A DNA stretch of 64,000 bases. It comes from an uncultured virus (IMG/VR IMGVR_UViG_3300032516_007629). Lineage: Duplodnaviria > Heunggongvirae > Uroviricota > Caudoviricetes. The DNA lies in the IMG/VR virus record IMGVR_UViG_3300032516_007629. The stretch is one strand, 5' to 3'. This document shows, piece after piece, positions 1 through 64,000 of the stretch (within the stretch, counting starts at the first letter, position 1; each line of letters opens with the position of its first letter). The notes under the pieces were generated by a model. It searched no databases. It was given only the letters and a program-made list of their open reading frames with translations, and was not told the origin of the DNA. The position numbers and the translations under genes are program-made.

Positions 1-632
1 ATGACCTATGCAAAGAAATTACAGAGTTGGTGCCGGTACGCTACTGTGGAGTACGTACCGGCTACCCGTATTTTATACTCTCTATCCGAGAGTGAGCTTG
101 CCGATAGAGCCTTTGTTATAGATCACTTAAAGAATATTGGACTTCCGGAAATGTCCGGCGTCGTGCGCGACATGTCGTCTACAGACTACCTGACATTTAT
201 AGAGGACATCGAAGACACTTCGGACGATGAGTTGCACTAACACGCTAGACCCTTCCTGTAACGTTCTAGTATATTAGTCATCGCCGCTATAGCAATTAAG
301 CTTGCCTTATTAAAGTTTTTACATTCGTCTATAATCACACTTAACTTCTCTGCTTTAAGCTTGTTGTCTTCAACAGCTAGGAGCAGTGCAAGTTTTGGTG
401 CAATGTCCCTAGCAATATGCTCTTTCGGCGATTTGATGAGGAACTTGATGAGGAACTCATCTTTTTTTTCGTTCATGTGCGACACCTCCCGTAATTTCAG
501 AGGAAATTATCCTAAGCGCAAATATTGTCGATGACTTATTTGCAAACCAGCTAATATTACAGGATTAAATTAAATATTGCACAGTGGATCGGGAGCTTGG
601 TACTATGTAATAAATCCTTAGCGAGGTATTTC

Positions 633-1238
633 ATGGGACTCCCGGTTTCTCTTCTTAGAGATATCAATTTATTAGATGTGGGCAACACCCTGAGTTTCTG
701 TGGTGTGATTTACGGCGATGCAAATACGCACTACCTTGCTTATTTGCCGGGTGAAATTGACGATTCTGTGGACAACATAGAGCACAGATATCTAGCGCTT
801 GACAATGCAGACTGGGAAAAAATCGTCAGGCAAACCGATCTGCTAGAGACTGAAGTATTGGCTAAGTCTGCGGATGGTAAGCTTTGCAAAGTGCTGGTGC
901 GTAAAAGCACTCGGCAGATTGAGCAAGGTGTTTCCTGGGCGGTTTTTCACAGAGATGGGTACAAATGTCGCTACTGCGGGATTCAAGGTGTACCAATGAC
1001 TGTAGATCATGCTCCTGTCTTGTGGGAAAATAGTGGTCCTAGTATTGAAGCCAATCTCGTGACCGCTTGTCGCAAGTGTAATAAGACAAGGGGCAATCTG
1101 CTTTATAAAGACTGGTTACAGAATCCTTACTATATTAAAGTGTCTAGTACACTTACCGAAAACGAAAGAAAAATAAACGAGGAGGTGGTTTTTAAAGAAC
1201 CTAATATTCCATTGCGGCTGCACCAGCGTTCAAGATGA
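633..1238 (+). CDS. HNH endonuclease-domain protein
   Basis: C-terminal RDGYKCRYCG...TVDH...NLVTACRKCN HNH/McrA-type motif. ATG 633 chosen because GAGG lies upstream. Confidence 0.8.
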   Translation: MGLPVSLLRDINLLDVGNTLSFCGVIYGDANTHYLAYLPGEIDDSVDNIEHRYLALDNADWEKIVRQTDLLETEVLAKSADGKLCKVLVRKSTRQIEQGVSWAVFHRDGYKCRYCGIQGVPMTVDHAPVLWENSGPSIEANLVTACRKCNKTRGNLLYKDWLQNPYYIKVSSTLTENERKINEEVVFKEPNIPLRLHQRSR

Positions 1239-1906
1239 AGTCTAACAGAAAAGACATCTCAGGGCAGCGGTTTGGGCGCTTGTACGTTCTTTCATATAGT
1301 CATTATAAGCCTGCACAGGCTTATTGGCATTGCCAATGTACTTGTGGAAAAATGACTATTAAAAGTGGTGCTGCCTTGCGTAGGGGGACTACTAGTTCCT
1401 GCGGATGCCTACAGATAGAAAGTGCTAGACAGAAACAGTTAGATAATTTTTACAAACACGGAAAAGCAGGGAAAAAAATCTATTCTATTTATATAAATAT
1501 GCTTTCGCGCTGCTCTAATAAGCAAGACCTGGCTTACCCTTATTATGGAGGTCGTGGAGTATCGGTGTGCGAAACCTGGCAAGAAAATTTTAGTAATTTT
1601 TTACAAGATATGGGCGAACCCACAGGTGAATTGACATTAGATCGAAAAGATAACAACGGTAATTATACCAAAGATAATTGTCATTGGGCTACCAAAAAAC
1701 AACAAGCCAATAACCGTAGAAATAATGTTAATGTGGAAAGAAATGGCGAGACCAAAACTCTTAAAGAATGGTGTGAATATTTAGGAATGCCTTACAAAAC
1801 TGTGCATAGGCGTATCGCTAAATATGATTGGGGGATTGAGGAGGCTTTGACTATTCCAGTAGATCGGGGTGGCGTTATTGCTCGGCGTATAAGAGGATCA
1901 ATATAA
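1235..1906 (+). CDS. Phage homing-endonuclease-like protein (HNH-related)
   Basis: DISGQRFGRL...WHCQCTCG...SCGC N-terminus, YGGRGVSVC and TLDRKDNNGNYTKDNCHWAT motifs typical of freestanding phage HNH endonucleases. Confidence 0.85.
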   Translation: MKSNRKDISGQRFGRLYVLSYSHYKPAQAYWHCQCTCGKMTIKSGAALRRGTTSSCGCLQIESARQKQLDNFYKHGKAGKKIYSIYINMLSRCSNKQDLAYPYYGGRGVSVCETWQENFSNFLQDMGEPTGELTLDRKDNNGNYTKDNCHWATKKQQANNRRNNVNVERNGETKTLKEWCEYLGMPYKTVHRRIAKYDWGIEEALTIPVDRGGVIARRIRGSI

Positions 1907-2063
1907 TGTGGAAGAGTAAAGCCTTTGATGTTATAGATGCCTGGTTTGATGCCTACCCGGTATTGAGCATAGTGATATTCTGTTTGTTACTTATCCTTAC
2001 CTCGCCACTTTTAATCGTGGCTACAGGATACTCCTATTTTCTAAAATATGTGCTTAGGAGCAA

Positions 2064-2342
2064 ATGATGAGTCTCTTGGCAAACATTCGAGATATCCTGT
2101 TTGATCGCCCCTACTCCGCAGCCGAACGCATAGCCTTTGGCGCACACGTAATTTTGTACCAAGATGTGTCTGCAAACATCAGCGCCGAAAGGACAAATTG
2201 CAACGGCACCTACGGCATGCGTCTTTGCATAAGAGATGGAAACGCTACAGTATCGATTGATCTGTCGCCAGATGCCGCATTTAATGTTGCCAACCAAATC
2301 AAAGATGTGGTCCAACGACTCGTACAGCAAAATAGAAGTTGA
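2064..2342 (+). CDS. Hypothetical protein
   Basis: ORF with AGGAG SD upstream. Confidence 0.6.
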   Translation: MMSLLANIRDILFDRPYSAAERIAFGAHVILYQDVSANISAERTNCNGTYGMRLCIRDGNATVSIDLSPDAAFNVANQIKDVVQRLVQQNRS

Positions 2343-2367
2343 CAAATCCAAAACGGATCGTTAGATT
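2339..2367 (+). promoter_or_regulatory. sigma70-type promoter of tRNA operon 1
   Basis: TTGACA-17 nt-TAGATT. Confidence 0.85.
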
Positions 2368-2418
2368 AAATACTAAGGGTACCCAGTGGGTGTCCTGAAT
2401 TTAATTTCAGAGGGTGTC

Positions 2419-2478
2419 TTGAAAAATAAATTTTACAGCATGTGGTATTTTTACTTCTCCTCGGAGCGAAGGGAATAA
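2419..2478 (+). CDS. Leader peptide 1, MKNKFYSMWYFYFSSERRE (attenuator of the Met/Phe/Tyr/Trp tRNA operon)
   Basis: TTG start after GAGGGTG SD. Eight of codons 5-13 are F/Y/M/W, matching the four downstream tRNAs. Confidence 0.85.
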   Translation: MKNKFYSMWYFYFSSERRE

Positions 2479-2497
2479 CACGGCTATTTGCCTAAAT

Positions 2498-2532
2498 AAA
2501 ACCCCGCTCCTACTTCAGGTGCGGGGTTTTTT
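2498..2532 (+). terminator. Intrinsic terminator (attenuator) before tRNA operon 1
   Basis: AAAACCCCGCTCCT-ACTTC-AGGTGCGGGG-TTTTTT. The 5' arm can alternatively pair with GGAGCGAAGGG (2463-2473). Confidence 0.9.
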
Positions 2533-2571
2533 GCGTTTAAGGAGGTGAAAGGACAAAGTGTTTTTATAGAC

Positions 2572-2648
2572 GGCGGTGTAGGCAAATTGGTTTGCCACCA
2601 TGCTCATAACGTGGATCAATGTGGGTTCGAGTCCCATCACCGCCACCA
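2572..2648 (+). tRNA. tRNA-Met(CAT), probably elongator
   Basis: Acceptor GGCGGTG/CACCGCC, anticodon arm CCATG-CTCATAA-CGTGG, GTTCGAGTC, encoded CCA. No initiator GGG/CCC stem. Confidence 0.9.
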
Positions 2649-2651
2649 CAT

Positions 2652-2728
2652 GCCAAGATAACTCAGCCAGCTAGAGTGTCCGAATGAAAATCGGAAGGTC
2701 GTGGGTTGAAATCCCACTCTTGGCACCA
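2652..2728 (+). tRNA. tRNA-Phe(GAA)
   Basis: GCCAAGA/TCTTGGC acceptor, TCCGA-ATGAAAA-TCGGA, CCA end. Confidence 0.92.
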
Positions 2729-2730
2729 AT

Positions 2731-2814
2731 GGGAGAGTCGCCTAATTGGACGGGCAACGGACTGTAAATCCGCCGATTAATTTCAAGTGAGTTCGATTCT
2801 CACCTCTCCCACCA
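2731..2814 (+). tRNA. tRNA-Tyr(GTA)
   Basis: GGGAGAG/CTCTCCC acceptor, CTGTAAA loop, extended variable region, CCA end. Confidence 0.92.
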
Positions 2815-2825
2815 TTTTTCCCAAT

Positions 2826-2899
2826 ACGGTAGTAGCTTAATGTAGAGCCTTGGACTCCAAATCTAAGAGGCGTCGGATCAACCCCGACCTACCGTGCCA
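2826..2899 (+). tRNA. tRNA-Trp(CCA)
   Basis: ACGGTAG/CTACCGT acceptor, TTGGA-CTCCAAA-TCTAA, G73-CCA. Confidence 0.88.
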
Positions 2900-2959
2900 C
2901 ATTGGACACCCGCCTCGCTAAATGTTAAAATCCAAAAAACCATTTAGCGCGAGGCATAT

Positions 2960-3322
2960 TTGAAAATCAAAGAACTAAAAGCAGTCCTAAATAGTATTGG
3001 TGATCGTTACGACGATTGGGATTTAGCTATCCCGCTGTCTAAGCCATCGATTGGGGCTATCGCTACCTGCAAAGTGCGAAGCATCAGTTTTGGTTTTGAC
3101 TGGGAACACGGCAAGGCTTTGATCAATCCGGAAGGTCGGCTAAACGAGAAAACAAAACCCGAAGATGTCTATCACGATGCCTCTGAATTTCTCCTGTGGC
3201 TTGCCACGAAGCCAATTAAACGAGAAACTTACGAAATGAGGGAAGCTAAAAGGATCCTGCTACGTGCAGGACACACCGAGGAAGATCTTTGTAAGTACCA
3301 AAGATATTTGCACGAGGTTTAA
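2960..3322 (+). CDS. Hypothetical phage protein
   Basis: ORF with GAGG SD and its own TGGACA-17-TAAAAT promoter. Confidence 0.65.
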   Translation: MKIKELKAVLNSIGDRYDDWDLAIPLSKPSIGAIATCKVRSISFGFDWEHGKALINPEGRLNEKTKPEDVYHDASEFLLWLATKPIKRETYEMREAKRILLRAGHTEEDLCKYQRYLHEV

Positions 3323-3330
3323 AGCAGGCT

Positions 3331-3558
3331 ATGTACAAACTAAATGTTGATCCAGACAAGCTTAAAAACCTTGCCAAAGACGAAGAGGGGTTTGATATCT
3401 CCGCTGGTATTCCAGTGATCCCACCACTACCAGATCGACCCTTTGACCCTAATGCTACCATAGCTATCTGCGGCGAGTGCGGACTTGAACTAAAAACTGT
3501 GATGTGTTATTCATGTTCAAACCCAAAGTGTCCTTGCTTTCCTCAAATTAGGTGTTAA
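3331..3558 (+). CDS. Small Cys-rich (zinc-ribbon-like) protein
   Basis: CGECG...CYSCSNPKCPC. Confidence 0.55.
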   Translation: MYKLNVDPDKLKNLAKDEEGFDISAGIPVIPPLPDRPFDPNATIAICGECGLELKTVMCYSCSNPKCPCFPQIRC

Positions 3559-3562
3559 AAAA

Positions 3563-3874
3563 ATGGGATGGATCTATTTACTTATAGCGATTCTACTAGA
3601 GTTTGCTGGTACTTTTAGCCTGAAGTATTCTGAAGGATTCACCCACCTCCCCCCCGTCTTCTATGCTTTATGCTTTTATCTTGGGTGCCTGCTTAGCTTC
3701 ACCCTTGCACTAAATCATCTAGAACTTTCCCGCATGTATGCCCTATGGACCGGCATCGGTACCATCCTGTCCGTGTTCGTTGGCTATTACTTCTTCAAAG
3801 AACCTCTAGGTGCGCTCAAGTGCTTTTCCATTTTCCTTATTGTTCTCGGCGTGTTAGGCACTATAACCTTTTAA
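3563..3874 (+). CDS. SMR/DMT-family small multidrug transporter
   Basis: 103 aa, four hydrophobic segments, WIYLLIAILLE (conserved TM1 Glu), KYSEGF, YALWTGIG. Confidence 0.9.
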   Translation: MGWIYLLIAILLEFAGTFSLKYSEGFTHLPPVFYALCFYLGCLLSFTLALNHLELSRMYALWTGIGTILSVFVGYYFFKEPLGALKCFSIFLIVLGVLGTITF

Positions 3875-3921
3875 GCCTCTGGTGCCAAAGATTAAGTAAA
3901 AATACTGGGGGTTCCAAAAGG

Positions 3922-4977
3922 ATGAAAAAGATCTTTATAACTGGTGCTACGGGTATGATTGGGGGTGAGATTGCGTTGAGGTTAGCTGCTACCTGTGAGG
4001 TGTCCTGTTTAACTCGCGGGGGTTCGCAGGAGGAGGCGCAGAAGCGGTTAGATCTTAGGTTAAAGAAGAGTCTTTTGTTTCGGGATCTGGGGATCAAAGC
4101 TGTTTTAGGAGATTTGCATCAAGAGGGTTTGGGTGTAGCGGGTGATTACGATATAGACGTGATAGTGCATGCGGCGGCTGAGACGGCTTTTAACGATGCT
4201 GATTCGTGCCGCCTCACTAACATTGAGGGTACGAAGAGGGTTATTGAGTTTGCTAAGCGTTGTAAAAATCCTCCATTATTATGTTACATAAGTACTGCAT
4301 GTAATGTAGGTGCGGTTACTAATACGTGTTTAAAGGAAGAGGATGGGTGTCGTTTAGACAATGAGCACCACAATGAATACACGAAGTCGAAGGCTATATC
4401 TGAGACCTTGATTCGCAATTCAGGGTTACCTTTCTTGATTATTCGTCCGCCTATTGTCTTAAGTGACAGTGTAAAGGATAGGGGATTTGCGCGTCAGATC
4501 TTTTGGTTTGCCCCTATCGTCTTTAAATTTAAAGCGGTACCAGTCTCCCCAACATCTAGGTTGGATATTATCCCAGTGAGTTACTTAGTGGAATATATCG
4601 ATAAGCTCTTAGCACTGCCTGAGAGGAAATATGACTGTTATAATATATCTGCGGGTGAAAAGGACTGCTTTACTTCTTTTGAATGGGTAGAAGCTATCCG
4701 CAAATTTAATAAGGCTTCTTATGCCCCTAAGCTGATACCTCCAGCAGAGTGGACTAAAGACGATTATAAAAAATATGTCAATACACCGGACCTGGCGAAA
4801 TCCTTTCGGAGCTTGCAGTATTATTTTCCCTTTATGACCATGGATGTCGTATTCAATAACGCTCGACTTCAAGAAGAGTTTGGCGTATTAAAAGTCCCTC
4901 CACTACATACCTATGTGGACACCATCCTAGCTCAAGTGTCGGAAGAGGAAGCTTTAGAGGAGAGCCAGGCACCGTGA
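3922..4977 (+). CDS. Extended SDR NAD(P)-binding oxidoreductase (fatty-acyl/thioester reductase-like)
   Basis: IFITGATGMIG Rossmann motif, HAAA, YISTA, YTKSK catalytic YxxxK, IIRPPIV. Confidence 0.85.
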   Translation: MKKIFITGATGMIGGEIALRLAATCEVSCLTRGGSQEEAQKRLDLRLKKSLLFRDLGIKAVLGDLHQEGLGVAGDYDIDVIVHAAAETAFNDADSCRLTNIEGTKRVIEFAKRCKNPPLLCYISTACNVGAVTNTCLKEEDGCRLDNEHHNEYTKSKAISETLIRNSGLPFLIIRPPIVLSDSVKDRGFARQIFWFAPIVFKFKAVPVSPTSRLDIIPVSYLVEYIDKLLALPERKYDCYNISAGEKDCFTSFEWVEAIRKFNKASYAPKLIPPAEWTKDDYKKYVNTPDLAKSFRSLQYYFPFMTMDVVFNNARLQEEFGVLKVPPLHTYVDTILAQVSEEEALEESQAP

Positions 4978-5062
4978 AACAGCATGACTTAATTTTCTCA
5001 ATTATTTTGTTCGCATTCATTACCGCAATCCTCGTTCTAGGATTTTTTCTAGACAGTAAAAT

Positions 5063-5091
5063 TTGACAGATCCATTTTCGTCTGCTAGATT
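5063..5091 (+). promoter_or_regulatory. sigma70-type promoter of tRNA operon 2
   Basis: TTGACA-17 nt-TAGATT. Confidence 0.85.
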
Positions 5092-5121
5092 AAATGGAGT
5101 AGGTAATTTTTGGAGATAAAA

Positions 5122-5190
5122 ATGTTCAACGTATCCATTAGTACAATTTGCACCTCGGTCTCAACGACCGGAGCGGGGCTTTTGCACTGA
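5122..5190 (+). CDS. Leader peptide 2, MFNVSISTICTSVSTTGAGLLH (attenuator of the Ile/Ser/Ser/Thr/Cys/Val tRNA operon)
   Basis: GGAG SD and ATG. Codons 4-16 are all V/S/I/T/C, matching the downstream tRNAs. Confidence 0.9.
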   Translation: MFNVSISTICTSVSTTGAGLLH

Positions 5191-5205
5191 TTTTGCGATG
5201 AACGC

Positions 5206-5255
5206 AAGCAAACCCCCCGCCTCCGAGAAAAAGGAAGCGGGGGGGTTTGCTTTTT
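5206..5255 (+). terminator. Intrinsic terminator (attenuator) before tRNA operon 2
   Basis: AAGCAAACCCCCCGCCTCC...GGAAGCGGGGGGGTTTGC-TTTTT. The 5' arm can alternatively pair with GGAGCGGGG (5170-5178). Confidence 0.9.
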
Positions 5256-5257
5256 AG

Positions 5258-5331
5258 GGGCGTGTAGTTCAATGATAGAGCACCTGCCTGATATGCAGAA
5301 GACGAAAGTTTGATTCTTTCCACGCCTACCA
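5258..5331 (+). tRNA. tRNA-Ile(GAT)
   Basis: GGGCGTG/CACGCCT acceptor, CTGC-CTGATAT-GCAG, ACCA end. Confidence 0.85.
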
Positions 5332-5341
5332 GAAGTTAAAA

Positions 5342-5557
5342 GTGCAAGCACGTAAGACATATAAACACATTAACTGCCTAGACACAGCGATAGAGGTTCA
5401 AAGGATATTGGGAGTATGTGAAGATGGAACATTGTCCGTATTAGTTTCTTGGTGGAATATACGCGCAAAGATTCCTAGGAAAATTGTTAGGTACCAGGCA
5501 GTTAACATAAGAAAGGAGGAGATAGATAACTGGAAAGAATGGCATAGGGCAGCCTAA
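5342..5557 (+). CDS. Hypothetical protein inside tRNA operon 2
   Basis: 71-aa ORF between tRNA-Ile and the HNH gene. Confidence 0.5.
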   Translation: MQARKTYKHINCLDTAIEVQRILGVCEDGTLSVLVSWWNIRAKIPRKIVRYQAVNIRKEEIDNWKEWHRAA

Positions 5558-5564
5558 AAACAAG

Positions 5565-5774
5565 GTGGCTCATTGGCGATTTCAAAAACAAAGGATAATG
5601 GCGCTTAGGGGCGGCAAATGTGAATTGTGTGGATTTAAAGAGTACCCGGAAATTCTTCATTCACACCATATAATCCCTCGATCTTCTGGAGGTAGTAATA
5701 ATGATGAGAATTTAAGATTAATTTGTCCAAATTGTCACGCTATTGAACACCACTTAATGCGTACTGCTAGTTAG
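5565..5774 (+). CDS. Small HNH endonuclease inside tRNA operon 2
   Basis: CELCG...HHIIPRSSGGSN...NLRLICPNCH. Confidence 0.85.
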   Translation: MAHWRFQKQRIMALRGGKCELCGFKEYPEILHSHHIIPRSSGGSNNDENLRLICPNCHAIEHHLMRTAS

Positions 5775-5787
5775 TGTTTTATTTTAC

Positions 5788-5875
5788 GGAGCAATGAGTG
5801 AGAGGCTTAAACTAGCGGTCTTGAAAACCGCCGTGGGTAAAACCACCATCCGTTCAAATCGGATTTGCTCCTCCA
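5788..5875 (+). tRNA. tRNA-Ser(TGA)
   Basis: GGAGCAA/TTGCTCC acceptor, GCGGT-CTTGAAA-ACCGC, long variable arm, CCA end. Confidence 0.92.
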
Positions 5876-5926
5876 TTTTTTCTTTGCAGTATACTACTAG
5901 GTAATATAAGTGACGTAGGTTAACAT

Positions 5927-6019
5927 GGATGCTTGGGTGAGTGGCTTAAACCATAACTTTGCTAAAGTTACGTACTCTATAAAGGGGTACCGTCCGTTCG
6001 ACTCGGACAGCATCCGCCA
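5927..6019 (+). tRNA. tRNA-Ser(GCT)
   Basis: GGATGCT/AGCATCC acceptor, TAACT-TTGCTAA-AGTTA, long variable arm, GCCA end. Confidence 0.92.
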
Positions 6020-6020
6020 T

Positions 6021-6099
6021 GCCACAATAGCTCAGTTGGTAGAGCAGTCGCCTTGTAAGCGAAAGGTCGGTTCGGGTTCGATCCCCCCTTGTGGCTCCA
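6021..6099 (+). tRNA. tRNA-Thr(TGT)
   Basis: GCCACAA/TTGTGGC acceptor, TCGC-CTTGTAA-GCGA. The T-stem carries an apparent 3-nt TTC bulge. Confidence 0.85.
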
Positions 6100-6110
6100 T
6101 TTTAGATTAA

Positions 6111-6191
6111 GAGGCAGTGTGCCGAGTGTTGAAGGCGGTCGCCTGCAAAGCGACAAAATCATCGTGGGTTAAAATCCCATCTGCCTCTCCA
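6111..6191 (+). tRNA. tRNA-Cys(GCA)
   Basis: GAGGCAG/CTGCCTC acceptor, GTCGC-CTGCAAA-GCGAC, U73-CCA. Confidence 0.9.
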
Positions 6192-6212
6192 ATAGATTTG
6201 ATAGAAAGTTAA

Positions 6213-6290
6213 GGGCGTATAGGTTAGTTGGTTAAACCGTCTCGTTTACACCGAGAAGATCCGTAGGTTCAAATCCTACTGCGCCTACCA
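6213..6290 (+). tRNA. tRNA-Val(TAC)
   Basis: GGGCGTA/TGCGCCT acceptor, TCTCG-TTTACAC-CGAGA, ACCA end. Confidence 0.92.
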
Positions 6291-6612
6291 CTTTTTTAGC
6301 AACCGCCGCGTCCCATATGCGTTTATTCTCAGGCACACGTAACGTGGTCTCAAAAATACAAGTAAATTTCTCCGCCAAATATTCCAAATTGTATGGGTAG
6401 ACAACTAATGCGTCTTCACCGTGAATAGACGCATCGGTAAAGTCTTTGCCGCTTGCCAAAGTTTGCTCGCAAATCTTAATGTACTCATTCATCAAGCCAC
6501 AAAATTCTATAAATGGATGGTTGCCTATCTTGACAGCAGAGTAGTACAGCGTTGAGCTAGCATCGTGCATGCCCTTGATCATCGTCATCAATTCTTCTTT
6601 AGAATATGTCAT
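6232..6612 (-). CDS. Hypothetical phage protein whose 3' end overlaps tRNA-Val in antisense
   Basis: 126-aa ORF (HPFIEFCGLMNEYIKIC). The last ~19 codons are the reverse complement of tRNA-Val. Confidence 0.6.
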   Translation of the reverse strand: MTYSKEELMTMIKGMHDASSTLYYSAVKIGNHPFIEFCGLMNEYIKICEQTLASGKDFTDASIHGEDALVVYPYNLEYLAEKFTCIFETTLRVPENKRIWDAAVAKKVVGAVGFEPTDLLGVNETV

Positions 6613-6773
6613 CTTAGCTCACAATTTTAAGTGTGTAATAGAACGTATAAAGCACACAAGTTAAAAAGAATAAGAGAAAGCCCATGCGTAACGCCAAGAC
6701 TCCTACGTCCCCTCCCCCTTCCTCAAGAAGGTAAACACCAGAAGCCAATAGGAACAAAGATATGATGAGAAAA

Positions 6774-6989
6774 TTATTCAACTTTTGGTGCCTTAGGCTG
6801 TTTGCGCAAACATCCGCAGGACCTCGTATTCTTACGGATTAGAGCCTGCCTATTCACTATTATATATTCACCACATTGGCATTTACATTTCCAGTGTGCT
6901 CTGACTTTCAAGTATGCAAACTCTATTACGGTTAACCTGCCGTGCTGCTCGCCTATCATGCATTTAATTTTAGTCACCTGCGATTCCAA
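6774..6989 (-). CDS. Truncated homing-endonuclease N-terminal domain
   Basis: IGEQHGRLTVI...WKCKCQCG...RSCGCL resembles the N-terminus of 1235..1906 but lacks the nuclease domain. Confidence 0.65.
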   Translation of the reverse strand: MESQVTKIKCMIGEQHGRLTVIEFAYLKVRAHWKCKCQCGEYIIVNRQALIRKNTRSCGCLRKQPKAPKVE

Positions 6990-7393
6990 AAATTAAAGGG
7001 TGTCAACAAAAACCGAAGCCTTATACTCAGGCTCTCCCTGCACCACCTGTAATTCCACCAGCACACCTCTCGGGTTTGTATAACCTATATTGCTGATGTA
7101 TTGCTCAATAGCCTGGTATATTTCATTTTCTGTTAAATGTATTTGAACTTTCATCACCCCTCAACTACACTAAAAGCATGACTGAAGAACTCTACGAATG
7201 GCAAGTATGGTACCACGTTTTAGGCGTTAAAACCTATACGAATGTCGTCGCTCCCGATGAAATCCTAGCGTGGGAAATCGTGGAAAAGACCCTAACTACA
7301 CGCGAATATTGGTTAGAAAATGTAATAATGTTAAGACGTTACATAGATTGATCTTAGCAGTTAGTTAGGCTATGCTAGCCATCTAATTGGGGG

Positions 7394-7867
7394 GTGTTTA
7401 TGGCTTTGTATGATTTAGAGCGTGGCGGTGCTGAGATAGAGGCTCACTCGTTTTATAAGAAGTACATTCACAATACGGCTAAGAGCCTAGCGCCTGCTTC
7501 TTTTGATTTAATGGTATCTATTATAGACGAGGCTATCAATAATTTACAGCCTTCCGAGAAGAGTAAACTTCTTTGGACTCGTTGTGCTGCGTTATGCGGC
7601 TACCAAGCGGAGACTCCAGACGATTCAAAAAATCACATATGGGGAGAAGCTATAGTCGCTTGTAGATTTGATCCAGAGGGACCTAACAAGTTTGTAGGCT
7701 CCCTTATCATGTGGCGGATATCGTTACGTGAGGATACTTGGCTTACCTCAAAAACGAAAGATACGGGCGGCGTGCATGACTATAGAGGGTACTGGATCAA
7801 TAACAATTTTGTTCCATACAGAAAAGCTACGCTGCAAGACTTAGCAGGTAAGTTTAATCGAATTTAG
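7394..7867 (+). CDS. Hypothetical protein
   Basis: ORF with TTGATC-17-TATGCT promoter upstream. Confidence 0.6.
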   Translation: MFMALYDLERGGAEIEAHSFYKKYIHNTAKSLAPASFDLMVSIIDEAINNLQPSEKSKLLWTRCAALCGYQAETPDDSKNHIWGEAIVACRFDPEGPNKFVGSLIMWRISLREDTWLTSKTKDTGGVHDYRGYWINNNFVPYRKATLQDLAGKFNRI

Positions 7868-7876
7868 ATTAAAAGA

Positions 7877-8122
7877 ATGAGGACATTCAAGCAGCAAGTT
7901 TTAACTGAGTACGAACTCCACGAGATCGCTACGGAGCCTTTACCCGAAGAATCTGTAGGCATCTTGCGCCAAAGGGTGCATGATAAAAGTGGGAAAAAAG
8001 AATGGGTCTTATTAGATAGGAAGGGGAAACGTCCCCTTGAATGGTTTGGTGTTACTCGTCCTTCTGACGAGCGTGTTAAAAAAGCAGAGAAGCGCGTACA
8101 GTTTTTTAAACATCAAGGTTAA
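7877..8122 (+). CDS. Small basic protein with FKxxVxxxY motif
   Basis: MRTFKQQVLTEYEL N-terminus, C-terminus RVQFFKHQG. Confidence 0.6.
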   Translation: MRTFKQQVLTEYELHEIATEPLPEESVGILRQRVHDKSGKKEWVLLDRKGKRPLEWFGVTRPSDERVKKAEKRVQFFKHQG

Positions 8123-8202
8123 TTCGGAGCTTTTGTGCGCCTCATACTAAAATTACCTGTACCCGACGATTAGGTTTCTAAACCTAATTCGGAGGGCATT
8201 AT

Positions 8203-8748
8203 ATGGCTAAGACATCGCTTGATACTTTGAAATATTTCAAAGGAAATTACGAGCAGCAAGACAATTTTATTAAAAATTGTCTTGCATGGGTTTTTGAGCA
8301 GTACGAGACCCCGCTTGAGAAGTACTACCGCTTAGAGCTTCTCCATGCGGCTTATCGTGAGGGTGTTCTTAAAGGCTGGCTTGCTTGCTCTTACCCTGAG
8401 TTTGAGAAATGCATACTAGGTAGTGTAGTCATAGGACGGCGCTCCTATGACTACCCAAGGTGGTCTTATGTGTACTATCGGGATTATCCTGAGTACCGGG
8501 ACGGTCCCAAGTATAGGAAGAATAAAGATCATGCCCCTAAAGAGGAAAATCCTAAGGCTGCGTGGCGGGAGTATAAGAGGTTTAAAAGGGATAAGGTTAA
8601 ACATAGGCACTGGGGATCGGGTCGCCGCAATGTAGCTAAGAAGATACAAAACCGCAAAAGGCGGGGGTTAGAGCATATGTACTTCGCTAAAGGCGATTGG
8701 GATGCCTACCTGCCCGAAGTCAAAGCGGATCCTTGGATGTGGGACTGA
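8203..8748 (+). CDS. Hypothetical basic protein
   Basis: GGAGG SD, followed by the inverted repeat at 8759-8787. Confidence 0.6.
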   Translation: MAKTSLDTLKYFKGNYEQQDNFIKNCLAWVFEQYETPLEKYYRLELLHAAYREGVLKGWLACSYPEFEKCILGSVVIGRRSYDYPRWSYVYYRDYPEYRDGPKYRKNKDHAPKEENPKAAWREYKRFKRDKVKHRHWGSGRRNVAKKIQNRKRRGLEHMYFAKGDWDAYLPEVKADPWMWD

Positions 8749-8758
8749 GAGATATCAA

Positions 8759-8787
8759 GGCTTTCTTACCTAAGTGGTAAGAAAGCC
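8759..8787. terminator. Hairpin between convergent genes
   Basis: GGCTTTCTTACC-TAAGT-GGTAAGAAAGCC perfect 12-bp inverted repeat. Confidence 0.6.
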
Positions 8788-9621
8788 ATTCTAATAGCAC
8801 CCACTGCTCATGTACACTGAGCGAACCGTCTTTTGTTCTACAGATAGCGGGTGGAGCTTGATCATGTATAACGACTACAAGCATCTTATCTGTTATCTAG
8901 TAATTGTTTTTGCAATTTAATGATTTTACTTAAACGTCGATTAGACATGATAAGCAAACCGGCATAGAAGGCAAGCACGCCACTGATAAAAAAACTAATC
9001 CACTGCGCTAAGTTGTCTTCCATTTTTCCTCCGGTAAAACTCCCTTACCATCACAGGCACGGCAAGGATAATTTTTAGCACCTGTATCGGTCCAGGACAT
9101 CTGATCCCCCGCAACCCACGGCGGACGAGATACCGTCCCCGCTCCGTTGCACACAGGACACGCCGTCACTTGCGCGACCTCTTGGCTGTCTGCGGAAACC
9201 TACAGCGACGATCATTTTTTGGTGGCTTTGGAATCTTCATCTTTTTCTTCCTTGAGGGGGCGTCCACTAGAAACTGCTTAACCCACTCAGCATAATCAGG
9301 TCTTTTTGGACATTCCCAAATTTCTTTTTTAATTCTCACGCCGTCTGTGTACACAATTTCAGGTGTAACGTCAATACAAATCCTACCTACTGATATCATT
9401 GACTAATTAAGATAAAGTTAAGAAATAGCTAAACCAGCCTACACTTTCTGGAAACGAACAGCGTCTCAAGATTCACTGTATGAAAAACACCAGTTAAAAC
9501 CGCTTGCGTTTACAACGTCGGAAGCTTATCGTTTAAAAACTAAATTCTAGACTCCATTTCCAGAAGTACCGTATTTTTGCGGTGCTTTAGGGGTTTTTTT
9601 GTCTGAAAAGGGAGAAACCTT

Positions 9622-12318
9622 TTGTTCGTAATAAAGCGCAATGGTCAATCTGAGGCTGTTCAATTTGATAAAATTCTTTTCCGTATGCGTGCTGTGGCTG
9701 AGGGGTTACGTGTAGATTCCACCTTAGTTGCGCAGAAGGTTGTGTCTGGACTTTTTAATGGTATCCAGACGACGGAAATTGATTCTTTGATTGCCGAGAC
9801 GGCGGCGGTGATGGCTACGGAGCACCCTGATTATTCTCGTTTGGCGTCTCGTGTGGCTATTTCTAATTTACATAAAGCGACGAAAAGCTTTTACCAGACG
9901 ATGAAGGATCTTTTCAAAGCTGGTATATTGTCTAGTGACTTTATAAAGCTAGTAAAGTTGCACGGCAAGCAGTTAGAAAAGCTAATCGATTACAATCGGG
10001 ATTTTGAGTTAGATTTTTTCGGGTTTAAGACTTTAGAGAAGTCTTATCTTTTAAAGATACACGACAAGGTAGTGGAGCGTCCGCAGCATTTATTTATGCG
10101 TGTGGCGTTGCAGGTTTCGGGTGAGAGTTTTGAGGAGATTGTCGAGACGTATGACTTGATCTCCAAGGGGTTGTATACGCATGCCACTCCAACCCTGTTT
10201 AATTCAGGGTGTACAAGACCCCAGCTCGGAAGTTGTTTTTTAATGGAGATGCAAGACAGTGTGGATGGAATTTACGACGCACTTAAGGAGTGCGCCCAGA
10301 TCAGTAAGTATGCCGGTGGGATTGGGATCCACATCCACGACATTAGGGCGAAGGGTTCGCTGATTAAGGGTACTGGCGGTAAGTCTACGGGTCTTCTGCC
10401 TACTTTGAAGCCTTTAGATGCAACGGCTCGTTTTATCAATCAGGGTGGCAAACGTAACGGTTCCATTGCGGTTTACCTAGAGCCTTGGCATGCGGATATC
10501 GAAGAGTTCATAGGTCTTCGCAAGAATACGGGTATGGATAATCAGCGGTGCAGGGATTTGTTTTTAGCCCTTTGGATCAATGATTTATTCATGCAGAGGG
10601 TGGAAGAGGACGGCATCTGGTCGCTTATGTCCCCCGATGAATGTCCGGGTTTGCCAGATGTTTACGATGCAGAATTTGCCGAGTTATACACCTCCTATGA
10701 GGAGCAGGGTAAGTATCGTAAGCAGATCAAAGCTAGAGAGTTGATGACCAAGTTTGTCGAGACGATGATTGAGTGTGGAGTCCCTTACTTCTTATTTAAA
10801 GATGCTGCTAATAGGAAGTCTAACCAGAAGAATATAGGTATTATTAAAAGTTCTAACCTTTGCTTAAGTGGCGATACATTAGTCCTCACTAAGACCGGAG
10901 CCGAACCTATTGCCGACTTAGTTGGTAAAGAGGTAGAAATTTTTGATGGTGAGCAATGGGTATTGAATAAGTCTTTTAGAAAGACAGCCGAAAATGCTCA
11001 AGTGTTTAGAGTGACCTTTGCAGATAACTCCTCGGTAATTTGCACCCCATCACATAAATGGGTCCTGGATACGGGAGAGTTTATTGAAGCACACAGCCTC
11101 TCCGTAGGAGATGTCTTAAAAGTACACAATCAAGTCTATATTTATAGAACTACTCCTCGGTGTGCTGTAGTTAAAGGCATCGAAGAATTAGAAGAAGAGC
11201 AGGATGTCTACTGCACTACAGTAGATACTACTCATAAGTTTGCTTTAGCTAATGGCTTGATGACTGGTAATTGCACAGAGATTATGGAGGTTTCTACTCC
11301 TTATGAAACGGCGGTTTGTAATTTAGCTTCTCTATGTCTTCCTAAGTATGTGGAGGACGGGAAGTTTAACCACGCCAAACTGCATAAAGTGGTGAAGAGT
11401 GGGACTAAGAACTTGAATCATGTCATAGACAGAACTTTTTACCCTTTAAAGAAAACCAGTAAGAGTAATTTTGCTCACCGACCTATTGGGATTGGTGTGC
11501 AGGGTTTAGCGGATGTTTTCTTTTTACTAGACTTAGCTTTTGATTCTCCTGAAGCACGCACCTTAAATGCTCTTATATTTGAGACGATATACCATGCTGC
11601 GTTAGAGGCTTCTTGCGAGTTGTCAGAAAAATATGGATCTTACTCCACATTTGCAGGCAGCCCTGCTTCTCAGGGTATTCTCCAGTTTGATATGTGGAAT
11701 GTTACACCCACTCAATATGATTGGGATGGGTTAAAGGAACGTATCAAAAAGGGTGGTTTAAGAAATTCCTTATTAATTGCTCCTATGCCCACGGCATCTA
11801 CTGCGAGCGTGTTTGGTAATAATGAATGCTTTGAGGCGCAGACATCTAATGTGTATAAGCGGCAAGTATTAGCTGGAGAGTACGTCGTTATCAATAAACA
11901 CCTGATTAAGAAATTAGAAAAATTAGGCTTATGGGATAAGGAGATGCGCGATGAGATAATTTCTAGTAACGGTTCTATCCAGAATATTTCTAGCATTCCT
12001 GACGATGTAAAAAGTGTCTATAAAACTGTATGGGAAATATCCCAGAAGGTTGTCATTGATCTAGCTGCGGATCGCGGAGCATTCATTGACCAATCCCAGA
12101 GTATGAACTTATTCCTCTCTAGTCCAACCGTCGCACAACTCAATTCCGCTCTCTTCTATGGGTGGAAAAAAGGTCTCAAGACCGGCATGTATTATCTGCG
12201 AACCAACGCAGCTATGCAGGCGCAGAAGGTCACTACTAAAATATTAGATATGAATAATGAGGAGCAAATGTCTTGCTCTCTCGATAACCCACAAGATTGC
12301 ATTGCGTGTAGTTCTTAA
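9622..12318 (+). CDS. nrdA: Ribonucleoside-diphosphate reductase class Ia alpha subunit with ATP cone, intein-containing
   Basis: VIKRNG ATP cone, ATPTLFN, SCFL, SSNL[intein]CTEI, APMPTAST, LKTGMYYLR, C-terminal CIAC. Confidence 0.97.
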   Translation: MFVIKRNGQSEAVQFDKILFRMRAVAEGLRVDSTLVAQKVVSGLFNGIQTTEIDSLIAETAAVMATEHPDYSRLASRVAISNLHKATKSFYQTMKDLFKAGILSSDFIKLVKLHGKQLEKLIDYNRDFELDFFGFKTLEKSYLLKIHDKVVERPQHLFMRVALQVSGESFEEIVETYDLISKGLYTHATPTLFNSGCTRPQLGSCFLMEMQDSVDGIYDALKECAQISKYAGGIGIHIHDIRAKGSLIKGTGGKSTGLLPTLKPLDATARFINQGGKRNGSIAVYLEPWHADIEEFIGLRKNTGMDNQRCRDLFLALWINDLFMQRVEEDGIWSLMSPDECPGLPDVYDAEFAELYTSYEEQGKYRKQIKARELMTKFVETMIECGVPYFLFKDAANRKSNQKNIGIIKSSNLCLSGDTLVLTKTGAEPIADLVGKEVEIFDGEQWVLNKSFRKTAENAQVFRVTFADNSSVICTPSHKWVLDTGEFIEAHSLSVGDVLKVHNQVYIYRTTPRCAVVKGIEELEEEQDVYCTTVDTTHKFALANGLMTGNCTEIMEVSTPYETAVCNLASLCLPKYVEDGKFNHAKLHKVVKSGTKNLNHVIDRTFYPLKKTSKSNFAHRPIGIGVQGLADVFFLLDLAFDSPEARTLNALIFETIYHAALEASCELSEKYGSYSTFAGSPASQGILQFDMWNVTPTQYDWDGLKERIKKGGLRNSLLIAPMPTASTASVFGNNECFEAQTSNVYKRQVLAGEYVVINKHLIKKLEKLGLWDKEMRDEIISSNGSIQNISSIPDDVKSVYKTVWEISQKVVIDLAADRGAFIDQSQSMNLFLSSPTVAQLNSALFYGWKKGLKTGMYYLRTNAAMQAQKVTTKILDMNNEEQMSCSLDNPQDCIACSS
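10861..11271 (+). mobile_element. Mini-intein (137 aa) in nrdA at the catalytic NL/CTEI site
   Basis: Starts CLSGDT, block B CTPSHKW, block F DVYCTTVDTTHKF, ends TGN with +1 Cys. No endonuclease domain. Confidence 0.93.
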
Positions 12319-12336
12319 GAGTGTAGGAGAAATCAC

Positions 12337-13260
12337 ATGAACAAGTATTCCATCTTTCCCATTAATTACCCAGAATACTGGGAAGCTTATAAAAAACAGC
12401 AACACGCTTTTTGGACCGCCGAAGAGCTAGACTTTGCTATGGATCTAAACGACTGGTTTACTAAACTTACGGACGATGAAAGGCACTACATAACATATGT
12501 ACTAGCTTTCTTTGCTCAATCCGATGGTATAGTAAACGAAAATCTAGCAGTACGCTTTTACTCTGAGACTTCTATTCCTGAAGTAAGAGCTTTTTATACC
12601 GCCCAGATGTTCATAGAAACAGTTCATGCAGAAGTGTACGGGCTGCTCATAGAGACGTATATTAAAGATAACGTAGAAAAAGCCAAATTGTTCGATGCCA
12701 TTAACCATATTCCGGTTATAGCAAAAAAAGCTGAGTGGGCACTAAAATGGTTAAACAGTGATAAGAGCGAAGCGCACAGATTAGTCGCATTTGCTATCGT
12801 GGAAGGTCTATTCTTCAGCGGCTCTTTCTGCTCAATCTTCTGGTTAAGAAAAAGAGGTTTAATGAAAGGTCTAGCTACCGCCAATGAACTCATTGCTAGG
12901 GATGAAGGTCTACATGCAGAATTCCCCGCCATGAGGTTTAAAACCGAAAACTTCTATATAAGCGAAGCGGATTTTCGTGAAATTATTATGGAAGCCGTAG
13001 AGATCGAAAAAGAATTCGTAAGAGATGCCCTGCCGGTAAGACTTATCGGTATGAATGAGAAACTCATGTGCGAGTATATCGAATATACAGCCGATAGACT
13101 GTCTCGGAGATTTAACTTCTCCAAGGTATACAATACGGAAAATCCATTCGATTTCATGAATATGATCGACATCGATACGAAAACCAACTTCTTTGAAAGC
13201 AGAGTTACCGCCTATAAGAAACCAGCTAATACCACATTAGCCTTCGGTGCCGATTTCTAA
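12337..13260 (+). CDS. nrdB: Ribonucleoside-diphosphate reductase class Ia beta subunit
   Basis: FWTAEE, FFAQSDGIVNENL, ETVHAEVY, EGLFFSGSF, RDEGLH, KTNFFE. Confidence 0.97.
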   Translation: MNKYSIFPINYPEYWEAYKKQQHAFWTAEELDFAMDLNDWFTKLTDDERHYITYVLAFFAQSDGIVNENLAVRFYSETSIPEVRAFYTAQMFIETVHAEVYGLLIETYIKDNVEKAKLFDAINHIPVIAKKAEWALKWLNSDKSEAHRLVAFAIVEGLFFSGSFCSIFWLRKRGLMKGLATANELIARDEGLHAEFPAMRFKTENFYISEADFREIIMEAVEIEKEFVRDALPVRLIGMNEKLMCEYIEYTADRLSRRFNFSKVYNTENPFDFMNMIDIDTKTNFFESRVTAYKKPANTTLAFGADF

Positions 13261-13375
13261 GATTAAATAAATACCCCCTTCCTTTTCCCCCGGCGACCAG
13301 CCGGGGACCTCGGCTCCTGTCCCGATGGGGTATTACGTGTAATTAAAATACACACGAAAAATTTAGAGGTGACAA

Positions 13376-13870
13376 ATGCAGAAGCTTGCCAAAGCCATTC
13401 TCATTATCCAGTTTTTTTCTGGAATTACTGCATTTGCTTCACCTAAAAGTACCGTCACCGTAGACGAGATTTATCACTACGCAGATAAGGATCTGGATTT
13501 CCAAGATCCTAAACTACTAGCGTCTATCGCCAAAATAGAAAGTAACTACCACTTCAGAGCCGTTAATATCTATAAAGGCACCATCTACTATGGATTGATG
13601 CAGATATCCTACCAGACAGCTAGAGCCGTTGGATTTAAAGGACACCCTAAAGACTTGATGAATTGGAAAATAAATCTAAAATATGCAGCAAAATACCTAG
13701 AACTACTCATCCCGAAACACATAACCCTGCGCAGGGTTATAGCGTCCTATAACGCCGGGACCGTTTACCTGTGCCGTAAACGATGCCCACCTGGGCAATT
13801 CGTAAATGAAGGTTACGTCACCTCAGTAATGGAGGTATACACAAGTCTGAAAAATGTAGCAACCGAATAA
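13376..13870 (+). CDS. Soluble lytic transglycosylase (SLT) with N-terminal signal/SAR segment
   Basis: IAKIES catalytic Glu, GLMQI, ASYNAG. Confidence 0.9.
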   Translation: MQKLAKAILIIQFFSGITAFASPKSTVTVDEIYHYADKDLDFQDPKLLASIAKIESNYHFRAVNIYKGTIYYGLMQISYQTARAVGFKGHPKDLMNWKINLKYAAKYLELLIPKHITLRRVIASYNAGTVYLCRKRCPPGQFVNEGYVTSVMEVYTSLKNVATE

Positions 13871-13918
13871 ACCCTCTGGTAATATGGAACCATACACCAC
13901 ATTACCAGAGGCACCACC

Positions 13919-14287
13919 TTGGACATTTTCAATCCTACGCAAAAAATTACTGCCAAGCTTTTCTACAATCTTATCGCACAGTTAGAAGGAGATGAGCGGC
14001 TCGGCGCGTTGAAAGCGCTTTCTGTTTTAGTGCCTATCACGGAAGATGGGTTCATGACTGCCAACGGGGCATCTCCTAGATCAGATTTTTTTGTGCAATG
14101 TTTTGACGGGATACTTGGTGTTTCTTTAGCTTTAAAGATGCTTGAGGATGATGGTTTGGTACCTAAGACGATGGGTCAGATCCATCAGAAAAAGGCGGTC
14201 AAGCGTTTAACGGAAGCGGATGCGGCATTAAATCGCATTGAGAGCATGCTTGCTTTAGCTCCAAGTGCTAATGGACTGAGTAACTAG
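13919..14287 (+). CDS. Hypothetical protein
   Basis: ORF whose GAGG SD sits inside a hairpin. Confidence 0.55.
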   Translation: MDIFNPTQKITAKLFYNLIAQLEGDERLGALKALSVLVPITEDGFMTANGASPRSDFFVQCFDGILGVSLALKMLEDDGLVPKTMGQIHQKKAVKRLTEADAALNRIESMLALAPSANGLSN

Positions 14288-15206
14288 ATTAAACCCACAT
14301 GCAATTTAGAATTTTAATTTTAAAAGATCCGCATGCAGAGGCTAGGGGATTTAGTCTTAAAGGCATTAAGGTTCCGCTTAGGGATTGGTGTCCAAGAGAT
14401 TGGACGGAAGATGTCTCCACGTTTAACGGGAAGCGTTTACTCAAAGGTCCCTACCTAGAGTTTTGGCGCTTATCTTGTGATGATTTGATCCGTGCGCGTC
14501 CGCAGCTTGAGAAGTGGCTTAAGGGCGCAGACCATCTACTTGTACCTACGGAACACTGCGATGTAGCGCCGATTGAGCGCATGGAAGAGGCATGGGGGAA
14601 ATAGGTTGCGCAGAAAAATAACGTGCGATTTAAATTTCCAGGTAATAGTGGTAGAAAGGAAAAAATTCCATGCACAGATCCACTACGTAACGGAGAATAT
14701 GCGTATCACAGCGGACAGGAGTTTTGAAGCGCAAGCCGGGGAAGAACGTGGCTTGTACCTTGAGACCGGCGAGTACGACACTCACGAGTTAGCGCGTGCG
14801 GCAGGTAAAAAGATTGCCGTAGAATTAGCCGAAGGTTTTCGAGAAGGTTTCGCCGCACTTGCCGCAAAATATAAAGCGGAAGAGGATGCTATCATAATCC
14901 ATTAGGATCGACAGCCGCAGCCGCAATCCCCTCCACGACACCTCTCATGATAACCAAGGTCGCATTGACTACACTGATCCCCTTCAAGTTTGAATCTCCA
15001 AACTAGCCACCCACGTTCGTCACGCTCGACATCGGATGCGGTCACATCAATTCCTAGAGGACTCACGGATGTGCCGACTGCTCGGTTGAGATCACGCATC
15101 AGGACCTCGGCGAAAAGTTTAGTTGGATAACGTTTAGCTTCGTCGCGGTTCTCAGTGAATCGCGGCGGGTAAGATGCTTTCCACCATTCGCGCTTCATAT
15201 CCTCTC

Positions 15207-15503
15207 CTAAGAATTTGCAAATTTTTCTATCTCCGCTTTAGCTTCGACGGTAGAGGCTACGCGCCCGTTGACGTATACCACATTGCTGCCGATGCAGTCA
15301 GCACCTAGCCACGCACACCAATGCGTCCAATCCGGGTCAATGAAGTTAGACAAGAATACCTGCGGTAGCTGCCAAAACATCGGATGGTAGCGCCCAGCAA
15401 ACTCGCCTGAACCTTGCTTGTGAAAACGTAGCTCAACGACAGATACCCCGCCATCGACTACAACCTCCTCGTCCCACACAATTTCGCCGTCTTTTTTAAG
15501 CAT
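15207..15503 (-). CDS. Hypothetical protein behind a sigma28-type promoter
   Basis: Strong GGAGGAGG SD, followed by the ORF at 14902..15198. Confidence 0.6.
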   Translation of the reverse strand: MLKKDGEIVWDEEVVVDGGVSVVELRFHKQGSGEFAGRYHPMFWQLPQVFLSNFIDPDWTHWCAWLGADCIGSNVVYVNGRVASTVEAKAEIEKFANS

Positions 15504-15521
15504 AATTGCCTCCTCCCTATC

Positions 15522-15548
15522 CTATCGGCAATACTCTAGAAAACTTTA
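15522..15548 (-). promoter_or_regulatory. sigma28 (FliA/SigD)-type promoter
   Basis: TAAAGTTT-11 nt-GCCGATAG on the minus strand. Confidence 0.75.
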
Positions 15549-15602
15549 ACCCCTAAGATTTAACTTATGGACTTTACGTAGGTTTACTTTTAAAGGATCT
15601 AA

Positions 15603-16253
15603 ATGGCTAGTTTTATTAAGAAAATAGTTGAATATAATCAGCAAGTTACTGGAGGCGCGTTAGGTGGTATTCTTTTAGCTTGGGAGTTTGATCCTTCGCT
15701 TTTCCAGGAGGTTTTAAAGGCGAGTATAGCGGAGATGAAAAAAGCGGGGATCCCTTACGATTTACTTCAGGCTCGCAAGCCGGGAAGTCCAGAGCAGATG
15801 TTAGAGCAGGGATTTAATTTAAGCAGCCGTGCTACCGGGAATGATTGGAGTCATATCTCGATAGGTTTTATACCGAAGCTAAATAGTGAGGAGGTCCCTT
15901 CGATTTACAATACGGCAAAGAGCCATGTTCCTACTTATAAGTTATTAAAAATTTCTACTTTGGAGGCTCCTACTTCTGGATTAAATTATTTGGTTATTGA
16001 TTTAGATCTGCCATCTAGAGAGGTACAATTAAAAAAAGCGTTACGTAGTAGGTTTGATGATTTTGTAACTGGGGAAGATAGGGGTTATCCAGAGAGACCT
16101 CATGTTTCTATTCTAGGATTTAAGAAATCAGAGGATTCTAAAGTTAAAGCGTTGATCCCTGCTTTGAATAAAGTGATACAGGGTAAGACAGCTAAACCTG
16201 AAGCTTTGCAGTTCTGGCAAGCATTTCAAGTGTTGAAGCATCTAAAGGTTTAA
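15603..16253 (+). CDS. 2H phosphoesterase family protein
   Basis: Two HxS/T motifs (SHISIG, PHVSIL) about 80 aa apart. Confidence 0.75.
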   Translation: MASFIKKIVEYNQQVTGGALGGILLAWEFDPSLFQEVLKASIAEMKKAGIPYDLLQARKPGSPEQMLEQGFNLSSRATGNDWSHISIGFIPKLNSEEVPSIYNTAKSHVPTYKLLKISTLEAPTSGLNYLVIDLDLPSREVQLKKALRSRFDDFVTGEDRGYPERPHVSILGFKKSEDSKVKALIPALNKVIQGKTAKPEALQFWQAFQVLKHLKV

Positions 16254-16323
16254 CCAGCCCTTGCAGACAAGAGTAATTATTGCTATTATTTTTTTGATAT
16301 CAATTGGAAGAAAAGGGGTGAGT

Positions 16324-16898
16324 ATGTACCATAATAATTTAGGGCAATGGTCGGGATACACATTAGGGTCATTAAGAAGTAAGAGACTGCCTCAGTTTTT
16401 TGACTTGAAACGGTTTTCGACATTTGTTGAAACTGGAACCAGCCTAGGCTATGGGGTATAGATTGGGCATTAGACGTTGGTTTTAGCTCTGCTCATTCAA
16501 TAGAAGCTGCTTTAGGATGTTATAACCACTGCGTCAGCAAATTTAAAAACGATCCTAGGGTAGGTGTATATCATGGGCTGTCGTCGGAATGTTTGGAGCA
16601 GATTTTAAAAACGCTTCAAGGACCTCTGTTTATTTATCTTGATGCTCATTGGAGTGGGGGTAATACGAGTGCTGAGGATCCAATCCCCCTTATAAAAGAA
16701 ACAGAAGTGCTGTTGAAATATAAGGACATCAAAGACTGCCTCATTGTTATCGATGACGAGCGGTTAATGGTTGATCCTATAGACCCTCCAGCTTCGTGGG
16801 GAGCGAAGCTTAAAACAGACCTTCTAGATACTTGGCACGGTGCGGGGTTTACGAGCACATATTTAGATGACTCCATTATTTTTGATGTGGCTCCATGA
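16324..16898 (+). pseudogene. Frameshifted class I SAM methyltransferase-like gene
   Basis: FVETGTSLGYG in frame 1 continues as DWALDVGF...YLDAHWSGG...IVIDDER in another frame. Break at about 16453-16461. Confidence 0.75.
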
Positions 16899-16997
16899 AC
16901 CCTTATAAGAATTTGCCAGCACGAAGTTATTGGTCAAAATTCCACCAATGCATTTAAATTGAATAGAAGATGGGGAGCCGGATCTAAAGCGACAACT

Positions 16998-17736
16998 CTA
17001 AGACTCTAGATAAGTGAATCCCTCAGTTTGTGAATCTAAAGGGAGCCATCCTTCATTACTATTATGACCGAACCAATACTTCGGTGCTACAACCACTTTG
17101 GCGTTGTCACTAAGCCAAGCCGCCCACCAGCTAAAAGTGGAATTTGCTATAATTAAATATCTTGCTTTGTTAACAACAGTAAAACAGCTAAATACATCCA
17201 AACTTAATACAGTATAAGCTGGAAACCACGCTTTAGCTAAAGGCACATCGTCTGTAACTACGACAAACTTAACATTAGGTAACAAACTAGTTTTCAAAGA
17301 ATTTTTTAGGTAAAAAGAGACCTTTTCCAACATAATCACCTCCCCTAAAATTTATGACGCAAGTGTTATCATCTACACCAGAGGCTTCCAATAATGGGAC
17401 ATTATCAGGAACATTAAACCATGTTTTTATTTTACCGCGTGAATTCAGTAGATACTGCTCTGTTTGGAAGAACCCGACAAGTCTAGTGCCATCGGCAATT
17501 TTAAATAACTCGGGACTATATTTTTGACGATTGATGTCTCCACCATTAGCATCTATTTCACTGAAATTGCGATAGATCTGCTCTGTTGGTTCCCCTAAAT
17601 CGCAATTAAAGTAAGGTTGCCCCAAAAAATCCCTTGGGATATGAAAAGCATATCCTAAATGCTCGGCAACACTCCTACAAACAGCGTATTGCCATAGATG
17701 ATTTCCAAATCTTCCCTGAAGTAATACACTCAGCAT
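16998..17736 (-). pseudogene. Frameshifted GT11 (alpha-1,2-fucosyltransferase-like) gene
   Basis: GRFGNHLWQYA and NFRGGDY lie in one frame, VVTDD and IIANSTFSWWAAWL in another. Break at about 17290. Confidence 0.8.
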
Positions 17737-17782
17737 AGGATCCCCAACGCAAAATTTTTAGCAAAATCTAAATTACCATAGA

Positions 17783-18757
17783 TTAGCTTCTAATTCCATC
17801 CTTTAGTTTAAGAAAGGCTTCTAGCCTGCCTTGTTTTTCCATTTCAGCCACGGCATCTTTGAATTCTGGATTCTTATAATTCTTTACAGCGAGTTTCTTT
17901 AAAGGCTCGCTTTTAATTCTTGGATCGATACGTGCTTGCCATACACCTTCGTAGGCAAATTTCCACATATGGCTGAGTATTTCATTTTCGACAATCTGAT
18001 CTTTTTCGTCCTCGCTAAGGGTGTGAAAGTCCAGAGATAGGCGTTTTAAAAGGCGCTCACGTTGCTTTTCTGTTAATGCACCCCAACCTTGAAACCGAGA
18101 CATAAATTCAGTTTTATACCTGCTCCATCCATGCTTAGGACTGTCGGCTGGATACATTTTATATTTGCTAATTTCCTTTACGGCAGCTTGGTAGCGAGCA
18201 TTAACCTCAGGCTGATCTCGTAAATAGGCGTCTTCTCCACCCTCTTTAAATAGCTCTCTAGATCCTTTTTTAAGTGCATTACCCTTGCTAATGAAGTCAT
18301 CGTAGGCGTGGGTAAGTTCATGCATCAGCGTTTCGCTGTAATGGTTTAAGAACTCGTCTACGTCTTTACGTGTAACATTTTTATATTGTTTCTCGTCATC
18401 CCACTTGTCATGAAAAAAATCGGTATAGTCGGCATACACATAAAGATGTTTGTTATGCTTATTATACTCGCCAAGATTGGTATTGCCACTGCGTTGATGG
18501 AGGAAGGAAATATCCACACCGGAATTTTGCACGAAATTATCTAGAGGTCCCTTATACGGGACGACTTTTAAACCTATATCAAAAAAAGTTATGTGATCTT
18601 TTTTGGCTCCTGTATAGGAGCTTAGCCGATGTAGGTTTTGAATCCCTCTATCACCGAGCGCTTTCAAGATAGCATCGCTTAGCTTCTCTAGCTCGCGCTG
18701 CGTGTTGGGGGCGGATAGAATCCGGTATTTTCTAAGGATTTTAGCTTTTAAACTCAT
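17783..18757 (-). CDS. Zincin-like metallopeptidase (HExxH), putative virion-packaged protein
   Basis: LMHELTHAYD...YLRDQPEVNAR, N-terminal LKAKILRKYRILSA motif. Confidence 0.7.
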   Translation of the reverse strand: MSLKAKILRKYRILSAPNTQRELEKLSDAILKALGDRGIQNLHRLSSYTGAKKDHITFFDIGLKVVPYKGPLDNFVQNSGVDISFLHQRSGNTNLGEYNKHNKHLYVYADYTDFFHDKWDDEKQYKNVTRKDVDEFLNHYSETLMHELTHAYDDFISKGNALKKGSRELFKEGGEDAYLRDQPEVNARYQAAVKEISKYKMYPADSPKHGWSRYKTEFMSRFQGWGALTEKQRERLLKRLSLDFHTLSEDEKDQIVENEILSHMWKFAYEGVWQARIDPRIKSEPLKKLAVKNYKNPEFKDAVAEMEKQGRLEAFLKLKDGIRS

Positions 18758-19167
18758 GAAAATAATCTAACTTACACATTACAAATAGCCTCACACCTCA
18801 CGCAGAAAAATCCACCAGGACCAACTTCCATGTGCTTTTCAGCGGGTTCCCAGCGGTGGTAGCACTCCTGAAATGCTGACAGGGCTGTTTGTTTGACCGC
18901 GAAAGTACGTGACTTGTAACTTTCAAATGTCCTCAGCTAAAGCTTTTTGGGTTTGAACTAGGGTTTTTAAACAACTTTCCGCACTTAAAAGAAAATCCCG
19001 AGTTTCTTTGCTTTCAATAAAGCCGTAATCGACGAAGGTCGCACCCTCCCAGTCAAAACCCGCACCCTTTGAGAAGGCTGTAAACAGTGTTAGCTCCCCC
19101 TCATGTAACGTGTCAAGGTATAGAGCCATACTACCGTGCTCCACGACAAGGTAGTTGTATGGTATTG

Positions 19168-19662
19168 TCATATTAGTTGTCCTGCATCAAAGTGTTCGTT
19201 CTTAATACCGAGGGACACTCCGCAAGCAATCTGGCTTCCTTCGGGTGCATGTGTTGGACAAAAAGTTACACAAACACCGTCTGCATAGATGCTAGTGTAA
19301 TCTTCAGTCAATTCCACAGCACACACAGAACACGGAGCGATTTTTTGAACATATTTGAAACTACCAACACTCCAGGTAATTACTTTTTCATCTGGAAGTT
19401 CGGACAATTCTAGATGTTGCTTATATTTACCTTCCATGATCTCGTTCAGCCACGGATCTTTAGCAGGTTCACGCCCGACCAACTTTGGATTCATGGGATC
19501 AGTAAGATCATAGATCGCATCACCTTGACCATACATGAAGTATCTCTGAAACACAGAGGCTTTTTCAGCGTGTATATTGCGCTTAATCATTGCAGACACC
19601 CTGAATTGCTGCTCAGGGGTTAGATTCAAATACTCTGTGAGATTCTCTATTAAGTCGCGCAT
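19168..19662 (-). CDS. Hypothetical protein
   Basis: ORF in a run of minus-strand genes, CxxC motifs. Confidence 0.55.
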   Translation of the reverse strand: MRDLIENLTEYLNLTPEQQFRVSAMIKRNIHAEKASVFQRYFMYGQGDAIYDLTDPMNPKLVGREPAKDPWLNEIMEGKYKQHLELSELPDEKVITWSVGSFKYVQKIAPCSVCAVELTEDYTSIYADGVCVTFCPTHAPEGSQIACGVSLGIKNEHFDAGQLI

Positions 19663-19664
19663 TT

Positions 19665-20165
19665 TTACCCTCCAACTTTTGATTCATGCCGTACCACTTT
19701 TTTTTGTATCCGTGCAGCACGTTGCTTGAACTCTACCTTTTTCAGTGTGCGTTTCAGGTCTTGCATGTTGCGGGTAATCTCTTTGAGAGAGGCTTTGAGA
19801 TTGCGATTAAGCATCACAGAGGATTCTTCATCATAGGGGTAAATTCGCACCTCGACTTTCAACCCCTTAACTAACGGCAGCATGTCCTCGCTAAACACTA
19901 TGGCGATCTCTTTTTCAGAGAGGTTGTGCATCTTATAGCCTGCCTTAGGCACGGCGGATAACGTGTACGTTTTATCATCCCGAGCCGTCTTGAAATCTGG
20001 AGAATTGACAAAAAGCTCTACCTCGGCACCCTCTAGCTGCCGCTGTTGAAAGTGCTTAAAGAGCAAACCGTTCGCCGTACATTCCGCAAAAACTTGTTCC
20101 ACTTGCATCAAAGACCCCCAAAAAAATGTCAGGCGTCTTATATACTTAGAATCCATAGACTTCAA
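19665..20165 (-). CDS. Hypothetical protein with coiled-coil C-terminus
   Basis: ORF track, translationally adjacent to the next gene. Confidence 0.5.
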   Translation of the reverse strand: MKSMDSKYIRRLTFFWGSLMQVEQVFAECTANGLLFKHFQQRQLEGAEVELFVNSPDFKTARDDKTYTLSAVPKAGYKMHNLSEKEIAIVFSEDMLPLVKGLKVEVRIYPYDEESSVMLNRNLKASLKEITRNMQDLKRTLKKVEFKQRAARIQKKVVRHESKVGG

Positions 20166-20587
20166 GCCTTGGAATTTGACTATTTTTGTGCTATGTCCTA
20201 GCGGACACCGGAGGTGAAATGCTTATACTTTATTGGGTTTTGGCTTCTGCCATAGCTTTATTTATCTATGCCTCTGTGCAGTGGCGGCTGCGCCATATCA
20301 CAGCTAAGGTACGCAGCCCACTAAAGAAGCAGAAAAATCGGGTAGCTAATGTGTCTCTTCTGTCGCTAGAAGTGGGCGATCGTCTCTTAGTAGCTATGGA
20401 TGATGAGGGTGTTTTGACCGGGGAATGGGAGGAGATGGATGTCGTCTCTGTATCTGTTCTACACAACTACAGTAAGGATCCGCAAAAGCTAGATCCTTAC
20501 GTTTGTGTGGGTGTGAAGCACTCCGAGCTTATATGCTTCAATTACACCATGTACTGTGCAAACAATAGAGTGAAAATGCTGACACAT

Positions 20588-21049
20588 TCATAAAGCATCT
20601 GTCTCTGGTTCATATTCCATATCGGGCTCTTCAGCTTCAGGCAGGCTTTCCACCTCGATATCAAATGGGTAATTTTCAATATACCATTTGGTGTACGAAT
20701 CTTTTGCATCGCAGGTGATCTCTTCCACCTCGGCATAATCAGTGCCGTGGTCGTGCGCTTTCGCACCCCAAAACTCATAGGCACCGATGCCATTATTCCC
20801 CACCGACCATTTAGTGATGGAAATGTTTACCTCGTCCTCCCCCACTTCCACCGGGATCACTGCATCCGGTGTGCTGAAATGTAAAGATTCGGGTAGTTGG
20901 ATTTTTCGGAAATTCGTAGCGGCTAGCCATTCGGACAAATACTTGTCGTCTTGACGCATGCGATCCTCCTCTGCGGAAAGATCCTTGCCGCCCATATCTT
21001 TGAAGCATTTTAAAACCCAAGCGGTAGCGATGCTGCGAAGTCTGTCCAT
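20588..21049 (-). CDS. Hypothetical acidic phage protein
   Basis: ATG 21049 with AGGAG SD, GIGAYEFWG motif. Confidence 0.6.
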   Translation of the reverse strand: MDRLRSIATAWVLKCFKDMGGKDLSAEEDRMRQDDKYLSEWLAATNFRKIQLPESLHFSTPDAVIPVEVGEDEVNISITKWSVGNNGIGAYEFWGAKAHDHGTDYAEVEEITCDAKDSYTKWYIENYPFDIEVESLPEAEEPDMEYEPETDAL

Positions 21050-21074
21050 TGTAGGCTCCTGTTTGAAATTCACT

Positions 21075-23243
21075 TTATATAATATTTTTGATAGGTTGTT
21101 CCATCCATGCTTTTTCTTCTGCCGACACTTGCTTGCCGTTAAGGATTTTGCGGTAAATATCATATTTTTTCTTGATAATGCCGAGAACTTTGTCATCCCA
21201 GTTGTTGTTAGCCGCTTTAATCCAATACACGTTGACGGGGTTTGTTTGACCGATCCTATGTGTCCGGTCCTCTGCTTGGGAGATATCGGCGGGTGTCCAC
21301 GGCAGATCATTAAATATTACTTTGTCCGCTTTGGTTAGCGTAGCGCCTACGGCGAGGGATTGACGGGTGGAGACTAAAATCCTTTTAGTTCCATTTTGAA
21401 ATTCGTGTTTTGCCGCTTCCCGCACATCATCGCTTAATTGTCCGTGGTGTAGGATGGATTCCTCAGGAAAGGCATTGTGGATTTTTATAACCACGTCTAC
21501 CGAGTCAGAAAAGACCAGCATGTTAGATTCGGAGGAGTCCAACATCTCTTTTATAAACTCAATTGTGGCATTAGCTTTAGCTAGCGACACGTCCGCTTTC
21601 ATAGCGGCGATTTCTTCAAAAGGGATTTTTTTAGTGAAGTCTGGGCAAGGGACGACTTCTAGCTCAATGATTTGTGTGGTCTTAGTAGGCAGATCTTTCA
21701 GCACTTCATGCTTCGCCTTCGTTTTGTAGATCTCTTGGATCTTATGCCACGTCCCGCCGATAGTAGCATATTTGAGGTCTCGTTTGCTTGTGAAAAATCC
21801 TGGACGGATCAAGTCGATTTGCGTGTATAATTCGTCCTTTTTATTCTTGATTGCGGTACCGCTAAGCAGGATCTTATGCGCAAATAGAGGTCCTAGCGCA
21901 CGGACGGTTTTTGTAATAAGTGCTTTTTCGCTTTTGATATTATGACTTTCATCAATGATGATAAGATCAAAGCCAGCTTTTTCAATGGCAGGTTTAAATT
22001 TATCGAGCGATGCAAAATTGACGGAGGCAACCTTAACCTTCGTAAGATCAGGAAGTCCGAATTTTTTTAAGTTTTTTGGCGTGAGTTCCACCGTATTTTT
22101 ATCGTTGAACACGGTTGGGTAGAATTTTTTCGCTTCCTGAATCCATGTCCGGCGAACAACTTTAGGACACACGACTAAAATACGTTTGTTGCGGATCGCT
22201 GCCCATGACAGTGAGATAAACGTCTTACCTAGTCCCATCTCTGCACCGATGAGGCATTGACCATTTGTGGAATCAATAAACCGGATAAATTCGTTTTGAA
22301 AAGGGAAAGGTACAAAGTCAGGGTCAAGCAATTTCGTGACTTCAGCTATGGGAGCCGTCAGCTTTGCTTGCGCTTGATCGAGTGCTACACGTTCAGCGGC
22401 AAGGTCGTCCGTAAAGATAGTCCAATCAGGAATGATAGCAGTAGCCTTTTGAAGGATTTCTTCAGCTAAAGCTAAATTGTCCGTCACTCGTGCCCATGCA
22501 CCATAAATGTCCACCTCCTCTGCACTAGGGGCGATCACTTCAACTATGCCGGAGATTTGTCCGGTTTTGTTGCTCAGGAGGTTGTTTAAAGCGGAGGAAT
22601 ATGAAAAACGAAAGCAATATTTGCCATTCACTTTATGACAAACAAAAAGCTCACGGTCCTGTTTGCTGTTCAGCCGATCAAGGGCTTTTTGCAGTGTTAT
22701 CGGCTGAGAAGTAAGTTTTGTCACCGCTGCCGCAAGATTCGGGATATCATTCACAACAAACCCTAGCGCGGTGATTTCGGCTTTATAAGCGCTAAAATCA
22801 AACTTTGACAGGTTAACGCTAGGGACATAATTGCGATCCAGAGATCTATCCCACCACAAACCCAAGTGCTTGCTCGCTGCAACATACTTAGCGCGGATAA
22901 GCGCAGGTATCGCACCTTCATGCTGCATGACAAGAGATGCACCATATCGAGCGTCAAGCACAATGAAAGTAGGGGTGATGGTGATATTGCTCACCACCGC
23001 AACAGTCATTTGCTCATCTGCCGCATAGGTACCCTCAACGGCTGCACGAGCATCTTCCCCAAACACCGGGAGAAGCTGCGTCTTTAAATACTTCTTAAGC
23101 GTGGCTGCCATCTGCTGAGCATGACCGCGAACCCTCGGCCAACCAAGGTAGTCGCCTTGATTAAACCCGGCGTGATTGCGCTCTTGTACCTGATCGATAT
23201 TGTACAGGTAGTCGCCCATTTTAATCAGTAATTGGATCATCAA
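21075..23243 (-). CDS. SNF2/HARP-like SF2 helicase
   Basis: EMGLGKT, VVCP, IIDESH, LSGT, QAEDRTHRIGQ. Confidence 0.93.
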   Translation of the reverse strand: MMIQLLIKMGDYLYNIDQVQERNHAGFNQGDYLGWPRVRGHAQQMAATLKKYLKTQLLPVFGEDARAAVEGTYAADEQMTVAVVSNITITPTFIVLDARYGASLVMQHEGAIPALIRAKYVAASKHLGLWWDRSLDRNYVPSVNLSKFDFSAYKAEITALGFVVNDIPNLAAAVTKLTSQPITLQKALDRLNSKQDRELFVCHKVNGKYCFRFSYSSALNNLLSNKTGQISGIVEVIAPSAEEVDIYGAWARVTDNLALAEEILQKATAIIPDWTIFTDDLAAERVALDQAQAKLTAPIAEVTKLLDPDFVPFPFQNEFIRFIDSTNGQCLIGAEMGLGKTFISLSWAAIRNKRILVVCPKVVRRTWIQEAKKFYPTVFNDKNTVELTPKNLKKFGLPDLTKVKVASVNFASLDKFKPAIEKAGFDLIIIDESHNIKSEKALITKTVRALGPLFAHKILLSGTAIKNKKDELYTQIDLIRPGFFTSKRDLKYATIGGTWHKIQEIYKTKAKHEVLKDLPTKTTQIIELEVVPCPDFTKKIPFEEIAAMKADVSLAKANATIEFIKEMLDSSESNMLVFSDSVDVVIKIHNAFPEESILHHGQLSDDVREAAKHEFQNGTKRILVSTRQSLAVGATLTKADKVIFNDLPWTPADISQAEDRTHRIGQTNPVNVYWIKAANNNWDDKVLGIIKKKYDIYRKILNGKQVSAEEKAWMEQPIKNII

Positions 23244-23270
23244 AAAGCCTCCTCGCTAGTGACATATCCC

Positions 23271-23297
23271 TTATCGGCATAACACCAGAAAGCTTTA
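23271..23297 (-). promoter_or_regulatory. sigma28 (FliA/SigD)-type promoter
   Basis: TAAAGCTT-11 nt-GCCGATAA on the minus strand, then GAGGAGG SD. Confidence 0.75.
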
Positions 23298-23408
23298 GCC
23301 GGTAAGCTATAACCCATTAAATTTATTAGGATTTATTTTAAAAGTGCGGATTGCTTTTCTTGTAAAATTCCAGTATAGTGGGGGTACACTTTCTGGAGGG
23401 TTAACACT

Positions 23409-25583
23409 ATGCAACACGTCAAAATTCGTAATGATTTATTCCTTGTACAGCATTCACCTGCCAAGGCTAAGCGTTCGGCACCTGTAAGCACTAATCATTT
23501 GTGGTTATTTGATCGTTCGGGTTCTATGTATGGATTATTGCATAGTTTGATCCACGATTTGAAGGGTCTTGTCCGCACTTTAAAGCCTAGCGACACGGTG
23601 ACTCTTGGGTGGTTTTCCGGTCCTCGGGAGTACAATTATATTGTAAAGGGTTTTAAAATTGCGAACGATGCGGACTACGTTACGTTAGATAAGATGCTTG
23701 ACAAGCATGCTTCCACTGTCGGCATGACTTGTTTTTCTGAGATCCTTGCGAGTACGAAGCAGGTAATTGAAGACTTAAGTGTTTTCTCCAAAACGTTTTC
23801 GCTAGTTTTTTTAACGGATGGATATCCCACGGTACCTTCATACAATAAGGAGGTGGAGACTATTTTCAAAGCGGTTACAGACATTAGGGGATCGATTTCA
23901 TCGGCTTTGCTTGTCGGCTATGGGAACTATTACAATCGCCCTTTGATGACTGATATCTCGGAGCGGTTAGGTGCGGCGTTAACTCATTCCGAGGGGATTA
24001 AAGATTTTCGCAGTGCTGTAGACGGTTTTTTAAAGGATTCTGGAAAGAGTGCAAAGGTAAAGGTAGCCTTGGATATCCCTTATGCTAAGGGCACTTCTAA
24101 GTATCCTGTGGCTTTTTCCATTGCTGAGAGCGGTGTCAATATTCTTGCTCAGGACACTGGTGTTGTTTATGCGCCTGAAGGAGCAGAGGTATATGTTTTA
24201 TCAAATGTGCGCCCTGCGAGTAGTGCAGAGATTACTCCTCGGGAAAAGGATGTAAGGCACAGTAGTGATCTTGAGGACCTTATAAAGGGTGTTTACGGTG
24301 CCTCTTATATCTTGTGCCAGTTAGGTAAGACTGATCAAGCCATGGAGGCATTGGCGACCTTAGGCGATGTGTATTTGATTGATGCTTTAACGAATGCTTA
24401 TACGCCGTCAGAGTATGGTGTAGCTGAGAAAAAGATCCTCCATGCGATCAATGATCCTGATGGACGTTACTTCAAGGGATGGAAGAAAAACTATTTACCT
24501 CCAGTAGATGCTTATTGTTTGTTAGATGTTCTAGATGAACTTTTAGATGATGGTAAGGCGCTCTTTTACCCTTACCACAAATCCTTTGATTATAAGCGTA
24601 TTGGTGTAAAGGCAGAAGCTTCGGAGGATACGCCTAAGTTTCGTGCAGATCCGGTAGGTGTTCCTATTTCTTCTTTAGTTTGGAATTCAACTAAGCTCAA
24701 TTTAAGTGTAGCGGCTAGGATTACTGGTAAGATCCATTTAATCGGCGAAGCTAGTAAATATGGTTTCAGTGACGACTATCCGACATGGGTACATCGCAAT
24801 TATGCGCTAGTCAAAGACGGATTCCTCAATGTTAAAACCTTGCCTGTATCGCTATCTGAAGAAACCTTTACTAGCCTTCGCTCTAGAGGTTTGATTGATT
24901 CCACAGAGCGTTATATTCCTGACGGAATATATGATCTTCATTTAGATGTTGTGCCGGTTATTAATAGGGCAATGGCGGAAGGGAAAACTTCTGCCACTGA
25001 GCTTGCGGATAAAGTGCGTAAAGAGTACGAGCTTAAAGGCATCTTAAAGTCTTTGAAGTATTTCAAAGACGAGGAAGTGGGAGACGATACCGAAAAGGTG
25101 GGTGTCTTTGCATCACTTAATGATGAGCAGATTGCTTTCTTAGAATCAAATCATATCGGTAAGAATGGCTTTTCACCTAAGGTGGCTAAAGGTGAGAGCA
25201 CGGATTTCTATTACGCTAAATCCTTTGAGATCAAAGTGAAGGGTCTTTCTTCTTTTCCAAAGGTAAGTGATGTGCAGGATAAAATTAAGGCAGGGAAGAA
25301 GCTGACAGTGGCGGACACCTTTGTTCATGCCGGAATTGACCTATACGAAAAAAGCGGTATGCAAAAGCAGGAGAAGGAAGTGCGCGTGGCGTGGTTGACA
25401 ATTAAAATTGCTAGCCTGCTTAAAGAGCAGCGAGCAGTGTCGCGTGCCATCCAGGAAACTAAGTTTGCTGTACTGCTAGCTAAATCGTGGTTTAAAGAGT
25501 TTCAAACAAGGGAAGATAACGTACTCACAGTTGGGGACCTAACCTACACGTTTGCCCTTAGAGAAGTGAAAGAGGATTTTTGA
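23409..25583 (+). CDS. von Willebrand factor A domain protein
   Basis: FDRSGSM MIDAS and FLTDG. TTGCTT-17-TATAGT promoter upstream. Confidence 0.85.
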   Translation: MQHVKIRNDLFLVQHSPAKAKRSAPVSTNHLWLFDRSGSMYGLLHSLIHDLKGLVRTLKPSDTVTLGWFSGPREYNYIVKGFKIANDADYVTLDKMLDKHASTVGMTCFSEILASTKQVIEDLSVFSKTFSLVFLTDGYPTVPSYNKEVETIFKAVTDIRGSISSALLVGYGNYYNRPLMTDISERLGAALTHSEGIKDFRSAVDGFLKDSGKSAKVKVALDIPYAKGTSKYPVAFSIAESGVNILAQDTGVVYAPEGAEVYVLSNVRPASSAEITPREKDVRHSSDLEDLIKGVYGASYILCQLGKTDQAMEALATLGDVYLIDALTNAYTPSEYGVAEKKILHAINDPDGRYFKGWKKNYLPPVDAYCLLDVLDELLDDGKALFYPYHKSFDYKRIGVKAEASEDTPKFRADPVGVPISSLVWNSTKLNLSVAARITGKIHLIGEASKYGFSDDYPTWVHRNYALVKDGFLNVKTLPVSLSEETFTSLRSRGLIDSTERYIPDGIYDLHLDVVPVINRAMAEGKTSATELADKVRKEYELKGILKSLKYFKDEEVGDDTEKVGVFASLNDEQIAFLESNHIGKNGFSPKVAKGESTDFYYAKSFEIKVKGLSSFPKVSDVQDKIKAGKKLTVADTFVHAGIDLYEKSGMQKQEKEVRVAWLTIKIASLLKEQRAVSRAIQETKFAVLLAKSWFKEFQTREDNVLTVGDLTYTFALREVKEDF

Positions 25584-25882
25584 TGATTAAGACACTTCTC
25601 GTTGGAGCTACGATACAATTAGTAGCTCCAGCAGATAAAGGTTGGGCAGTCAATAAAGAAGGTCCTTGGCATTTGCAGATTTCAAACGTTGAAAATTTGA
25701 AATTAAAAGAAGCTCAGCTAAAACTTTCTATGCCCGGTTATGTGCTTACCTTTGAGGAGTTGAAAACGTCCTCATTTAGCTACAAAATGGAAGCATATTA
25801 TTGCACCCCAAATCACTCCTTGTGCGAGCGAAAAGTATTTTCAGGGAAAGTGTTGACAGACCACGGAAAATTGCTAAAGTGA
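25580..25882 (+). CDS. Hypothetical protein with Cys pair (DsbD-N-like, weak)
   Basis: NKEGPW...YYCTPNHSLCE. Confidence 0.35.
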   Translation: MMIKTLLVGATIQLVAPADKGWAVNKEGPWHLQISNVENLKLKEAQLKLSMPGYVLTFEELKTSSFSYKMEAYYCTPNHSLCERKVFSGKVLTDHGKLLK

Positions 25883-26137
25883 TCCGTCTTGGTCTTTTAA
25901 AGTCAGTTGTTCCTGGCTGAGACATTGGATTTTAATCCAATGTCTCAATTTCCCCTACCTGAACCTCATTTAAATTCCAAAAAATTTCTTGGTTGTTTTC
26001 CAAGTCTACTATCCGCACGTCTTGATCTCGTAGTTCCATAATTATTTCTTCGGTAATCTCTTGTACGAAGTGGAGTGTCTCCTCGTATATGAGGAGATAT
26101 TTAGGGTCTGTGAAGCCTAGGGGTAGGGTGATTTGGC

Positions 26138-26431
26138 TCATCCAGGATAGCCTGCACTGAGGAGTGCGACTTTTTCTAGTTGTGTGATGAGTGTGACGCC
26201 GGGTAGCAGTGTACCGGAGGGATTAGTGACTCGTTGTCCGTTGGTATTAAAAAGTTGGACTGTGGAATCTTGGAAGGTAACAACGAAATAGGGACCGACA
26301 TAAAAAGCATTCAGGGGATGTGTAGCTGTCGTATTAAGGTTCATCTCGGATATGGATCCGTCCATACCGTTATAGGTGTCGTATACGGATACTCCTGTAA
26401 TAAAGCGCTGGGTAGTATTTAGTGCCACCAT
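26138..26431 (-). CDS. Hypothetical protein (possibly structural)
   Basis: GGAGG SD, divergent from 26496 across a palindrome. Confidence 0.55.
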   Translation of the reverse strand: MVALNTTQRFITGVSVYDTYNGMDGSISEMNLNTTATHPLNAFYVGPYFVVTFQDSTVQLFNTNGQRVTNPSGTLLPGVTLITQLEKVALLSAGYPG

Positions 26432-26495
26432 TCCTCCTTTTTAATATAATCTGTTCTAAAGATTATATTAAAGGTTTTACAACAAGGAGGTATAA

Positions 26496-26777
26496 ATGGC
26501 ACTTACATTTTTGAATAAAAGAACGGTTGATTACCATGATGTTAATGGTGTTGGTTCTTTTACTGTTGACGTGGAATATGTTCCTAACTTTATTGCAGTT
26601 GATTTTCATGACGTACAAAAACTTGCAGGTGAGGATGTCTTATCTTGGGACTTAGTGACTACCATGAATGGTTATCAGCTCACGGTAAACTACACGACGA
26701 ACTACACTCGTAAGATTAAAACAGTAATCGCAAAACTAGCAAAGGATCCTGAACAAACTATCAGCTTTGGGGCGTAA
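26496..26777 (+). CDS. Hypothetical protein (possibly structural)
   Basis: AAGGAGG SD. Confidence 0.65.
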   Translation: MALTFLNKRTVDYHDVNGVGSFTVDVEYVPNFIAVDFHDVQKLAGEDVLSWDLVTTMNGYQLTVNYTTNYTRKIKTVIAKLAKDPEQTISFGA

Positions 26778-27057
26778 AACATGAAACCAGAACTAGGGGA
26801 TAGGTCACATTGCCTTATTGAAACAGAAGGTGGTGCATGGGTAACGGGTAAGGATAGTGTTTCTATTCCGTTTAGACACAGACCGCGCTGTCCTCAAGCA
26901 TGGTTTGATGATCCTCCGGGTTGTGGTCCTCAACCTTGTCATGGCGATGTAGTATTTGCAGAAGCTATCAATATGGGGCATCACTTTCGTCCTAGGTGGT
27001 TTTTAAAAATCTACTGGGAAGTAAAGCACGGCGTCAGATTGATTAGATGGAGCACGG

Positions 27058-27999
27058 ATTAATTTAGTATGTATAGCTCCTAAAGATGAAACAGGCGTAA
27101 GCGATTACGCCTGTGCTCTTTTGCCTCACCTTCGCCCATCGAGTTTGTATACCCCAAACGATATTTGTTCGGCTCCTACAAACGCGGTAGTGTATATTGA
27201 GCACCAATATGCTTTATATAGTGATCAGGAGAAGTGGATTTCTGCTTTGCGCAGGATGCGAAATCCTTTTGTAAAAATGCATTGTGTATATCCTGATCCA
27301 CTTATATTAAAAGGTAAACTAGAAACTCCTGAGTATATCGATGCGATGAAGAATATCATTGTACATACTGAGGAGTCTAAAGAGGTACTATTAAGGCGAG
27401 GTGTTAAAGCTAACGTTTATGTAATCCCTCATGGGTGTCCGGAGTATTCGCAACAAGGCTCTATCCCGAGCGAGCCTAGAATATTTTCATTTGGTTTTGG
27501 CTTGCGCTATAAGGGCATAGAGATAGCGGTCAAAACTGTAAAAAACCTATTACCAGAATTTCCTACACTCTCTTACCTAGGAGTGTTTGGAGAAAAATCC
27601 GTGCCTGCTAAGTACTATTTAAAAGATATTAAAATATTAGCCACAGGCAATTTTACCTTTTTAGATTACCAACCACTAGACGAGTTAAAGGAGCTAGCGC
27701 AAACATGTTCGCTTGCACTTTTCCCTTATGTCGGAGAGGTGTATGGATCTAGTGGTGCAGTACGCTTAGCTATGGCTTGGGGACTACCTGTAGTGACTAG
27801 TAAAGCATCTCTTTTTGATGCTCTAAAAGGGGTGGTGTTGCAAGGGGATATTGAGAATAATGTGCGGAATATACTAAGAGAGTATCCGACAAGTCAGGTA
27901 AAGAGGCAGAAAAATTTTATTGAAAATCATAGCTGGAAAAGTGTGGCGGCGGAGCATTTAAAATTATTTGGTGCCAATGAGATTCCTGTGGAGATTTGA
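27058..27999 (+). CDS. GT-B (GT4-like) glycosyltransferase, probable ATT start
   Basis: TGVSDYA N-terminal motif, VIPHG, FGFGLRYKGIE, SSGAVRLAMAWGLPVVTS. Confidence 0.85.
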   Translation: MNLVCIAPKDETGVSDYACALLPHLRPSSLYTPNDICSAPTNAVVYIEHQYALYSDQEKWISALRRMRNPFVKMHCVYPDPLILKGKLETPEYIDAMKNIIVHTEESKEVLLRRGVKANVYVIPHGCPEYSQQGSIPSEPRIFSFGFGLRYKGIEIAVKTVKNLLPEFPTLSYLGVFGEKSVPAKYYLKDIKILATGNFTFLDYQPLDELKELAQTCSLALFPYVGEVYGSSGAVRLAMAWGLPVVTSKASLFDALKGVVLQGDIENNVRNILREYPTSQVKRQKNFIENHSWKSVAAEHLKLFGANEIPVEI

Positions 28000-28005
28000 A
28001 AAGCG

Positions 28006-28455
28006 TCAATCTTCGTAGTCTGCATACTCCTTGAAGGAGTTGGGATCTGCGTCAATCACATCAAAAATGATGTCCGACTTATCAAACTTGACGCCTTCGA
28101 TTTTCTTCCATGAATAGCCGCCCCCTGTCTCATACAAACTATGCGGAACGTCGATAGTGACGACGCCTTCTTCCAATTGGATGATGCAGTAGACGTGGAC
28201 CTCGTAGTTGCTACTTATCGTAGTCATGCGGGTATCTACGTGGTGCTTATAAAGCACGTCTAAGATCTGGTCTGCGATAAGGTGACAGATACCTCCAGAC
28301 CCCACCTCGTGATCATAGCCTTCGTCATCAAGCGCCCAATCGTCGTAGACTTTTTGAGCGGCTTTCGCCATGTCTGGTGCGAGTCTCTCGACATGCTTTA
28401 GGCTAGGGAGGTTGGAACTTATGATATATTTCGCCTGAACCCTATCCTTAAACAT
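28006..28455 (-). CDS. Hypothetical protein with FKxRVxxKY motif
   Basis: MFKDRVQAKYIISS, GGICHLIAD. Confidence 0.65.
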   Translation of the reverse strand: MFKDRVQAKYIISSNLPSLKHVERLAPDMAKAAQKVYDDWALDDEGYDHEVGSGGICHLIADQILDVLYKHHVDTRMTTISSNYEVHVYCIIQLEEGVVTIDVPHSLYETGGGYSWKKIEGVKFDKSDIIFDVIDADPNSFKEYADYED

Positions 28456-28464
28456 AGTTTTTCC

Positions 28465-29508
28465 TTACTTTGTAACCTTTTTAACCCAAGCTAGTAGCTC
28501 AGGGTTTTTTGTAGTCAAAGCTACTGAGAATACTTCTGCCCAGTATTCGGTGTTCCTTGTTTTCGCATAATCTGAAACATCGAAAACATCTCTATTAGCT
28601 TTATCTCCACCCACTTTTTCCCAGTACTCTATAAACTCGCCACCTGTACCTTTACCTGTCTTACCGTTGTCGTCAAAACTAACTTTATATTTCCATTTTC
28701 CTCGACTGTATTCCGGCGCAAGAATGGTGTATTCTTTTCCGTCTGTAGGACTCTTGACTATATCCCCTACTTTAAGACGTTCACGCTTATCCACCACTTC
28801 ATTATATTTTGCGTTGTTGGCAGCTTGATCCACTTTGAATTTATAATATTGCCTATGTCCAAGTTCGTGAATAAAACTACTGATAATTTGCGGCTCACTT
28901 TGATCGCCTTTAAAACGCACTTGATCAGTATCTACATTGTAATCCGCCTTCACCGTACTCTTCATCGCACTACCAATTAAGAAAACTTCCCCGTAAATGA
29001 GATGCCCAAAACCTGCGGCTCTTACAATAGCAGCAGCTTTCTTTATACCTGCTAATACGATGCTGCTGTGCTTTACACTATCTACGTGCAGGATTTTCAT
29101 CCCTTCCACATCTACTGCATCTTCTACCGAGGCATCTTTCAACTCGGGAAAAAGCTTTTGAAAAGTAGAAAGACTCAAGCCTTCTTTTTTAAGAAGTAAA
29201 GTAGATAGCTCTTTAGGAGTCACTGAGGGTAGGTTTTTCTTAAGAAACCCTTTTTCACCCGCATAGCGCAGAAGTAACACAATCATTTTCTGGGCATCTA
29301 AGCCCGCCTCTAAATGGTGTAACACTTGAGCCGAGATGACCTTGTTTGCTTTAAAAAGTAGTACCCAGTAAGTACCATCCTTCTTAGGAGCAATGGCTAT
29401 AGAAGCTCCCCCTCTAGCAGGGTAGAGATAAGTAATACCTAGATGTTGATGGTAACGAGAAACACGAGCGACTACATCATATTTATTATGTACTTGTTTT
29501 TTAAACAT
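28465..29508 (-). CDS. Zincin-like metallopeptidase (HExxH), putative virion-packaged protein
   Basis: FIHELGHR...SDYAKTRNTEYWAEVF, N-terminal MFKKQVHNKYDVVA motif. Confidence 0.7.
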   Translation of the reverse strand: MFKKQVHNKYDVVARVSRYHQHLGITYLYPARGGASIAIAPKKDGTYWVLLFKANKVISAQVLHHLEAGLDAQKMIVLLLRYAGEKGFLKKNLPSVTPKELSTLLLKKEGLSLSTFQKLFPELKDASVEDAVDVEGMKILHVDSVKHSSIVLAGIKKAAAIVRAAGFGHLIYGEVFLIGSAMKSTVKADYNVDTDQVRFKGDQSEPQIISSFIHELGHRQYYKFKVDQAANNAKYNEVVDKRERLKVGDIVKSPTDGKEYTILAPEYSRGKWKYKVSFDDNGKTGKGTGGEFIEYWEKVGGDKANRDVFDVSDYAKTRNTEYWAEVFSVALTTKNPELLAWVKKVTK

Positions 29509-29687
29509 GTACATAATCTTACTGCTAAGCACCTAGTAAGGACAGTCATCGACGCCCCCTAGATGAAATAGGCTCAGCCAACTCTTTAAAAAGCATAGGA
29601 GGACCGACAATGGTATTGCAACAATACCAGAACCCTTTTATCAGGATTCTTTTAGTCCCCTCCACACTTCCACAACGAGGACATGAA

Positions 29688-30179
29688 TCAAGTATTAGCC
29701 TTGTCAACGTCAAGATCTTCCCATCTATAAACTACAGCCAAGGTACCTGAACCTTCTCCAGGTCGGATATGCCCTAAGTCGGGGCTGTATATATGGTAGT
29801 GCCCACTACTTTCAATACTAGTGATTTCACCTTCTACTCCTTCCCTAGGAAGCTTAATCGTATCACCCACCTTGTATTTAGGCATGAGAGTTTTGGCGTA
29901 CTCCCTCTCTAAATTTTTAAGCGGCTTAAAGCTGAGATAGGAAGCCTCGTCTAAAATCTCTACAAGACCGGCATCGGGACTCCAATCATCTAACCTTTGA
30001 GCAAGAGCATACCCGTCCCAATCAAAGCCATTATTCAAAGCTTCAGTTAGCTCTTCTTTCGCACTCTCCTCATTACAATCATCACCCAACGCTTTAAGCC
30101 AAGCTAGGCACTTAGGATACAACTTATCCACAACCGCTTGGATCACTTCCGGTGAATGCTTGTTCGGACGACGCGCCAT
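29688..30179 (-). CDS. Hypothetical phage protein
   Basis: DGYALAQRLDDW, PKYKVGD. Confidence 0.6.
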   Translation of the reverse strand: MARRPNKHSPEVIQAVVDKLYPKCLAWLKALGDDCNEESAKEELTEALNNGFDWDGYALAQRLDDWSPDAGLVEILDEASYLSFKPLKNLEREYAKTLMPKYKVGDTIKLPREGVEGEITSIESSGHYHIYSPDLGHIRPGEGSGTLAVVYRWEDLDVDKANT

Positions 30180-30382
30180 GTGTATTTCCCTATAGAAAAG
30201 GGAAATATTAACCTGCGAAAAGACTGCAAGGCAAGATCGAACCCTAGCACAGCGAAATTAAATTTCTTGCATTTTTACGACAAATGTGACATCATTAAAA
30301 GATGTATATACGCCGAGTAAATCTAGCCCGAATATGAACCTTGACAGGTTTCGTTTCCGCTAGTAACGGTTAGATATCTATT

Positions 30383-30458
30383 GGACCCATAGCTCAATGG
30401 TTAGAGCAGCAAACTCATAATTTGTTGGTTCGGGGTTCGAGTCCCTGTGGGTCCACCA
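30383..30458 (+). tRNA. tRNA with CAT anticodon, probably tRNA-Ile2 (lysidine, reads AUA)
   Basis: GGACCCA/TGGGTCC acceptor, TAGCTCAATGGTTAGAGCA D-arm and CTCATAA loop resembling bacterial Ile2. Met identity is not excluded. Confidence 0.8.
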
Positions 30459-30467
30459 TTCTCCCTT

Positions 30468-31337
30468 CTACCACCTGATTTGCCCCTCTTTTAGCTTCTT
30501 AAACGTAATCCTTTCTACTTCCATCTTTTCTTCACCTTTATATTTTAACGTCTTCAAAACGCTCCTAGCATCGCGGCATAACGTGCGAAAACCATCTGGC
30601 TCCAAGGATGCCGAATGGTCTGTGCCCCGCCAAGTGCGATCTAGTGTGAAATGCCGTTCGATGTATGTAGCGCCTAGGGTAAGGGCGGCAATATCGGCGG
30701 CAATTCCTAGGTGGTGCCCGCTAAATCCTACAGCTTTTACCCTACCTTGGTACTTGGTAATCAGGTTAGGGATCTCAAGCAAGCATACATCTTCAAAGGC
30801 GACGGGGTACCCAGAAGTGCATGAATATATTACTAAATCTTGATGTCGTTTATTGACCTCAAAAAGTGAAACAATTTTTTCGATTTCATCCTCTTCAGTC
30901 ATTCCCAGAGACAAATGTATCTCACCTGTAAAACCCGTGATTAGTTCCATCAACAGAGGCTTGTTTAGGTTACACGCTGACGGCACTTTGATCATTTTTG
31001 GTTGTAATGTTATTATTTCCTTTGCTGACGTTACGTCCCACACCGAAGTGGAGTACTCTATGTGAGCCTCATCACACCAACGCTTTAGCTGTGCATGTTC
31101 TTCGATAGTGAACTCTAACCGTTCCCTGTGTTCGCCATAGCTTGCCCCATAGCTATTATACCCATTAGGGTGTGGAGCGTTGTACTCTTCCTCCGTAAGA
31201 AGCTCTCTAATGCAACGTTTTTGGAATTTTACAACGTCTGCTTTAACAATGTGGCTAGCCACTTCAATCATCTCTTTGGCTATTTTAAGCTCACCCTTGT
31301 GATTGCACCCGATCTCCGCTATTAGTTTAACGTTCAT
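30468..31337 (-). CDS. neuB: NeuB-family nonulosonic acid (Neu5Ac/KDN-type) synthase
   Basis: LIAEIGCNHKG, DVVKFQKR, IKVPSA, GFSGH, IERHFTLDR...DHSASLEP. Lacks the C-terminal AFP-like domain. Confidence 0.92.
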   Translation of the reverse strand: MNVKLIAEIGCNHKGELKIAKEMIEVASHIVKADVVKFQKRCIRELLTEEEYNAPHPNGYNSYGASYGEHRERLEFTIEEHAQLKRWCDEAHIEYSTSVWDVTSAKEIITLQPKMIKVPSACNLNKPLLMELITGFTGEIHLSLGMTEEDEIEKIVSLFEVNKRHQDLVIYSCTSGYPVAFEDVCLLEIPNLITKYQGRVKAVGFSGHHLGIAADIAALTLGATYIERHFTLDRTWRGTDHSASLEPDGFRTLCRDARSVLKTLKYKGEEKMEVERITFKKLKEGQIRW

Positions 31338-32026
31338 GTTGATTCTCCGTGATAATGTTTTTTCATAGCCGCCTCCGCCATGTACCAATCCTCCGGTTCA
31401 TCAATGTCAATAGCCGTATATTCTGGCATCTCGAAAATTTCAACCTTAGTTGATAACCTATTTTTAAATATTCTAATATTCTTCACGGAATTGACGTAAA
31501 ATGCTCCGTTTTCCATAAGCGTCCCTGCGAAGTCTTGGCGTCGTGGTCTATTTAGGTAGTCATAGTTTATGGGAGAACCAGCGTCACCCCAAAAAAATCT
31601 CTTTACTCTTGAGCAGGACAAGACAGAAGATTTTCCCCCGCTGTTCAAATATCGGAGAATTCCCCCCTCGTAGTCTTCCGTCCTGGTCAAAGGGCAAGTT
31701 GCTTGAGATAATAAAAAGATCGTCTCATCAGAGATGTGTTGTTTCTCTATAAACTCCAAGATAACACTTTCTGTCGTTGATGCATCCTCTGCATTTTTGG
31801 GATCTCGGTCGTAAATCTTAACTTTGCCAAAAGCAAAGTTGCTAACTACATCTTTGATATCCAGGTTATCCGTCGCTACATATATCTTATTGATGCTTTC
31901 GACTGCCGACAACGCCCGTAGGTTCCAATATACTAGTGGCTTCCCGCAGAAATCCTTTATGTTTTTCAATGGTATCGACTTGCTTCCACCACGCACAGGG
32001 ACGAAAGCAATTAAATTAGGAGCCAT
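31334..32026 (-). CDS. neuA: CMP-nonulosonate (acylneuraminate) cytidylyltransferase
   Basis: PVRGGSKSIPLKNI, QATCPL, RPRRQD, ENGAFY, DIDEPED. Confidence 0.92.
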   Translation of the reverse strand: MAPNLIAFVPVRGGSKSIPLKNIKDFCGKPLVYWNLRALSAVESINKIYVATDNLDIKDVVSNFAFGKVKIYDRDPKNAEDASTTESVILEFIEKQHISDETIFLLSQATCPLTRTEDYEGGILRYLNSGGKSSVLSCSRVKRFFWGDAGSPINYDYLNRPRRQDFAGTLMENGAFYVNSVKNIRIFKNRLSTKVEIFEMPEYTAIDIDEPEDWYMAEAAMKKHYHGEST

Positions 32027-32057
32027 GATGTCCTGCCACATAAGTGAGTTAAATAAT

Positions 32058-33164
32058 TTAGGGTAAACATTTAAATAGACGTAAATAGGTTTGGGGATCT
32101 TTATGTTGTTCTTCAGTTAGAGTAAATTCTTTTATAAGCGTAAGAAATTTATCTACATCCTCACTCCAGTGTTCTCTTGAGAAAAACTCTGCTGTTTCCT
32201 CCAGTGAAGTTGGCGGTTTGGTATAAACTATATCCGCAGCAGAGTAGTAGGTTTTACCCAAGACTATAACTTTTTTACCTAAACAAAGTGCCTCAAATCC
32301 AGCGGTGCAGCTTACGGTAATAACGTAATCCGCAGCATTCATTAAATCAAAGCCGTTCACATCTCGGCCTAAGGTAAGGGTACCTTCTAGTATCTCTTCA
32401 TCGTCTGGTGCTTTGGGGTGTCTTTTATAAATAACCTCATATTTGCTACTATCAATAACTCGTGTACACCATTGTTGGAAGCACTTCGTCTCTTCAAATG
32501 TTGAGCCGAAACCGGGAATGTCCTGTCTGACCAGATGGGTCAGAACTTGAAGAGGAACGAAAACTAATCTCTTTGTCTTGTCTAAACCATAGCGTTCAAA
32601 AATCTCATCTTTGCTATATATAATATTGCCCTGTGCGGCATCCTTAAGAGATGCTAACCACGGCAGATCTAACTGAAGTGTGTCTTTGCGCTGTTGGTAT
32701 ATGCGGGGAAGGTTGCTGGTTGTATGGAAACCCCCAAAGTTGAAAAGATACCAACTTGGTTTCCTATACATCCACATGGAGGTGAAATCTTTGTGAGTCC
32801 TGTCAAGCCTACAACTCAGGACATCTTGGCATATTACCGGAATTCCTCTAGAGCTGAAAAAGTCGTTTAAATAAACATCCTCATTCCAAAACACGACTCC
32901 CGTAAAATTATATTTATCACATAAAGGGTTCAATGTATTATCTGACAAATAGAACCAAGGGGAGTCTATGGTTTCAACTACAACGTTAGAATACGAGGAG
33001 ATATTCATGCTCGTTACCAACTCCGGAGTAGTTAAGATTACTATTTTTTGGCAGTAGTCTTTTAAACGACCTACTATGTCAACAAATAGTGAAAGTGGCC
33101 AGTCCCAAGGTGTCATAAATAGTAGGGTCTCGGCTTCGGTTAAATTTTTATAGTGCGTGTTCAT
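32058..33164 (-). CDS. Capsule-biosynthesis (KpsC/S-like) GT-B protein, candidate nonulosonate transferase
   Basis: VFVPLQ, YKRHP, VITVSCTAGFEALCLGKKVIVLG. Confidence 0.75.
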   Translation of the reverse strand: MNTHYKNLTEAETLLFMTPWDWPLSLFVDIVGRLKDYCQKIVILTTPELVTSMNISSYSNVVVETIDSPWFYLSDNTLNPLCDKYNFTGVVFWNEDVYLNDFFSSRGIPVICQDVLSCRLDRTHKDFTSMWMYRKPSWYLFNFGGFHTTSNLPRIYQQRKDTLQLDLPWLASLKDAAQGNIIYSKDEIFERYGLDKTKRLVFVPLQVLTHLVRQDIPGFGSTFEETKCFQQWCTRVIDSSKYEVIYKRHPKAPDDEEILEGTLTLGRDVNGFDLMNAADYVITVSCTAGFEALCLGKKVIVLGKTYYSAADIVYTKPPTSLEETAEFFSREHWSEDVDKFLTLIKEFTLTEEQHKDPQTYLRLFKCLP

Positions 33165-33166
33165 AC

Positions 33167-34978
33167 CTAAGCTTTTAGACCCCAAAATTCCAGCCAAGCC
33201 TTTTCTCCCAAAACTATTGGAGGTTGACCTTGAACACAACTCGGTGTGCCATCGTCTATGCGTGTTATTACGGTACCATCTGTGTCGATTAACTTCGTCT
33301 TACACTTATGAGCCGCCATAACAAAGGATCGCTCTATTACATGTGCTAACGTACCACATCTCTGACCACCCTCATCTTCAAAATTATAATTAGATAGGAC
33401 ATCTAATAAGATGTGGAGTATATCGACTCTCCCATAAAACATTGACCCAGCAATAAAAACATCTGTTCCATTTGAACCTATACGATTAGCAAATTCGGTG
33501 ACCCTAGGTTTAGTTTGAGGCAAAGTATAGTGCAGTGGTAATAGATGTCCCTTAGGACCCACAAGACCAATCGTAAAATCTTCTTTCAACTTTGTTACTA
33601 TGGATGGGTTAAGGAGCGTAGTAAGTAAATCAGTTCGCCATTGCTTATTTAACTTTGTATGTAGCTTTAAAAAATGTGAGTATTTACCTAGTATTCTAGT
33701 TTTCACCGTCGTAATAAAAGGTAATATATCCTTACCCCTGTTATCATAGCTGTCTATGGTAGCTGTAGTTGAAAACTCTCCCACAACGGCAGCAACATCA
33801 TAATGTTTATCTTTGGTGGTGGTGATAAATAAATCAATTTCTTTAGAAGAATAACATTTTAACACCTCAGCTAGGATTTCTCTCAAAATATCTGGGTAAT
33901 ACGCATGAATGACTACGGCTAATTTAGTAGTCTCGTAACTTACTTCTGTTTTGCTGCTTCCGGTTTGGTTTGCCTCTATTAAGGCTTCTTTTGTCGCTCG
34001 TAAATAGGCATCGCCAAACTTTATATCCGGCTCTAAATGTGCGCCCTCTCCCCACTCATTCCACGCATTTATAAATACTGTATTATGATGGCTTTTTTTA
34101 AATGAAGCCAACAACCTCTCTCGATACATCTCAGGTGTTGATCCATAAAAAATGTGTGCAGCTTTTCCCCGTCTCGGTGTGTTGTCCCACGATGGGCAAA
34201 CACATTTGAAGACCTTAAACGGTTTGTCTCCGCAGACTAGTCCCTTATAGTTATAAATTTTACCACTGAAATTTTGGACTGGGGTAGGCGCTGGGTCAAC
34301 GAAGAGGTCGTTGCTTTGCACACCATGAGGGGGAAATTCAAGAGCGCAATCAAACGAAGTGTGATCCTGTGACCCTCGTGTAAGAGTATTTACCACATAT
34401 AACTCCCCTATTCCATTCTCTCTACACCACTCCCGCCAACGCATAACTGTAGCTGCGATATCTTGAAAAAGGTCTAGGCGATATACGCTAATAAGAGGTT
34501 TACCCTCAATGCGAATATACCGTGGGTCTAACAGATAAGGTTTCAATGACGCTATAAAGGCAATGTCGTCTTCAGCGTTATGCCTCTGCTGCACCAATAT
34601 CTCATTTTCCGACCCATCCCACCGCCTACTCCACGTTTCATTAGCCCACATTAAACAAAATGGCATGTCTAGAGAACTATCTCTTAAGAACATCTCTAAT
34701 GGCTTGTCAAGTAGTTTGCGCCCATTAAACCAATAGTAGTAGAAACAAAACCCTCCAATACCATACTGCTTTGCTAAGTCAATTTGATGACGAAAAGTCT
34801 GAGGATTCATCAAATCGTAGTAGCCATCGCGTGGAATGTGTGGCTGGTAATGCCCCTCAAAAATAGGAGTGGCTTTTTTAACATTCGTCCACTCGGTGAA
34901 ACCCTCGCCCCACCACTCATTATTTTCAGGTACTTCATGGAATTGAGTGAGATAATAACAAATCACCTGAGCCATCAT
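33167..34978 (-). CDS. WbsX/GH99-like domain fused to an RgpF (rhamnan synthesis F)-like domain
   Basis: YYLTQFHEVPENNEWWGEGFTEWTNV, FINAWNEWGEGAHLEPD. C-terminal VIHAYY, NRGKDILPF, KLHTK, AHVIER. Confidence 0.88.
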   Translation of the reverse strand: MMAQVICYYLTQFHEVPENNEWWGEGFTEWTNVKKATPIFEGHYQPHIPRDGYYDLMNPQTFRHQIDLAKQYGIGGFCFYYYWFNGRKLLDKPLEMFLRDSSLDMPFCLMWANETWSRRWDGSENEILVQQRHNAEDDIAFIASLKPYLLDPRYIRIEGKPLISVYRLDLFQDIAATVMRWREWCRENGIGELYVVNTLTRGSQDHTSFDCALEFPPHGVQSNDLFVDPAPTPVQNFSGKIYNYKGLVCGDKPFKVFKCVCPSWDNTPRRGKAAHIFYGSTPEMYRERLLASFKKSHHNTVFINAWNEWGEGAHLEPDIKFGDAYLRATKEALIEANQTGSSKTEVSYETTKLAVVIHAYYPDILREILAEVLKCYSSKEIDLFITTTKDKHYDVAAVVGEFSTTATIDSYDNRGKDILPFITTVKTRILGKYSHFLKLHTKLNKQWRTDLLTTLLNPSIVTKLKEDFTIGLVGPKGHLLPLHYTLPQTKPRVTEFANRIGSNGTDVFIAGSMFYGRVDILHILLDVLSNYNFEDEGGQRCGTLAHVIERSFVMAAHKCKTKLIDTDGTVITRIDDGTPSCVQGQPPIVLGEKAWLEFWGLKA

Positions 34979-35048
34979 TTGCCCTTCTTAATTATTAAAT
35001 AATTATTAAATAATTAATCTATGAAGCGCATGAGAACAGGTGATTATG

Positions 35049-35140
35049 TGGCTGGGATGGTGGGATTTGAACCCACGAAGAAGCTTCCGCCTCTTGCCAG
35101 AGTCAAAGTCTGGTGCCTTAAGCCGCTCGACCACATCCCG
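35049..35140 (-). tRNA. tRNA-Gln(TTG) with atypical long variable arm
   Basis: CCAGA-CTTTGAC-TCTGG, 7-bp variable stem AAGAGGC-GGAA-GCTTCTT, C1xA72, G73-CCA. Confidence 0.85.
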
Positions 35141-35228
35141 ATAAAAAATCAAGGTGTAGCCTCACTGTCGCAATGTCCTATTGTTGAAGAAACCTCGAAT
35201 ATTTTAACATACAAATCCTTTTAAATAT

Positions 35229-35304
35229 TGGAGCGGATGATGGGACTCGAACCCACTTTCTTCAGCTTGGAAGGCTGACGCTAGACCAGTTTAGCTTCAT
35301 CCGC
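35229..35304 (-). tRNA. tRNA-Gly(TCC)
   Basis: GCGGATG/CATCCGC acceptor, TCAGC-CTTCCAA-GCTGA, U73-CCA. Confidence 0.92.
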
Positions 35305-35311
35305 AACCTTG

Positions 35312-35385
35312 TGGAGCCGATAGGGAGAATTGAACTCCCTCCCGCACACTGGCAGTGTGCCATGCTACCGTAACACTTTATCGGC
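35312..35385 (-). tRNA. tRNA-Gly(GCC)
   Basis: GCCGATA/TATCGGC acceptor, GCACA-CTGCCAG-TGTGC, U73-CCA. Confidence 0.92.
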
Positions 35386-35387
35386 AT

Positions 35388-35464
35388 TGGTGGAAGTAGT
35401 GGGACTCGAACCCACGAAAAACTTGGTTGCAAACCAAGTGCAATTGCCGCTATGCGATACCCCC
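35388..35464 (-). tRNA. tRNA-Ala(TGC)
   Basis: GGGGGTA/TACTTCC acceptor with G3:U70, CTTGG-TTTGCAA-CCAAG. Confidence 0.92.
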
Positions 35465-35499
35465 ATTACGAACCTTTAGACTTTTCTCCTTTCCTTTAG

Positions 35500-35577
35500 T
35501 GGGGTGAATGACGGTACTCGAAACCGCATTATGCCGCCTTCACAGGGCGGTGATCTTCCTCTTGATCTACATCCACC
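35500..35577 (-). tRNA. tRNA-His(GTG)
   Basis: G-1:C73, CCGCC-CTGTGAA-GGCGG, CCA end. Confidence 0.92.
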
Positions 35578-35592
35578 ATGTGGCTGTTAAGA

Positions 35593-35668
35593 TGGCTCCC
35601 CAGGTCCGACTCGAACGGACATTTTCTTGATTAACAGTCAAGTGCATTGCCAAATCTGCCACCGGGGA
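35593..35668 (-). tRNA. tRNA-Asn(GTT)
   Basis: TCCCCGG/CTGGGGA acceptor, CTTGA-CTGTTAA-TCAAG, G73-CCA. Confidence 0.92.
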
Positions 35669-35698
35669 ATAAGTACACTCCTAGCACACTTAGAAACT

Positions 35699-35727
35699 AA
35701 AAAACCCCGCTTCATCGGCGGGGTTTT
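35699..35727 (-). terminator. Intrinsic terminator (attenuator) before tRNA operon 3
   Basis: Minus strand AAAACCCCGC-CGATGAA-GCGGGG-TTTTTT. Confidence 0.9.
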
Positions 35728-35750
35728 GGTTTCTTCTTAAGACTGTTCTT

Positions 35751-35822
35751 TCAGCTTAAACCAATACCCCTAGAGCCATTACCGGCTCCATGATTTGCTT
35801 GGTTATTTTGCTGAACGAACAT
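35751..35822 (-). CDS. Leader peptide 3, MFVQQNNQANHGAGNGSRGIGLS (attenuator of the Asn/His/Ala/Gly/Gly/Gln tRNA operon)
   Basis: GGAG SD and ATG. Codons 4-16 are all Q/N/A/H/G, matching the downstream tRNAs. Confidence 0.9.
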   Translation of the reverse strand: MFVQQNNQANHGAGNGSRGIGLS

Positions 35823-35867
35823 TTTCTAACTCCAAAATACTCTATGAGGGATTTTCCCTACTCTTTT

Positions 35868-35896
35868 AATCTTAGCACCACTTTCGCCGGAGTCAA
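35868..35896 (-). promoter_or_regulatory. sigma70-type promoter of tRNA operon 3
   Basis: TTGACT-16/17 nt-TAAGAT(T) with TG extended -10. Confidence 0.75.
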
Positions 35897-36534
35897 GATT
35901 TTTTTTTGGATAATTCTGAGATCCGCCAAGCTAGGTTTTCCCTAGCTGTCTTTTCCCACTCTGTCTTTACATAATAGATGCGTTTTCTTTTAAGAAGCGT
36001 TTTAAGAAACTTGATATGACCTTTAAGAAAGGCTTTTTCTCCGTACACATCTGCTAGTTCTAATCGCACATTTTCACTGTCTTGCAAAAACTCTTCTCTA
36101 GATTGCGCGAAGCTTTGCAGATCTAAGTCTAAGACTAGTTGTGTGAGCTTAGAAATATTCTCCTGATCTTTATCATGATGCCCGGTGGCATTTATAGCTT
36201 CGGTAACCGAGACGATATCTAAATCAATCCTAGACTCTAAAAGAGACGAGTCGGACTCAAAATGTATCTTTAGTTTATTGATCATATAAAGCGAGATGGA
36301 CATGGCTTCATTGATGCCTGGTGGACACATTTTTCTACTATATTGCAGATCATGGTAGATGATGCACTCAAGTAGGACTGATAGTCTAGAGTGGTCTTTG
36401 TCCACCCATCTAAGCATATTATTTATATGCTGCAAATTATGATATTTGCGGTGTGGTAGGTTGTACAGTGATTTTATTTTTTCACGACGCCTAGGCGTGT
36501 AATTTAGGATATCAAAAGCTTCGTCTATATTCAT
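35893..36534 (-). CDS. HD-superfamily metal-dependent phosphohydrolase
   Basis: RKYHNLQHI, IIYHD, VLDLDL, VRLE. Confidence 0.85.
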   Translation of the reverse strand: MNIDEAFDILNYTPRRREKIKSLYNLPHRKYHNLQHINNMLRWVDKDHSRLSVLLECIIYHDLQYSRKMCPPGINEAMSISLYMINKLKIHFESDSSLLESRIDLDIVSVTEAINATGHHDKDQENISKLTQLVLDLDLQSFAQSREEFLQDSENVRLELADVYGEKAFLKGHIKFLKTLLKRKRIYYVKTEWEKTARENLAWRISELSKKKS

Positions 36535-36553
36535 GCTTAGATACTACCACAAA

Positions 36554-37129
36554 TCAATCTGGCGGGGGTACTTTATTTTTAGATGCCGGTGTTAGTCTAT
36601 ACCCTCTTTGTCTTAGATCTTTTTCTACAAGAAAGCGTAGATATCTACTGACACCTATGGGTTTACCTTTTGGGCTTCGCATATCCCGCACCACTCTATT
36701 TACTAGGTCTCTAATATGTGGGGGTACTGCGGGTGGGGTGAGGTGGACAAGTTCTTCGGTATCGAACATAGAGAAGTCGGGGGAAGAAGATGCTTGTTTA
36801 TTTTCTGGATTTTCTTTATCCACGCCAAGCATAGCGGTCATGGCTAGATATAAGCAGTTCTCCCTAGCTTTTTGGTTATCGGGATAGAGTTTCTTTAGAA
36901 GATCGGGGACAAGGAGGCGCTTTTTATCGTTCCTAATGGAGGCTTCTATTTGGTGAAGCGCATGATGACAATGGGCATCAAGGATAGCAATATTTGCACG
37001 AGTATCTTGCCCTCCTTGTGCTTTTTTTATTTTGTGATGCTCGTGCATGGAAATTCTAGGGAATACTTTTCCACAGCAGTCGCAAGCAAAGGTGTCGAGA
37101 CCACTGGCATCTTTTAGAAAAACAGGCAT
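36554..37129 (-). CDS. HNH-like domain protein
   Basis: CDCCG...HEHHKIKKAQGGQD...NIAILDAHCH. Confidence 0.7.
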   Translation of the reverse strand: MPVFLKDASGLDTFACDCCGKVFPRISMHEHHKIKKAQGGQDTRANIAILDAHCHHALHQIEASIRNDKKRLLVPDLLKKLYPDNQKARENCLYLAMTAMLGVDKENPENKQASSSPDFSMFDTEELVHLTPPAVPPHIRDLVNRVVRDMRSPKGKPIGVSRYLRFLVEKDLRQRGYRLTPASKNKVPPPD

Positions 37130-37395
37130 CTATTTAAGCAGATTTCAATTCAAGCATTCTAGAGACAATCATATCTTCAAGATTAGAATTTTTCAATTGA
37201 TCTGCTGAGTATGATGCGGACAAATTTAAGAAGCTTTCTTCCTTCATTTGATCTTTCAGGGGGAAGGCAGAAATAATTTTGTCTTTTACCTCTGGATTTC
37301 TAAACTTCAAATGGACTTGTCCTGTGACATTGCGCCCTGTGCGGACAAATACTTTTCCAGAAGATAACGCTTTGGATAATAGAACACTTCTCATA

Positions 37396-40300
37396 TCAAG
37401 TTCCTCTCGATGTTGCTTCTTTACGTTTAAACATGCCTAGTAGTTCACCCATACCTAGCCATTTTACCATTATTGAATCTTCGGCTTCATTATATGTAGA
37501 GGTATCTACTTGTGCAGATGCTTGCTGGTTTCCTCTACGCGAGTCTAGTGTAGGTCTTGTGCCTTTAGTTTCGTCTATCCCTTTACTAGTTTCCCCTCCA
37601 AGTGGAGCTACTGCCATCGCGTTAGCGGAAGTATTAAAAGATCCTCCTGCCGGTAAAGATTTACCTAGTATCCTATTATTTCTGTCTTCTTCCGCATGCT
37701 TAACTAAAGTGTTTAAACTAGCAGCCATATCAGCAATATTTTTAGGAACATCTGTGTCTGTGCTAGTAGGGCTTTCCTTTTCGGCTAATTGCGATGCCGT
37801 AGAAGTCTTCTTATCGTCAATCTCGTTAAGTTTGTCATAGCCTCCTGTAATATCCATTGCAGCACCGCCTAAGGCAGCGGCGGTACCGATTAGGGGGATC
37901 ATAGAGGCTACTTCCGTAGTAAGACGTAGGTAGTCACCTTTGCCTAAAGATTTACCAGATTTGTATTTATCATACATATCTGAGATTTGGCTAGCTGTAG
38001 AAATAGCGCCGACAATAGTTCCTAATAACGGAATACTCTTACCTATTGTTTTAGCGCCGAGCTTGGCGGCACCCTTCACTCCGAATTTGCCTGCTGCCTG
38101 TAAACCGACATGTCCGAAAACCCCGGCAGTAGAAGCTGTTTTAAGCGTATCAGTGGTAGCACTAGTTGGATGCTCCTTCTCCTTTTCCTTTGGCTGCCCT
38201 TCTTCAGCTTCCGCCGCTTTAGATTCACCACTAAAAGCCGCTGTAGCTAACCCAAGTCCTAGAATAGCCGCCCCAGCGATGCCTTTTTTACCTTTAGTTT
38301 TAGCCGCGATTTCTGCGGTTTTAGTCCACATTTTTTTCATAAATGAGGAATTCTTACTTAACTCTGTCACCACCCTTTCAGTATCTTTAGTGGCGTCTCC
38401 TAATTTAAATTTGCCTAACCCTCCTAATTCCTCCGCTATATGTTCGCCTTGTGCGAGGCTAGATGTTTTATCTCCCCCTTTACCCACCATCTTCTTACCT
38501 AATTGCAACATGGTAGAGGGTAATTTTTTCCCAACTTTCAAAAGCCCTAACGTCGCAGCAGAATAAGCTGCAAATTTTGCTATCTCTTTAAGCGGTCCAT
38601 CACCTGCAAAATGTGCTGCCGTGTTTCCAACAACGCCACCCTTGTTTATGATTGCGTTTAAAATCTGTTTAGCTACAGAGATTTGTTCGTTGGCTAACGC
38701 TTCTTGATTAGTAATTTGCTTACTAGAGAGTTTACCAAGCTCTTCTAATCCTTCTGTTATGTCCTCCCCTTTACTAGCCTTTTCGGCAAGCTCTTTAACC
38801 TTATTTTGGGCAAGGACATTTTTCTCTCCAACATTATAGCTCTTGCTTAAGATGCCAGAGATCTTGTCGTCGTTCTTCATGCCTTTTATTTGTAAGGCTG
38901 TATCTTTGGCTTTTTCTGCGGGGTCAAACCATTTAGAAAAAAGCTTCTGTTCCTCTGCCTTTTTCTGTCCTTCACCCTTAGATTTATCGGCATTAATAGA
39001 TAGAACTTGTCCGGCTTGTTCTGCACTAATACCCATCTTCTTTTGTAAAGCTTCTACCTGCTTATTATAGTCCTTATTCTTGTCAACTATCTCTTCTAGC
39101 ATTGTGAGATTTCCTTCTAGGAAATCCCCGATGTGAATGGATGGATCCTCTTCCTGGAGTTTTTTAAGCTTCTCGGTAAGCTTCTTTTTTTCCTCTGCCG
39201 TTTTACCAGTAGCGGCTAAGTCGGCTTGTGTTTTAGATATTTCTATCTCTCTGTTCTTTGCTAACCAGTCATTTGCTTGCTTCTGGTCGTCTAATCCTTT
39301 TTTCTGTGTGTCATACATATGCATTGCGGCTGTATTGGTAATGCCGTATTCATGTGCTATGAGTCTGTACTTTTCAGGACCTTTTCCTAGGATGCTAGTC
39401 ATGTGCTCAAATTTCTTCTGCACCATAGCATCTGTGGCTTGCATGTTTTCTTCGATAAGAGAAGATGCTTGAAACTGATCAATTTCACCACTATCTAGTT
39501 TTTTCTTAATCGTGTTGACAAATTCTTTCTGCCCTGCCGTCAATCCTTTCGTAATTTCTGCCATCTTATTTTTGTCTGCTTTTGCGATGTCCTTGGCGAG
39601 ATCCATGCCAGCTAACAGACTCATTAACCCTTTACCGCCGCCAGCTTCTCCCCCTTCGCCGCCGACTACTTTTCCCATGGCTTCAGCCGACTTCATTGCC
39701 ATCTTCTTACTTGCGCCTAAGCGTTCTGCTTCATTAGCGGCTGCCCGCATAGCTTGCGTCATAAGACGAGTATCGACTATAAAGCCGCCACTGTTTTGGG
39801 AGGCTTGGTCAATCAATTTGACCATATCCTGCATACCGATAGCATCTCCTTCGACACTACCTTGCATTTGGGTAAGTACTGTGGTCATTTGGCGCAAATC
39901 TGCGGCAGCTTGAGAAGCAGACTTTCCCATATCTTCTGTACGTTGCCTTAACATGTCCACTGCCGTCGCACTATCTATGCCAGCACTTTGAGCAAACTCT
40001 GCGACTACATCGCGGAGCATGTTAACGTTTTTTGTCGTTTCCTGAATAGTCTGATTGCTAATGACACCCAACTTTTGATGTGCAATCTGATCCCCTATTT
40101 CCTGGACCTTTTCTAATTCAATGCCTAAACGTGCCGCAGTTTTTACCGCCGAAAAAGATTGCTCCTCAGCAATTTTTGCCGCCTCAGCTAAAGTCAACAT
40201 ACCATCTTTGGATTGTATGTTGTATTGTCTAGCAAGAGACATATTATCGTTGTACATCTTAGCAGTAAGACTAAAAGCTTTGTTAAATGCTTCCACAGCT

Positions 40301-41094
40301 AACGCTGCGGTAACCATCCATGCTTTGCTATCTGCCCATTTAAATAACTTATTATCAAATGCCTCTTGTATTGAGGCTCCTAAAGACTTAAAACCTCCCT
40401 GTAGATGCATTGCTTCACGATTAGCCGCACGCATATCTTTTATGCCAGAAAGTGTGGCATTATGTCCCTTAACCATCTCAAGGTTCTGTTTATGTAACGT
40501 TCCAGCACTTATTTCAACTTGTTCTTTTTGGTCCTTAAGAGCTTCTCCTAGTTTTTTCTTATCAGTAAGCGCGACTTTAAACGCCTTGTCTTCCTCTTCG
40601 CTAAGCTGTAATCCCTTTTCCTTTTTCTTATTTAGGGCGTCTAATTTTTTGTGATTATCCACATACTGAGCGGCTATTTCTTTATACTTGCCTATTTGAC
40701 CTTCTAGCTGCCTACTAGTATCGATAACTGATTTAGCTAACCCTTGCTGCGTCTCAATAAGTTTCTTAGTTTCGACCGCCATGCCTAAATTAGCTTGCTT
40801 ACCCTTTAAAGCAAAAGTGACAATCTGATCGGTAACCGATCCATATAGCTTGTCCATCTTCTCTAAAGAGGTGTTAGCAGCATCTTCATTAGCCGTTAAT
40901 GTCTTAAGATTTCTTGCTGTCTTTGCAACACTTTGCCCCCACTTATTAGTGGCGTTAGTAGCAAGGGTAGCTTTTTGAGTAAGCTTAACGGTACTATTGA
41001 TAGCATCTTTATTGGCGTTGCTTATCTGAGTTTGAAGCTGTGCCGCTTGCTGTAAGGCAGCCGCATTTGCTGTGGAAGCTGTATCGTTAGCCAT
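37396..41094 (-). CDS. Tape measure protein (putative)
   Basis: 1232 aa, Ala/Lys-rich and helical with Gly/Ala hydrophobic C-terminal segments, directly downstream of a frameshifted chaperone pair. Confidence 0.75.
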   Translation of the reverse strand: MANDTASTANAAALQQAAQLQTQISNANKDAINSTVKLTQKATLATNATNKWGQSVAKTARNLKTLTANEDAANTSLEKMDKLYGSVTDQIVTFALKGKQANLGMAVETKKLIETQQGLAKSVIDTSRQLEGQIGKYKEIAAQYVDNHKKLDALNKKKEKGLQLSEEEDKAFKVALTDKKKLGEALKDQKEQVEISAGTLHKQNLEMVKGHNATLSGIKDMRAANREAMHLQGGFKSLGASIQEAFDNKLFKWADSKAWMVTAALAVEAFNKAFSLTAKMYNDNMSLARQYNIQSKDGMLTLAEAAKIAEEQSFSAVKTAARLGIELEKVQEIGDQIAHQKLGVISNQTIQETTKNVNMLRDVVAEFAQSAGIDSATAVDMLRQRTEDMGKSASQAAADLRQMTTVLTQMQGSVEGDAIGMQDMVKLIDQASQNSGGFIVDTRLMTQAMRAAANEAERLGASKKMAMKSAEAMGKVVGGEGGEAGGGKGLMSLLAGMDLAKDIAKADKNKMAEITKGLTAGQKEFVNTIKKKLDSGEIDQFQASSLIEENMQATDAMVQKKFEHMTSILGKGPEKYRLIAHEYGITNTAAMHMYDTQKKGLDDQKQANDWLAKNREIEISKTQADLAATGKTAEEKKKLTEKLKKLQEEDPSIHIGDFLEGNLTMLEEIVDKNKDYNKQVEALQKKMGISAEQAGQVLSINADKSKGEGQKKAEEQKLFSKWFDPAEKAKDTALQIKGMKNDDKISGILSKSYNVGEKNVLAQNKVKELAEKASKGEDITEGLEELGKLSSKQITNQEALANEQISVAKQILNAIINKGGVVGNTAAHFAGDGPLKEIAKFAAYSAATLGLLKVGKKLPSTMLQLGKKMVGKGGDKTSSLAQGEHIAEELGGLGKFKLGDATKDTERVVTELSKNSSFMKKMWTKTAEIAAKTKGKKGIAGAAILGLGLATAAFSGESKAAEAEEGQPKEKEKEHPTSATTDTLKTASTAGVFGHVGLQAAGKFGVKGAAKLGAKTIGKSIPLLGTIVGAISTASQISDMYDKYKSGKSLGKGDYLRLTTEVASMIPLIGTAAALGGAAMDITGGYDKLNEIDDKKTSTASQLAEKESPTSTDTDVPKNIADMAASLNTLVKHAEEDRNNRILGKSLPAGGSFNTSANAMAVAPLGGETSKGIDETKGTRPTLDSRRGNQQASAQVDTSTYNEAEDSIMVKWLGMGELLGMFKRKEATSRGT

Positions 41095-41134
41095 GTGCGT
41101 CCTTGAGAGTGTCCTTAAAGCTATTGAATCTCAA

Positions 41135-41650
41135 CTAGACAAACCTTCCTGCTATTTTCAAGAATTCCGCTTTAGGCGCATACGACAAGTCAACGATCTC
41201 TTCTTTCTTCCTATCTAGCCACTTAGGCGCATCCACCATACTAGGCTCTTCCCTTGCCGTATTGACAGCCGAGGAGGCAAGTTTCTTCAAATGCTCCATA
41301 AATTTAGGATTTTGTGTCAATGCAAGCGCGAGAGGTAGGTTCACTTTAGGTTTTTTAGTCCTAAACTCCCAAGTGAATTTCTTACCGCCACTGCCCTTGC
41401 TGTCCTTGTCGCCACCCATTAAGGCTGCGGCATCCCAAGTAGTACCTAGCATTCCACCAATTAAATTATCTAAGGTCTCGGCATTCCTTCTTTCTAAAAG
41501 AAGAAAAGAGAATTCCATCGCCTCAAGTTCCTGAGGCGATAAGTCTTTCATCTGCAACGGCGTTAAACGCCAATGCGCCATGACCAATAATAGGCGAGCC
41601 ACTGCGGGATCATGCTCGTAAACTTCTAACGGATCGCCTAGGAAGGGTTT
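41135..41650 (-). CDS. Tail assembly chaperone, frameshift extension (T part)
   Basis: The -1 frame is open from AAACCCTTC (41642-41650) to 41135. Confidence 0.6.
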   Translation of the reverse strand, partial: KPFLGDPLEVYEHDPAVARLLLVMAHWRLTPLQMKDLSPQELEAMEFSFLLLERRNAETLDNLIGGMLGTTWDAAALMGGDKDSKGSGGKKFTWEFRTKKPKVNLPLALALTQNPKFMEHLKKLASSAVNTAREEPSMVDAPKWLDRKKEEIVDLSYAPKAEFLKIAGRFV

Positions 41651-42651
41651 GGTAACGTCTCTTCTGATCTAAGAGGTTTACCATGATGCGGACAAAAACG
41701 CTCCGCACCTAACGCAATAATTGCCTTATAACCGCAATTAGCCGTAGGACACAGCGCTAACGTAGATTCCCCGTCCACCATACTGACAGGAGGGAAATTC
41801 TGTTCATAAAATGTCACCAGCGTTTCCGTAACCTCTGTAGGAGAATTTACTAGAAACTCAAAGAACATCTGAGCACCCTTGTCTTGGCGCTCTTTACTAT
41901 TTAGTGGTGTATCCCTACCCGTAGACATTTTCATTGTATGAAAAGGAACTTCAAAAACATCCGCTACCTCAGTGTCGTCAATACTCTTGACCGAATACGC
42001 AATGATAGCCGTCTCCATGTACGCCCTAACATTCGCCTCGTCTGCATTGTGAAATGTAGCAATAGAGATCACCTTTGCAATCTCCTCACGAGTAAGACGC
42101 TTACACGTATACTTAATACCCTGAAGCGTAATAGACTGCGAATGCTCTAGATCATCTAACCCCAAAGATGCACGCAACCGTTGCAGCACAGGATGCTTCT
42201 TCCCTGCCGGGGAAAATTTAGGCGGAGCTTTTGATGCCGCTTTCTTCTGGACAGGTGCCTCCTCCCCATAGCGCTCCCTAGCTATCTCCTCCTCATCCTC
42301 GGCTTGCCTCCTTAGCATCTTCTGCCGCTGACGCTCCTCCTTAAGCTTAGCCTCCTGATCTAAAGACTGCTTACTAGTGGCACCATCTATACGCATCTCA
42401 CCTATAGGTTTAGGCTTCACAGGAGCAAAATCAATCTCTCGCTGCTTTAACTCAATACCCTCTAAATCTAAACCCTCCTCATCGCTAGGAACTTCGCCCG
42501 CCTTAACCGCCTGCACAAGCGGCGTATTAAGCTGTCTAGAAGTGTCCATCTTTGATGCTAAATGAGGATAAGCATTTAGAAATTGCTCATACTGAGCCTT
42601 TTGCTCAGGAGATAATTTATCTAGTTTACGTGCATCGTACAGTGTCATCAA
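41638..42651 (-). CDS. Tail assembly chaperone (G part, putative)
   Basis: Position upstream of the tape measure gene, ends ...LPNPS*, C-terminal Zn ribbon. Confidence 0.6.
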   Translation of the reverse strand: MMTLYDARKLDKLSPEQKAQYEQFLNAYPHLASKMDTSRQLNTPLVQAVKAGEVPSDEEGLDLEGIELKQREIDFAPVKPKPIGEMRIDGATSKQSLDQEAKLKEERQRQKMLRRQAEDEEEIARERYGEEAPVQKKAASKAPPKFSPAGKKHPVLQRLRASLGLDDLEHSQSITLQGIKYTCKRLTREEIAKVISIATFHNADEANVRAYMETAIIAYSVKSIDDTEVADVFEVPFHTMKMSTGRDTPLNSKERQDKGAQMFFEFLVNSPTEVTETLVTFYEQNFPPVSMVDGESTLALCPTANCGYKAIIALGAERFCPHHGKPLRSEETLPNPS

Positions 42652-42695
42652 ACTCCCTATATAGAAATTATATCTATTCTAATAGGGATTAGAAT

Positions 42696-43238
42696 CTATT
42701 GTCTACAAAAGAAATCATATTTCCCAGAAATACGCTTCCAAGGTATCGCCTGTGCAAAAGAGTCTCTGTCTTTGTAGATCACTTTTCTCAAACTATCTTC
42801 TGGAATACCTTCTCCATCGGTAAGGTATACATTGGCAAAACAAACAGCTTTCTTAGCTAGGCGTAAAACCTCTGATAAGAAAAATTCTTGACGCTCCCAA
42901 TCTATGTACATGCTACAAGCGCAGTATAAAAAATCAACTGGCTTCAATGTCTTTGATACTTCTAGGAAGTCTGCAATCACTACCCCTTTATGAACTATGT
43001 CAGGAAGTGCTTGTGCCTCCACGCCGTAGATCTCTGCATTAGGCATTAACCGCTCTGCCACAATAAGCGTATGCCCTGGACCTGATCCTATATCAGCAAA
43101 ACTATTAGGACGCTCTTTAAACACCTTGTCCCAACAAGTTGACAAAATACGATCTAAAGGAAACCCGTATTGAAAGGTGTTCTCGTAAGTGCCATCGTAA
43201 TAGTTATCCCAATAATTTTTGTCGTATACTAATTTCAT
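42696..43238 (-). CDS. Class I SAM-dependent methyltransferase
   Basis: FADIGSGPG motif I, IYGVE, EVLRLAK. Confidence 0.85.
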   Translation of the reverse strand: MKLVYDKNYWDNYYDGTYENTFQYGFPLDRILSTCWDKVFKERPNSFADIGSGPGHTLIVAERLMPNAEIYGVEAQALPDIVHKGVVIADFLEVSKTLKPVDFLYCACSMYIDWERQEFFLSEVLRLAKKAVCFANVYLTDGEGIPEDSLRKVIYKDRDSFAQAIPWKRISGKYDFFCRQ

Positions 43239-46234
43239 TTGACTAGCTCTACCGCTTTAGGATTGTAAATAACCACACCTTCAAAAGACCGATCGAATAA
43301 GCCGTCCACACCCTTCTTGACCGCCATTTCCGCAAATCCGTCTAAGCTTATTTTTTTATCTAAACCACTAGATGTCCAAAACGCATAATCCGCGTCGTTA
43401 CGCATATCTAGTACTCTAAAGCCAGGCTTTAATTTGAAAGTTAAAACCGCCCCGCCTTCCTCATCTCCAGAGAAATCTGCGTAATTGCTTTTAGCTAGAT
43501 CCTCATCCACGGCAGTATAGAAGCCTTGACCGAAGTAACCCTTGTGGGATTTGCGCATGTCTATACCCGTTTTACGGATACTCTCGGCTCCTTCTTGACT
43601 CGTACCGTGATATAGTAGCATCCCAGGTTTTATGGCGGGAAAATCTGCCGTGACCACCTGACTTTCGGTCGGTAATTGCCAACGCTTTCGTGTACTTTTT
43701 AATTCTTCCGAAAGCCATTCTGTTGGTACAACGAACATTTTAAAAGAATGCCCATCCTCTACTGCTTGAGCAATGCGGTGTTGACCATCTAAAACATAAT
43801 AGTTGTTTTGTGCTTTAAAAACTATAGCAGGACCAGATTCGCTCGGATTAGTGTTTGTATGACCCGGTGGATCTTTTTTAAACGATAATCCGTGACTCCA
43901 GAATTTGTATTTATCTAGATCTTCCATTTTTACGATTACAATTTTAGCATTTTTTACACTTTCTAACAATTTTGGATTGGAATAATCCTCATCAATCTCA
44001 AGGGAACCAAGGGCGTCAACGAAATCTGCTGGCTCGATCTCTTCAGGAAAGAATGCAAGCATTTGATCTTCATATGGCAATCCATAAGAAGCATCCGCAA
44101 CAACCCCTTTACCTACCACTTCAACATGCACCTTATCAAATATTTGACGTAGATCCTTATCGCTATTAGGTAGTTTACTTCTATACTGAGCATTTCTTCT
44201 TAATGCTTGTTGTACTTTATATACTTTTACTACTTTAGCTTTAGCAGGATTTTCCACCCAAAACTCATTACCAAATCCCCGAGCTACTTGCTGGTAATCC
44301 TTTGGATCGACTTCGGACATATCTATCTCTGCCGCATAAGGTCTATCTTTACCATAATAATCAGTCCAATGTTCTAAATGGGACGTAACCATTAATTTTC
44401 CAAGCTTGGGTTTTCCGTTAGACATGCTACTCATATCCCTAGGTCCCTTAGACGGGTCTATTTTAAAATCAGGATCGGCAGTGACATGCCAATAAAGACC
44501 GTGCTTAATATCCACTGAAAATGCTTTTTTGAATTCTTCAAAAGTTTCACACTTAGCTGCCTCAGCCTCTAAGCCTTTAAAACTTGCTTTGGCTTCTACT
44601 GCTCTATCTTCGGTATCAATAACCACTAGTGCAGGGAAACTCTTCGCCTTAAGGATATGTAAGGCTCCTAGCCTATGACCACCTTCTAGGACATACACAC
44701 CATCTTTGTCCTTATCTGATGGAATAACCACAATTAAAGGATCTATACGCTTAGAGTGCTCAATCTCAGCAGCTAACTTCTTACAGCGATCAATATCGTT
44801 TTTTGAATAGAAAAGTTTATGTGGATCAGCTTCCCAGTCAGACATGGAAATTTCTCTAATTCCAGGTAATTCTTCCCAAGCAGTAAGCGTGGAAGAAATT
44901 GATCCTAGATTGGAAATGGTGCTTCCTACCTTTCTGCCATCTACGGTAGTACCTGCTTTAGGAAACTCGTCTTGAGCCGCTACCGCTAAACACACCTCGC
45001 CAAGCCAATCGGAATCCTCAAACACCATGGCGGTAAGCTGCTCCTTAAGGATAGGACTATGTACGTAATTAGCTACCTCTAACACTTCCTTGGCAGTGGG
45101 CTTGAAAGGCAAGTCTGAAGACGCCTGAAACAGCATCTTATCGACGTTGTAGCGTGTAGGGTAGGTACCATCGGTTTTCGGCGCAGGCTCTTCTAGGTGC
45201 GGATACGTCGTCCTGAGAGGGATTTGTGCATCGTCGAATTGCTCCGCTTCAGCTTCCTTGCCCGGAATTTTTTTTATCCCCACATAAGCTAGGATATTTT
45301 TCTCTTGACGTAAATAAGCTGCTCTACTGCGATGCGTACCATCTATAAGATTATAACCCTTATCTGTTCTTTCCACAGCAATAGGTGGAGCTTGAGTCTT
45401 TAATTTACTATATTTATTTTGTGCCCATTTTTCATCTTCCTTTTCTTGCATCGGTTGCTCGGGTGTCCAAGATCCAGAATAGATTTCTGCTACAGGGATA
45501 TTCTCTTTTGTGAATACCAATCCTTGCATGCGTCTTTTCATTTCAGGTATAGCGGGTGTACTAATTTCTCCTGTGTGGTGCTTTTTAGAATTTTCCCAAA
45601 CTTCCTTCCAACTAATTTCTGAAGTTGCTAACGCACTTAACTTGTGAAAGTCTTCGTTATCCGAACGTTTACCCCATATAATGTCTGCGGGATTGAAAAT
45701 CATAATCTGCGGTTCATCCGTGAGATCCGCTGCTTCGTAGAGATACTTACCTTGTTTATCGTAAATACCCTGGTAGCCTTTATGCTGTAAGTAGCTAAAT
45801 AAATCCTTCTCCGAAAATGCTTTAAGAATATGAAAGCCGTACTGCGGTCTTTGGTCTACTAGATCATCTAAATCCTCGAACTTACCATTTTCCTGTATTA
45901 ACTCTCTGTAGAATGATATATCTGAATCCGTAGAGGATTTTAGAAAATCCTCATTGAATCCTATTGCAGATGCCGTAGCGGAAAATTCACTTAAATTCCA
46001 TTTCTCCTCTGGTTTATACAGCTTAATATTCGGCTTTAGTTGTGCGCTCCAAAAATACTTCTTGCTGTCCCATTCATAGGAGTCCTTACTGTATTTTTCA
46101 CCTTTTATACCCAGATAAATATTTGGCTTGTTGGGAACCTCGGTGAAATTGGTGACGTGAAAATAGGGATACTTTTCAGGCTCCGCGTCAGCTTCAAGCG
46201 CAATACCAAATTCTTTTGCTAGTATAAGTTTCAC
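43235..46234 (-). CDS. Polyvalent protein: ParB/sulfiredoxin-like domains plus ADP-ribosyltransferase-like domains
   Basis: LIDGTHR, VLEGGHR and VLDGQHR (three ParB-like motifs). C-terminal LYHGTS...GQGFYTA...EGVVIYNP is ART/PARP-like. YFHVT and YWHVT are possible further ART domains. Confidence 0.75.
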   Translation of the reverse strand: MKLILAKEFGIALEADAEPEKYPYFHVTNFTEVPNKPNIYLGIKGEKYSKDSYEWDSKKYFWSAQLKPNIKLYKPEEKWNLSEFSATASAIGFNEDFLKSSTDSDISFYRELIQENGKFEDLDDLVDQRPQYGFHILKAFSEKDLFSYLQHKGYQGIYDKQGKYLYEAADLTDEPQIMIFNPADIIWGKRSDNEDFHKLSALATSEISWKEVWENSKKHHTGEISTPAIPEMKRRMQGLVFTKENIPVAEIYSGSWTPEQPMQEKEDEKWAQNKYSKLKTQAPPIAVERTDKGYNLIDGTHRSRAAYLRQEKNILAYVGIKKIPGKEAEAEQFDDAQIPLRTTYPHLEEPAPKTDGTYPTRYNVDKMLFQASSDLPFKPTAKEVLEVANYVHSPILKEQLTAMVFEDSDWLGEVCLAVAAQDEFPKAGTTVDGRKVGSTISNLGSISSTLTAWEELPGIREISMSDWEADPHKLFYSKNDIDRCKKLAAEIEHSKRIDPLIVVIPSDKDKDGVYVLEGGHRLGALHILKAKSFPALVVIDTEDRAVEAKASFKGLEAEAAKCETFEEFKKAFSVDIKHGLYWHVTADPDFKIDPSKGPRDMSSMSNGKPKLGKLMVTSHLEHWTDYYGKDRPYAAEIDMSEVDPKDYQQVARGFGNEFWVENPAKAKVVKVYKVQQALRRNAQYRSKLPNSDKDLRQIFDKVHVEVVGKGVVADASYGLPYEDQMLAFFPEEIEPADFVDALGSLEIDEDYSNPKLLESVKNAKIVIVKMEDLDKYKFWSHGLSFKKDPPGHTNTNPSESGPAIVFKAQNNYYVLDGQHRIAQAVEDGHSFKMFVVPTEWLSEELKSTRKRWQLPTESQVVTADFPAIKPGMLLYHGTSQEGAESIRKTGIDMRKSHKGYFGQGFYTAVDEDLAKSNYADFSGDEEGGAVLTFKLKPGFRVLDMRNDADYAFWTSSGLDKKISLDGFAEMAVKKGVDGLFDRSFEGVVIYNPKAVELVK

Positions 46235-47142
46235 AGTGATCTCAACTTTCCCTTAGGCTTTTCAGGTTTAACTTCTAACCTTTCCCCAATCCTAGTGAGT
46301 TCCTTAGTTACATTTTGTAATACATCATCGTCCCACTGCTCATCCGATATGTCATTGATATATTCCCAATAATCGATAGCCTTAAACAATTCAGCTTTCT
46401 CACTTGGGGTAATAGGTGATTTACTTTTAAGTATATGCTCCACTTTTTGTTCGTTCCACTTAGGCGCTTCCCGAGCAAAAATTTGGTATTTAGCTTTTAC
46501 TTTCTTACGGAAATTTAATTTCTCTTTTTCAATAATGCCGGTGAGTTTATCTAAGCAAACTTCGTTAATAGGACACCTTCCCACTTCGTTTTCTTCTTTA
46601 TCAAGAATAACTAAATCACCATCATCTTCGTCTAGAGGGTAAATAATTTCGACTTCACGATTATCGAAAATGGCTTGTGTTTCATAGTCGCTTACGTGAT
46701 AAGCAACAAGTGCCTCTTTAACTTTAGCTAAAATTGCGTTCTTTCCATACCCAAAGAACTGTTTAACCTCATCTATAGGATAACCGAAAACAAGATGACC
46801 TTGATTTGCATCTTTTTTGAAGTGCGTAGTTAAACCAATGCCGAAGGTATCTCGTCCTTTAAAACCTTCTTTAGCTATCTTATAGGCATTCTCATTGGTG
46901 AAATGCACAATCCATAAGTGATCTTTTTTCTCTTGATCATCAAAGTAATGCGCGGCATTACCCATATCCATGTTGAAACTCTCTTCATCATGCGCCCATT
47001 TTTCCCGATCCTTTAATCCATCTTCCTCTTTGCGAAACTCCCATTCATCGTCTGCATCCGAAGACATTAAGTAATCATAGGTGCCATAGTCAGCTTCAAG
47101 CTGGTCATAAAGACTTTGTAGTTCAGTACTTTTAAATTTCAA
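46231..47142 (-). CDS. Hypothetical acidic protein, possible ART-like domain
   Basis: IVHFT...EGFKG...ETQAIF, internal FRKKVKAKYQIFA motif. Confidence 0.5.
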   Translation of the reverse strand: MKFKSTELQSLYDQLEADYGTYDYLMSSDADDEWEFRKEEDGLKDREKWAHDEESFNMDMGNAAHYFDDQEKKDHLWIVHFTNENAYKIAKEGFKGRDTFGIGLTTHFKKDANQGHLVFGYPIDEVKQFFGYGKNAILAKVKEALVAYHVSDYETQAIFDNREVEIIYPLDEDDGDLVILDKEENEVGRCPINEVCLDKLTGIIEKEKLNFRKKVKAKYQIFAREAPKWNEQKVEHILKSKSPITPSEKAELFKAIDYWEYINDISDEQWDDDVLQNVTKELTRIGERLEVKPEKPKGKLRSL

Positions 47143-47222
47143 CTAACACCTCGTACACGCATGAAACTCTGTGAACCCCGTCCAACCACACAAACCGCAA
47201 AATTTAATCTCCTGATTTTCCA

Positions 47223-50200
47223 CTAAACCCCCATCTCATCAAACTCTTTTAGATCAATCCCAAAGATGCCCTTAGCCACTTCTTTAAACTCGTCCCACCT
47301 TGCTATCTTAATCCCTGGATATCCCCCTTCAAGCTTCTTAAGGAAGGTAACTAATGCGCTACGTCTAATGGGCAGATACCAAAACGGCTCGCCTTGTTGA
47401 AATCCTTTCTTCTTAAGGATCTGTCCTTCTTTAGAGCCTATTTTTACATTATCACTCATAACATACGGGTATCCATCAATACTGGCAAAGAAGAATTCTA
47501 CTTGATACTTAATCGACACCTTGCCTGAAACCGCCTTACGCCCCTCCTGCTCAAGTCTCTTAAGAGTACCCATCCTACTAGGGTGTAATAAACGTGCCTT
47601 AGCGACACCTTCTTGCAGACTGTCCTTATTCAAGATTTCAATCCCACCCTCTTCAATATCTTCTATAAGTCCAGAGACGCCACCTTTAGATGAAACCTCT
47701 TTATAATAGAAGGCGGGTTGAAGCATGAAACCTAGGCGTCTTACAAAGCCGTTAGGGTCGGCGGATTTGAATACCGTTAAAAACCAGTTATCATCCCAAT
47801 TTTGCAAATTAAAGGAAAGTTTAGGAGCATCCGTCTCCCACTTCATTGTCTCTAGTTCTTCCTCTATGATGTAGGTAGAATCGTTCCTATTACCTTCAAA
47901 GGTCTCCGTAGACGGAACAATGGCTAACTTTGTACCTACACTAAGTTCTTCATACCCATGAGGCGGTAAGATATGCGTTCCGTAGAACTCTTTATCCACC
48001 TTTGTTTGCTTTACACTAAACTCTTCTATCTTCTTTTGCCTTGACATAAAAGGTTCTATCTTATCGATAGACCTGAAAGTAGACATCCCTTCTAACGTCA
48101 TCTCGACATGAGGAAGCATTGTAGAATCGTCAAAGTCACTATTTGCTTTCGCTATAGTATGCTCCTGAGATAGAAGTCTCGCATTCTTTAAAAGCTCATG
48201 GGAGTTGTGTATCACTACATGATGTATGAACACTTCACGTTTTTGCTTTAAGCGATTAGCCCGTGCTTCACGCTGCCGCATATCGCCGTTAAGCCATAAA
48301 GTATCCGCATGGATTATGCAGTTAGCTACCTGGAGGTTGTGTCCCATACGCAAAGTAGAATCCACACCTATAAGTATTTTCAAATTGGAATCGGGATTTT
48401 TAAAGCGGTTTAATACCTCAATCATCCCACCCTCATAGTATTCCGCTTTCGGCTTCAAATTAGGATCTAGATGTTTTAAGAGGTTCTTACCAGCTTCCTT
48501 GTATTGAACAAATATAATAATTTTTCCATTAGATGGATTTCCTAGATGCTTGGAGCATATTGCATTGATCTCCTCTACCTTAGGAGACATCGCATCGTCT
48601 CCGGTCAAAGAAGCGCCTAAATACTTCTCTGCTTCACCTGGGGAATTTAAAAATACATCTAGAGGCGTAAACTTCGCTCTTAAAGCCGGATGCATGACAG
48701 CATCCTCTTCTTCTAAATCAAGATTGAATTTTTGAAAATACTTACTAAGAGTAGGATCTTTTTTGATATCCTCTATTGTATTGTTAAGGTATGCTTCATA
48801 AAATTTTTGCTGCGTCGTATTGAAAGATATGTAGTGATACTCACGATGCACCTTAGGCATCACCGCTCCCCAAGCAGTACTCCTAACCTGAGGGGTTCCA
48901 AACCTCTGGAGGTCGTTTCTGATGTCCTTAGGAGCCGTCTTGTGATAACTGTTGATCGACTTTGTTGCAGAATGCTTCTCTACAAAGTCTTTAGCAGACC
49001 CTAAAACCGAAGACTGAATGATACCCATAGGTCCTAAGACATCTATGAGATTTCCGGGCATGATCGTACCTGTATACCCCTTGACCTGAGATACTTTGGA
49101 AAACACACTAGACGCTTTAGTAAAATTACTATCGTTCTTTAGCGTGTGGCTTTCATCCATAAACACGGCATCCACACCCAGTTCATTTAATAGACGGTAT
49201 GCATTCGGAAATGTTTTTGTCTGACGATAGACTTGTCTACCCTTCTCCTCAACAATCTGTCCGTTATCTACTAGCTTCTTAATAGCCGATAGAAAGTGGT
49301 AAGAAGTAATAAATAGGGTATTAACAGGTGCCTCTTTAGCGGACAACAGCATCTTGGAAAACTTATCGTCTTTATATCCTTTACCCCATGTCTTAAGCGT
49401 CTCGCTAGTAATAATCCAGGGATTTAAAGAAGAGAAATTTCTCACTTCTAAAGCAAACTGACTAACCAAGTTGTTAGGCATAATAACTAAAGGACGCTTA
49501 ACCCTATCCTTAGCTATCTGATGTAATACATCAGCAATAATCAAAATGGTCTTTCCACTATTATGTGTTACTGTAAAATCTCCTAGTAGGAATAAACTAT
49601 CCTTATCTAATGTGAAACCATAGAATTCATCTTCCGGAAGTTCTTCTAGTGAAAAACCAGTTACACATACATCTTTTATCTGCACCCTTGGTGGTGCAAC
49701 CTTTCTTGCAATTTTGCAAGGTATAATATTTGTGTGCCCGCTGATTGTTATTCTATGGTGTGGACGCAACTGTGTAACGCCATTATAGGTATATTTAATC
49801 ATTCTCTTTTTCATATAAGCGGCTAAGCCTAAAGATCTAGCGATGAATAGTACCGATTCCGCCATGTCTTTATTCTTTACAGAAATTTCGTAGTACCCAT
49901 GGTGGAAATGTCCATCCGTGTCTATAAGACCGGCTAAAAACTGACAACGCACAGAAAAAGAATTATATATATACTCATCTGGAATTATCTTAGTACCTGT
50001 AAGAGACCATTCTTTGGTTTTTATTCGGATAAAATTGTTGTGCTTTTTATTTGTTACTGCGCACATGCGATATAATTTGGCTTTAGATGGCTTAGACCCT
50101 GATTTAGAGATATTTAAACGCATACCAACGGCTTGTGCATAGTCTGTTAGATATTCTTCTATCTCAGGATCCATATTGGTTATTTCTGCCTTGTTAAGAC

Positions 50201-51641
50201 TGCCGTCACCGAACCATAATCCTGCGAAATAAGGATCCATAGATTGTTCTTTATGGGGAAAATCTATTCCAGTTCTCCATAGTTTAGCTTTACTCTTATA
50301 CATTGAACTTTTTTCAAGGTAGTCTTTAACTGTAATGTTAGCAGTTCCTCCTCTAACATAGTTATTATCCCTATTAGGGGTAAATTTTATAGATAAAACA
50401 TGTGACTCATTACATACCCAAGGATCTCCCTTTACAGGTATTACCTTATACATCTTTTCTCTACCGCGACACAGAGACAAGACATTTCGGGGAAGACTGT
50501 CTGGACCCATTACTTGATCGCCTACTACAATATCCTCTACTGCCTTTATAGAACCATCAAACATCAAAATCGGAGTACCTACGGCAAAGCAGCCAGCGTC
50601 TGCATCAATAAGCTGTCTATCTCTATCTCTTGTCTTAGCTATGATATAAGATTGGTGAGGTAAAAACTCCACACCCTCGTTAAGTCCAGGAATAGGATCT
50701 AAGCCGTCCGTAGGCTTCTTAGAAGCGCTACTGTCTATGAGCTTGTTTAATTCTACTTTATCCTTTTCCCAAGTAGCTAACACCTCATCTAGTAGGATGG
50801 GGGCAAGATCTTCTAGATCAAAACGCTCCTGCATCGGCTTCTTATAGAAAGAGCGCTTTGCTTCTGCCAATAGATCAGGAGAATCGAGTAAGCCTTTTTT
50901 CTCGGCAAAATTGTAAATACGCTCTTTATCCCAAAGATCTAGTTTGCGATTACCGGCTAGGTTAATAGCCTGCCATTTACCGGATTTAGTCACAAATGAT
51001 ACAAGATCGTCCTCTATCTTGAAAATTTCATAAGCAAATGGCTTAAGAACTTTATGCGTATGCTCTAAGGCTTTCTTAGTATCTTCATCGTTATCTAACG
51101 AATACTGTTTGAATAAAGATTTTTGCTCTTCTATAACCTTTTCAATTTCTTCTGCCTGTTTAGAGAGAGACAAATGGAAAAAACTACCGTCGTAAAGAGC
51201 GACCATATCATCTAACTTAAATTCACCTACGCCAAACTCACTCTTTTCTGCTCGATCTAAAAATGGGATTCTAGGATCTCTAGCATTATGGAGAATGCCT
51301 GTGACTAGAACTCCATCTTCCTCGGGAACCACTTTAGTGATCTCTAAGAAAGTAGGATCAATCCTAGATCCTTTAAGGATGTTTGGAGCCTCTGTTATAG
51401 AGTATAGATAATTTGATTGGTCTTTGAATATTTCTTCGCTTAAATAGTTCGTAACATCTTTAGCGAAAAGTCCGCCGTAGGTGTTTAATGCCCCATCGTC
51501 AGACACATAGAAGTAGAGCTTCTTGCCTGGTGTAAGAGGCTTGTAATTATTATCCGCACTAGCTAGTGTAAAACGTATTCCCTTAAGAAATGTTTTTCCT
51601 ATAGCCGCTTTAGGACGAGGTTTAGCGATAACTAATTCCAC
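47223..51641 (-). CDS. Large SNF2-family helicase, intein-containing
   Basis: FLPHQ, DADAG[intein]SGKT, VIMP, FMDESH, TGT, QREARANR. Confidence 0.88.
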   Translation of the reverse strand: MELVIAKPRPKAAIGKTFLKGIRFTLASADNNYKPLTPGKKLYFYVSDDGALNTYGGLFAKDVTNYLSEEIFKDQSNYLYSITEAPNILKGSRIDPTFLEITKVVPEEDGVLVTGILHNARDPRIPFLDRAEKSEFGVGEFKLDDMVALYDGSFFHLSLSKQAEEIEKVIEEQKSLFKQYSLDNDEDTKKALEHTHKVLKPFAYEIFKIEDDLVSFVTKSGKWQAINLAGNRKLDLWDKERIYNFAEKKGLLDSPDLLAEAKRSFYKKPMQERFDLEDLAPILLDEVLATWEKDKVELNKLIDSSASKKPTDGLDPIPGLNEGVEFLPHQSYIIAKTRDRDRQLIDADAGCFAVGTPILMFDGSIKAVEDIVVGDQVMGPDSLPRNVLSLCRGREKMYKVIPVKGDPWVCNESHVLSIKFTPNRDNNYVRGGTANITVKDYLEKSSMYKSKAKLWRTGIDFPHKEQSMDPYFAGLWFGDGSLNKAEITNMDPEIEEYLTDYAQAVGMRLNISKSGSKPSKAKLYRMCAVTNKKHNNFIRIKTKEWSLTGTKIIPDEYIYNSFSVRCQFLAGLIDTDGHFHHGYYEISVKNKDMAESVLFIARSLGLAAYMKKRMIKYTYNGVTQLRPHHRITISGHTNIIPCKIARKVAPPRVQIKDVCVTGFSLEELPEDEFYGFTLDKDSLFLLGDFTVTHNSGKTILIIADVLHQIAKDRVKRPLVIMPNNLVSQFALEVRNFSSLNPWIITSETLKTWGKGYKDDKFSKMLLSAKEAPVNTLFITSYHFLSAIKKLVDNGQIVEEKGRQVYRQTKTFPNAYRLLNELGVDAVFMDESHTLKNDSNFTKASSVFSKVSQVKGYTGTIMPGNLIDVLGPMGIIQSSVLGSAKDFVEKHSATKSINSYHKTAPKDIRNDLQRFGTPQVRSTAWGAVMPKVHREYHYISFNTTQQKFYEAYLNNTIEDIKKDPTLSKYFQKFNLDLEEEDAVMHPALRAKFTPLDVFLNSPGEAEKYLGASLTGDDAMSPKVEEINAICSKHLGNPSNGKIIIFVQYKEAGKNLLKHLDPNLKPKAEYYEGGMIEVLNRFKNPDSNLKILIGVDSTLRMGHNLQVANCIIHADTLWLNGDMRQREARANRLKQKREVFIHHVVIHNSHELLKNARLLSQEHTIAKANSDFDDSTMLPHVEMTLEGMSTFRSIDKIEPFMSRQKKIEEFSVKQTKVDKEFYGTHILPPHGYEELSVGTKLAIVPSTETFEGNRNDSTYIIEEELETMKWETDAPKLSFNLQNWDDNWFLTVFKSADPNGFVRRLGFMLQPAFYYKEVSSKGGVSGLIEDIEEGGIEILNKDSLQEGVAKARLLHPSRMGTLKRLEQEGRKAVSGKVSIKYQVEFFFASIDGYPYVMSDNVKIGSKEGQILKKKGFQQGEPFWYLPIRRSALVTFLKKLEGGYPGIKIARWDEFKEVAKGIFGIDLKEFDEMGV
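49560..50591 (-). mobile_element. Intein (344 aa) with LAGLIDADG homing endonuclease, inserted in the helicase Walker A motif
   Basis: CFAVGTPILM start, CNESHVL block B, FAGLWFGDG and LAGLIDTDG, FYGFTL...VTHN end with +1 Ser. Confidence 0.95.
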
Positions 51642-52360
51642 TAGGCATTCCCTTCCTCTTCCTCAAGGTCTAAAAAGTTTTCACTAGCGGCAATAAAATG
51701 CCAGTGGGCGGGTGCCGGGTAGTTTTTTTCTTCCGCATACTGTATAAGTTTTTTAGCATTCGCCTGCGCCGTAGCTGGAGTAAGATAGGTGAAATAGTTT
51801 ACATCGTAAAGGATGTCTAATCTGTCTTTGCTACTTTCTAAGTCTTCCGCCGTAATAGGATCGGTAAATTCCATACGCCTCTCTAGAAGAGGTGCCTCAA
51901 CCTCTTCGTCGTTAGCAACGACTTCGTAGCCTAAAATTTTATTGATTTCTTCACAAGTAGTCCGCCAATCATCGGTGTAACGAGACATACGGTTTAAACT
52001 GTGGAAAAGCTTATCCAACTTAGATATCTCATTATCTGATAATTTTCTCTTGGATTTTGGGTAGCGATTACCAAGCATACCTTGCTTCTTAAGCTTGTCT
52101 GTAATAGGGCTTGAATCCTCCACGGCTCCTTCAACTGGAGCGGGTGGCTCTTCAAAGGACTTAGTTTTATTAAAGGTATCTAGGATTTTAAGAAGCTCTT
52201 CAACGTGGTGATCTTCCATTGTGTGGAACAGATAGTGATCCATCACTTTCCAGAGCATTTGCTTATTGTACCCTTTAAGCTTTTCGCAAAGCTTCTTATA
52301 GCTTCTAGCACTTATTTCCGCTTCGACTTTTGAGGCATTAGATATTCTGATATGGCGCAT
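51641..52360 (-). CDS. Hypothetical protein
   Basis: ATG 52360 with AAGGA SD. Confidence 0.6.
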   Translation of the reverse strand: MRHIRISNASKVEAEISARSYKKLCEKLKGYNKQMLWKVMDHYLFHTMEDHHVEELLKILDTFNKTKSFEEPPAPVEGAVEDSSPITDKLKKQGMLGNRYPKSKRKLSDNEISKLDKLFHSLNRMSRYTDDWRTTCEEINKILGYEVVANDEEVEAPLLERRMEFTDPITAEDLESSKDRLDILYDVNYFTYLTPATAQANAKKLIQYAEEKNYPAPAHWHFIAASENFLDLEEEEGNA

Positions 52361-52404
52361 GGATATTCCTTTGTAAAAGTAATAGTTAATCTCACGGAGA
52401 AACA

Positions 52405-52872
52405 TTGAAAATTAGAGAAGCTACCCCTGACGACTTACCTTCAATCTTACAAATAGCCACCTCCACCTCAGTGTTTACGCCAGAAGAAATCCTCTGCTTA
52501 GAGCAAGATGTCTTAGAAGTCCTAGATGGCGATCAAACACTAGTGTACGAAGATAATAATCAAATCTTAGGTTTTATTCAATACGGTCCTCTACCTATCA
52601 CCACTAACTCATGGTGTATGTACTGGATAGCTGTGAACAAAACAACTCAACATAAAGGTGTAGGCTGTAATTTAGTTAAGCATATGGAAAATGATATCCT
52701 ATCTAAAAAAGGGAGGATAATTCTTATAGAGACTTCCTCGACTAACAAGTTTCATCACACTAGAAACTTCTATCTAAAATCCGGCTATCACCTCACAGCG
52801 ATCATTTACGATTATTACAGCACAGACGATCATAAGTACATCTTCAGAAGATCATGCGAGCCGGACGCCTAG
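52405..52872 (+). CDS. GNAT-family N-acetyltransferase
   Basis: IREATPDDL, YWIAV...QHKGVG, IETSS, NFYLKSGY. Confidence 0.88.
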   Translation: MKIREATPDDLPSILQIATSTSVFTPEEILCLEQDVLEVLDGDQTLVYEDNNQILGFIQYGPLPITTNSWCMYWIAVNKTTQHKGVGCNLVKHMENDILSKKGRIILIETSSTNKFHHTRNFYLKSGYHLTAIIYDYYSTDDHKYIFRRSCEPDA

Positions 52873-53042
52873 CACCTGCCCCCCCCCAAAGCCGGACGCC
52901 CACCCCCGGCACCCCCATACCCATATTCTTTAAAGGGACAAGTCATGACATGTTTTTTCTGGAGCATGCGGGGTAGGTAGGGTAGACTAGAGGCAACAAA
53001 AGAGATTCCTCCTAGCTTCTTCGTAGAAGCGTTTGGAGGATT

Positions 53043-53993
53043 TTGTCGTTTGAAGATTCTCTAGAAAGGAGAATGAACATGCGTTTTTTGCAGAAGGTGG
53101 TAGCGAAGATCATTAGTGATAGGGAGCGTGCTGAGATCGCTAAAAAGCATGCTAGGGATATTCTTAAACCCGGTAGCAGTGCAAAGCCTAGCTTAGAGAA
53201 AATGGAAGAGCCTAAGAAGCGCCCATCATTTCTTAAGTCGGTTAAGGATGCTAAAGAGGATAAGGAGTTTCAGAAGTCATTTAGAGAAGCAAAAGATATT
53301 GGAAATATTAAGATACATTTAGACATCATAGATGACGGTACGATCTATTCCTCTAAAAAGCCTTTGTATGAAAAGAAGGTAACTCGCGTCGGTATAAAAG
53401 AAGGGGTAGATAGTCTATCTGAAGAACTAGTACAGGATTGGAGTGCTAACTCTAATCCTACAGACGAGTGGCATGCGGGTAGTGACGGTAAAGATGGTCT
53501 TTATACAGGAGATTTCTTTAGTATTCCTGTAGAGGATGTTCCTTGGAAGTTATTTGATAAGAGTTTGGAAAAAGATTTTAAAGAAGACGGCGGAATTGTA
53601 GAAGTTATGCCTGTCTTATATATAGGCTTTAATAATTTAACTGGTAAGGAGTTGAAAGAAGTTAAGGCATCTTCTAGGTATCCAGCTAATCCGAGTTGGA
53701 TGGAGCCTGCTAGTGAAGATCCTGAATCGGTAACACCTATAGATCATCTCCAAGAGTTTGACAGTGGTGGTAAAGAGCAATGGTCCATCCAAACAGATCA
53801 AACGCATGGCATCAAAGGACTTGTTAAGATATCTAAGAGCAAGTTAGAGGACCCTGGATTATCCCTTAAAGGGAGGACACCGAAGACCGTAAGGCGTGCA
53901 GGTGCGGAGAATTTGTTCCAGGGTAGTAGGCAAGCGGTAGTGGATTTTGTGAAGCAAAATTATCCTAGTGCCACGAAAGTCAAGTTTGTGTAG
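53043..53993 (+). CDS. Hypothetical charged protein
   Basis: Long ORF with GGAGG SD. Confidence 0.6.
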   Translation: MSFEDSLERRMNMRFLQKVVAKIISDRERAEIAKKHARDILKPGSSAKPSLEKMEEPKKRPSFLKSVKDAKEDKEFQKSFREAKDIGNIKIHLDIIDDGTIYSSKKPLYEKKVTRVGIKEGVDSLSEELVQDWSANSNPTDEWHAGSDGKDGLYTGDFFSIPVEDVPWKLFDKSLEKDFKEDGGIVEVMPVLYIGFNNLTGKELKEVKASSRYPANPSWMEPASEDPESVTPIDHLQEFDSGGKEQWSIQTDQTHGIKGLVKISKSKLEDPGLSLKGRTPKTVRRAGAENLFQGSRQAVVDFVKQNYPSATKVKFV

Positions 53994-54006
53994 GTGAGTA
54001 ATCTAT

Positions 54007-54035
54007 TGACACTAGGTTATCGGTAAGCTACTGTT
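54007..54035 (+). promoter_or_regulatory. sigma70-type promoter
   Basis: TTGACA-17 nt-TACTGT. Confidence 0.6.
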
Positions 54036-54085
54036 TTATATAATGTTTTTATTGGTACAGTTTTTGAATATATTAAGGAAGTGTT

Positions 54086-54358
54086 ATGCTAGTAATAGCA
54101 GTATCTCTTGATAATTACAAAGGGTATAATTACACCATTCCTGATCGTATAGGTAAGCATAGCGGAGCCTATGTTGGTGTGGTTAAAAGTGGTGAGCGGG
54201 TTGCTAGAATAATGTTGAAAAAAGGTGAAATAGAATTTTATGCCAATACACCTAAAGAAGTGGTTAACGATAAGGCAACATTAGAGACTTGGATTAAAAG
54301 AAATATGGTAGAAGCTAAGAATAAGTGGAATGTCGCACACCCGAGGTTCAAAGTATGA
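54086..54358 (+). CDS. DUF4160-like small protein (putative toxin partner)
   Basis: 90 aa, ...LETWIKRNMVEAKNKWN C-terminal pattern. Stop overlaps the next start (ATGA). Confidence 0.5.
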   Translation: MLVIAVSLDNYKGYNYTIPDRIGKHSGAYVGVVKSGERVARIMLKKGEIEFYANTPKEVVNDKATLETWIKRNMVEAKNKWNVAHPRFKV

Positions 54359-54660
54359 AGCAGCATAATATGAGAAATCTCCGCATTGATGGTTTTGTAG
54401 TCGCGGTTGATATCGAAGATCATGGTACTATCACTTTAGACTTTTCTAAACTTGGAGATTTCTTTAGCGATTTTCCGCACCTTAAAAATGAAAAAGAGTT
54501 TGCGAAAGGTCAGCTTAAGCAAGGTGCTCTTTGGTTCCCCCCCGACATACACATTGAGCCAGAGTATCTTATTGAGCAAGAGGAAGAGCAGAAGGCTTTG
54601 CCTATAGGTGCTTCGTTTAAAGGGCGGATAGCTCAAAAATACGATGTCGAAGAGCCTTGA
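54355..54660 (+). CDS. DUF2442-like protein (putative antitoxin)
   Basis: FPHLKNEKEF...GALWFPPDIHIEPEYL pattern. Confidence 0.6.
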   Translation: MKQHNMRNLRIDGFVVAVDIEDHGTITLDFSKLGDFFSDFPHLKNEKEFAKGQLKQGALWFPPDIHIEPEYLIEQEEEQKALPIGASFKGRIAQKYDVEEP

Positions 54661-54727
54661 ATTTCCGGTTTGACTACTCCGCTGCGTCATGCAATCCTAC
54701 CGACACACACAATTAAGGGTTGGTAGC

Positions 54728-55723
54728 ATGGGAACAAAATCTACGCACAAGGCTCCGGTTATTCGTTTAAATCGGGAAAAGCATCCGAATGCAGACAGGA
54801 TGTTTATTCAACGGGTGGGTGGTTGGCAGGTATGTGGAAGCATAGCGGATTGGGAAAACCATGATTTGGCGGTGTATATTCAACCGGATTCGGTAGTGGA
54901 TGTTAGACAACCGGAATTCTCGTGGCTAAGTGATCCAAAGATTTTTCATGCAGCGCAACCTGACAACTCTTATTTACATCATGTAACGGCTAAGAGGCTT
55001 CGTGGTGTTATATCCTACGGTTTCTTGGCTAGAGCGCCTTCTGGTTTAAACGAAGGTGACGATGCAGCAGAAGCACTTGGTATAACTCGTTTCGATCCTA
55101 TCTTGCCGCCAGGGGTAACGTTACCGCCTTCTGGCTATAGGAAGGATTATGATTTAGAGGCTTTTGAGGCTTTTTCTAATGTCCTTTTGAAGGATGGCGA
55201 AGAAGTTATTCTTTTAGAAAAACTTAACGGCGTTAACGCACGGTTTTGCTATGTTGATGGTCGGCTGCATGTAGGTTCAAAAAATGTGTGGCTTGAACCT
55301 TCGGATTCTGTGTGGTGGAGAGTTGGAAAACAATTACCTAGCGCCTTTGTGGACTTCTTAAAGAGTAATCCAAATATTACTGTCTATGGTGAGATCTTTG
55401 GCTATGCAGGTAATAATACCAAACTACGCTACGGTCTTGCTCCTGGACAACTGGATTTTAGAGTTTTTGATCTATTAAGAGATCAAGAATTTGTTAACTT
55501 CGATGAGTGTGCTACACTAGTTACTAGTGCTGGTGTTAAGACCGTCCCTGTGGTTTTGCGTACACCCTATAGCGAAGATGTATGCCGTCTTAACACCAAG
55601 GGACCTACGCTTATAGAAGGCGCTAAGCATGGCAGGGAAGGGATTGTCGTGCGCTCCACGCAAGAAAGACAAGAGCTTCAAGGTCGAGTTAGTCTCAAAT
55701 TAGTGGATTGGGAAAATGCTTAA
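54728..55723 (+). CDS. RNA ligase (Rnl2/DRB0094-like) with N-terminal OB-type domain
   Basis: KHPNADRM, KRLRGVISYG, EKLNGVN motif I, VYGEIFG, FRVFD, REGIVV, SLK. Confidence 0.9.
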   Translation: MGTKSTHKAPVIRLNREKHPNADRMFIQRVGGWQVCGSIADWENHDLAVYIQPDSVVDVRQPEFSWLSDPKIFHAAQPDNSYLHHVTAKRLRGVISYGFLARAPSGLNEGDDAAEALGITRFDPILPPGVTLPPSGYRKDYDLEAFEAFSNVLLKDGEEVILLEKLNGVNARFCYVDGRLHVGSKNVWLEPSDSVWWRVGKQLPSAFVDFLKSNPNITVYGEIFGYAGNNTKLRYGLAPGQLDFRVFDLLRDQEFVNFDECATLVTSAGVKTVPVVLRTPYSEDVCRLNTKGPTLIEGAKHGREGIVVRSTQERQELQGRVSLKLVDWENA

Positions 55724-56034
55724 TCGGACTTCAACGTCCTCTACAGCACCTTCTAGGGAAGCCTGAGAGGACGGTAAGGGGTTTTGCTGGTTTAGGGGTC
55801 TCATATGTCTTTGCCAGCTTTACAGCGTCTAACTGCGCGGCGGTGGCTTGGATTTTAGCCATGAGATCCTTCTCGCCGCGCTTAAAGCGTTCTTTGTATC
55901 CCTCTAACAGATTCTCAAGGTACGCTATTTGTTCCATGAATTTCGACCTCGTGATGAGGGTTAGGTGCAACCGATAAGGTAGCTCCTGCGACGAATAGCA
56001 GAATAATGAGTTTTAAAAGGTTCACATAATCCTT

Positions 56035-57744
56035 TTAGATCTTTACACTTTGAAATCTGATTTCTCTGAATACAGAATTGAAAAAAGGACTTGCGATCAA
56101 ATTAGCTCTCACCTGTTCTGGAACTTTAACTCCCATCTCCTGCTCGACATCAGCCACTAACACATTAAAGAGCCTATCTTTATCCCCTTTAATCGCCGTC
56201 GCCATGATATCTTTGATAGAAGGCATCCTAGGAGAATAATCCTCTAAAGATTCTTTCTTCCATTCACTACCGACTTGCTTATAAAACGAATCCAAAGCAG
56301 AAGCTAAACTTTTAATGGAATGCTCACGCCTATCGGCGGCACTCTTCTTAACCGTGTATAACCAAGAACCAAAGGCTTTATTATATAGTTCCTCATCTTC
56401 ACGACCAGTATTAAAAGCGTGTGGAGATAATGGAAGTTTACTTCCGGCTAAAGAAGGACTTAACGCTTGCAGAAGCCACATATCAAACTCAGATTGTAAG
56501 GCTTTTGCTCTGTCATACTCATTCGTATACGAGACAATCTCATTACATATCTCTTTTACCCAATTTTGATTACCTATGGTGCGATCCGCAAAAGCCTTCA
56601 CTTTACGTGCTAAAAGCTCTTTCATCGTATCGTCAGCATTTTTATAAAGAGCCGTTATTAAATGTGCATGATCAAGCCAGGCTACGATCTCATCTTGTAT
56701 AGGACTCTTATTATCCTTAGGGATCTCATAAGCAATGATCGAACGACGTATCATACTCCAAGGAGCTAGAGCCTCCTTGTAGTCGGCTTTCTCCAGCAAA
56801 GCTAGATATGGCAGGGGGATTGCCTCATCTCGTAGAGACGCCTCCACAACCTCGCCGAATTGCCCGTAATGCGCGTCTTCTACAGCACCCCTAACATCCT
56901 TACCGGAATTCTTTGCCTCCACCACGCTCTTGATTTGAGCCTCTACCGTAGATGCTGCCACTTTGATGTTGCAGGCTTTCATCCAGTCTTGACTGAGATG
57001 CTTTTCTAATTTTGGATCTGAGAGTTCGTGGCAGAGGGGAGTTTCAATATTTAAATTAGTATTATCCGATTTTTTTAACCAATCAACTAGATCTTGCAAT
57101 TGTATATGGTTGAACTTGTTAGATTGCTTATCTAGATAATAAGCAGCATCTTTGGCTAACTGGAGCCCGACTTGTGTCTTCGACACCTTAGCGTTGGTCA
57201 TGACAAAATCGATGATTTTATCTGCCGAGGTTTTCGTACCTTTGCTTTTGGCTCTGTGCGCCGTATTGACTAGCTGCATGAAATTTTCAAAAGGGAGTTT
57301 AGCCGGACCAGACAGTGCATCGACTTCCGTCTTTGCAGGTACCGCCCGATTCGGGATCAAAGATAAGAAAGTAACCGTATCGTTGGCAAACTTAGATCTT
57401 GCTAGGTCTATAAGGTAAGAAACAAACTGAGTACGAGACCAAGCCCGAACATCGCCAGGAAAACGACTACTATAAGGTGAGAGAAGATATGATGCGCCAT
57501 GTTCCCCCACGGAAGAGTCGCTTATCCACCATACTTGGGGACGCTCTCCCGTAAATCTGATTTCAACTCTTGGAGAATACCCTTTGTCCGCTTTAAAAAT
57601 GGCTAAAGTACGAGGACCGTCGTTAACATCCATGACAGATAAAAAAGGAGACGGAATCTCCTCGACAACAATACCTCCTGCTAAACAGATAGGATCATGC
57701 TGTAAACAATATCTTAACCAGGCAAATACCTCACGGAGGAGCAT
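56035..57744 (-). CDS. Hypothetical protein in the tail module
   Basis: 569-aa ORF immediately downstream of the tail tube gene. Confidence 0.6.
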   Translation of the reverse strand: MLLREVFAWLRYCLQHDPICLAGGIVVEEIPSPFLSVMDVNDGPRTLAIFKADKGYSPRVEIRFTGERPQVWWISDSSVGEHGASYLLSPYSSRFPGDVRAWSRTQFVSYLIDLARSKFANDTVTFLSLIPNRAVPAKTEVDALSGPAKLPFENFMQLVNTAHRAKSKGTKTSADKIIDFVMTNAKVSKTQVGLQLAKDAAYYLDKQSNKFNHIQLQDLVDWLKKSDNTNLNIETPLCHELSDPKLEKHLSQDWMKACNIKVAASTVEAQIKSVVEAKNSGKDVRGAVEDAHYGQFGEVVEASLRDEAIPLPYLALLEKADYKEALAPWSMIRRSIIAYEIPKDNKSPIQDEIVAWLDHAHLITALYKNADDTMKELLARKVKAFADRTIGNQNWVKEICNEIVSYTNEYDRAKALQSEFDMWLLQALSPSLAGSKLPLSPHAFNTGREDEELYNKAFGSWLYTVKKSAADRREHSIKSLASALDSFYKQVGSEWKKESLEDYSPRMPSIKDIMATAIKGDKDRLFNVLVADVEQEMGVKVPEQVRANLIASPFFNSVFREIRFQSVKI

Positions 57745-57757
57745 TATAATTCCTTTT

Positions 57758-58348
57758 TTAACCTAGGGTAGCGTCCTCAGACCCCGTGTGACTCTTACTT
57801 ACATACGCTATGGTAGCCGCAATACGAGTAATACCGTCCCCGTCACTAGTAATAGCATCATAGTTTTTACTAGTAAACCAGCATCCAGTGTAAGTCCAAA
57901 TATTATAAGTATTTGCTCCACGAATCCAGAACTCTTTAATAGAAAATGAAAAGTTTTGATCAATTAAATCGTCAAATAGTGCAGTCGCTCCTGCAAACGC
58001 ACGCTCCATCTCACCTTGCCAAAGTTCCGCACGAGTAACAGCGATCGTAAAACCCGTCGCCTTACCAGGAACGTACTCAACCGGACGACCCCAAAAGAAA
58101 TCAGAAAGCTCATAAAGATGCACACCCTCACGAGTGTAACTATCTGGCTGCCAAGATTGAATCCTACCGATAATGGAATTTGCTGAACCTGAAGACGCGG
58201 ACACAATCGACACACCATGATATGTTTTGGTAGTCAAAGCATTAGGCTTGGTATAATCAAATTGTGAAACAGCCGTCGTACCCTGATTTACATAATGAGT
58301 ATTGGGTAATCCTGTATCGGCATTGAATACACTAGAAAGAGCTGTCAT
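57758..58348 (-). CDS. Tail tube protein (putative)
   Basis: 196 aa, beta-rich (IGRIQSW, VEYVPG, YTGCWFTS), downstream of the sheath gene. Confidence 0.75.
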   Translation of the reverse strand: MTALSSVFNADTGLPNTHYVNQGTTAVSQFDYTKPNALTTKTYHGVSIVSASSGSANSIIGRIQSWQPDSYTREGVHLYELSDFFWGRPVEYVPGKATGFTIAVTRAELWQGEMERAFAGATALFDDLIDQNFSFSIKEFWIRGANTYNIWTYTGCWFTSKNYDAITSDGDGITRIAATIAYVSKSHTGSEDATLG

Positions 58349-58373
58349 ATTATCTCCGTTAAAAGTTTCCTAT

Positions 58374-58682
58374 TTAATCTTTAGATTCTTCTTCCTCTGG
58401 TTCTTCTTCAGCAGAATACTTATTCAACAAAGCTTTAGATAACCCCAGAAGCTTTTTTGAAAACGCAACCATGTACTCATTGTCAATACCTTGCTCTTCC
58501 ACATAGTCTTCAATAGTCTTCAGCACAGATAATTTCTTAACTTTGTCTTCACGCATTAAATGGTACATTAAGGAATCTATAGTTTTGGTCGCAGACACAC
58601 CAGATTCGTGGTGCGCGTCAGACTCCCCGTCTAGAGCACTCACCACCCGGTAACTGTGAAGTATTTTGTCTTTAAAACTCAT
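58374..58682 (-). CDS. Small protein with FKDKILHSY motif
   Basis: MSFKDKILHSYRVVSA. Confidence 0.6.
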   Translation of the reverse strand: MSFKDKILHSYRVVSALDGESDAHHESGVSATKTIDSLMYHLMREDKVKKLSVLKTIEDYVEEQGIDNEYMVAFSKKLLGLSKALLNKYSAEEEPEEEESKD

Positions 58683-58705
58683 AAACCTTTTTCCTTTAAA
58701 ATCAG

Positions 58706-61700
58706 TTAGCTAGGAAAGCCGCCTGGTAGCGAAACGGTGAAAAGACCAAATATTCTCTTAGCCACAGTGGCTAGGAAGTAGTTGTAACCGATGTGGAAAA
58801 GAGTCGGATCAGCGGTGTCTCTTACAACAAAGATGTCCTTTGCCGAGATTGAACGAGTATTACCCGTTTCATCCTGGTACTCTCCCATAAACCCACTGGA
58901 CACTAATGTCCTGAGGCGGGTTTGCAGAATGTCCTCAATAAGAGCAACACCTGCTCCCGCTGATGGGAATACTTGACCGATAATCGCCTTGGTTAATGTT
59001 GTGCGAATGTCCTTAGTGACAAACTGCTTTTGGGTCATCTGATTTAAATTAAGAGTATCGCTACTGAATGCATCTGTAGTGACATCTTCCATAATCTGAT
59101 AAACACCAGATCCCACATTGTTAAAGAATATGATATGGTTCGCACCAAGTATTAAATTCTCTTGAGGGGTATACGTCTCGATAGAGTCAAATCCAATAAT
59201 GTTCTCGAAAAGAACCGTTGCTTTTGGATCCGGAAACGATGCGACTAAGGCAGCTACAGCACACGCCACGAACGAGCCATCCAAAGTCATTTGCTGAGCC
59301 GAGCCATCAGAGAAGGTGAAAGTACGCTGCGCCTGCGTGGCAGACACTAGAACCCTACTTCCATGCGCAGCACTCTGTCCGTACACCGCAAACGTGCGTT
59401 GCGAATAAAATACAAGCGAGTTAGCCTCAGTCTCCGAGCCAATCGGCGTACCGATAGGAGCACCGAAATAAGTAATACACTCATGGCGAGCAAACGGATT
59501 GTTAGCTTGATTCACTACATTCAACTGATCGCCAACATTTTGGAAGCTGTTTAAAACAACAAGATCCGTAGCACTTGGTTGATCTAAGAAAGCATTGATA
59601 GCACGCTGATAATCACTCTTGCTGTAATTTCCATCGTCCGCAGCATTGCGAACTTGAATCACATACAATCCAGGGATTGCATAATCAAAAGCAATCGTCG
59701 CGCCTAAATACAAATCATTCCTAGATGAAATAGGTGCTAGGAATTTCTGCACATCACCTAAACCAAGGAATAAGAAAGGAGTTTCGTACATCTCCGCAGG
59801 ACGAAGATAAGCACCACTTAGGTAATACGTTTGACCAGGATCAGGCTCAGGACCAAACCACTGATACACAACCTGAATGTCTCCATCCGCCGTACTAAAC
59901 GAAGGAGAAGTAAACTCAAGAAAAGCTGTACCAGGAATTTGAACGTAAGAAACCGGCGCTCCGTTAGATACACGAGTCACAGAAATAATGTTCTGTGGAA
60001 TGTGATCTAAAGTGATGTACTTAGCACCTACAGTCGCAGTTAGCGCACCAGTCGTGTCCGTAGCAATTTGCCCAGGATTTGAGAAAACTGCCGTATCCTG
60101 CTCACTAAGCGAGAAGTCTAGAAGTCCTAAAGACCTTGCTGACAATAACCACTTATCTCCTGCCTGGTTTTGAGAACCTCCAGGGACAGCATTGACCAAA
60201 CTACTTAAATAACCGTTACGGATGTAAAAACTTAAACCATCGTTGATAACAAAGTTACCACGGTTTAAGCTAGTATCCGCCGTCCATACCCCAAAACCAC
60301 CCTCCGCCGTATCAGCTAACCATCCACCCGAATAAAGAGCCTCGTTGGCAAGATTGGTTACATTGCTCACACTCAAGGAGATGTGACGAACGTCTTCTTT
60401 ACCCTTGTAAAAAGTACGAGGGGCAGTAGCCGTCCAATCAAATTGATCGCCTACCACAAATTGGGTGCCGCCAAACGCTAGCGTTAACGTAATACCTGTG
60501 CTACCTAAAACCTGTATAAGTGATCCAGCAACGTTTTCTGCAATCGAGAAACTTCCCGAAGCACTTGCCGAACCATACATACTCCACACAAAAGTAGCCG
60601 TGCGCGTAGGAGTAATACCCGATTCAGCCTGGCAAATCATACGGAAGCCAGTGTTATACGAAGTAAAGGAATAAGCCGAAGCCAATGAAGTAATAGTTGC
60701 ACTACCCGTTGAACCAGGCAGGAGCGTCGGAGAGATAGCAGAAAGTACCGTGTATTGGTTTGTGTTGCTTAGCAACGGGTCAACTTCAATAAGACCCGCA
60801 CCGTTAGCCTGTACGTAAAAAACATCGCCAATAGTGAAGTTAGCTCCACCGAAAGTGAAGTTTAAAACTACTCCCAATTCCAAAGGTACATTGTTCAATG
60901 TTAAACTATTGGTCTCATCTAAAGTAACCGTAGGCAAGCCTAGTGCGATACTGATAGGAGTCGCAGGTAAAGCCGAATTACCAGCCGAAACCGGAGTACC
61001 TGTCCAAGCCAATGTAGCTAAACGAGTACCCACAAGACCCGAAGCCGCCGTAACCTCTAATTTATAAAGACGACTATAGGGATGAAGGTAAGAAGCAGAT
61101 CCAGATACTGCAACCGTTCCACTGCCAGTAGCTCCCGAAGAATTTACAATCGAGAAGCTGCTAGTTAAATGAGCATTACCAACAGCAGGAACAGGAACAT
61201 CAATCACGAAAGGATCGAAGAAGTTGATATACTCCGCATAAGCAGCCTGGCTCTGATAAGGTCCGACCGCCGAAATTGAACGTATTTGAGCCGACACCCC
61301 ATTAAGAGGTCCAATAGTGACTACCGGAATCGGATCCGCAGCATCCCTAGAGGTTGATTGATAATCAAGCACGTACTGCGTAGAAGCATTGTAAGCCGTA
61401 TCCAAAATTTGAATTTGCGTGTAGTTACCCGACAGATCCTTGAGGTACTTCCACATGTTAGTAGGGACAGGGTTACCGTTAGAATTGTATAGACGCACAG
61501 GAGATGCCTGTGCTCCGTTCGATGGGTACGCTAGAGTGGCAACAAAAGGACTAAAAGCCGAAAAGGTTAAAACCTCTCCTAAGCGAAAGCTCCTAATGAT
61601 TGCAGTGTTCTCTACAACAAACAACCTGTCACCCTTGGCTACAATACAAGGCACCCTCCTATTGTTAGGAAGCGTCCCCGCGCCTGGGATAAAGAATTGT

Positions 61701-61756
61701 CCGATATAAGTACCCACCTCAACATAGCTAGTGGTTGTTAATTCTGGTGCTGCCAT
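58706..61756 (-). CDS. Contractile tail sheath protein (putative) with large beta-rich insertion
   Basis: YVEVGTYI N-terminus, C-terminal DGSFVACAVAA, EDVTTD, DPTLFHIGYNY...KRIF sheath-like pattern. Confidence 0.8.
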   Translation of the reverse strand: MAAPELTTTSYVEVGTYIGQFFIPGAGTLPNNRRVPCIVAKGDRLFVVENTAIIRSFRLGEVLTFSAFSPFVATLAYPSNGAQASPVRLYNSNGNPVPTNMWKYLKDLSGNYTQIQILDTAYNASTQYVLDYQSTSRDAADPIPVVTIGPLNGVSAQIRSISAVGPYQSQAAYAEYINFFDPFVIDVPVPAVGNAHLTSSFSIVNSSGATGSGTVAVSGSASYLHPYSRLYKLEVTAASGLVGTRLATLAWTGTPVSAGNSALPATPISIALGLPTVTLDETNSLTLNNVPLELGVVLNFTFGGANFTIGDVFYVQANGAGLIEVDPLLSNTNQYTVLSAISPTLLPGSTGSATITSLASAYSFTSYNTGFRMICQAESGITPTRTATFVWSMYGSASASGSFSIAENVAGSLIQVLGSTGITLTLAFGGTQFVVGDQFDWTATAPRTFYKGKEDVRHISLSVSNVTNLANEALYSGGWLADTAEGGFGVWTADTSLNRGNFVINDGLSFYIRNGYLSSLVNAVPGGSQNQAGDKWLLSARSLGLLDFSLSEQDTAVFSNPGQIATDTTGALTATVGAKYITLDHIPQNIISVTRVSNGAPVSYVQIPGTAFLEFTSPSFSTADGDIQVVYQWFGPEPDPGQTYYLSGAYLRPAEMYETPFLFLGLGDVQKFLAPISSRNDLYLGATIAFDYAIPGLYVIQVRNAADDGNYSKSDYQRAINAFLDQPSATDLVVLNSFQNVGDQLNVVNQANNPFARHECITYFGAPIGTPIGSETEANSLVFYSQRTFAVYGQSAAHGSRVLVSATQAQRTFTFSDGSAQQMTLDGSFVACAVAALVASFPDPKATVLFENIIGFDSIETYTPQENLILGANHIIFFNNVGSGVYQIMEDVTTDAFSSDTLNLNQMTQKQFVTKDIRTTLTKAIIGQVFPSAGAGVALIEDILQTRLRTLVSSGFMGEYQDETGNTRSISAKDIFVVRDTADPTLFHIGYNYFLATVAKRIFGLFTVSLPGGFPS

Positions 61757-61822
61757 TATGTCCCCTTTTTCAAAACAACAAGGATCTTGTTAAGTGCCTC
61801 AATTTAATCTATGATTAAATGT

Positions 61823-62845
61823 TTAGAGGGTGATCCTAAAGGGGATATCCAAAACTAACTGGTTATTTGCGCCTGTGGCGTGATTTTGCGTGGCGGGTAA
61901 GGTAGAATCAAAAAGATAAAGAAGCGCTGTTCCTTGTCTTCTCGGTTGAATATACCAGGGAGGATTACTGCTAACTAAAGCTATGTTAGGATTAGAAACT
62001 CCTAACGTATGCTTTAACTGCATATTCTCAATAAGCAATGGATAAGCCATGCCTAAGGAAATGCCTTGATTGGGTACTAAATTAAGAAACGTAGGTGTGG
62101 GTCCACCTTCCGAAGAAGCAACAATACCGATGGCGGGTAATACAATCTTATTGAGTGGTAATTGAAACTCTATAATAGTTTCAAACTCCACTTGCAAATC
62201 TATTGTTCTAGTCCATATTTGACTCTTTACATCCCCCTCAACAGATACATTAGACATCTGCCCGGCAGCCACACCACCTAAAGGAAGTCTTACCTCCCAC
62301 TGATTTCCTGGACTGTGTATAACGTGTGCTTTAATAGCATCCACTAAATTGCTAAGTATATAGAATACAGTTCCGGATAATGTGGAAGTGTCTTCTTCGG
62401 AGTAGGTGGCTACTAGTATAGACAAACTTACTTTTACTAAGTAAACGCTAGTAGCACGCCAGCGATTCCTAAAACCAAAACCGTCTAGAAGAGCACTGAT
62501 CCCCGGATCCCCATCTTCTATACCACCATCTATAATCAAAATAGATGGTAGACGACCTGTGTTTTCCTGGAAAAACCTTGCTAAATAAGTCTTACGCTTA
62601 TTAGGATCCGCCTTCATCTCGTCATCGTAAGTTAACTCCGTGACATACTGAAGACCTTCCGGCGAAATCGTAGCGCCTAAATAACCCCTATTTTCACCCT
62701 TAGGATTTAAAAAACTATCTAAGAATCCCTGCATGGTACTCTTAGTAATAGATATAGCTTTATCCGCCACCTGATGCACATAAGTATCACGGCGGCTCTC
62801 TGGAACCTGATTAAAGCTATAACCTAAGGGAGGGGATTTAGCCAA
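61823..62845 (-). CDS. Putative tail terminator/neck protein
   Basis: Directly upstream of the sheath gene, RLPSILI and beta-strand pattern. Mainly a positional inference. Confidence 0.45.
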   Translation of the reverse strand: MAKSPPLGYSFNQVPESRRDTYVHQVADKAISITKSTMQGFLDSFLNPKGENRGYLGATISPEGLQYVTELTYDDEMKADPNKRKTYLARFFQENTGRLPSILIIDGGIEDGDPGISALLDGFGFRNRWRATSVYLVKVSLSILVATYSEEDTSTLSGTVFYILSNLVDAIKAHVIHSPGNQWEVRLPLGGVAAGQMSNVSVEGDVKSQIWTRTIDLQVEFETIIEFQLPLNKIVLPAIGIVASSEGGPTPTFLNLVPNQGISLGMAYPLLIENMQLKHTLGVSNPNIALVSSNPPWYIQPRRQGTALLYLFDSTLPATQNHATGANNQLVLDIPFRITL

Positions 62846-63227
62846 TGATCCCCCACTCGTTACCTTTTAAAGATAGCAAATCACTATACTTACTTTTAAC
62901 AATATTTAAATGGTGAGAAAGCTCCAAGTTTTTTTCCTCTAACGTGTCTCGTAAGGTGTGCAATTGTAGATTTAACCTCTTACACTTTAAAACCCTGCGC
63001 ACCTTACTAAAGAAAATCCTTCTCCATAATGTATTCTCATTTCTAATGAGGATCTCCACCTCTTCAATGTCAAGCCACAATGTCCTTATAGAATGAATCG
63101 AAGTCTTCATCTGAAATAAATGTTTCCAGAAGTCAAATTTCCTACTCCCCCTTTCGAGGTTAAAAGGCGTTGAATGCACTTCAAGTAAGAGGGGAATATC
63201 TTTTTCAAGCTGAGAAATTGCGTCCAT
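62838..63227 (-). CDS. Hypothetical protein
   Basis: GGAG SD, overlaps the next gene start. Confidence 0.55.
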   Translation of the reverse strand: MDAISQLEKDIPLLLEVHSTPFNLERGSRKFDFWKHLFQMKTSIHSIRTLWLDIEEVEILIRNENTLWRRIFFSKVRRVLKCKRLNLQLHTLRDTLEEKNLELSHHLNIVKSKYSDLLSLKGNEWGIIG

Positions 63228-63236
63228 AAAATTCTC

Positions 63237-63992
63237 CTATTTTGAAAACGTCCTATTTACACTTTTTAAATTGAAAGTAGCGATTAAAAAATCCTCTACA
63301 CTCTTAGTTAAATTTATCGCCTGCTTTCCACACCATAATATACATTTATGCTTATCCGCACTAAAGTGCGCTACAAGATTTCCTTGTACATGCGTTCCCT
63401 TAACATACTGACCTGCGGGAATATTCTTTATATGTGATAGTTGTCCCGCTACATCCGTTAAAGCGTCTAATACCTTAGCCTCTGGATCAGGCTTTTTAAG
63501 CGTAGGAAATTGCTCCTCTCGCTCTTGGGCACGCTGCGACATGGGACGTAAAGGTGCAGCAGTCACCGCAGCAGCTATTTTTTCTTTCTCTTCTAGTGTA
63601 CCCATTTTTGCATCTGGATTAAGCGCTTCAGAACCTTCTAAGATAACACAGTTGTCCGGCGTGAACTCCCGAGGCTTGAGAGGCTTAAAAGCACTGTCTA
63701 TATTCGATAAGAAGTGTAAATCATCTACAAAGTTAGGAAGGGGCTTAAACTCCTTAAGCGTTTTGAAAAAAAGCTTACTCTCCTCTTCAGAACACAAGAT
63801 ATAAATCATACCGTCACGACCAGCATTGTCAGGATGACCACCTAGGTAAAATTGATGCTTCTTATGCTCCTTAGTGAGCCAACGCATATAGTCTAGAGGT
63901 ATCAAGGCAGACATCTGTAAAGCAGATATAGCACCTAAAGTATCATCCTTTTCCTTGTCCTGATCTCTAAGCTTGGTGTAACTAGAAAGCAT
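63237..63992 (-). CDS. Hypothetical protein (may extend beyond the window)
   Basis: ORF track. Confidence 0.55.
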   Translation of the reverse strand: MLSSYTKLRDQDKEKDDTLGAISALQMSALIPLDYMRWLTKEHKKHQFYLGGHPDNAGRDGMIYILCSEEESKLFFKTLKEFKPLPNFVDDLHFLSNIDSAFKPLKPREFTPDNCVILEGSEALNPDAKMGTLEEKEKIAAAVTAAPLRPMSQRAQEREEQFPTLKKPDPEAKVLDALTDVAGQLSHIKNIPAGQYVKGTHVQGNLVAHFSADKHKCILWCGKQAINLTKSVEDFLIATFNLKSVNRTFSK

Positions 63993-64000
63993 AACGGCTC

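Follow-up and report, generated by a model that had tools for sequence, protein, structure and literature searches.

Leader-peptide attenuators that sense several amino acids at once are known from enterobacteria, where the ilvGMEDA leader responds to Ile, Leu and Val, and thrL responds to Thr and Ile. Attenuation also reaches the decoding machinery itself, as in pheM-pheST, where a leader peptide lies ahead of synthetase genes. T-box RNAs bind uncharged tRNA directly, without translation, and control synthetase, transport or biosynthesis genes. In bacilli, a His-codon leader precedes hisS paralogues (PMC2965389), and in mycobacteria, short ORFs rich in Cys codons act as attenuators, with ribosomes stalling on them upon cleavage of tRNA-Cys by VapC4 (10.1101/834739, PMC13096801). 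The pheM-pheST and hisS leaders control synthetases and sense one amino acid each, none being known to act on tRNA genes, and the mycobacterial ORFs reportedly regulate host Cys-related and stress genes, not tRNA genes, again with a single amino acid sensed. Our literature search found no published account of leader-peptide attenuators controlling tRNA operons.

The DNA analysed here (the window) is a stretch of 64 kb from an uncultured sediment phage, in which ARAGORN detects 17 tRNA genes. Three operons (op1, op2 and op3) hold 16 of the 17, and in each of them a promoter motif is followed by an ORF of 19-23 codons, an intrinsic terminator and then the tRNAs (Table 1). This shared layout, Shine-Dalgarno sequence included, had been claimed for the three multi-tRNA operons in the initial annotation, and all its elements were located at all three. 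A lone tRNA-Met(CAT) at 30383-30458, absent from that annotation, has no leader. Copies of the operons in sequence collections are all >99.5% identical, with identical leaders, and for a related phage (61-78% amino-acid identity) the 21 kb of sequence covered contain no tRNA gene. The 24 sequencing runs listed are all of DNA.

Like ilvGMEDA and thrL, op1-op3 combine a short leader carrying interleaved codons for several amino acids with an intrinsic terminator and a predicted alternative pairing whose fate would be set by ribosome position; in the enterobacterial systems a stall at any regulatory codon leads to readthrough, as we propose for the phage. The phage operons differ in that tRNAs, and not biosynthetic enzymes, would be regulated, in their location in a phage, in the presence of three differently spelled copies in one genome, and in the lack of a clear 1:2 hairpin and of any sequence or Rfam relationship. 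With pheM-pheST and hisS they would share the control of a decoding-machinery component for the same amino acid that is sensed, and the mycobacterial ORFs offer a precedent for sensing a tRNA-cleaving nuclease through stalling on a small upstream ORF.

Table 1. Positions of the features of the three tRNA operons in the window; promoters, hairpins, pairings and free energies are predictions.
Feature	Position	Strand	Description	Evidence
op1 promoter	2339-2367	+	TTGACA, 17 nt, TAGATT, then AAA	motif match
op1 leader ORF	2419-2478	+	MKNKFYSMWYFYFSSERRE, 19 codons + stop, TTG start	GAGG 2411-2414, 5 nt upstream
op1 regulatory run	2431-2457	+	FYSMWYFYF	8/9 residues in {M,F,Y,W}
op1 antiterminator strand	2462-2474	+	CGGAGCGAAGGGA, codons 15-19	duplex with 5' arm -15.8 kcal/mol; 19/1000 shuffles match
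op1 intrinsic terminator	2498-2532	+	hairpin 2498-2530; six-T tract 2527-2532 formed by closing U residues	-20.2 kcal/mol
op1 tRNAs	2572-2899	+	Met(cat), Phe(gaa), Tyr(gta), Trp(cca)	ARAGORN
op2 promoter	5063-5091	+	TTGACA, 17 nt, TAGATT, then AAA	motif match
op2 leader ORF	5122-5190	+	MFNVSISTICTSVSTTGAGLLH, 22 codons + stop, ATG start	GGAG 5112-5115, 6 nt upstream
op2 regulatory run	5131-5169	+	VSISTICTSVSTT	13/13 residues in {I,S,T,C,V}
op2 antiterminator strand	5168-5186	+	CCGGAGCGGGGCTTTTGCA, codons 16-22	duplex with 5' arm -25.6 kcal/mol; 0/1000 shuffles match
op2 intrinsic terminator	5208-5255	+	hairpin 5208-5250; U-tract 5251-5255	-29.3 kcal/mol
op2 tRNAs	5258-6290	+	Ile(gat), gap, Ser(tga), Ser(gct), Thr(tgt), Cys(gca), Val(tac)	ARAGORN
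op3 promoter	35868-35896	-	TTGACT, 17 nt, AAGATT, then AAA	motif match
op3 leader ORF	35751-35822	-	MFVQQNNQANHGAGNGSRGIGLS, 23 codons + stop, ATG start	GGAG 7 nt upstream
op3 regulatory run	35813-35775	-	QQNNQANHGAGNG	13/13 residues in {N,H,A,G,Q}
op3 antiterminator strand	35757-35778	-	core GGGGTATTGGTTT, codons 15-22	duplex with 5' arm -21.6 kcal/mol; 0/1000 shuffles match
op3 intrinsic terminator	35699-35727	-	hairpin 35727-35701; six-T tract 35704-35699 formed by closing U residues	-15.1 kcal/mol
op3 tRNAs	35049-35668	-	Asn(gtt), His(gtg), Ala(tgc), Gly(gcc), Gly(tcc), Gln(ttg)	ARAGORN

The promoter motif TTGAC-N19-AGATTAAA has exactly three matches in the 64 kb, one before each tRNA operon, where 0.21 would be expected by chance, and none of 100 shuffles reached at least three. 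The predicted promoter lies 230-235 nt from the first tRNA in op1 and op3, and 195 nt from it in op2. Predicted terminator hairpins lie 17-23 nt past the leader stop codons, and the op2 terminator adjoins tRNA-Ile at 5258. The window contains 27 terminator-like sites, of which just two, at op1 and op3, follow a short ORF led by a Shine-Dalgarno sequence, as counted by a crude scan that missed the bulged op2 stem on the + strand; another scan placed the op2 terminator on the opposite strand.

The amino-acid composition of the leaders matches the tRNAs of their operons. The isotype sets of the three operons are disjoint and each isotype is present in its own leader: residues belonging to {M,F,Y,W}, {I,S,T,C,V} and {N,H,A,G,Q} number 8, 3 and 1 in the op1 leader, 1, 13 and 5 in that of op2, and 1, 4 and 15 in that of op3. 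In dinucleotide shuffles of the ORF bodies, the observed run was reached in 0 of 10000 for each leader, and the two other reading frames hold 1-5 in-set residues. Across the 2207 short ORFs of the window, the op2 and op3 runs are matched only by the leaders or their alternative-start versions, and the op1 count of 8 is equalled by one unrelated antisense ORF at 58322, over a 13-residue window. The earlier statements that the leader cores are built of the amino acids of their own operon's tRNAs, with all isotypes represented and no overlap between the sets, are thereby upheld. The further description of the leaders as codon-matched holds at the amino-acid level and is incomplete at the codon level, given that phage tRNAs read 29 of the 34 in-set run codons under standard wobble rules; the five unread codons, which count against the attenuator model, all have the form NNC and belong to four-codon boxes for which the phage encodes a U34 tRNA only. 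In op2, a 456-nt gap containing a mini HNH ORF follows tRNA-Ile. The op2 leader spells S, T, C and V with only Ile adjoining it, so that all six op2 tRNAs would be one unit, and its composition is what a unit-level sensor would need.

In all three leaders, complementarity to the terminator 5' arm falls within the distal ORF, at codons 15-22, which agrees with what had been noticed at first. Op1 is the weakest case, with its TTG start and a complementarity that shuffling reproduces at times (Table 1). The influence of the ribosome was modelled by masking its footprint in transcripts that end before the terminator 3' arm, with 5'-arm occupancy as the readout. In these masked folds, a ribosome at codons 2-13 gave an occupancy of 0.83-0.87 for op2 and 0.70-0.88 for op3. 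Occupancy was 0.34-0.41 for op2 once the ribosome stood at codon 15 or beyond, up to the stop, and 0.22-0.58 for op3 once it stood at codon 14 or beyond. For op1 this measure was uninformative because a G-rich 5'-UTR hairpin provides an alternative partner, and the switch is backed by minimum free energy structures only, in which the antiterminator is present with the ribosome at codon 8 and gone with the ribosome at the stop codon. Folding predicts, in short, that antiterminator pairing outlasts stalls within the run and disappears once the ribosome advances. The initial annotation had a stalled ribosome free the antiterminator; ribosome position does decide the pairing in the folds, but the antiterminator is the default there and is destroyed by an onward-moving ribosome. 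The predicted state without a ribosome is antiterminated, unlike the trp paradigm, and although the leader folds contain small hairpins in or after the ORFs, neither a 1:2 anti-antiterminator nor a pause hairpin could be made out convincingly among them. The terminator is favoured in every state at thermodynamic equilibrium, and the attenuation model therefore rests on co-transcriptional kinetics.

We consider it likely that the three short ORFs are leader peptides of multivalent ribosome-mediated attenuators that exert negative feedback on tRNA supply. This reading is supported by the joint occurrence, at the level of sequence and predicted structure, of promoter, ribosome-binding site, cognate codons, terminator and ribosome-sensitive alternative pairing. 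RNA polymerase would transcribe the leader and a ribosome would begin to translate it, meeting in the first two-thirds a run of codons for the amino acids of the downstream tRNAs, and in the last third (codons 15-22) the RNA that may pair with the terminator 5' arm. If decoding is fast throughout, a ribosome at the distal codons or the stop would unwind or cover the antiterminator segment, leaving the 5' arm free, so that the terminator hairpin forms and transcription ends before the tRNAs. If a shortage of any of the 4-5 aminoacyl-tRNAs slows decoding at any codon of the run, the ribosome would be held upstream, the antiterminator pairing would be kept, the terminator would be blocked and the entire operon would be transcribed. 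Each of the three leaders would decide whether transcription started at a promoter of the common type runs on into its tRNA operon, and the net effect would be an OR-type multivalent negative feedback that acts on how much of the operon's own tRNAs is supplied. Translation of the leaders and stall-dependent switching to readthrough are what we would expect under this model, and the physiological trigger may be host tRNA loss, tRNA-cleaving defences or starvation. The phage thus probably makes a tRNA block only while ribosomes read its codons slowly.

A comparable arrangement occurs in cultured phages. The phiCbK-like phages of Caulobacter have the same layout, and of the three promoter-ORF-terminator units found there, two show a composition match. 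In unit D of CcrSwift, the leader run RQFVRQIQVVRNIR has 13 of 14 residues in {F,V,I,Q,R} and precedes an annotated terminator and then Phe, Val, Ile, Ile, Val, Gln, Gln ... Arg tRNAs; its antiterminator duplex (-31.5 kcal/mol) is matched by 0 of 1000 shuffles. The unit C leader has 31 of 44 residues in {P,K,L,A,S}, including a run of 14/14. The Glu/Asp unit shows no enrichment (3/8, equalled by 32 of 331 ORFs). In the distant relatives CcrPW and CcrColossus, leader composition is retained and the peptide sequence has diverged, and the phiCbK-like leaders track only loosely where Ser, Thr and His tRNAs have been gained or lost, which, like the Glu/Asp unit, is a point against the model. Compared with op1-op3, these GC-rich units have unrelated sequences and an unrelated host, one leader is apparently leaderless, leader length is greater (31-44 codons) and the leaders fit the tRNAs carried today less tightly. 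In the genome annotations the leader ORFs are listed as hypothetical proteins, and predicted terminators are marked at the hairpins; the genome paper (PMC3556154) contains no occurrence of 'attenuat' or 'leader'. None of 41 tRNA blocks in four further phages rich in tRNA genes shows the layout, their best p being 5.4e-4 or weaker; the same scanner gave p = 3.3e-7 for op1 and 6.4e-9 for op3, and op2 received no score as the scanner split the operon at the HNH gap. The phiCbK-like units are an independent analogue in an unrelated cultured phage family and count in favour of the attenuator reading.

The same RNA device could respond to host amino-acid supply, that is, to tRNA charging, as a sensor of starvation or growth state rather than of tRNA scarcity caused by defence, with the operons tuned to host physiology and not induced as a counter-defence. 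A leader ORF senses aminoacyl-tRNA and is blind to the difference between low tRNA and low charging, as is established for the trp, his and ilv attenuators, and nothing in the window links the operons to an anticodon nuclease; the sole nuclease-related hint is an RNA ligase gene at 54689-55723, for which no polynucleotide kinase partner was found. However, the regulated products are tRNAs rather than biosynthetic enzymes, and extra tRNA is no cure for amino-acid starvation, so the feedback would be futile. We regard this charging-sensor reading as less likely than not. That more tRNA would not relieve starvation is also a point against the attenuator model itself.

Stall-induced antitermination might also not be the output of leader translation, which could act as a constitutive damper or timer on translation capacity, or control precursor processing or stability. 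The antiterminated default without a ribosome and the lack of a synchronising pause hairpin in the folds would suit such a role. A single regulatory codon in an attenuator is expected to give low sensitivity, and Trp, Met, Cys and His have one codon each per leader, which speaks against fine sensing of each tRNA and also weighs against the attenuator model. A sensor of general capacity, however, requires no composition match, and the three disjoint, operon-specific codon sets, with the like in phiCbK-like phages, favour isotype-specific sensing, which makes this alternative improbable.

It is more improbable still that the run pairs with tRNA anticodons directly, without a ribosome, as a T-box-like RNA with several specifiers. 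T-boxes prove that leader RNAs can read anticodons, they resemble op1-op3 in sensing a specific tRNA state through a terminator/antiterminator switch, and the run is a string of cognate codons. However, T-boxes are independent of translation and control other target genes, whereas the runs here are in frame with a start codon, a Shine-Dalgarno sequence and a stop, and match in one frame only. A tRNA-docking architecture is not apparent, and Rfam covariance models applied to the whole window gave 15 matches at gathering score, all of them tRNA (RF00005), with no T-box and no Trp, His, Leu, Thr or other leader family. Coincidence, or a by-product consisting of ordinary terminators or insulators next to untranslated chance ORFs, is very unlikely, for although short ORFs and hairpins are common and consensus promoter-like sites show no excess in positions 1-20000 (41 found, 38.6 expected from shuffles), the runs defy shuffling and are essentially unique among the ORFs of the window, the terminators lie downstream of the promoters and not upstream of them, the leader/5'-arm complementarity is significant and has the same placement in each operon, and the design is found again in an unrelated phage family.

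The purpose of phage tRNA genes has been debated for decades, the proposals being that they compensate for codon usage, replace host tRNAs that have been degraded, or allow escape from anticodon nucleases, and to our knowledge their regulation has hardly been addressed so far. Given that cultured phiCbK-like phages have the same layout, the idea is directly testable in phiCbK and Caulobacter. We tentatively suggest, as a possibility with less than even prospects, that leader-peptide gating is a recurrent, convergent phage circuit in which tRNA modules grouped by isotype are induced by host tRNA degradation or anticodon-nuclease cleavage, and that it can be read from genome sequence. If leader-peptide attenuation does govern these operons, phages would gauge in real time how well tRNAs are supplied and would produce them as needed, and this mode of control, familiar from genes for amino-acid biosynthesis and for synthetases, would take in tRNA genes too. 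It would also provide a sequence signature that tells which tRNAs share one regulatory unit, and compact, programmable codon-specific sensors for synthetic biology.

The amino acid composition of the short leader peptide ahead of each tRNA operon follows the tRNA content of that operon. Residues belonging to the sets {MFYW}, {ISTCV} and {NHAGQ} number 8, 3 and 1 in the leader of the first operon (op1), 1, 13 and 5 in that of the second (op2), and 1, 4 and 15 in that of the third (op3). The leader cores, hereafter runs, are built from amino acids of the operon's own tRNAs at 8 of 9 positions in op1 and 13 of 13 in both op2 and op3. All the isotypes of each operon are present in its own leader, and the three sets have no amino acid in common. 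Among 2207 short ORFs collected from the whole window (12–45 codons, every start, six frames), these runs were equalled only by the leaders, including versions with alternative starts, except for one antisense ORF that equals the op1 count, with 8 residues over a 13-residue window. Dinucleotide shuffling of the ORF body reached the observed run in 0 of 10000 cases for each of the three leaders. Base composition is not the cause of the match, given that the other two frames of the leaders contain only 1–5 in-set residues. The initial annotation had proposed both the matched cores and the non-overlapping representation of every isotype, and the residue counts confirm them; the match between leaders and tRNAs is real and far beyond chance.

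Under standard wobble rules, the anticodons of the phage read 29 of the 34 in-set run codons. The five remaining are NNC codons in four-codon boxes for which a U34 tRNA alone is encoded. Codons for Ser, Thr, Cys and Val occur in the op2 leader, while the only tRNA adjoining it is Ile, with an HNH ORF intervening before the others. By spelling residues beyond the adjacent Ile, the leader ties all six op2 tRNAs into one unit.

Of the 17 tRNAs found in the window by ARAGORN, 16 are distributed in three blocks (Table). None of the 17 is a tRNA for Leu, Pro, Arg, Lys, Asp or Glu. The window has three copies of the promoter motif TTGAC-N19-AGATTAAA, one ahead of each block, against 0.21 expected (at least three in 0 of 100 shuffles). 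Downstream of each promoter there is a Shine-Dalgarno site followed by a short ORF, and a GC-rich hairpin with a U-tract lies between the ORF and the tRNAs (−20.2, −29.3 and −15.1 kcal/mol in op1, op2 and op3, respectively). The layout shared by the three operons was therefore found as first described. A three-way alignment shows little in common except the promoter and the 3' arm of the terminator, indicating that the leaders are one design spelled in three different ways. Among 27 terminator-like sites of the window, a short ORF led by a Shine-Dalgarno site and ending no more than 45 nt upstream was found only in op1 and op3, in a crude scan that missed the bulged stem of op2 on its own strand. 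A search of the window against Rfam returned tRNAs and no other family.

Table. Location and content of the features discussed in the text (window coordinates unless CcrSwift or its locus L027 is indicated).
Feature	Position	Strand	Content
op1 leader ORF	2419-2478	+	MKNKFYSMWYFYFSSERRE
op1 tRNAs		+	Met, Phe, Tyr, Trp
Mini-ORF between op1 terminator and tRNA-Met	2538-2569	+	Near-perfect Shine-Dalgarno TAAGGAGGTGA; three codons, GTG TTT TTA TAG
op2 leader ORF	5122-5190	+	MFNVSISTICTSVSTTGAGLLH
op2 tRNAs		+	Ile, mini HNH ORF, Ser, Ser, Thr, Cys, Val
Mini HNH endonuclease ORF of op2	5332-5787	+	~60 codons, between tRNA-Ile and tRNA-Ser
Indel in metagenome copies	5538-5611		~60 nt, region of the op2 HNH ORF
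Ribonucleotide reductase large subunit	9622-12318	+	Intein signature
Lone tRNA-Met(CAT)	30383-30458	+	Outside the three gated operons
Sugar cluster	30468-34978	-	Directly downstream of op3; NeuB-like synthase, cytidylyltransferase, capsule-synthesis-type protein, WbsX/RgpF glycosyltransferase
op3 leader ORF	35822-35751	-	MFVQQNNQANHGAGNGSRGIGLS
op3 tRNAs		-	Asn, His, Ala, Gly, Gly, Gln
SNF2-type helicase	47223-51641	-	Intein signature (Hint + LAGLIDADG homing endonuclease)
RNA ligase family protein	54689-55723	+	PF09414
tRNA-Tyr-like sequence	L027 9590-9673 (CcrSwift 50818-50901)		Between unit D terminator and tRNA-Phe; GTA anticodon loop, long variable arm, CCA end
Promoter-like motifs of two CcrSwift tRNA units	L027 6069-6100, 6865-6895		TTGACA-N11-TTGTGAGAGCCT

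Neither a short ORF nor a terminator was found ahead of the lone tRNA-Met. This tRNA is probably not an initiator, since it has a G1-C72-type acceptor end and an anticodon stem without GGG/CCC; its identity could be elongator Met or lysidine-type Ile. In two near-identical metagenome copies (L001 and L014), there is an indel in the region of the op2 HNH ORF. The mini-ORF region of op1 is predicted to pair with the CUCCU stretch of the leader in the full-length fold.

Complementarity between the distal leader and the terminator 5' arm, also claimed at the outset, holds in the three operons. The best duplex formed by the upstream leader with this arm falls in the distal ORF, at codons 15–19 in op1 (−15.8 kcal/mol), 16–22 in op2 (−25.6 kcal/mol) and 15–22 in op3 (−21.6 kcal/mol), and was equalled by 19, 0 and 0 of 1000 dinucleotide shuffles, respectively. 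Transcripts ending just 5' of the terminator 3' arm were folded with a 29-nt ribosome footprint masked codon by codon. The predicted occupancy of the 5' arm in op2 was 0.83–0.87 with the ribosome at codons 2–13, 0.75 at codon 14 and 0.34–0.41 from codon 15 to the stop; in op3, it was 0.70–0.88 at codons 2–13 and 0.22–0.58 from codon 14 to the stop. This measure is uninformative for op1 because a G-rich hairpin in the 5'-UTR offers an alternative partner. The minimum free energy structure of op1 is predicted to contain the pairing GGAGCG..GGG : CCC..CGCUCC with the ribosome at codon 8 and to lose it at the stop codon. The antiterminator, that is, this distal-ORF/5'-arm pairing, is also predicted in the ribosome-free transcript, and the terminator is favoured in all states at full equilibrium, so the model would depend on co-transcriptional order. 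No clear 1:2 anti-antiterminator or pause hairpin of the kind present in classical attenuators was found in the folds of the three leaders. A pyrBI-type mechanism, in which a ribosome at the stop codon would itself occlude the terminator, was rejected, given that the stop lies 17–23 nt upstream of the hairpin, too far for this effect.

The window is part of a large uncultured tailed phage. Its genes include those for a ribonucleotide reductase bearing an intein trace and for two SNF2-type helicases, one of which is interrupted by a Hint/LAGLIDADG intein. An RNA ligase, several HNH endonucleases, a tail-sheath-like protein and a nonulosonic-acid/glycosyltransferase cluster are also encoded. A role of the RNA ligase in tRNA repair is possible and would fit a phage attacked by tRNA nucleases; no polynucleotide kinase partner was detected near it. 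No close relative was found among isolated phages: blastn of 2300-6400 and 35040-35900 matched only short tRNA stretches, tblastn with a 999-aa protein gave no match, and the best protein identity was ~30% (a 724-aa protein, to Klebsiella myophages). Searches of IMG/VR with three single proteins and one alignment found no relative. Near-identical DNA is present in 24 listed sediment-metagenome runs, all of them DNA runs. Homologues of the SDR-type gene located between op1 and op2 extend down to ~50% identity, and a metagenome scan with the SDR protein alignment yielded 24 loci, 19 of which were scanned for tRNAs. The operons were present only in four copies, 99.5–100% identical to the window; one unrelated locus had a single tRNA-Met and 14 had no tRNA. 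The leaders are identical among the near-identical copies (2/2 for op1, 4/4 for op2). A related phage contig shares seven ORFs with the window, at 61–78% amino acid identity, and has no tRNA within the 21 kb examined.

The comparison with other phages covered ten phage records. They were surveyed with a scanner that searches the 330–450 nt upstream of a tRNA block and scores the short ORF whose run best matches the isotypes of the block. In the window, it gave p values of 3.3e-7 for op1 and 6.4e-9 for op3; op2 was split at the HNH gap and had no score. Matching ORFs precede two units (C and D) of the cultured Caulobacter phage CcrSwift; none was found for its unit B or for 41 blocks in four phages (best p 5.4e-4): T5-like Klebsiella phage IME260 (16 blocks), crAss001 (12), Cobetia phage Carin-5 (4) and Phaeobacter phage MD18 (9).

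In unit D of CcrSwift, a TTGACA-type promoter is followed by the apparently leaderless ORF MSKTYRQFVRQIQVVRNIRAGRSRMADEGFRD, a rho-independent terminator annotated at 50748-50774 of the CcrSwift record, and tRNAs Phe, Val, Ile, Ile, Val, Gln, Gln, Ile(aat) and Arg, the Ile(aat) call being odd. Leaderless mRNAs are reported to be translated efficiently in Caulobacter (PMC4117421). The run of unit D has 13 of 14 residues in {F,V,I,Q,R}, and nt 53–69 of the ORF are complementary to the terminator 5' arm (duplex of −31.5 kcal/mol, 0/1000 shuffles). Unit C comprises the ORF MFALSHNSLSTKAASPASLSLALLATATKPSTKPTTSASHSTDHL, annotated as a hypothetical protein, a terminator annotated at 48420-48444 of the CcrSwift record, and tRNAs Pro, Pro, Lys, Lys, Leu, Leu, Leu, Ala, Ser and Ser; 31 of its 44 residues are in {P,K,L,A,S} (p 1.5e-6), with a 14/14 run and marginal antiterminator complementarity (64/1000 shuffles). 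Both ORFs are unique among the 331 short ORFs of the CcrSwift locus. Unit B, ahead of Glu and Asp, showed no enrichment (3/8, equalled by 32 of the 331 ORFs). The leaders persist across CcrRogue, CcrBL10, phiCbK, CcrColossus and CcrPW; in the distant CcrPW and CcrColossus, the peptides have diverged in sequence and kept their composition. In CcrPW, the run RNNVQQIRVRQ is 11/11, and a tRNA-Asn is annotated in this phage. Among the phages compared, the leader does not change in step with the Ser, Thr and His tRNAs that particular lineages have lost or gained; of the 44 residues of the CcrSwift unit C leader, 41 fall within the union {P,T,K,L,H,A,S}.

By eye, a tRNA-Tyr-like sequence was seen in CcrSwift, for which ARAGORN and Rfam gave no tRNA call; the unit D leader has one Tyr codon, and CcrPW has similar Tyr-like and Phe-like sequences ahead of tRNA-Val. 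Two CcrSwift tRNA units have a common extended promoter-like motif unlike the unit D promoter.

A survey of attenuators describes, in the part available, leader peptides ahead of hisS paralogues and none ahead of tRNA genes (PMC2965389). The terms 'attenuat' and 'leader' have 0 occurrences in the accessible portion of the phiCbK genome paper (PMC3556154), and tRNA regulation is not discussed in the corresponding portion of a phage-tRNA paper (PMC10264068). The full-text literature searched, which covers few subscription journals, yielded no leader-peptide control of tRNA genes, an absence that is not proof. Judged from the sequence, a ribosome-read attenuator is the best-supported explanation of the three leaders, and we consider it likely. 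The devices of op1, op2 and op3 would work like the ilv and thr leaders, which are also multivalent; they belong to no curated family, and the genes regulated would be tRNAs, a gene class not known to be controlled by such leaders. Their natural trigger may be loss of host tRNA, tRNA-cleaving defences or starvation. Each leader is probably a multivalent, ribosome-read sensor, which would exert negative feedback on tRNA supply.

Follow-up and report, generated by a model that had tools for sequence, protein, structure and literature searches.

The sequence analyzed here is a stretch of 64,000 nucleotides (the window) from an uncultured large tailed phage, which was assembled from sediment metagenomes. 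Among its predicted products are a ribonucleotide reductase, helicases and a sheath-like protein, and its closest relatives in culture are phages of Klebsiella and Escherichia that carry a myovirus tag in their names, with approximately 30% protein identity over one conserved protein of 724 aa. An RNA ligase gene is located at 54689-55720. ARAGORN predicts 17 tRNA genes in the window, 15 of which are confirmed by Rfam at the gathering score, and 16 of the 17 belong to three clusters; the window has no tRNA gene for Leu, Pro, Arg, Lys, Asp or Glu. Cluster 1, on the plus strand, consists of tRNA-Met(CAT) at 2572-2648, tRNA-Phe(GAA) at 2652-2728, tRNA-Tyr(GTA) at 2731-2814 and tRNA-Trp(CCA) at 2826-2899, and all four are confirmed by Rfam with 49.8 to 64 bits, in agreement with an earlier note on this DNA that had recognized the Met-Phe-Tyr-Trp set from the letters. 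Cluster 2 (5258-6290, plus strand) begins with tRNA-Ile(GAT) at 5258-5331 and continues, after two inserted ORFs (5342-5557, and an HNH endonuclease at 5565-5774), with Ser(TGA), Ser(GCT), Thr(TGT), Cys(GCA) and Val(TAC) tRNA genes at 5788-6290, as located by ARAGORN. Cluster 3 (35049-35668, minus strand) was identified with ARAGORN and Rfam and comprises Asn(GTT), His(GTG), Ala(TGC), Gly(GCC), Gly(TCC) and Gln(TTG). A leader/terminator unit of the kind described below was looked for at the lone tRNA(CAT) gene at 30383 and is absent there.

Ahead of each cluster the same parts occur in the same order, namely a sigma-70-like promoter, a Shine-Dalgarno site, an ORF of 19-23 codons, and a G+C hairpin with a U-run, and these assemblies are referred to as units 1, 2 and 3 after the cluster that each precedes. 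The promoter of unit 1 (2339-2370, plus strand) was found by the promoter scan with 10 of 12 matches and consists of TTGACA (2339-2344), a spacer of 17 nt and TAGATT (2362-2367), followed by AAA; that of unit 2 (5063-5094, plus strand; promoter scan and motif) has TTGACA, 17 nt and TAGATT (5063-5091), followed by AAA; and that of unit 3 (35865-35896, minus strand; motif search and scan) has TTGACT, 16 nt and TAAGAT, followed by TAAA. The motif TTGAC-N16-19-AGATTAAA has exactly three matches in the 64 kb, one upstream of each unit, where 0.03 would be expected, and none of 100 shuffled sequences contained three. Where the leader transcript of unit 1 is predicted to begin there is a 5' stem-loop of nine pairs (2376-2396, plus strand) with a putative role, to which a hairpin in unit 3 (35859-35847) is comparable. 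The distance from the T-run to the first tRNA gene is 39 nt in unit 1, 2 nt in unit 2 (to tRNA-Ile) and 30 nt in unit 3. The promoter scan lists no promoter between the terminator and the first tRNA gene in any of the three units, nor any plus-strand promoter between tRNA-Ile and tRNA-Ser of cluster 2 (5331-5788), and so the clusters should be transcribed from the upstream promoter, by polymerase that gets past the hairpin.

The leader ORFs have 19, 22 and 23 codons in units 1, 2 and 3, respectively, and start with TTG or ATG at 4-7 nt from an upstream GAGGG or GGAG. In unit 1, the Shine-Dalgarno-like GAGGG (2410-2414, plus strand), read directly from the letters, is 4 nt upstream of the TTG codon (2419-2421) of an ORF that specifies MKNKFYSMWYFYFSSERRE and ends with TAA (2476-2478). 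An in-frame GTG at 2386, which would give an ORF of 30 aa, was rejected as the start; it lies within the 5' hairpin and is without a Shine-Dalgarno sequence. Codons 5-13 of the unit 1 ORF (2431-2457, plus strand) specify FYSMWYFYF, so that three Phe, three Tyr, one Met and one Trp codons, which the earlier note had correctly counted and placed in a TTG-started ORF at 2419-2478, fall within nine codons ahead of the Met-Phe-Tyr-Trp cluster. Here such codons are called test codons; those of unit 1 double as region 1 of the pairing scheme described below. The ORF of unit 2 (5122-5190, plus strand; MFNVSISTICTSVSTTGAGLLH) has GGAG 6 nt upstream of its ATG, and its test codons (5131-5169), which specify VSISTICTSVSTT, precede the Ile-Ser-Ser-Thr-Cys-Val cluster. 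The ORF of unit 3 (35751-35822, minus strand; MFVQQNNQANHGAGNGSRGIGLS) has GGAG 7 nt upstream of its ATG, and its test codons (35813-35775), which specify QQNNQANHGAGNG, precede the Asn-His-Ala-Gly-Gly-Gln cluster.

The match between each leader and its cluster was evaluated by scoring all stop-free windows of 9 or 13 codons in the six frames of the 64 kb for each of the three amino-acid sets. For Met/Phe/Tyr/Trp, FYSMWYFYF (8 of 9) ranks first among 77,251 windows, and the next best score (7 of 9) is shared by 10 windows; for Ile/Ser/Thr/Cys/Val and for Asn/His/Ala/Gly/Gln, the test runs of units 2 and 3 (13 of 13 each) rank first among 63,469 windows. Thus, the top window for each set of amino acids is, in all three cases, the leader that precedes the cognate cluster. 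By a table of codons and anticodons, every one of the 16 clustered tRNAs can read at least one codon of the leader that precedes its cluster, and isoacceptors are sampled separately: TCA/TCG for Ser(TGA) and AGT for Ser(GCT), GGA for Gly(TCC) and GGC/GGT for Gly(GCC). All eight cognate codons of unit 1 are readable by tRNAs of its cluster with Watson-Crick or G:U pairing, and among the cognate codons, 5 of 34 across the three test runs (5 of 36 in the whole leaders) require that U34 read C. A hand count of codons other than the start codon found 8 of 18, 13 of 21 and 15 of 22 cognate to the unit's own set in units 1, 2 and 3, respectively, and 1 to 5 cognate to the other sets.

The control clusters were tRNA clusters from other DNA, including 144 IMG/VR loci that were chosen solely for two adjacent tRNA T-loops, together with the tRNA region of phage T5. 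In a best-window test of 160 distinct clusters, drawn mostly from T5 and from viral or metagenomic loci other than the window, unit 3 is first (6.8e-9) and unit 1 second (3.0e-7), and the best control (4.9e-6) is a run of poly-Glu, which represents just one of the three amino acids of its cluster. Because the gap setting of this test divided unit 2, the value for that unit, approximately 2.4e-8, comes from separate arithmetic on the full set (13 of 13, with a background of 0.259). That the ORFs are functional micro-peptides, or chance frames, with a composition unrelated to the tRNAs is an explanation that could draw on the commonness of short ORFs and on a binomial test of the whole ORF, in which units 1 and 2 (about 5e-4) do not stand apart from the top-scoring control (6.4e-4, with 191 entries). 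It is nevertheless highly improbable, because the test based on runs separates the leaders clearly, because the leaders cover every amino acid of their own cluster, including the rare Trp, Met, Cys and His, and because the match is diagonal, each leader suiting its own set but neither of the other two. The 144 IMG/VR loci, with 191 cluster entries, contain no convincing further case, in a screen that has little power where clusters span many amino acids; inspection by eye of eight better-scoring control entries found a unit of promoter, ORF and terminator in none of them. In phage T5, none of 15 clusters has a cognate leader, and the best p value (1.2e-3) belongs to a Cys-rich ORF of 42 aa.

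The hairpin between the leader ORF and the first tRNA gene has the form of an intrinsic terminator in each unit. That of unit 1 (2498-2532, plus strand) consists of an A-tract, a 5' arm CCCCGCTCCT (2502-2511; region 3), a loop ACTTC (2512-2516), a 3' arm AGGTGCGGGG (2517-2526; region 4) and the T-run TTTTTT (2527-2532), and it was missed by a simple terminator scan because of one U-U mismatch in the stem. Unit 2 has a hairpin of 43 nt (5208-5250, plus strand), with the core of its 5' arm at 5213-5224 and a T-run at 5251-5255. Unit 3, on the minus strand, has region 3 at 35732-35720 and a terminator at 35727-35701 with a T-run to 35699; this hairpin, with the letters AAAACCCCGC, CGATGAA and GCGGGGTTTT plus further T's, is listed by the terminator scan. 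The calculated energies of the terminators are -20.3, -31.0 and -15.7 kcal/mol in units 1, 2 and 3, respectively, and five or six U follow each. The 5' arm of each terminator can pair instead with a G-rich strand (region 2) from the last codons of the ORF to form a candidate antiterminator, with calculated energies of -18.2, -28.3 and -20.4 kcal/mol, so that antiterminators and terminators are predicted to be of about the same stability. In unit 1, region 2 is GGAGCG-AA-GGG (2463-2473, plus strand), which is complementary to CCCCGCTCC (2502-2510); the minimum-energy fold of the nascent RNA pairs GGAGCG (2463-2468) with CGCUCC (2505-2510) and GGG (2471-2473) with CCC (2502-2504), and the duplex has -15.8 kcal/mol. 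Nascent folds locate region 2 at 5169-5178 (plus strand) in unit 2 and at 35770-35758 (minus strand) in unit 3. When the upstream sequence was shuffled with dinucleotides preserved, the duplex of regions 2 and 3 was equaled in 53, 5 and 2 per 1000 shuffles for units 1, 2 and 3, respectively; that of unit 1 beats the shuffles marginally and is the weakest of the three, which counts against the attenuator reading given below, as do the TTG start of this unit and the five cognate codons that require U34 to read C. The earlier note had proposed this terminator for unit 1 and the pairing of GGAGCG-AA-GGG with its 5' arm, and would have abandoned the proposal if the antiterminator were not energetically competitive; the hairpin and the pairing are both present, and with -18.2 against -20.3 kcal/mol the antiterminator does compete. 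The folds thereby support its reading of the aromatic- and Met-rich leader as a putative attenuator of tRNA cluster 1, and the strongest backing for this reading comes from the two further units, which differ in sequence and each fit their own set of tRNAs.

Folding of the growing transcript gives the same series in all three units: regions 1 and 2 pair (1:2), this pairing is replaced by 2:3 once region 3 emerges, and 2:3 is replaced by 1:2 plus 3:4 once region 4 emerges. The series predicted by these folds is the classical topology of an attenuator. The 1:2 pairing of unit 1 is between 2442-2459 and 2464-2481, and region 1 lies within the test codons in every unit, at 2442-2459 in unit 1, at 5150-5160 in unit 2, and at 35804-35799 with 35821-35811 in unit 3. 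In nascent RNA without a ribosome, 2:3 is favored over 1:2 by 8.5, 11.8 and 6.3 kcal/mol in units 1, 2 and 3, respectively, and consequently transcripts that are not translated may read through. Equilibrium folds of the full-length leaders, in which the automatic detection of stems was wrong for unit 1, keep the terminator at nearly all positions of the ribosome, with a probability of at least 0.947 at every position in unit 2. Since the terminator prevails at equilibrium, antitermination would have to depend on the order of folding, which is a kinetic argument. The dominance of the terminator at nearly every ribosome position can also be taken to indicate constitutive leaky terminators, which would either fix a low output of tRNA or mark the end of a small leader RNA, with ORFs that are not sensors; the 24 sediment metagenome sequencing runs listed with this stretch, all 24 of them DNA, are likewise compatible with that explanation. 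It is improbable all the same, for it leaves unexplained both why the closest match to each set of tRNAs anywhere in the 64 kb is the ORF ahead of that set and why region 2 fits the 5' arm of the terminator better than shuffled sequence does in all three units.

The effect of a ribosome on the choice between these pairings was modeled with a footprint of 28 nt, from -15 to +12 relative to the A-site, and the readout was how probable the antiterminator helix is in nascent RNA. Applied to the trpL leader of Escherichia coli, the same method gives 0.70 at W11/R12 and 0.17 for a ribosome at the stop codon as well as for ribosome-free RNA, which is the textbook pattern. In unit 1, the probability is 0.95 with the ribosome at codons 1-11 (0.84 at K4), 0.71 at Y12, at most 0.15 from F13 onward, and 0.00 at the stop codon. 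Codons 1-11 take in F5, Y6, M8, W9, Y10 and F11, and the proposal of the earlier note that a ribosome stalled at Met, Trp, Phe or Tyr codons leaves the antiterminator free, and one at the stop codon does not, is borne out by the model for these positions; it fails for Y12 and F13, which are too near the antiterminator strand. The probability is at least 0.82 through codon 14 of unit 2 and 0.96 through codon 14 of unit 3, and 0.00 from codon 15 in both; up to codons 11, 14 and 14 of units 1, 2 and 3, respectively, the values span 0.82-1.00. The last two test codons of every unit are outside the effective zone. When the codon table and the footprint folds are combined, each of the 16 tRNAs has at least one readable test codon within that zone. 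The coupling might conceivably be of the opposite or a different kind, such that a stalled ribosome uncouples the polymerase and Rho or an RNase ends the transcript, or such that the leader acts on the stability or processing of the RNA, and the tRNA transcripts, being untranslated, could be open to Rho. This explanation seems quite unlikely, as the geometry is the classical one in which a stall at the test codons keeps the antiterminator and completion of the ORF destroys it, as canonical terminators with a hairpin and U-run are present, and as a scarcity that lowered the output of tRNA would be positive feedback without evident use.

Each of the three units thus has, at the level of sequence, what a ribosome-mediated attenuator comprises: a promoter and an ORF with a Shine-Dalgarno site, regulatory codons, a terminator, an antiterminator that excludes the terminator, a 1:2 pairing in which the regulatory codons take part, and the corresponding geometry. 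The three together are a highly non-random regulatory design. The favored interpretation, which we consider fairly likely to be correct, is ribosome-mediated attenuation of the tRNA genes by way of the test codons of the leader. According to this model, RNA polymerase would start at a promoter of the host type and transcribe each tRNA cluster only by reading through the intrinsic terminator ahead of the first tRNA, and the level of read-through would be set by a ribosome that translates the short leader ORF, of which codons 4 or 5 through 13 or 16 would probe each of the tRNAs in the cluster that follows. If the matching aminoacyl-tRNAs were plentiful, the ribosome would reach the end of the ORF and cover region 2, the 3:4 terminator would form, and transcription would stop before the tRNA genes. 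If any of the sampled aminoacyl-tRNAs were scarce, the ribosome would stall on the test codons and mask region 1, leaving region 2 free to form the 2:3 antiterminator, and the polymerase would enter the tRNA genes. The net outcome would be negative feedback on each set of tRNAs, driven by demand, with each set probably made mainly when ribosomes decode the matching codons slowly. That the leader ORFs are translated, that the hairpins terminate transcription, and in which direction and how strongly read-through responds, is what we infer from the arrangement of parts and the folds. Such a circuit is blind to the difference between loss of a tRNA and starvation for its amino acid, and additional tRNA is of no help in starvation.

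The model has its closest parallel in the multivalent leader-peptide attenuators of enterobacteria, of which the thr leader responds to Thr and Ile, and the ilvGMEDA and ilvBN leaders to Leu, Val and Ile. The units share with these amino-acid operon attenuators a promoter, a Shine-Dalgarno site, a short ORF rich in several amino acids, the 1:2, 2:3 and 3:4 pairings, and an intrinsic terminator ahead of the genes under control, but they precede tRNA genes rather than genes of biosynthetic enzymes, they are borne by a phage, and they occur three times, each fitted to its own cluster. The operon leaders have long runs of one or two amino acids, whereas the phage leaders sample four or five amino acids and four to six tRNA species, mostly with one to four codons each. 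As in E. coli trpL, the footprint analysis indicates that the 5' arm of the terminator is sequestered only with a ribosome on the regulatory codons; in contrast, untranslated trpL RNA keeps 1:2 and never forms 2:3, which the phage units favor by 6-12 kcal/mol. No Rfam leader family matches the window at the gathering score. A hit to the Rfam trpB motif at 2442-2538 was rejected as being at the level of chance (28.6 bits against a gathering score of 59, E 0.34).

Attenuation of pheST through the pheM leader, and T-box riboswitches, couple genes of the translation apparatus to the charging of tRNA, and T-boxes bind uncharged tRNA directly, with no need of a ribosome. In these systems, as in the model for the phage units, a product of the decoding machinery is regulated and the supply of charged tRNA is the signal, but they govern aminoacyl-tRNA synthetases and the phage units would govern tRNAs. 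There is no T-box match in Rfam at the gathering score in the window, nor at E values up to 1 within 2300-5300. The E. coli pheU and pheV genes were considered as a precedent with a Phe-rich leader and rejected; their promoters abut the tRNA and there is no leader. The tRNA region of phage T5 resembles the present window in having many tRNA genes among small ORFs, promoters and HNH endonuclease genes, and differs in that none of its 15 clusters has an upstream ORF enriched in cognate codons. Full-text searches turned up no description of tRNA genes under leader-peptide attenuation, within the reach of such searches, and a precedent could exist in older printed work; passages from PMC3082878 have no bearing on tRNA genes.

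If each set of tRNAs is made on demand, as it appears to be, the sensor is the ribosome itself, decoding the codons that those tRNAs read. The purpose of phage tRNA genes and the timing of their expression are still debated. One tentative idea, which we think somewhat doubtful, is that the leaders are codon "test strips" by which the phage detects the loss of particular host tRNAs and induces only the tRNA operon that supplies the needed replacements; the loss could be due to anticodon nucleases of host defense, to host shut-off, or to a mismatch in codon usage. If that were true, phage tRNA genes would be an inducible countermeasure under control sensed by the ribosome, and not a constitutive cargo, and the RNA ligase gene would fit a phage that faces damaged tRNAs. 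Confirmation of the attenuation model would give a textbook mechanism a new class of target genes, would allow a direct test of phage tRNAs as an answer to tRNA depletion, and would provide compact, programmable sensors for the supply of individual tRNAs. Because the promoters are sigma-70-like and the parts of each unit occupy less than 200 nt, the units can be tested as short constructs without culture of the phage.

Relatives in which conservation or covariation of the pairings could be followed were sought in the phage collection, in viral_contigs and by a metagenome scan, and none was found beyond one contig that is 99.5% identical to the window. A blastn search with 2050-3000 gave no match in the phage collection; no relatives of the neighboring proteins (2064-2342, 2960-3322 and 3745-4977) were found in viral_contigs; and the large subunit of the ribonucleotide reductase has matches of only about 50-60% identity, many of them from contigs labeled GVMAG. 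The WbsX-like protein encoded at 33167-34978 matched 12 loci, none with a tRNA cluster at the corresponding position. In the metagenome scan, unit 2 is 100% identical in the 99.5% identical contig (L092), the second match (L093) is a fragment, and nothing further is close. Among reads from four metagenome runs, the only variants of unit 1 are G2377A, A2498T and an A inserted into the loop after 2516, and all three are outside the leader ORF and the stems.

Two tRNAs with the anticodon CAT are encoded in the window, one at 2572-2648 (+), where it is the first tRNA of cluster 1 (Met-Phe-Tyr-Trp), and the other at 30383-30458 (+), where it has no leader unit (promoter, Shine-Dalgarno sequence, short ORF rich in the amino acids of the tRNAs behind it, and terminator). 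The acceptor stem of the tRNA at 30383 opens with a G-C pair, and for this reason it does not have the appearance of an initiator tRNA. Either this tRNA or the one in cluster 1 may be a tRNA-Ile of the lysidine type, reading ATA, a codon that accounts for 28% of the isoleucine codons in long ORFs. No tRNAs for Leu, Pro, Arg, Lys, Asp or Glu were found within the 64-kb window; if the phage carries such tRNAs outside it, the attenuator model, in which each tRNA cluster is preceded by a leader rich in the amino acids of that cluster, predicts a further leader rich in these six. Transfer RNAs cleaved by host anticodon nucleases can be repaired by phage RNA ligases, and an RNA ligase gene at 54689-55720 (+; Pfam RNA_ligase PF09414, E = 2.6e-23; PHA02142 OB-fold domain) would be consistent with a phage that tracks its tRNA supply.

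Immediately 3' of tRNA-Trp, the last tRNA of cluster 1, the stretch 2903-2958 (+) holds a second promoter-like site (TGGACA-17-TAAAAT, with a TG), overlapped by an inverted repeat (approximately 2910-2923 with 2941-2955) that lies just 5' of the ORF at 2960-3322. This site may be where the first tRNA operon ends and the next transcription unit begins.

All three tRNA clusters of the window have an HNH endonuclease gene nearby (597-1235, +; 5565-5774, +; 36557-37129, -). The second of these genes, together with an ORF of 71 amino acids (5342-5557), interrupts cluster 2 between tRNA-Ile and tRNA-Ser, and in one metagenome contig positions 5539-5610 are replaced by 13 other nucleotides. The tRNA region of phage T5 is similar in that HNH genes are interleaved with tRNAs. 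Immediately downstream of cluster 3 is a block of sugar-modification genes (30471-34978, -) that encodes a NeuB-like synthase, a cytidylyltransferase, a capsule-synthesis-like protein and a WbsX/RgpF glycosyltransferase.

Comparison of the window with L092, a metagenome contig 99.5% identical to it, found approximately 4.2 kb (L092 4880-9128) in place of approximately 135 bases at window positions 8613-8749, and more rearrangements around 16260-17127. These differences indicate strain-level variation of gene content within the phage population. Elsewhere in the window, residues 351-636 of an SNF2-type helicase of 1472 amino acids (47226-51641, -) carry Hint and LAGLIDADG homing-endonuclease domains, which belong to an intein-like insert.

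Follow-up and report, generated by a model that had tools for sequence, protein, structure and literature searches.

A unit near the start of a 64,000-nt stretch of DNA from an uncultured sediment phage probably acts as a ribosome-mediated transcription attenuator of the leader-peptide type, governing an operon of phage tRNA genes. The stretch, referred to here as the window, was analysed in its entirety and belongs to a source contig of 90.6 kb. Our reading draws on the anatomy of the unit, on the match between the codons of its leader and the tRNAs encoded downstream, on alternative RNA helices with statistics, and on the recurrence of the same arrangement in paralogous as well as unrelated units. 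A literature search returned no paper on ribosome-mediated attenuation controlling tRNA genes in any organism.

The unit opens on the plus strand with a promoter at 5063..5094, consisting of TTGACA, a spacer of 17 nt and TAGATT followed by AAA, with TG preceding the -10 hexamer. It has 10/12 matches to consensus and is of the sigma-70 type. A Shine-Dalgarno sequence, GGAG, was found by inspection at 5112..5115, and 6 nt further on, at 5122, lies the ATG of a leader ORF of 22 codons, MFNVSISTICTSVSTTGAGLLH, which ends with the TGA at 5188-5190. The 5' leader, 3' of the promoter, accordingly holds a short ORF with a start codon and a ribosome-binding site. The positions that the initial annotation had given for the leader, for its complementarities and for the tRNAs were all correct on re-checking. 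The motif TTGAC-N20-GATTAAA occurs exactly three times in the window, once in each of three leader units, compared with 0.52 expected copies, and a count of three was reached by 2/100 shuffles. The promoter, Shine-Dalgarno sequence and terminator of this unit are all of an ordinary bacterial type (sigma-70/intrinsic).

Codons 4-16 of the leader (5131..5169, plus strand) encode VSISTICTSVSTT and read GTA TCC ATT AGT ACA ATT TGC ACC TCG GTC TCA ACG ACC, all 13 residues falling within the amino-acid set of the downstream tRNAs. This run of 13 consecutive Val, Ser, Ile, Thr and Cys codons ahead of Ile, Ser, Ser, Thr, Cys and Val tRNAs had been pointed out in the initial annotation, and its coordinates were borne out. 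In a six-frame translation of the window (~128,000 codons), it is the longest run drawn from the set {I,S,T,C,V}, the runners-up having 12 and 9 residues. The 12-residue run, near 26.03 kb, was discounted as a spurious frame antisense to an ORF. The set has a frequency of 0.303, and a run of 13 therefore has a probability of ~2e-7 per position under a model of independent residues. Nine of the 13 codons are strictly cognate to the downstream tRNAs, and all 13 are under four-way reading by U34; under strict wobble, the four codons not read by the phage U34 tRNAs are TCC, ACC (twice) and GTC. The run includes a strictly cognate codon for 6/6 anticodons and samples all five amino acids. The initial annotation had argued that the match extends to the level of isoacceptors, which is accurate as a description, but coverage of all six anticodons is not beyond chance in this unit (P=0.287, synonymous resampling). 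On amino-acid identity, the regulatory run is cognate to what the operon supplies at 13/13 codons, with a codon-match score of 7.39.

Between the leader ORF and the first of the putatively controlled genes lies a Rho-independent terminator (5208..5255, plus strand), the candidate attenuator, which is made up of a stem-loop at 5208-5250 and the run TTTTT at 5251-5255, has a predicted stability of -32.4 kcal/mol and ends 3 nt before the start of tRNA-Ile. Two further helices compete with it in the folding models. The 1:2 helix, a candidate protector (5124..5204), brings the first half of the ORF together with its tail and the adjoining spacer; its energy is -27.1 kcal/mol (5122-5206) and it is present in the full-length minimum free energy structure (z = -4.16). 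A CGGTC/GACCG hairpin proposed earlier as a pause or protector element is indeed present (5155-5159 and 5166-5170), but it is merely the tip of this longer helix. The 2:3 helix, or antiterminator, joins segment 2 (GGAGCGGGGCUUUUGC, 5170..5185) to the 5' arm of the terminator at 5208-5224, with an energy of -28.3 kcal/mol. Its core is the complementarity between GGAGCGGGG (5170-5178) and CCCCGCCTCC (5215-5224) noted in the initial annotation, which we recovered. As modelled, the 1:2, 2:3 and 3:4 helices are mutually exclusive, and the antiterminator both excludes the terminator and overlaps the region that a translating ribosome would cover. The best duplex between the leader and the terminator 5' arm has an energy of -23.2 kcal/mol, compared with -10.9 +/- 2.6 kcal/mol in dinucleotide shuffles, and was equalled by 0/1000 of them.

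The effect of ribosome position was modelled by masking an assumed footprint, from -18 to +12 nt relative to the A-site, on a transcript cut before the 3' arm of the terminator. With the A-site at codons 3-14 the antiterminator forms, and from codon 15 to the stop codon it is absent. When the full-length transcript was folded at equilibrium under the same masks, the terminator won at every position, both in this unit and in the sister unit A1. For this reason the kinetic model of a truncated transcript was used, and the case for read-through is a kinetic one, made for folding during transcription. In the cut transcript free of ribosomes, the 2:3 antiterminator also forms and is favoured over the 1:2 helix, and the model therefore predicts no superattenuation of the trp kind, in which an untranslated leader terminates, unless the 1:2 helix folds first. 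Among population contigs from four sediment runs, which are near-identical, no difference is listed within 5040-5330. The 24 runs listed for the stretch include no RNA run.

Downstream, ARAGORN places six tRNA genes on the plus strand: tRNA-Ile(GAT) at 5258..5331, tRNA-Ser(TGA) at 5788..5875, tRNA-Ser(GCT) at 5927..6019, tRNA-Thr(TGT) at 6021..6099, tRNA-Cys(GCA) at 6111..6191 and tRNA-Val(TAC) at 6213..6290. Rfam backs four of these six (tRNA-Ile with 62.2 bits), the two Ser tRNAs being missing from its 15 matches in the window. A small HNH endonuclease gene of 69 aa (5565..5774, plus strand; PF01844, E = 2.8e-13) sits in a 456-nt gap between tRNA-Ile and the other five tRNAs, and the population contigs show breaks in this region, with a variant joint at 5538/5611. 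Of the 13 regulatory codons, 11 correspond to tRNAs beyond the HNH gene. In a site scan of 4900-6700 on the plus strand, the promoter at 5063 stood alone and the sole terminator-like site listed was a hairpin with a T-rich tail at 6307..6329, just 3' of the last tRNA; the attenuator itself was left unlisted. The same scan gave no further promoter-like site and no internal terminator-like site from 5091 to 6290 on this strand, and the hairpin at 6307..6329 is likely to be the end of the transcription unit. A non-consensus promoter within the 456-nt HNH gap could conceivably be an alternative source of the tRNAs that follow it.

Each of the three tRNA clusters in the window is preceded by a leader unit with the same promoter motif. 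Sister unit A1 (2339..2899, plus strand) has its promoter at 2339-2370, a leader starting at either GTG (2386-2478) or ATG (2440-2478) and ending in KFYSMWYFYFSSERRE, a terminator at about 2498-2533, and Met, Phe, Tyr and Trp tRNAs at 2572-2899, which the leader run FYSMWYFYF precedes. Sister unit A3 lies on the minus strand (35049..35896), with its promoter at 35896-35865, GGAG 7 nt ahead of the ATG of the leader MFVQQNNQANHGAGNGSRGIGLS (35822-35751), and a terminator at 35727-35699. Here, the run QQNNQANHGAGNG precedes Asn, His, Ala, Gly, Gly and Gln tRNAs (35668-35049). Among {N,H,A,G,Q} runs in the window, the longest, of 13 residues, falls within the A3 leader, the next longest having 6, and the longest {M,F,Y,W} run, which is tied, stands directly ahead of the Met/Phe/Tyr/Trp cluster. 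When the three leaders were compared with the three clusters, matches on the diagonal were 13/22, 15/23 and 6/12, and off the diagonal 0-5. For a further tRNA-Met at 30383 no leader unit was found in the window.

Folding gave helix triplets analogous to 1:2, 2:3 and 3:4 in both sister units. In A3, the antiterminator of the cut transcript forms with the A-site at codons 3-14 under the ribosome masks, and A3 is the sole unit of the window that switches at equilibrium in the full-length transcript. Its antiterminator complementarity was equalled by 1/1000 shuffles with an extended arm and by 166/1000 with a narrow arm, the latter a weak result. The complementarity in A1 is weak, being equalled by 67/1000 shuffles, and across the four sediment runs A1 differs among population contigs at 2377, at 2498 and in the terminator loop, where an insertion follows 2516.

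The same design recurs in an unrelated phage lineage, in which HSIHTISISTSSS stands ahead of Ser, His, Thr and Ile tRNAs. Contigs L077, L110 and L125-L128 carry a leader beginning MRRHSIHTISISTSSS together with a terminator ahead of a tRNA cluster, the order of which in the L077 type is Ser(cga), Ser(gct), Ser(tga), His, His, Thr(cgt), Thr(ggt), an endonuclease gene, Ser(gga), Ile(tat) and Ile(gat). In L077, 13/13 codons are strictly cognate and 9/9 anticodons are sampled (P=0.019, synonymous resampling), and statistical support at the level of isoacceptors, as judged from sequence, comes from this lineage only. Variants within the lineage differ by synonymous changes. Ribosome-mask folding predicts the L077 antiterminator with the A-site at codons 3-15, and the complementarity was equalled by 13/1000 shuffles. 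No leaders lie in the other gaps of L077, a contig with 32 tRNAs, each of these being occupied by either an endonuclease gene or degenerate tRNA-like sequence. Across the three units of the window and L077, with four amino-acid sets, the codon set of the leader changes with the tRNA set of its cluster, while the switch geometry is common to all four and their terminator sequences are unrelated.

Scored in one pipeline with the present unit, A3 reached 7.89 and A1 5.66. As a background we used 137 IMG/VR loci hit at random, with 221 distinct tRNA cluster heads between them; 0/221 scored at least 4, the maximum being 3.76. A relative with 39% identity (L050) has a GTG-initiated ORF, MQNTSRHYQDSGGWG, before Gln, Tyr and His tRNAs; its score of 3.04 is within the background range, and it is therefore not counted as evidence. 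Searches for nearer relatives gave tRNA fragments only with blastn against GenBank phages (119 records, none covering 80% or more) and, for two proteins in tblastn, only distant relatives, with at most 30% identity in Ackermannviridae-like phages and one match in Rctr197k. Scans of IMG/VR proteins returned no close relative.

We infer a mechanism in which the leader is translated, the ribosome stalls, RNA polymerase reads through and a single transcript extends across the HNH gene. Transcription would begin at the 5063 promoter and a ribosome would load at the GGAG and the ATG at 5122. If aminoacylated Val, Ser, Ile, Thr or Cys tRNAs arrived slowly, the ribosome would linger on codons 4-14 and mask segment 1, leaving segment 2 (5170-5185) free to capture the 5' arm of the terminator (5208-5224) ahead of synthesis of the 3' arm. 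RNA polymerase would then read into tRNA-Ile, the HNH gene and the Ser, Ser, Thr, Cys and Val tRNAs. With fast decoding, the ribosome would reach codons 15-23 and cover segment 2, the hairpin at 5208-5250 would form, and transcription would end 3 nt short of tRNA-Ile. The predicted outcome is negative feedback, in which the six tRNAs are made when the supply of them, or of the corresponding host species, runs short. In A1 and A3, the same design with retuned codons would control the other two tRNA clusters of the phage.

An attenuator might also be real and read only the general status of translation, such as host shut-off, global slowing, ribosome availability or the stage of infection, with codon choice adding little specificity, and so act as a timing or global-stress switch. 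The formation of the antiterminator in the ribosome-free fold, by which any failure of translation would cause read-through, would suit such a device, as would the four of 13 codons that are not strictly cognate and the isoacceptor match that is not significant in this unit. A sensor of this kind, however, needs no codon matching, yet the three paralogous leaders match their own clusters with low off-diagonal values, the unrelated lineage samples every anticodon of its cluster at a rate beyond chance, and none of the random cluster heads has such a run. Taken with these observations, we consider a general sensor unlikely.

Another reading, to which we give a very low probability, is that translation of the leader controls the operon by a different route, namely Rho access, processing of the precursor by RNase P or RNase E, or a coupling of opposite sign. 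The terminator adjoins the 5' end of tRNA-Ile, which means that every read-through transcript needs processing by RNase P and that leader structure could affect this step; moreover, the sign of the regulation is itself a prediction. Against this, the classical switch calls for an intrinsic terminator with a T-run and for specific complementarity between segment 2 and the terminator 5' arm, both of which this unit has, the second with statistical support, and the same geometry recurs in four units with unrelated terminators. Most improbable of all is the absence of any switch, with the hairpin a constitutive leaky terminator or an element of RNA processing or stability, the ORF incidental or encoding a peptide with a role of its own, and the tRNAs arising through leakage past it or from promoters elsewhere. 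In favour of this, the terminator exceeds the antiterminator in stability (-32.4 vs -28.3 kcal/mol) and in this unit always forms at equilibrium. Against it, the longest runs of all three residue sets in the window directly precede the matching clusters, the promoter motif is confined to these three places, none of 1000 shuffles equals the antiterminator complementarity of this unit, the extent of the codon run agrees with the predicted read-through window, and no second promoter-like site lies ahead of the tRNAs on the plus strand.

The attenuator that we favour has familiar counterparts in the leaders of amino-acid operons, including trpL, hisL, pheL and leuL and the multivalent thrL and ilvL/ivbL. 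The unit shares with them a promoter, a short ORF with regulatory codons, overlapping 1:2, 2:3 and 3:4 helices, an intrinsic terminator and, as predicted here, read-through when a ribosome stalls on the regulatory codons; like the thr and ilv leaders, it would sense more than one amino acid. Whereas those leaders control enzymes, the phage unit would control tRNA genes, and the product that feeds back would be the decoding adaptor. It also differs in sampling five amino acids and six anticodons within 13 codons, in being phage-borne with three retuned copies, and in that its ribosome-free transcript is predicted to read through and not to superattenuate. The general mechanism of leader-peptide transcription attenuation is outlined in PMC1183508.

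Closer in function are leaders of synthetase genes, in which the gene under ribosome-mediated attenuation belongs to the translation machinery for the very codons found in the leader. The pheM leader precedes pheST in E. coli. In bacilli, a His-codon leader lies ahead of hisS paralogues and hisZ, according to PMC2965389. These leaders address one amino acid and a protein enzyme, whereas the output of the phage unit would be a set of tRNAs, all sampled by the leader. T-box riboswitches likewise use an antiterminator to make read-through of an intrinsic terminator depend on tRNA status, but they bind uncharged tRNA directly via a specifier codon and without translation, whereas the phage unit has a Shine-Dalgarno sequence and an ORF. 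An Rfam scan of the whole window at gathering thresholds gave tRNA matches only, and no T-box or other leader family. The tRNA arrays of the phages T5 and Rctr197k are similar in that their tRNA genes are clustered and interrupted by genes for HNH endonucleases, and the T5 annotation includes promoters and terminators inside the array. They differ in that no codon-matched leader was found in either, the best scores being 2.95 among 15 heads in T5 and 2.64 among 10 heads in Rctr197k, compared with 7.39 here.

To our knowledge, the regulation of phage tRNAs has hardly been addressed. Why phages carry tRNAs is itself debated, and the reasons put forward in PMC10264068, PMC11555353 and PMC11464382 include compensation for codon usage, a substitute for host tRNAs that have been degraded and evasion of defences that cleave tRNAs. 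In this regard, a wider interpretation, which we offer tentatively and hold at somewhat less than even chances, is that the tRNA genes of this phage are organised as regulons with codon-matched sensors, each cluster being switched on separately when its own codons are decoded slowly. On this view, each unit would work as an inducible tRNA homeostat and might also serve as a switch against host defences. A scarcity of host tRNAs, their decay once infection has begun or their cleavage by a host anticodon nuclease could each slow decoding. If this is true, the phage gauges how specific codons are being decoded and provides tRNAs as they are needed, and the grouping of particular tRNAs in one cluster would be explained. 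Leader-peptide attenuation, a textbook mechanism known from amino-acid operons and a small number of synthetase genes, would also reach the adaptor molecules, and the unit would represent a small and transferable genetic element for reporting how available chosen tRNAs are.

Unit A2 lies on the + strand and begins with a promoter predicted from sequence (TTGACA-17-TAGATT, 5063-5091), a GGAG SD motif (5112-5115) and a leader ORF encoding MFNVSISTICTSVSTTGAGLLH (5122-5190), followed by the GC-rich hairpin of a terminator predicted by folding (5208-5250), a TTTTT run directly after it (5251-5255) and tRNA-Ile(GAT), called by ARAGORN from 5258. The 456-nt gap after this tRNA gene contains the gene for a 69-aa HNH endonuclease (PF01844, E = 2.8e-13), and downstream of it are tRNA-Ser(TGA), Ser(GCT), Thr(TGT), Cys(GCA) and Val(TAC), the last ending at 6290. 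The initial annotation had described a leader run of Val, Ser, Ile, Thr and Cys codons before matching tRNAs; on re-reading the sequence, the run was present as stated and all coordinates were correct. Upstream, a hydrophobic ORF of 30 codons (MKQHDLIFSIILFAFITAILVLGFFLDSKI, 4974-5066, +), which may encode a small membrane peptide, overlaps the stop codon of an SDR-type reductase gene and runs up to the A2 promoter.

Codons 4-16 of the leader specify solely Val, Ser, Ile, Thr and Cys, the exact amino-acid set of the six tRNAs, with 5/5 represented, and no other such run in a six-frame translation of all 64 kb reaches its length of 13 residues. The runner-up, of 12 residues, was discounted as a spurious antisense frame. 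As a background, we took 137 IMG/VR loci matching a generic tRNA T-loop...CCA pattern, comprising 221 distinct tRNA cluster heads, and scored all short upstream ORFs by their longest run of residues within the downstream tRNA set. The background maximum was 3.76, with 0/221 heads reaching at least 4, and permuted tRNA sets gave a mean of 0.62 matches at or above 4. In the same pipeline A2 scored 7.39 and its sister units in the window, A3 and A1, scored 7.89 and 5.66, so that composition around tRNA genes does not explain the feature; it is rare among phages. The best scores were 2.95 for T5 (15 heads), whose tRNA array yielded no codon-matched leader unit, and 2.64 for virus Rctr197k (10 heads). 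A candidate leader in a 39%-identity relative fell within background and was excluded from the evidence.

Folding predicts three mutually exclusive helices in the A2 leader RNA: a candidate protector in which the ORF tail and the spacer pair with the 5' half of the ORF (1:2, -27.1 kcal/mol), an antiterminator pairing 5170-5185 with the terminator 5' arm at 5208-5224 (2:3, -28.3 kcal/mol), and the terminator itself (3:4, -32.4 kcal/mol). Analogous triplets occur in A1 and A3. Pairing of the A2 leader with the terminator 5' arm (-23.2 vs -10.9 +/- 2.6 kcal/mol) surpassed 1000/1000 dinucleotide shuffles, and the number of shuffles doing as well was 1/1000 for A3 (extended arm), 13/1000 for the phage contig L077, described below, and 67/1000 for A1. 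In full-length A2 RNA at equilibrium the terminator is kept at every ribosome position, so the switch must be kinetic. When the transcript was ended just before the terminator 3' arm and a 31-nt ribosome mask was stepped along the ORF, the antiterminator formed with the A-site at codons 3-14 and could not form at 15-stop; the permissive codons were 3-14 in A3 and 3-15 in L077. In these modelled folds the regulatory codon stretch coincides with the stall positions predicted to permit read-through, which is classical attenuator geometry. Slow decoding of the regulatory codons would accordingly yield read-through and a larger output of precisely these tRNAs, and fast decoding would yield termination 3 nt before tRNA-Ile, an output that we infer to be negative feedback on tRNA supply. 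The antiterminator also forms in the ribosome-free truncated transcript, although the 1:2 helix is nonetheless predicted; unlike the trp attenuator, an untranslated A2 leader may therefore give read-through.

The A2 unit appears to govern the whole cluster, since the A2 and L077 leaders both sample tRNAs beyond an inserted endonuclease gene; in A2, 11/13 regulatory codons serve tRNAs past the HNH gene. A sequence scan found no other + strand promoter-like or terminator-like site between 5091 and 6290, and a terminator-like hairpin stands at 6307, after the last tRNA. An internal promoter of non-consensus type may still lie within the cluster. The HNH gene itself looks like a later mobile insertion. 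Population contigs from sediment runs show breaks or variation at 5538/5611, with breaks at 5611 and, in one contig, 13 other letters in place of 72 nt where the small HNH gene starts; the endonuclease insertion is polymorphic.

The motif TTGAC-N20-GATTAAA has three copies in the window (0.52 expected by chance), each upstream of a leader unit. A1 (2339-2533), with a leader ending in KFYSMWYFYFSSERRE, precedes tRNA-Met, Phe, Tyr and Trp, and A3 (35896-35699, minus strand), with leader MFVQQNNQANHGAGNGSRGIGLS, precedes tRNA-Asn, His, Ala, Gly, Gly and Gln; its {N,H,A,G,Q} run of 13 is the longest in the window, the second longest being 6. Each leader matches its own cluster highly and the others poorly. 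On alignment, the promoter, SD region and terminator core are common to all three units and the regulatory codons differ; the units have the appearance of paralogues, each retuned to its own cluster. Three units in one window are a stronger argument against chance than the A2 run alone. No leader unit accompanies the fourth tRNA group, which consists of a single tRNA-Met at 30383.

Within the A3 cluster, a tRNA called Gln(ttg) (35049-35140, -) has a 92-nt body with a long class-II-like variable arm, a C1/A72 mismatch and G73, which appears unusual for a Gln anticodon; it also occurs in a strain variant of the window (L045, phosphohydrolase 100% identical). There, at 8560-10281, the same A3 leader stands before a cluster rearranged relative to window 35049-35896, with tRNA-Asn duplicated, a 267-nt gap after His and an additional terminal tRNA-Met, and the leader is unaltered despite the added Met tRNA.

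An alignment of the HD-phosphohydrolase adjoining A3 was used to search metagenome contigs. It returned the window's own contig, the strain variant that shares the A3 leader and, as a chance find, L077 (together with L110), a distant phage rich in tRNA genes. The L077 leader ORF, MRRHSIHTISISTSSSDQAGLLVTQN, is followed by a terminator and then by tRNA-Ser(cga), Ser(gct), Ser(tga), His, His, Thr(cgt), Thr(ggt), an endonuclease-like gene, Ser(gga), Ile(tat) and Ile(gat). A2, A3 and L077 have a common layout of Met, two codons, 13 regulatory codons (4-16) and a tail of 6-10 codons carrying the antiterminator strand. A degenerate pattern search found four further IMG/VR contigs with an L077-type peptide, and the variants show synonymous differences (CAT/CAC, TCT/TCA) and the loss of one AGT. 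In one variant (L126, 3495-5330), neither Ser(cga) nor Ser(gct) is among the downstream tRNAs called by ARAGORN, and Ser(tga) is followed by a gap of 870 nt; the leader of this variant still retains one AGT and one TCG codon, and may be lagging or may precede uncalled tRNAs. Many gaps of 100-330 nt in the 32-tRNA L077 contig (1718-4543) hold degenerate tRNA-like sequence with GGTTCGA.TCC cores, not called by ARAGORN, which may be decayed or unusual tRNAs.

All 13/13 regulatory codons of L077 are strictly cognate to downstream tRNAs and 9/9 distinct anticodons are sampled, including ATA for Ile(tat) and ATT for Ile(gat), a coverage with P=0.019 on synonymous resampling. The initial annotation had proposed a match at isoacceptor level for A2, which is partly supported; A2 alone is within chance (P=0.287, synonymous resampling), and 4/13 of its codons (TCC, ACC twice, GTC) require four-way U34 tRNA reading or host tRNAs. 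Apart from this partly supported claim, the proposal that A2 is an attenuator is well supported by its anatomy, statistics, paralogous retuning and the independent lineage.

The window comes from a large, uncultured tailed phage, and searches of GenBank phages and IMG/VR returned no close relative; DNA near-identical to it was found in 24 sediment-metagenome runs. It carries 17 tRNA genes in four groups (ARAGORN), A2 belonging to the second, as well as a tail-sheath-like protein, several HNH endonucleases, an RNA ligase (PF09414 + OB-fold, 54689-55723, +) and a glycan gene block (27121-34978) with a NeuB-family sialic-acid synthase, a capsule-synthesis protein, WbsX/RgpF glycosyltransferases and a group-1 glycosyltransferase. 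Inteins are carried by a ribonucleotide reductase large subunit (intein-splicing match; 9622-12318, +) and an SNF2-type helicase (Hint/LAGLIDADG homing endonuclease; 47223-51641, -). The RNA ligase and the HD-type phosphohydrolase (35893-36534, -), directly upstream of A3, are candidates for tRNA-repair or end-healing functions, and such roles would fit a phage under pressure on tRNA supply.

A T-box identity for A2 was rejected, the Rfam scan of the window giving no T-box match. In its sequence features and predicted folds, A2 resembles in its working the leader-peptide attenuators of amino-acid operons, having an ORF with SD, a cognate regulatory run, an intrinsic terminator and an overlapping antiterminator. 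pheST is a synthetase operon with a leader peptide, and its leader and those of hisS paralogues are the nearest published relatives of A2 in spirit. Leader peptides precede hisS paralogues in bacilli, according to the published account (PMC2965389). Full-text searches of literature available without subscription, phage-tRNA papers included, returned no description of tRNA genes under the control of leader peptides. A2 would represent a known attenuation mechanism acting on an undescribed class of target genes, the tRNA genes, a reading that is directly testable with reporter fusions.

Follow-up and report, generated by a model that had tools for sequence, protein, structure and literature searches.

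Large phages such as T4 and T5 carry arrays of tRNA genes, and the role and the timing of phage tRNA genes are debated, with codon bias, decay of the host tRNAs and escape from tRNA-cutting defences under discussion. In the stretch of viral DNA analysed here, which is 64,000 nucleotides (64 kb) long and is referred to below as the window, an array of six tRNA genes lies behind a short open reading frame (ORF) and a transcription terminator. Are these tRNA genes transcribed only when the ribosome is slowed down at the very codons that they serve? The original prediction was that the short ORF is the leader of a ribosome-mediated attenuator placed before the tRNA genes, and this claim is supported by the sequence, by the folding of the leader RNA and by the comparison with similar units that are described in the following.

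Judging from its genes, among them those for a ribonucleotide reductase, helicases, several HNH endonucleases, an RNA ligase and a tail sheath, the window appears to belong to a large tailed phage. Its relation to isolated phages is distant, with a protein identity of about 30%. A blastn search of the locus against isolated phages returned nothing beyond short pieces of tRNA-Gly. In viral_contigs, a 32-nt stretch of the tRNA-Asn gene had no exact match, and the HD phosphohydrolase encoded next to the unit and a 410-aa protein had no close relatives. Relatives of a 603-aa glycosyltransferase were present at 12 loci, which were not syntenic and had no adjoining array.

Results

Layout of the unit

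The unit is located on the minus strand (35896..35049) and falls between genes, with the end of the closest long ORF at 35893; the gene of the HD phosphohydrolase (35893-36534) lies directly upstream of the unit. A promoter of the sigma-70 type was predicted at 35865..35896 (TTGACT, a spacer of 17 nt and AAGATTAAA), and the promoter scan revealed a TG in front of the second hexamer. A small hairpin at the 5' end could be read from the sequence between this promoter and a Shine-Dalgarno motif (GGAG, 35830..35833), which is 7 nt upstream of an ATG at 35822. Translation from this ATG gave a leader ORF of 23 codons plus a stop codon (35751..35822) with the sequence MFVQQNNQANHGAGNGSRGIGLS. The terminator scan identified an intrinsic terminator that occupies 35691..35727 in total and consists of a hairpin (35727..35701) with a stem of 10 pairs, 6 of them G-C, and a loop of 7 nt, followed by a U-tract. 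About 25 nt separate the terminator from the first tRNA gene. The array itself (35049..35668) had been predicted to encode tRNAs for Asn, His, Ala, Gly, Gly and Gln, and ARAGORN indeed found tRNA-Asn(gtt), His(gtg), Ala(tgc), Gly(gcc), Gly(tcc) and Gln(ttg) in this order; all six were also matched by the Rfam tRNA model RF00005. A promoter scan of 34000-37000 detected no promoter-like site on the minus strand between the terminator and the first tRNA gene (35700-35668). Since there is no other promoter-like site past the terminator, the array should be reachable only by readthrough of the terminator.

Codon content of the leader

If the leader is a sensor for the tRNAs encoded behind it, it should be rich in their codons. 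According to the original prediction, codons 4-16 specify Gln, Asn, Ala, His and Gly throughout, and the translation of 35822..35751 bears this out; these 13 codons (35775..35813) are referred to here as the regulatory run. The further claim that the Gly codons fit the two Gly isoacceptors, with GGA on the one hand and GGT and GGC on the other, also stood up: GGA is read by the tcc tRNA, and GGT and GGC are read by the gcc tRNA. For comparison, we extracted every short ORF (10-40 codons) from the 64-kb window in all six frames (n = 1204). The longest run of A/G/H/N/Q residues in this set is that of the leader, with 13 residues, and the runner-up has only 6. At a background frequency of the amino-acid set of 0.192, the chance of finding a 13-residue run in 22 codons is 4e-9. 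The match between the amino acids of the leader and those of the array thus exceeds chance.

Under strict wobble rules, 14 of the 22 leader codons (start codon excluded) are read by the tRNAs of the array. These are 12 of the 13 codons of the run and two GGT codons in the tail (codons 19 and 21); if the tgc tRNA decodes all four Ala codons, GCC is to be added and the number rises to 15 of 22. Every one of the array anticodons (6/6) has at least one codon in the leader.

Folding of the leader RNA

The leader RNA folded with a free energy of -59.3 kcal/mol, which corresponds to a z score of -5.64 against shuffled sequences. In the minimum-energy fold, which is free of ribosomes, the 5' part of the ORF (region 1, 35799..35821) is paired with the tail of the ORF in a hairpin of -31.9 kcal/mol, and the terminator is standing (-21.6 kcal/mol). 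The tail, however, has a second potential partner. It had been claimed that 35770..35758 pairs at 12 of 13 positions with 35732..35720 and that this stretch includes the 5' arm of the terminator. The pairing was confirmed, and the helix overlaps the terminator hairpin at 35727..35701. The tail strand (region 2, 35758..35770) would thus be the 5' strand of an antiterminator, and its partner (region 3, 35720..35732) overlaps the 5' arm of the terminator. The antiterminator (2:3) fold has a free energy of -20.4 kcal/mol and is therefore near to the terminator in stability. The most stable duplex that the ORF can form with the terminator's 5' arm has -18.0 kcal/mol; after dinucleotide shuffling of the upstream sequence, this value was equalled only once in 1000 trials.

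Next to these folds, the transcript was cut before the 3' arm of the terminator and folded with a ribosome footprint of 30 nt set at every codon. With the A site at codons 2-13, the antiterminator formed in these folds, whereas an A site anywhere in codons 14-22 prevented it; once the A site had moved on to codon 23 or the stop codon, the whole 5' arm of the terminator was unpaired. Codons 14-24, where the ribosome blocks the antiterminator, comprise the end of the run (three codons), the tail and the stop codon. As modelled, the register of the helices fits the classical attenuator model. The cut transcript also adopts the antiterminator at equilibrium when it is free of ribosomes, and therefore, termination in the absence of a stall would depend either on kinetics, with the ORF hairpin being formed first, or on a ribosome sitting over region 2. 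Moreover, a stall at codons 14-16 masks region 2 if the footprint is 30 nt, so that the last three cognate codons of the run would not signal.

Further units in the window

The motif TTGAC-N19-AGATTAAA is present in exactly three copies in the 64-kb window, and each copy is located before a leader. By chance, 0.21 copies would be expected, and three copies were reached in 0 of 100 shuffles. This promoter motif is common to the unit described above and to two sister units, A1 and A2, both on the plus strand. Sister unit A1 (2339..2899) has the leader MWYFYFSSERRE (2440-2478), which ends in a stop codon and for which an in-frame GTG at 2386 is an alternative start, a terminator at about 2502-2533 and an array of tRNA-Met, Phe, Tyr and Trp. 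No Shine-Dalgarno motif was found near the ATG of the A1 leader. The duplex between the tail of this leader and the terminator arm has -14.7 kcal/mol and was equalled in 30 of 1000 shuffles. Sister unit A2 (5063..6290) has the leader MFNVSISTICTSVSTTGAGLLH (5122-5190), again closed by a stop codon, a terminator at about 5206-5252 and an array in which tRNA-Ile is followed by an HNH ORF and then by tRNA-Ser, Ser, Thr, Cys and Val. Here, the corresponding duplex has -23.2 kcal/mol and was equalled in 0 of 1000 shuffles. The unit at 35822..35751 had been put forward as the clearest antiterminator of the three; this was not upheld, since that of A2 is stronger. The leaders of A1 and A2 each rank first among the short ORFs of the window for the amino-acid set of their own array.

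A tRNA-Met gene at 30383 has its own promoter and no leader, which means that not every tRNA of the window is gated.

Strain variants

Relatives of the unit were sought by alignment of homologues of the HD phosphohydrolase, which yielded 80 metagenome loci. One of them, L042, is 99.97% identical to the window. Another one, L043, is a strain variant with flanks that are 99% identical and with an unchanged leader peptide, in which the stretch from just past the U-tract to the conserved Gly(tcc) gene has been replaced. According to ARAGORN, the replaced stretch encodes two tRNA-Asn, followed by tRNA-His, Ala and Gly(gcc), and a small ORF separates the His gene from the Ala gene. The replaced Asn, His, Ala and Gly(gcc) genes have 62-69% identity to the tRNAs of the window with the same anticodon, whereas the Gly(tcc) and Gln genes are 100% identical to those of the window. 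As judged from this alignment, tRNA genes have been exchanged in L043 and the set of anticodons that is spelled by the leader has been retained. Because this unit exists only in near-identical copies (L042 and L043), its own helices are without covariation, and the comparative support comes from analogous units.

A second lineage

Analogous units were found in a second lineage, lineage B, which was reached via loci with an HD phosphohydrolase of about 26% identity next to the unit (L074 and L107). A search with the leader as a pattern detected lineage B also in three IMG/VR contigs; blastn of the lineage-B locus against isolated phages gave no match. The order in lineage B is HD gene, leader, terminator and array, and the contents differ from those of the window. 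Leader 1, MRRHSIHTISISTSSSDQAGLLVTQN (short form MRRHSIHTISISTSSS...), which is closed by a stop codon, precedes an array of Ser(cga), Ser(gct), Ser(tga), His, His, Thr(cgt), Thr(ggt), an ORF, Ser(gga), Ile(tat) and Ile(gat). The run is again formed by codons 4-16. Under strict wobble rules, all nine distinct anticodons of the array (9/9) are matched by the leader, with the codon/anticodon pairs ATA/tat, ATT/gat, ACG/cgt, ACC/ggt, TCA/tga, TCC/gga, TCG/cga, AGT/gct and CAT/gtg; under the four-way U34 rule, the codon count is 26 of 32.

Two variants of leader 1 are available. Inside the run, they differ only by two synonymous changes and one in-frame deletion of 3 nt. In the tail, the changes are non-synonymous and the frame and the length of the tail are kept, and the spacer behind the stop codon is scrambled. 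At the level of these alignments, this is the pattern expected of a translated frame.

The lineage-B contig of 59.8 kb contains 35 tRNA matches and two units. In this contig, leader 2, MKRRGNMDNFVNWFGFNRAADKDGGSCPLERVE (short form MKRRGNMDNFVNWFGFNRAADKDGG...), also closed by a stop codon, is located before an array of 19 tRNAs; 28 of its 32 residues are amino acids that the array serves, and 25 of these form an uninterrupted run. The tail of leader 2 is nearly a copy of the 3' arm of the terminator, and the duplex of -19.0 kcal/mol was equalled in 0 of 1000 shuffles.

Lineage B also has Gly/Arg arrays, which directly follow protein genes and have no leader.

Specificity and controls

If each leader is written for its own array, exchanging the partners should lower the match. 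Therefore, all five leaders were scored against all five arrays. The true pairing had a summed run of 69 and the next best one had 57, so that, among the 120 possible leader-to-array pairings, the score of 69 was reached by the true one alone (1/120). In all five units (5/5), the stretch that pairs best with the terminator arm is found in the final third of the ORF and ends 4-14 nt before the stop codon, and the observed duplex energies were equalled in 0 to 30 of 1000 shuffles across the five units. The five leader peptides have no common sequence beyond their composition.

The search for such units took in about 140 loci. A detector for a terminator followed by tRNA genes reported 3 units for the window and 2 for the lineage-B contig. 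In two unrelated large phage contigs (29 tRNA matches), no ORF with a cognate run of more than 3 was found upstream, and among the 18 arrays in the 80 HD loci, runs of at least 5 were confined to the two lineages. Neither a unit of a terminator followed by tRNA genes nor a cognate leader was detected in the 20-kb tRNA region of Xanthomonas phage XacN1, which has a homologue of the HD protein, and two further contigs with HD homologues (7 tRNAs) also gave no such unit.

A candidate third lineage, L047, has an HD protein that is 39% identical, a terminator before Gln-Tyr-His and a GTG-started ORF, MQNTSRHYQDSGGWG, that ends in a stop codon. It was not counted; the match is short and the duplex was equalled in 42 of 1000 shuffles. 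A hairpin and an ORF before tRNA-Gly in an unrelated phage contig were rejected as well, the ORF being a lipoprotein-like small gene and not a leader.

Discussion

We put the probability at about 80% that the locus is a classical ribosome-mediated attenuator that has tRNA as its product and gives feedback control of the decoding supply during infection. The phage would then probably make the six tRNAs only when ribosomes read their codons slowly. Transcription would start at the promoter at 35896..35865, and a ribosome would load on the 23-codon leader as the polymerase proceeds. With an ample supply of charged tRNAs for Gln, Asn, Ala, His and Gly, the ribosome would reach the tail and the stop codon and cover region 2; the terminator hairpin would then form, and transcription would stop before the tRNA genes. 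If any of these tRNAs becomes scarce, the ribosome would stall in codons 4-13, with region 1 occupied and region 2 free. Free region 2 would pair with the 5' arm of the terminator, and the polymerase would enter the array. The new phage tRNAs would relieve the stall, which amounts to a negative feedback on the decoding supply. Each of the three phage arrays would have a sensor of its own, written in its own codons. We infer from sequence and folding that the leader is translated, that the switch has this direction in vivo and that the signal is the loss of host tRNAs in infection.

The leader would sense charged tRNA and, thus, cannot by itself separate the loss of a tRNA from starvation for its amino acid. 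The same attenuator could have evolved to respond to starvation of the host for amino acids, which is what the trp, his and ilv leaders do, and not to the abundance or integrity of the tRNAs. Leader-peptide attenuators do answer to charged tRNA, and the structure found here is of that type. However, additional tRNA cannot relieve a shortage of amino acids, and the feedback would stay open. A shortage of the tRNA itself is the useful signal, because only then does more tRNA relieve the stall. Moreover, the match between leader and array reaches down to single isoacceptors (6/6 here and 9/9 in lineage B), which a sensor of amino acids does not need, and, as a circumstantial point, the RNA ligase encoded in the window fits a concern with tRNA integrity. 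We therefore regard starvation as an unlikely signal.

T-box riboswitches also decide between an antiterminator and a terminator according to the state of a specific tRNA, but they do so by direct binding of the uncharged tRNA, independently of translation, and their fold is conserved. Could the leader work without being translated, with the codon run pairing directly with the anticodons of the tRNAs in the manner of a T-box specifier and thereby setting the terminator or the antiterminator? The run is complementary to the anticodons by construction. However, an Rfam scan of the window at the gathering threshold returned tRNA only, with no leader family and no T-box, and a T-box covariance model had no match in 35680-35900 up to E = 10. 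Leader families scored below threshold (bits/threshold): Trp_leader RF00513, 21.5/41; Leu_leader RF00512, 19.9/50; His_leader RF00514, 13/49; Thr_leader RF00506, 12.1/55; and Phe_leader RF01859, 18.9/55. In addition, the run is in frame behind GGAG and ATG, the lineage-B run varies only by synonymous changes and an in-frame deletion, and no acceptor-binding bulge was seen. Direct binding of tRNA by the run is thus very improbable. Still less probable, and strongly disfavoured, is that the terminator, which lies 166 nt past the stop codon of the upstream HD phosphohydrolase gene, is merely the leaky terminator of that gene and the short ORF a chance frame or an unrelated micropeptide, since the ORF is separated from the HD gene by a promoter of its own, the ORF is the first of 1204 for the set of the array (P = 4e-9), and four further units have different arrays and the same design, with peptides that are alike in composition only.

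Multivalent leader-peptide attenuators are known from enterobacterial amino-acid operons, i.e., trp, his, leu, thr, ilvGMEDA and pheA. The predicted attenuator of the phage resembles them in having a promoter, a short ORF with regulatory codons, mutually exclusive helices and a terminator with a U-tract, with translation of the ORF being predicted here. By sequence and folding, the placement of the promoter, the ORF with its ribosome site, the cognate run, the terminator and the exclusive antiterminator all agree with what is expected of an attenuator. The enterobacterial attenuators control biosynthetic enzymes, whereas the unit described here stands before tRNA genes and is found in a phage; in its run, codons for five amino acids are mixed and every isoacceptor of the array is represented. 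The regulated genes do not make or charge the sensed amino acids but are six tRNA genes.

In pheST of E. coli, a leader-peptide attenuator is located before an aminoacyl-tRNA synthetase gene. Leader-peptide attenuators have also been predicted before trpS and leuS of Streptomyces (Seliverstov et al. 2005, PMC1262725). The predicted trpS and leuS leaders are like the phage unit in the attenuation of a translation component that serves the same codons, and they differ from it in having a protein product, the synthetase, and in being devoted to one amino acid, whereas several tRNAs are addressed at once here. The tRNA array of XacN1 is similar in that clusters of tRNA genes are interspersed with HNH homing endonuclease genes and differs in that no such gated unit was detected in its 20 kb. 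A search of the full-text literature found no account of leader-peptide control of tRNA genes; subscription-only papers, such as older ones on the tRNA region of phage T5, were outside its reach. As read from its sequence, the unit represents a known mechanism, leader-peptide attenuation, with a new kind of product, tRNA, and would extend a textbook mechanism to this class of products. It would also provide a compact genetic part that can be programmed to sense the supply of several tRNAs together.

The wider idea that phage tRNA arrays, instead of being constitutive helpers, are inducible modules with their own ribosome-read sensors of the host's decoding capacity is, in our judgement, evenly balanced between being right and being wrong. 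The loss of any isoacceptor would then induce the matching block and close the loop. Such a loss may result from phage-driven decay of host tRNAs, from anticodon nucleases of the host or from a mismatch in codon usage. The match between leader and array would be kept through the exchange of cassettes, and the module would be portable, with at least two distant phage lineages carrying it. With a codon-matched attenuator for each array, the phage would measure the speed at which those codons are decoded and answer with those tRNAs. The leader would then be a ready-made reporter of the tRNAs that are limiting in infection, and the question of what phages use their tRNAs for, and at what time, would become directly testable.

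Start of the array 1 leader and a possible further gated array

For the leader of array 1, a short ORF with codons matching the tRNAs of its array, a possible start codon is the in-frame GTG at position 2386, which is preceded by AGGG and gives an alternative extent of 2386-2478 (plus strand). If this GTG is the start, the ATG at 2440 becomes an internal Met codon, and the tRNA-Met of array 1 would thus be among the tRNAs sensed by the run FYSMWYFYF. The GTG start is uncertain, since the codon lies within a stable 5' hairpin.

A third, weaker case of a leader-gated array may be present in L047, a metagenome locus of a more distant relative whose HD-type phosphohydrolase is 39% identical. In the segment from 1580 to 2066, a strong terminator lies immediately upstream of Gln, Tyr and His tRNAs, and an ORF with a GTG start includes His-Tyr-Gln. 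In L125, a contig of the second, distant phage lineage (lineage B), several inter-tRNA gaps of 100 to 330 nt (2168-4220 of the reverse complement) hold tRNA-like pieces for which there was no ARAGORN call. The entire contig has 35 Rfam matches, compared to 33 ARAGORN calls in the fetched part of it.

Genes within and around the tRNA arrays

The tRNA called Gln(ttg) in the array under study (35049-35140, minus strand) is 92 nt long. Its variable arm is extended and includes a 7-pair stem, like that of Leu, Ser or Tyr tRNAs, and the tRNA also carries a C1-A72 mismatch and G73. The gene is 100% conserved in L043, a strain variant of the window, and the codons that the leader of this array uses for it are CAA and CAG. 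Between the array and an isolated tRNA-Met(cat) (30383-30458, plus strand), which has its own TTGACA-type promoter but neither leader nor terminator upstream, lies a four-gene sugar cassette (30468-34978, minus strand) encoding a WbsX/RgpF glycosyltransferase, a capsule-synthesis protein, a cytidylyltransferase and a NeuB sialic-acid-type synthase. L043 lacks this cassette (window 30468-34978 versus L043 5811-6311), and there tRNA-Gln is followed directly by the tRNA-Met segment in opposite orientation.

HNH endonuclease genes are located within and beside the tRNA arrays of the window, one inside array 2 (5565-5774, plus strand; Pfam HNH, E = 2.8e-13) and others at 597-1906 (plus strand) and 36554-37129 (minus strand), consistent with the cassette exchange observed in L043. 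The window also encodes an RNA ligase (54689-55723, plus strand; Pfam RNA_ligase, E = 2.6e-23), a type of enzyme employed by phages to repair cut tRNAs.

Directly upstream of the leader-gated array, an HD-type phosphohydrolase gene is found in the window (35893-36534, minus strand) as well as in L074 of lineage B (4001-4462). The HD proteins of the two lineages are ~26% identical. The protein matches PHROG 19425 but no Pfam family. Its position beside gated arrays in both lineages may reflect a functional tie to tRNA metabolism.
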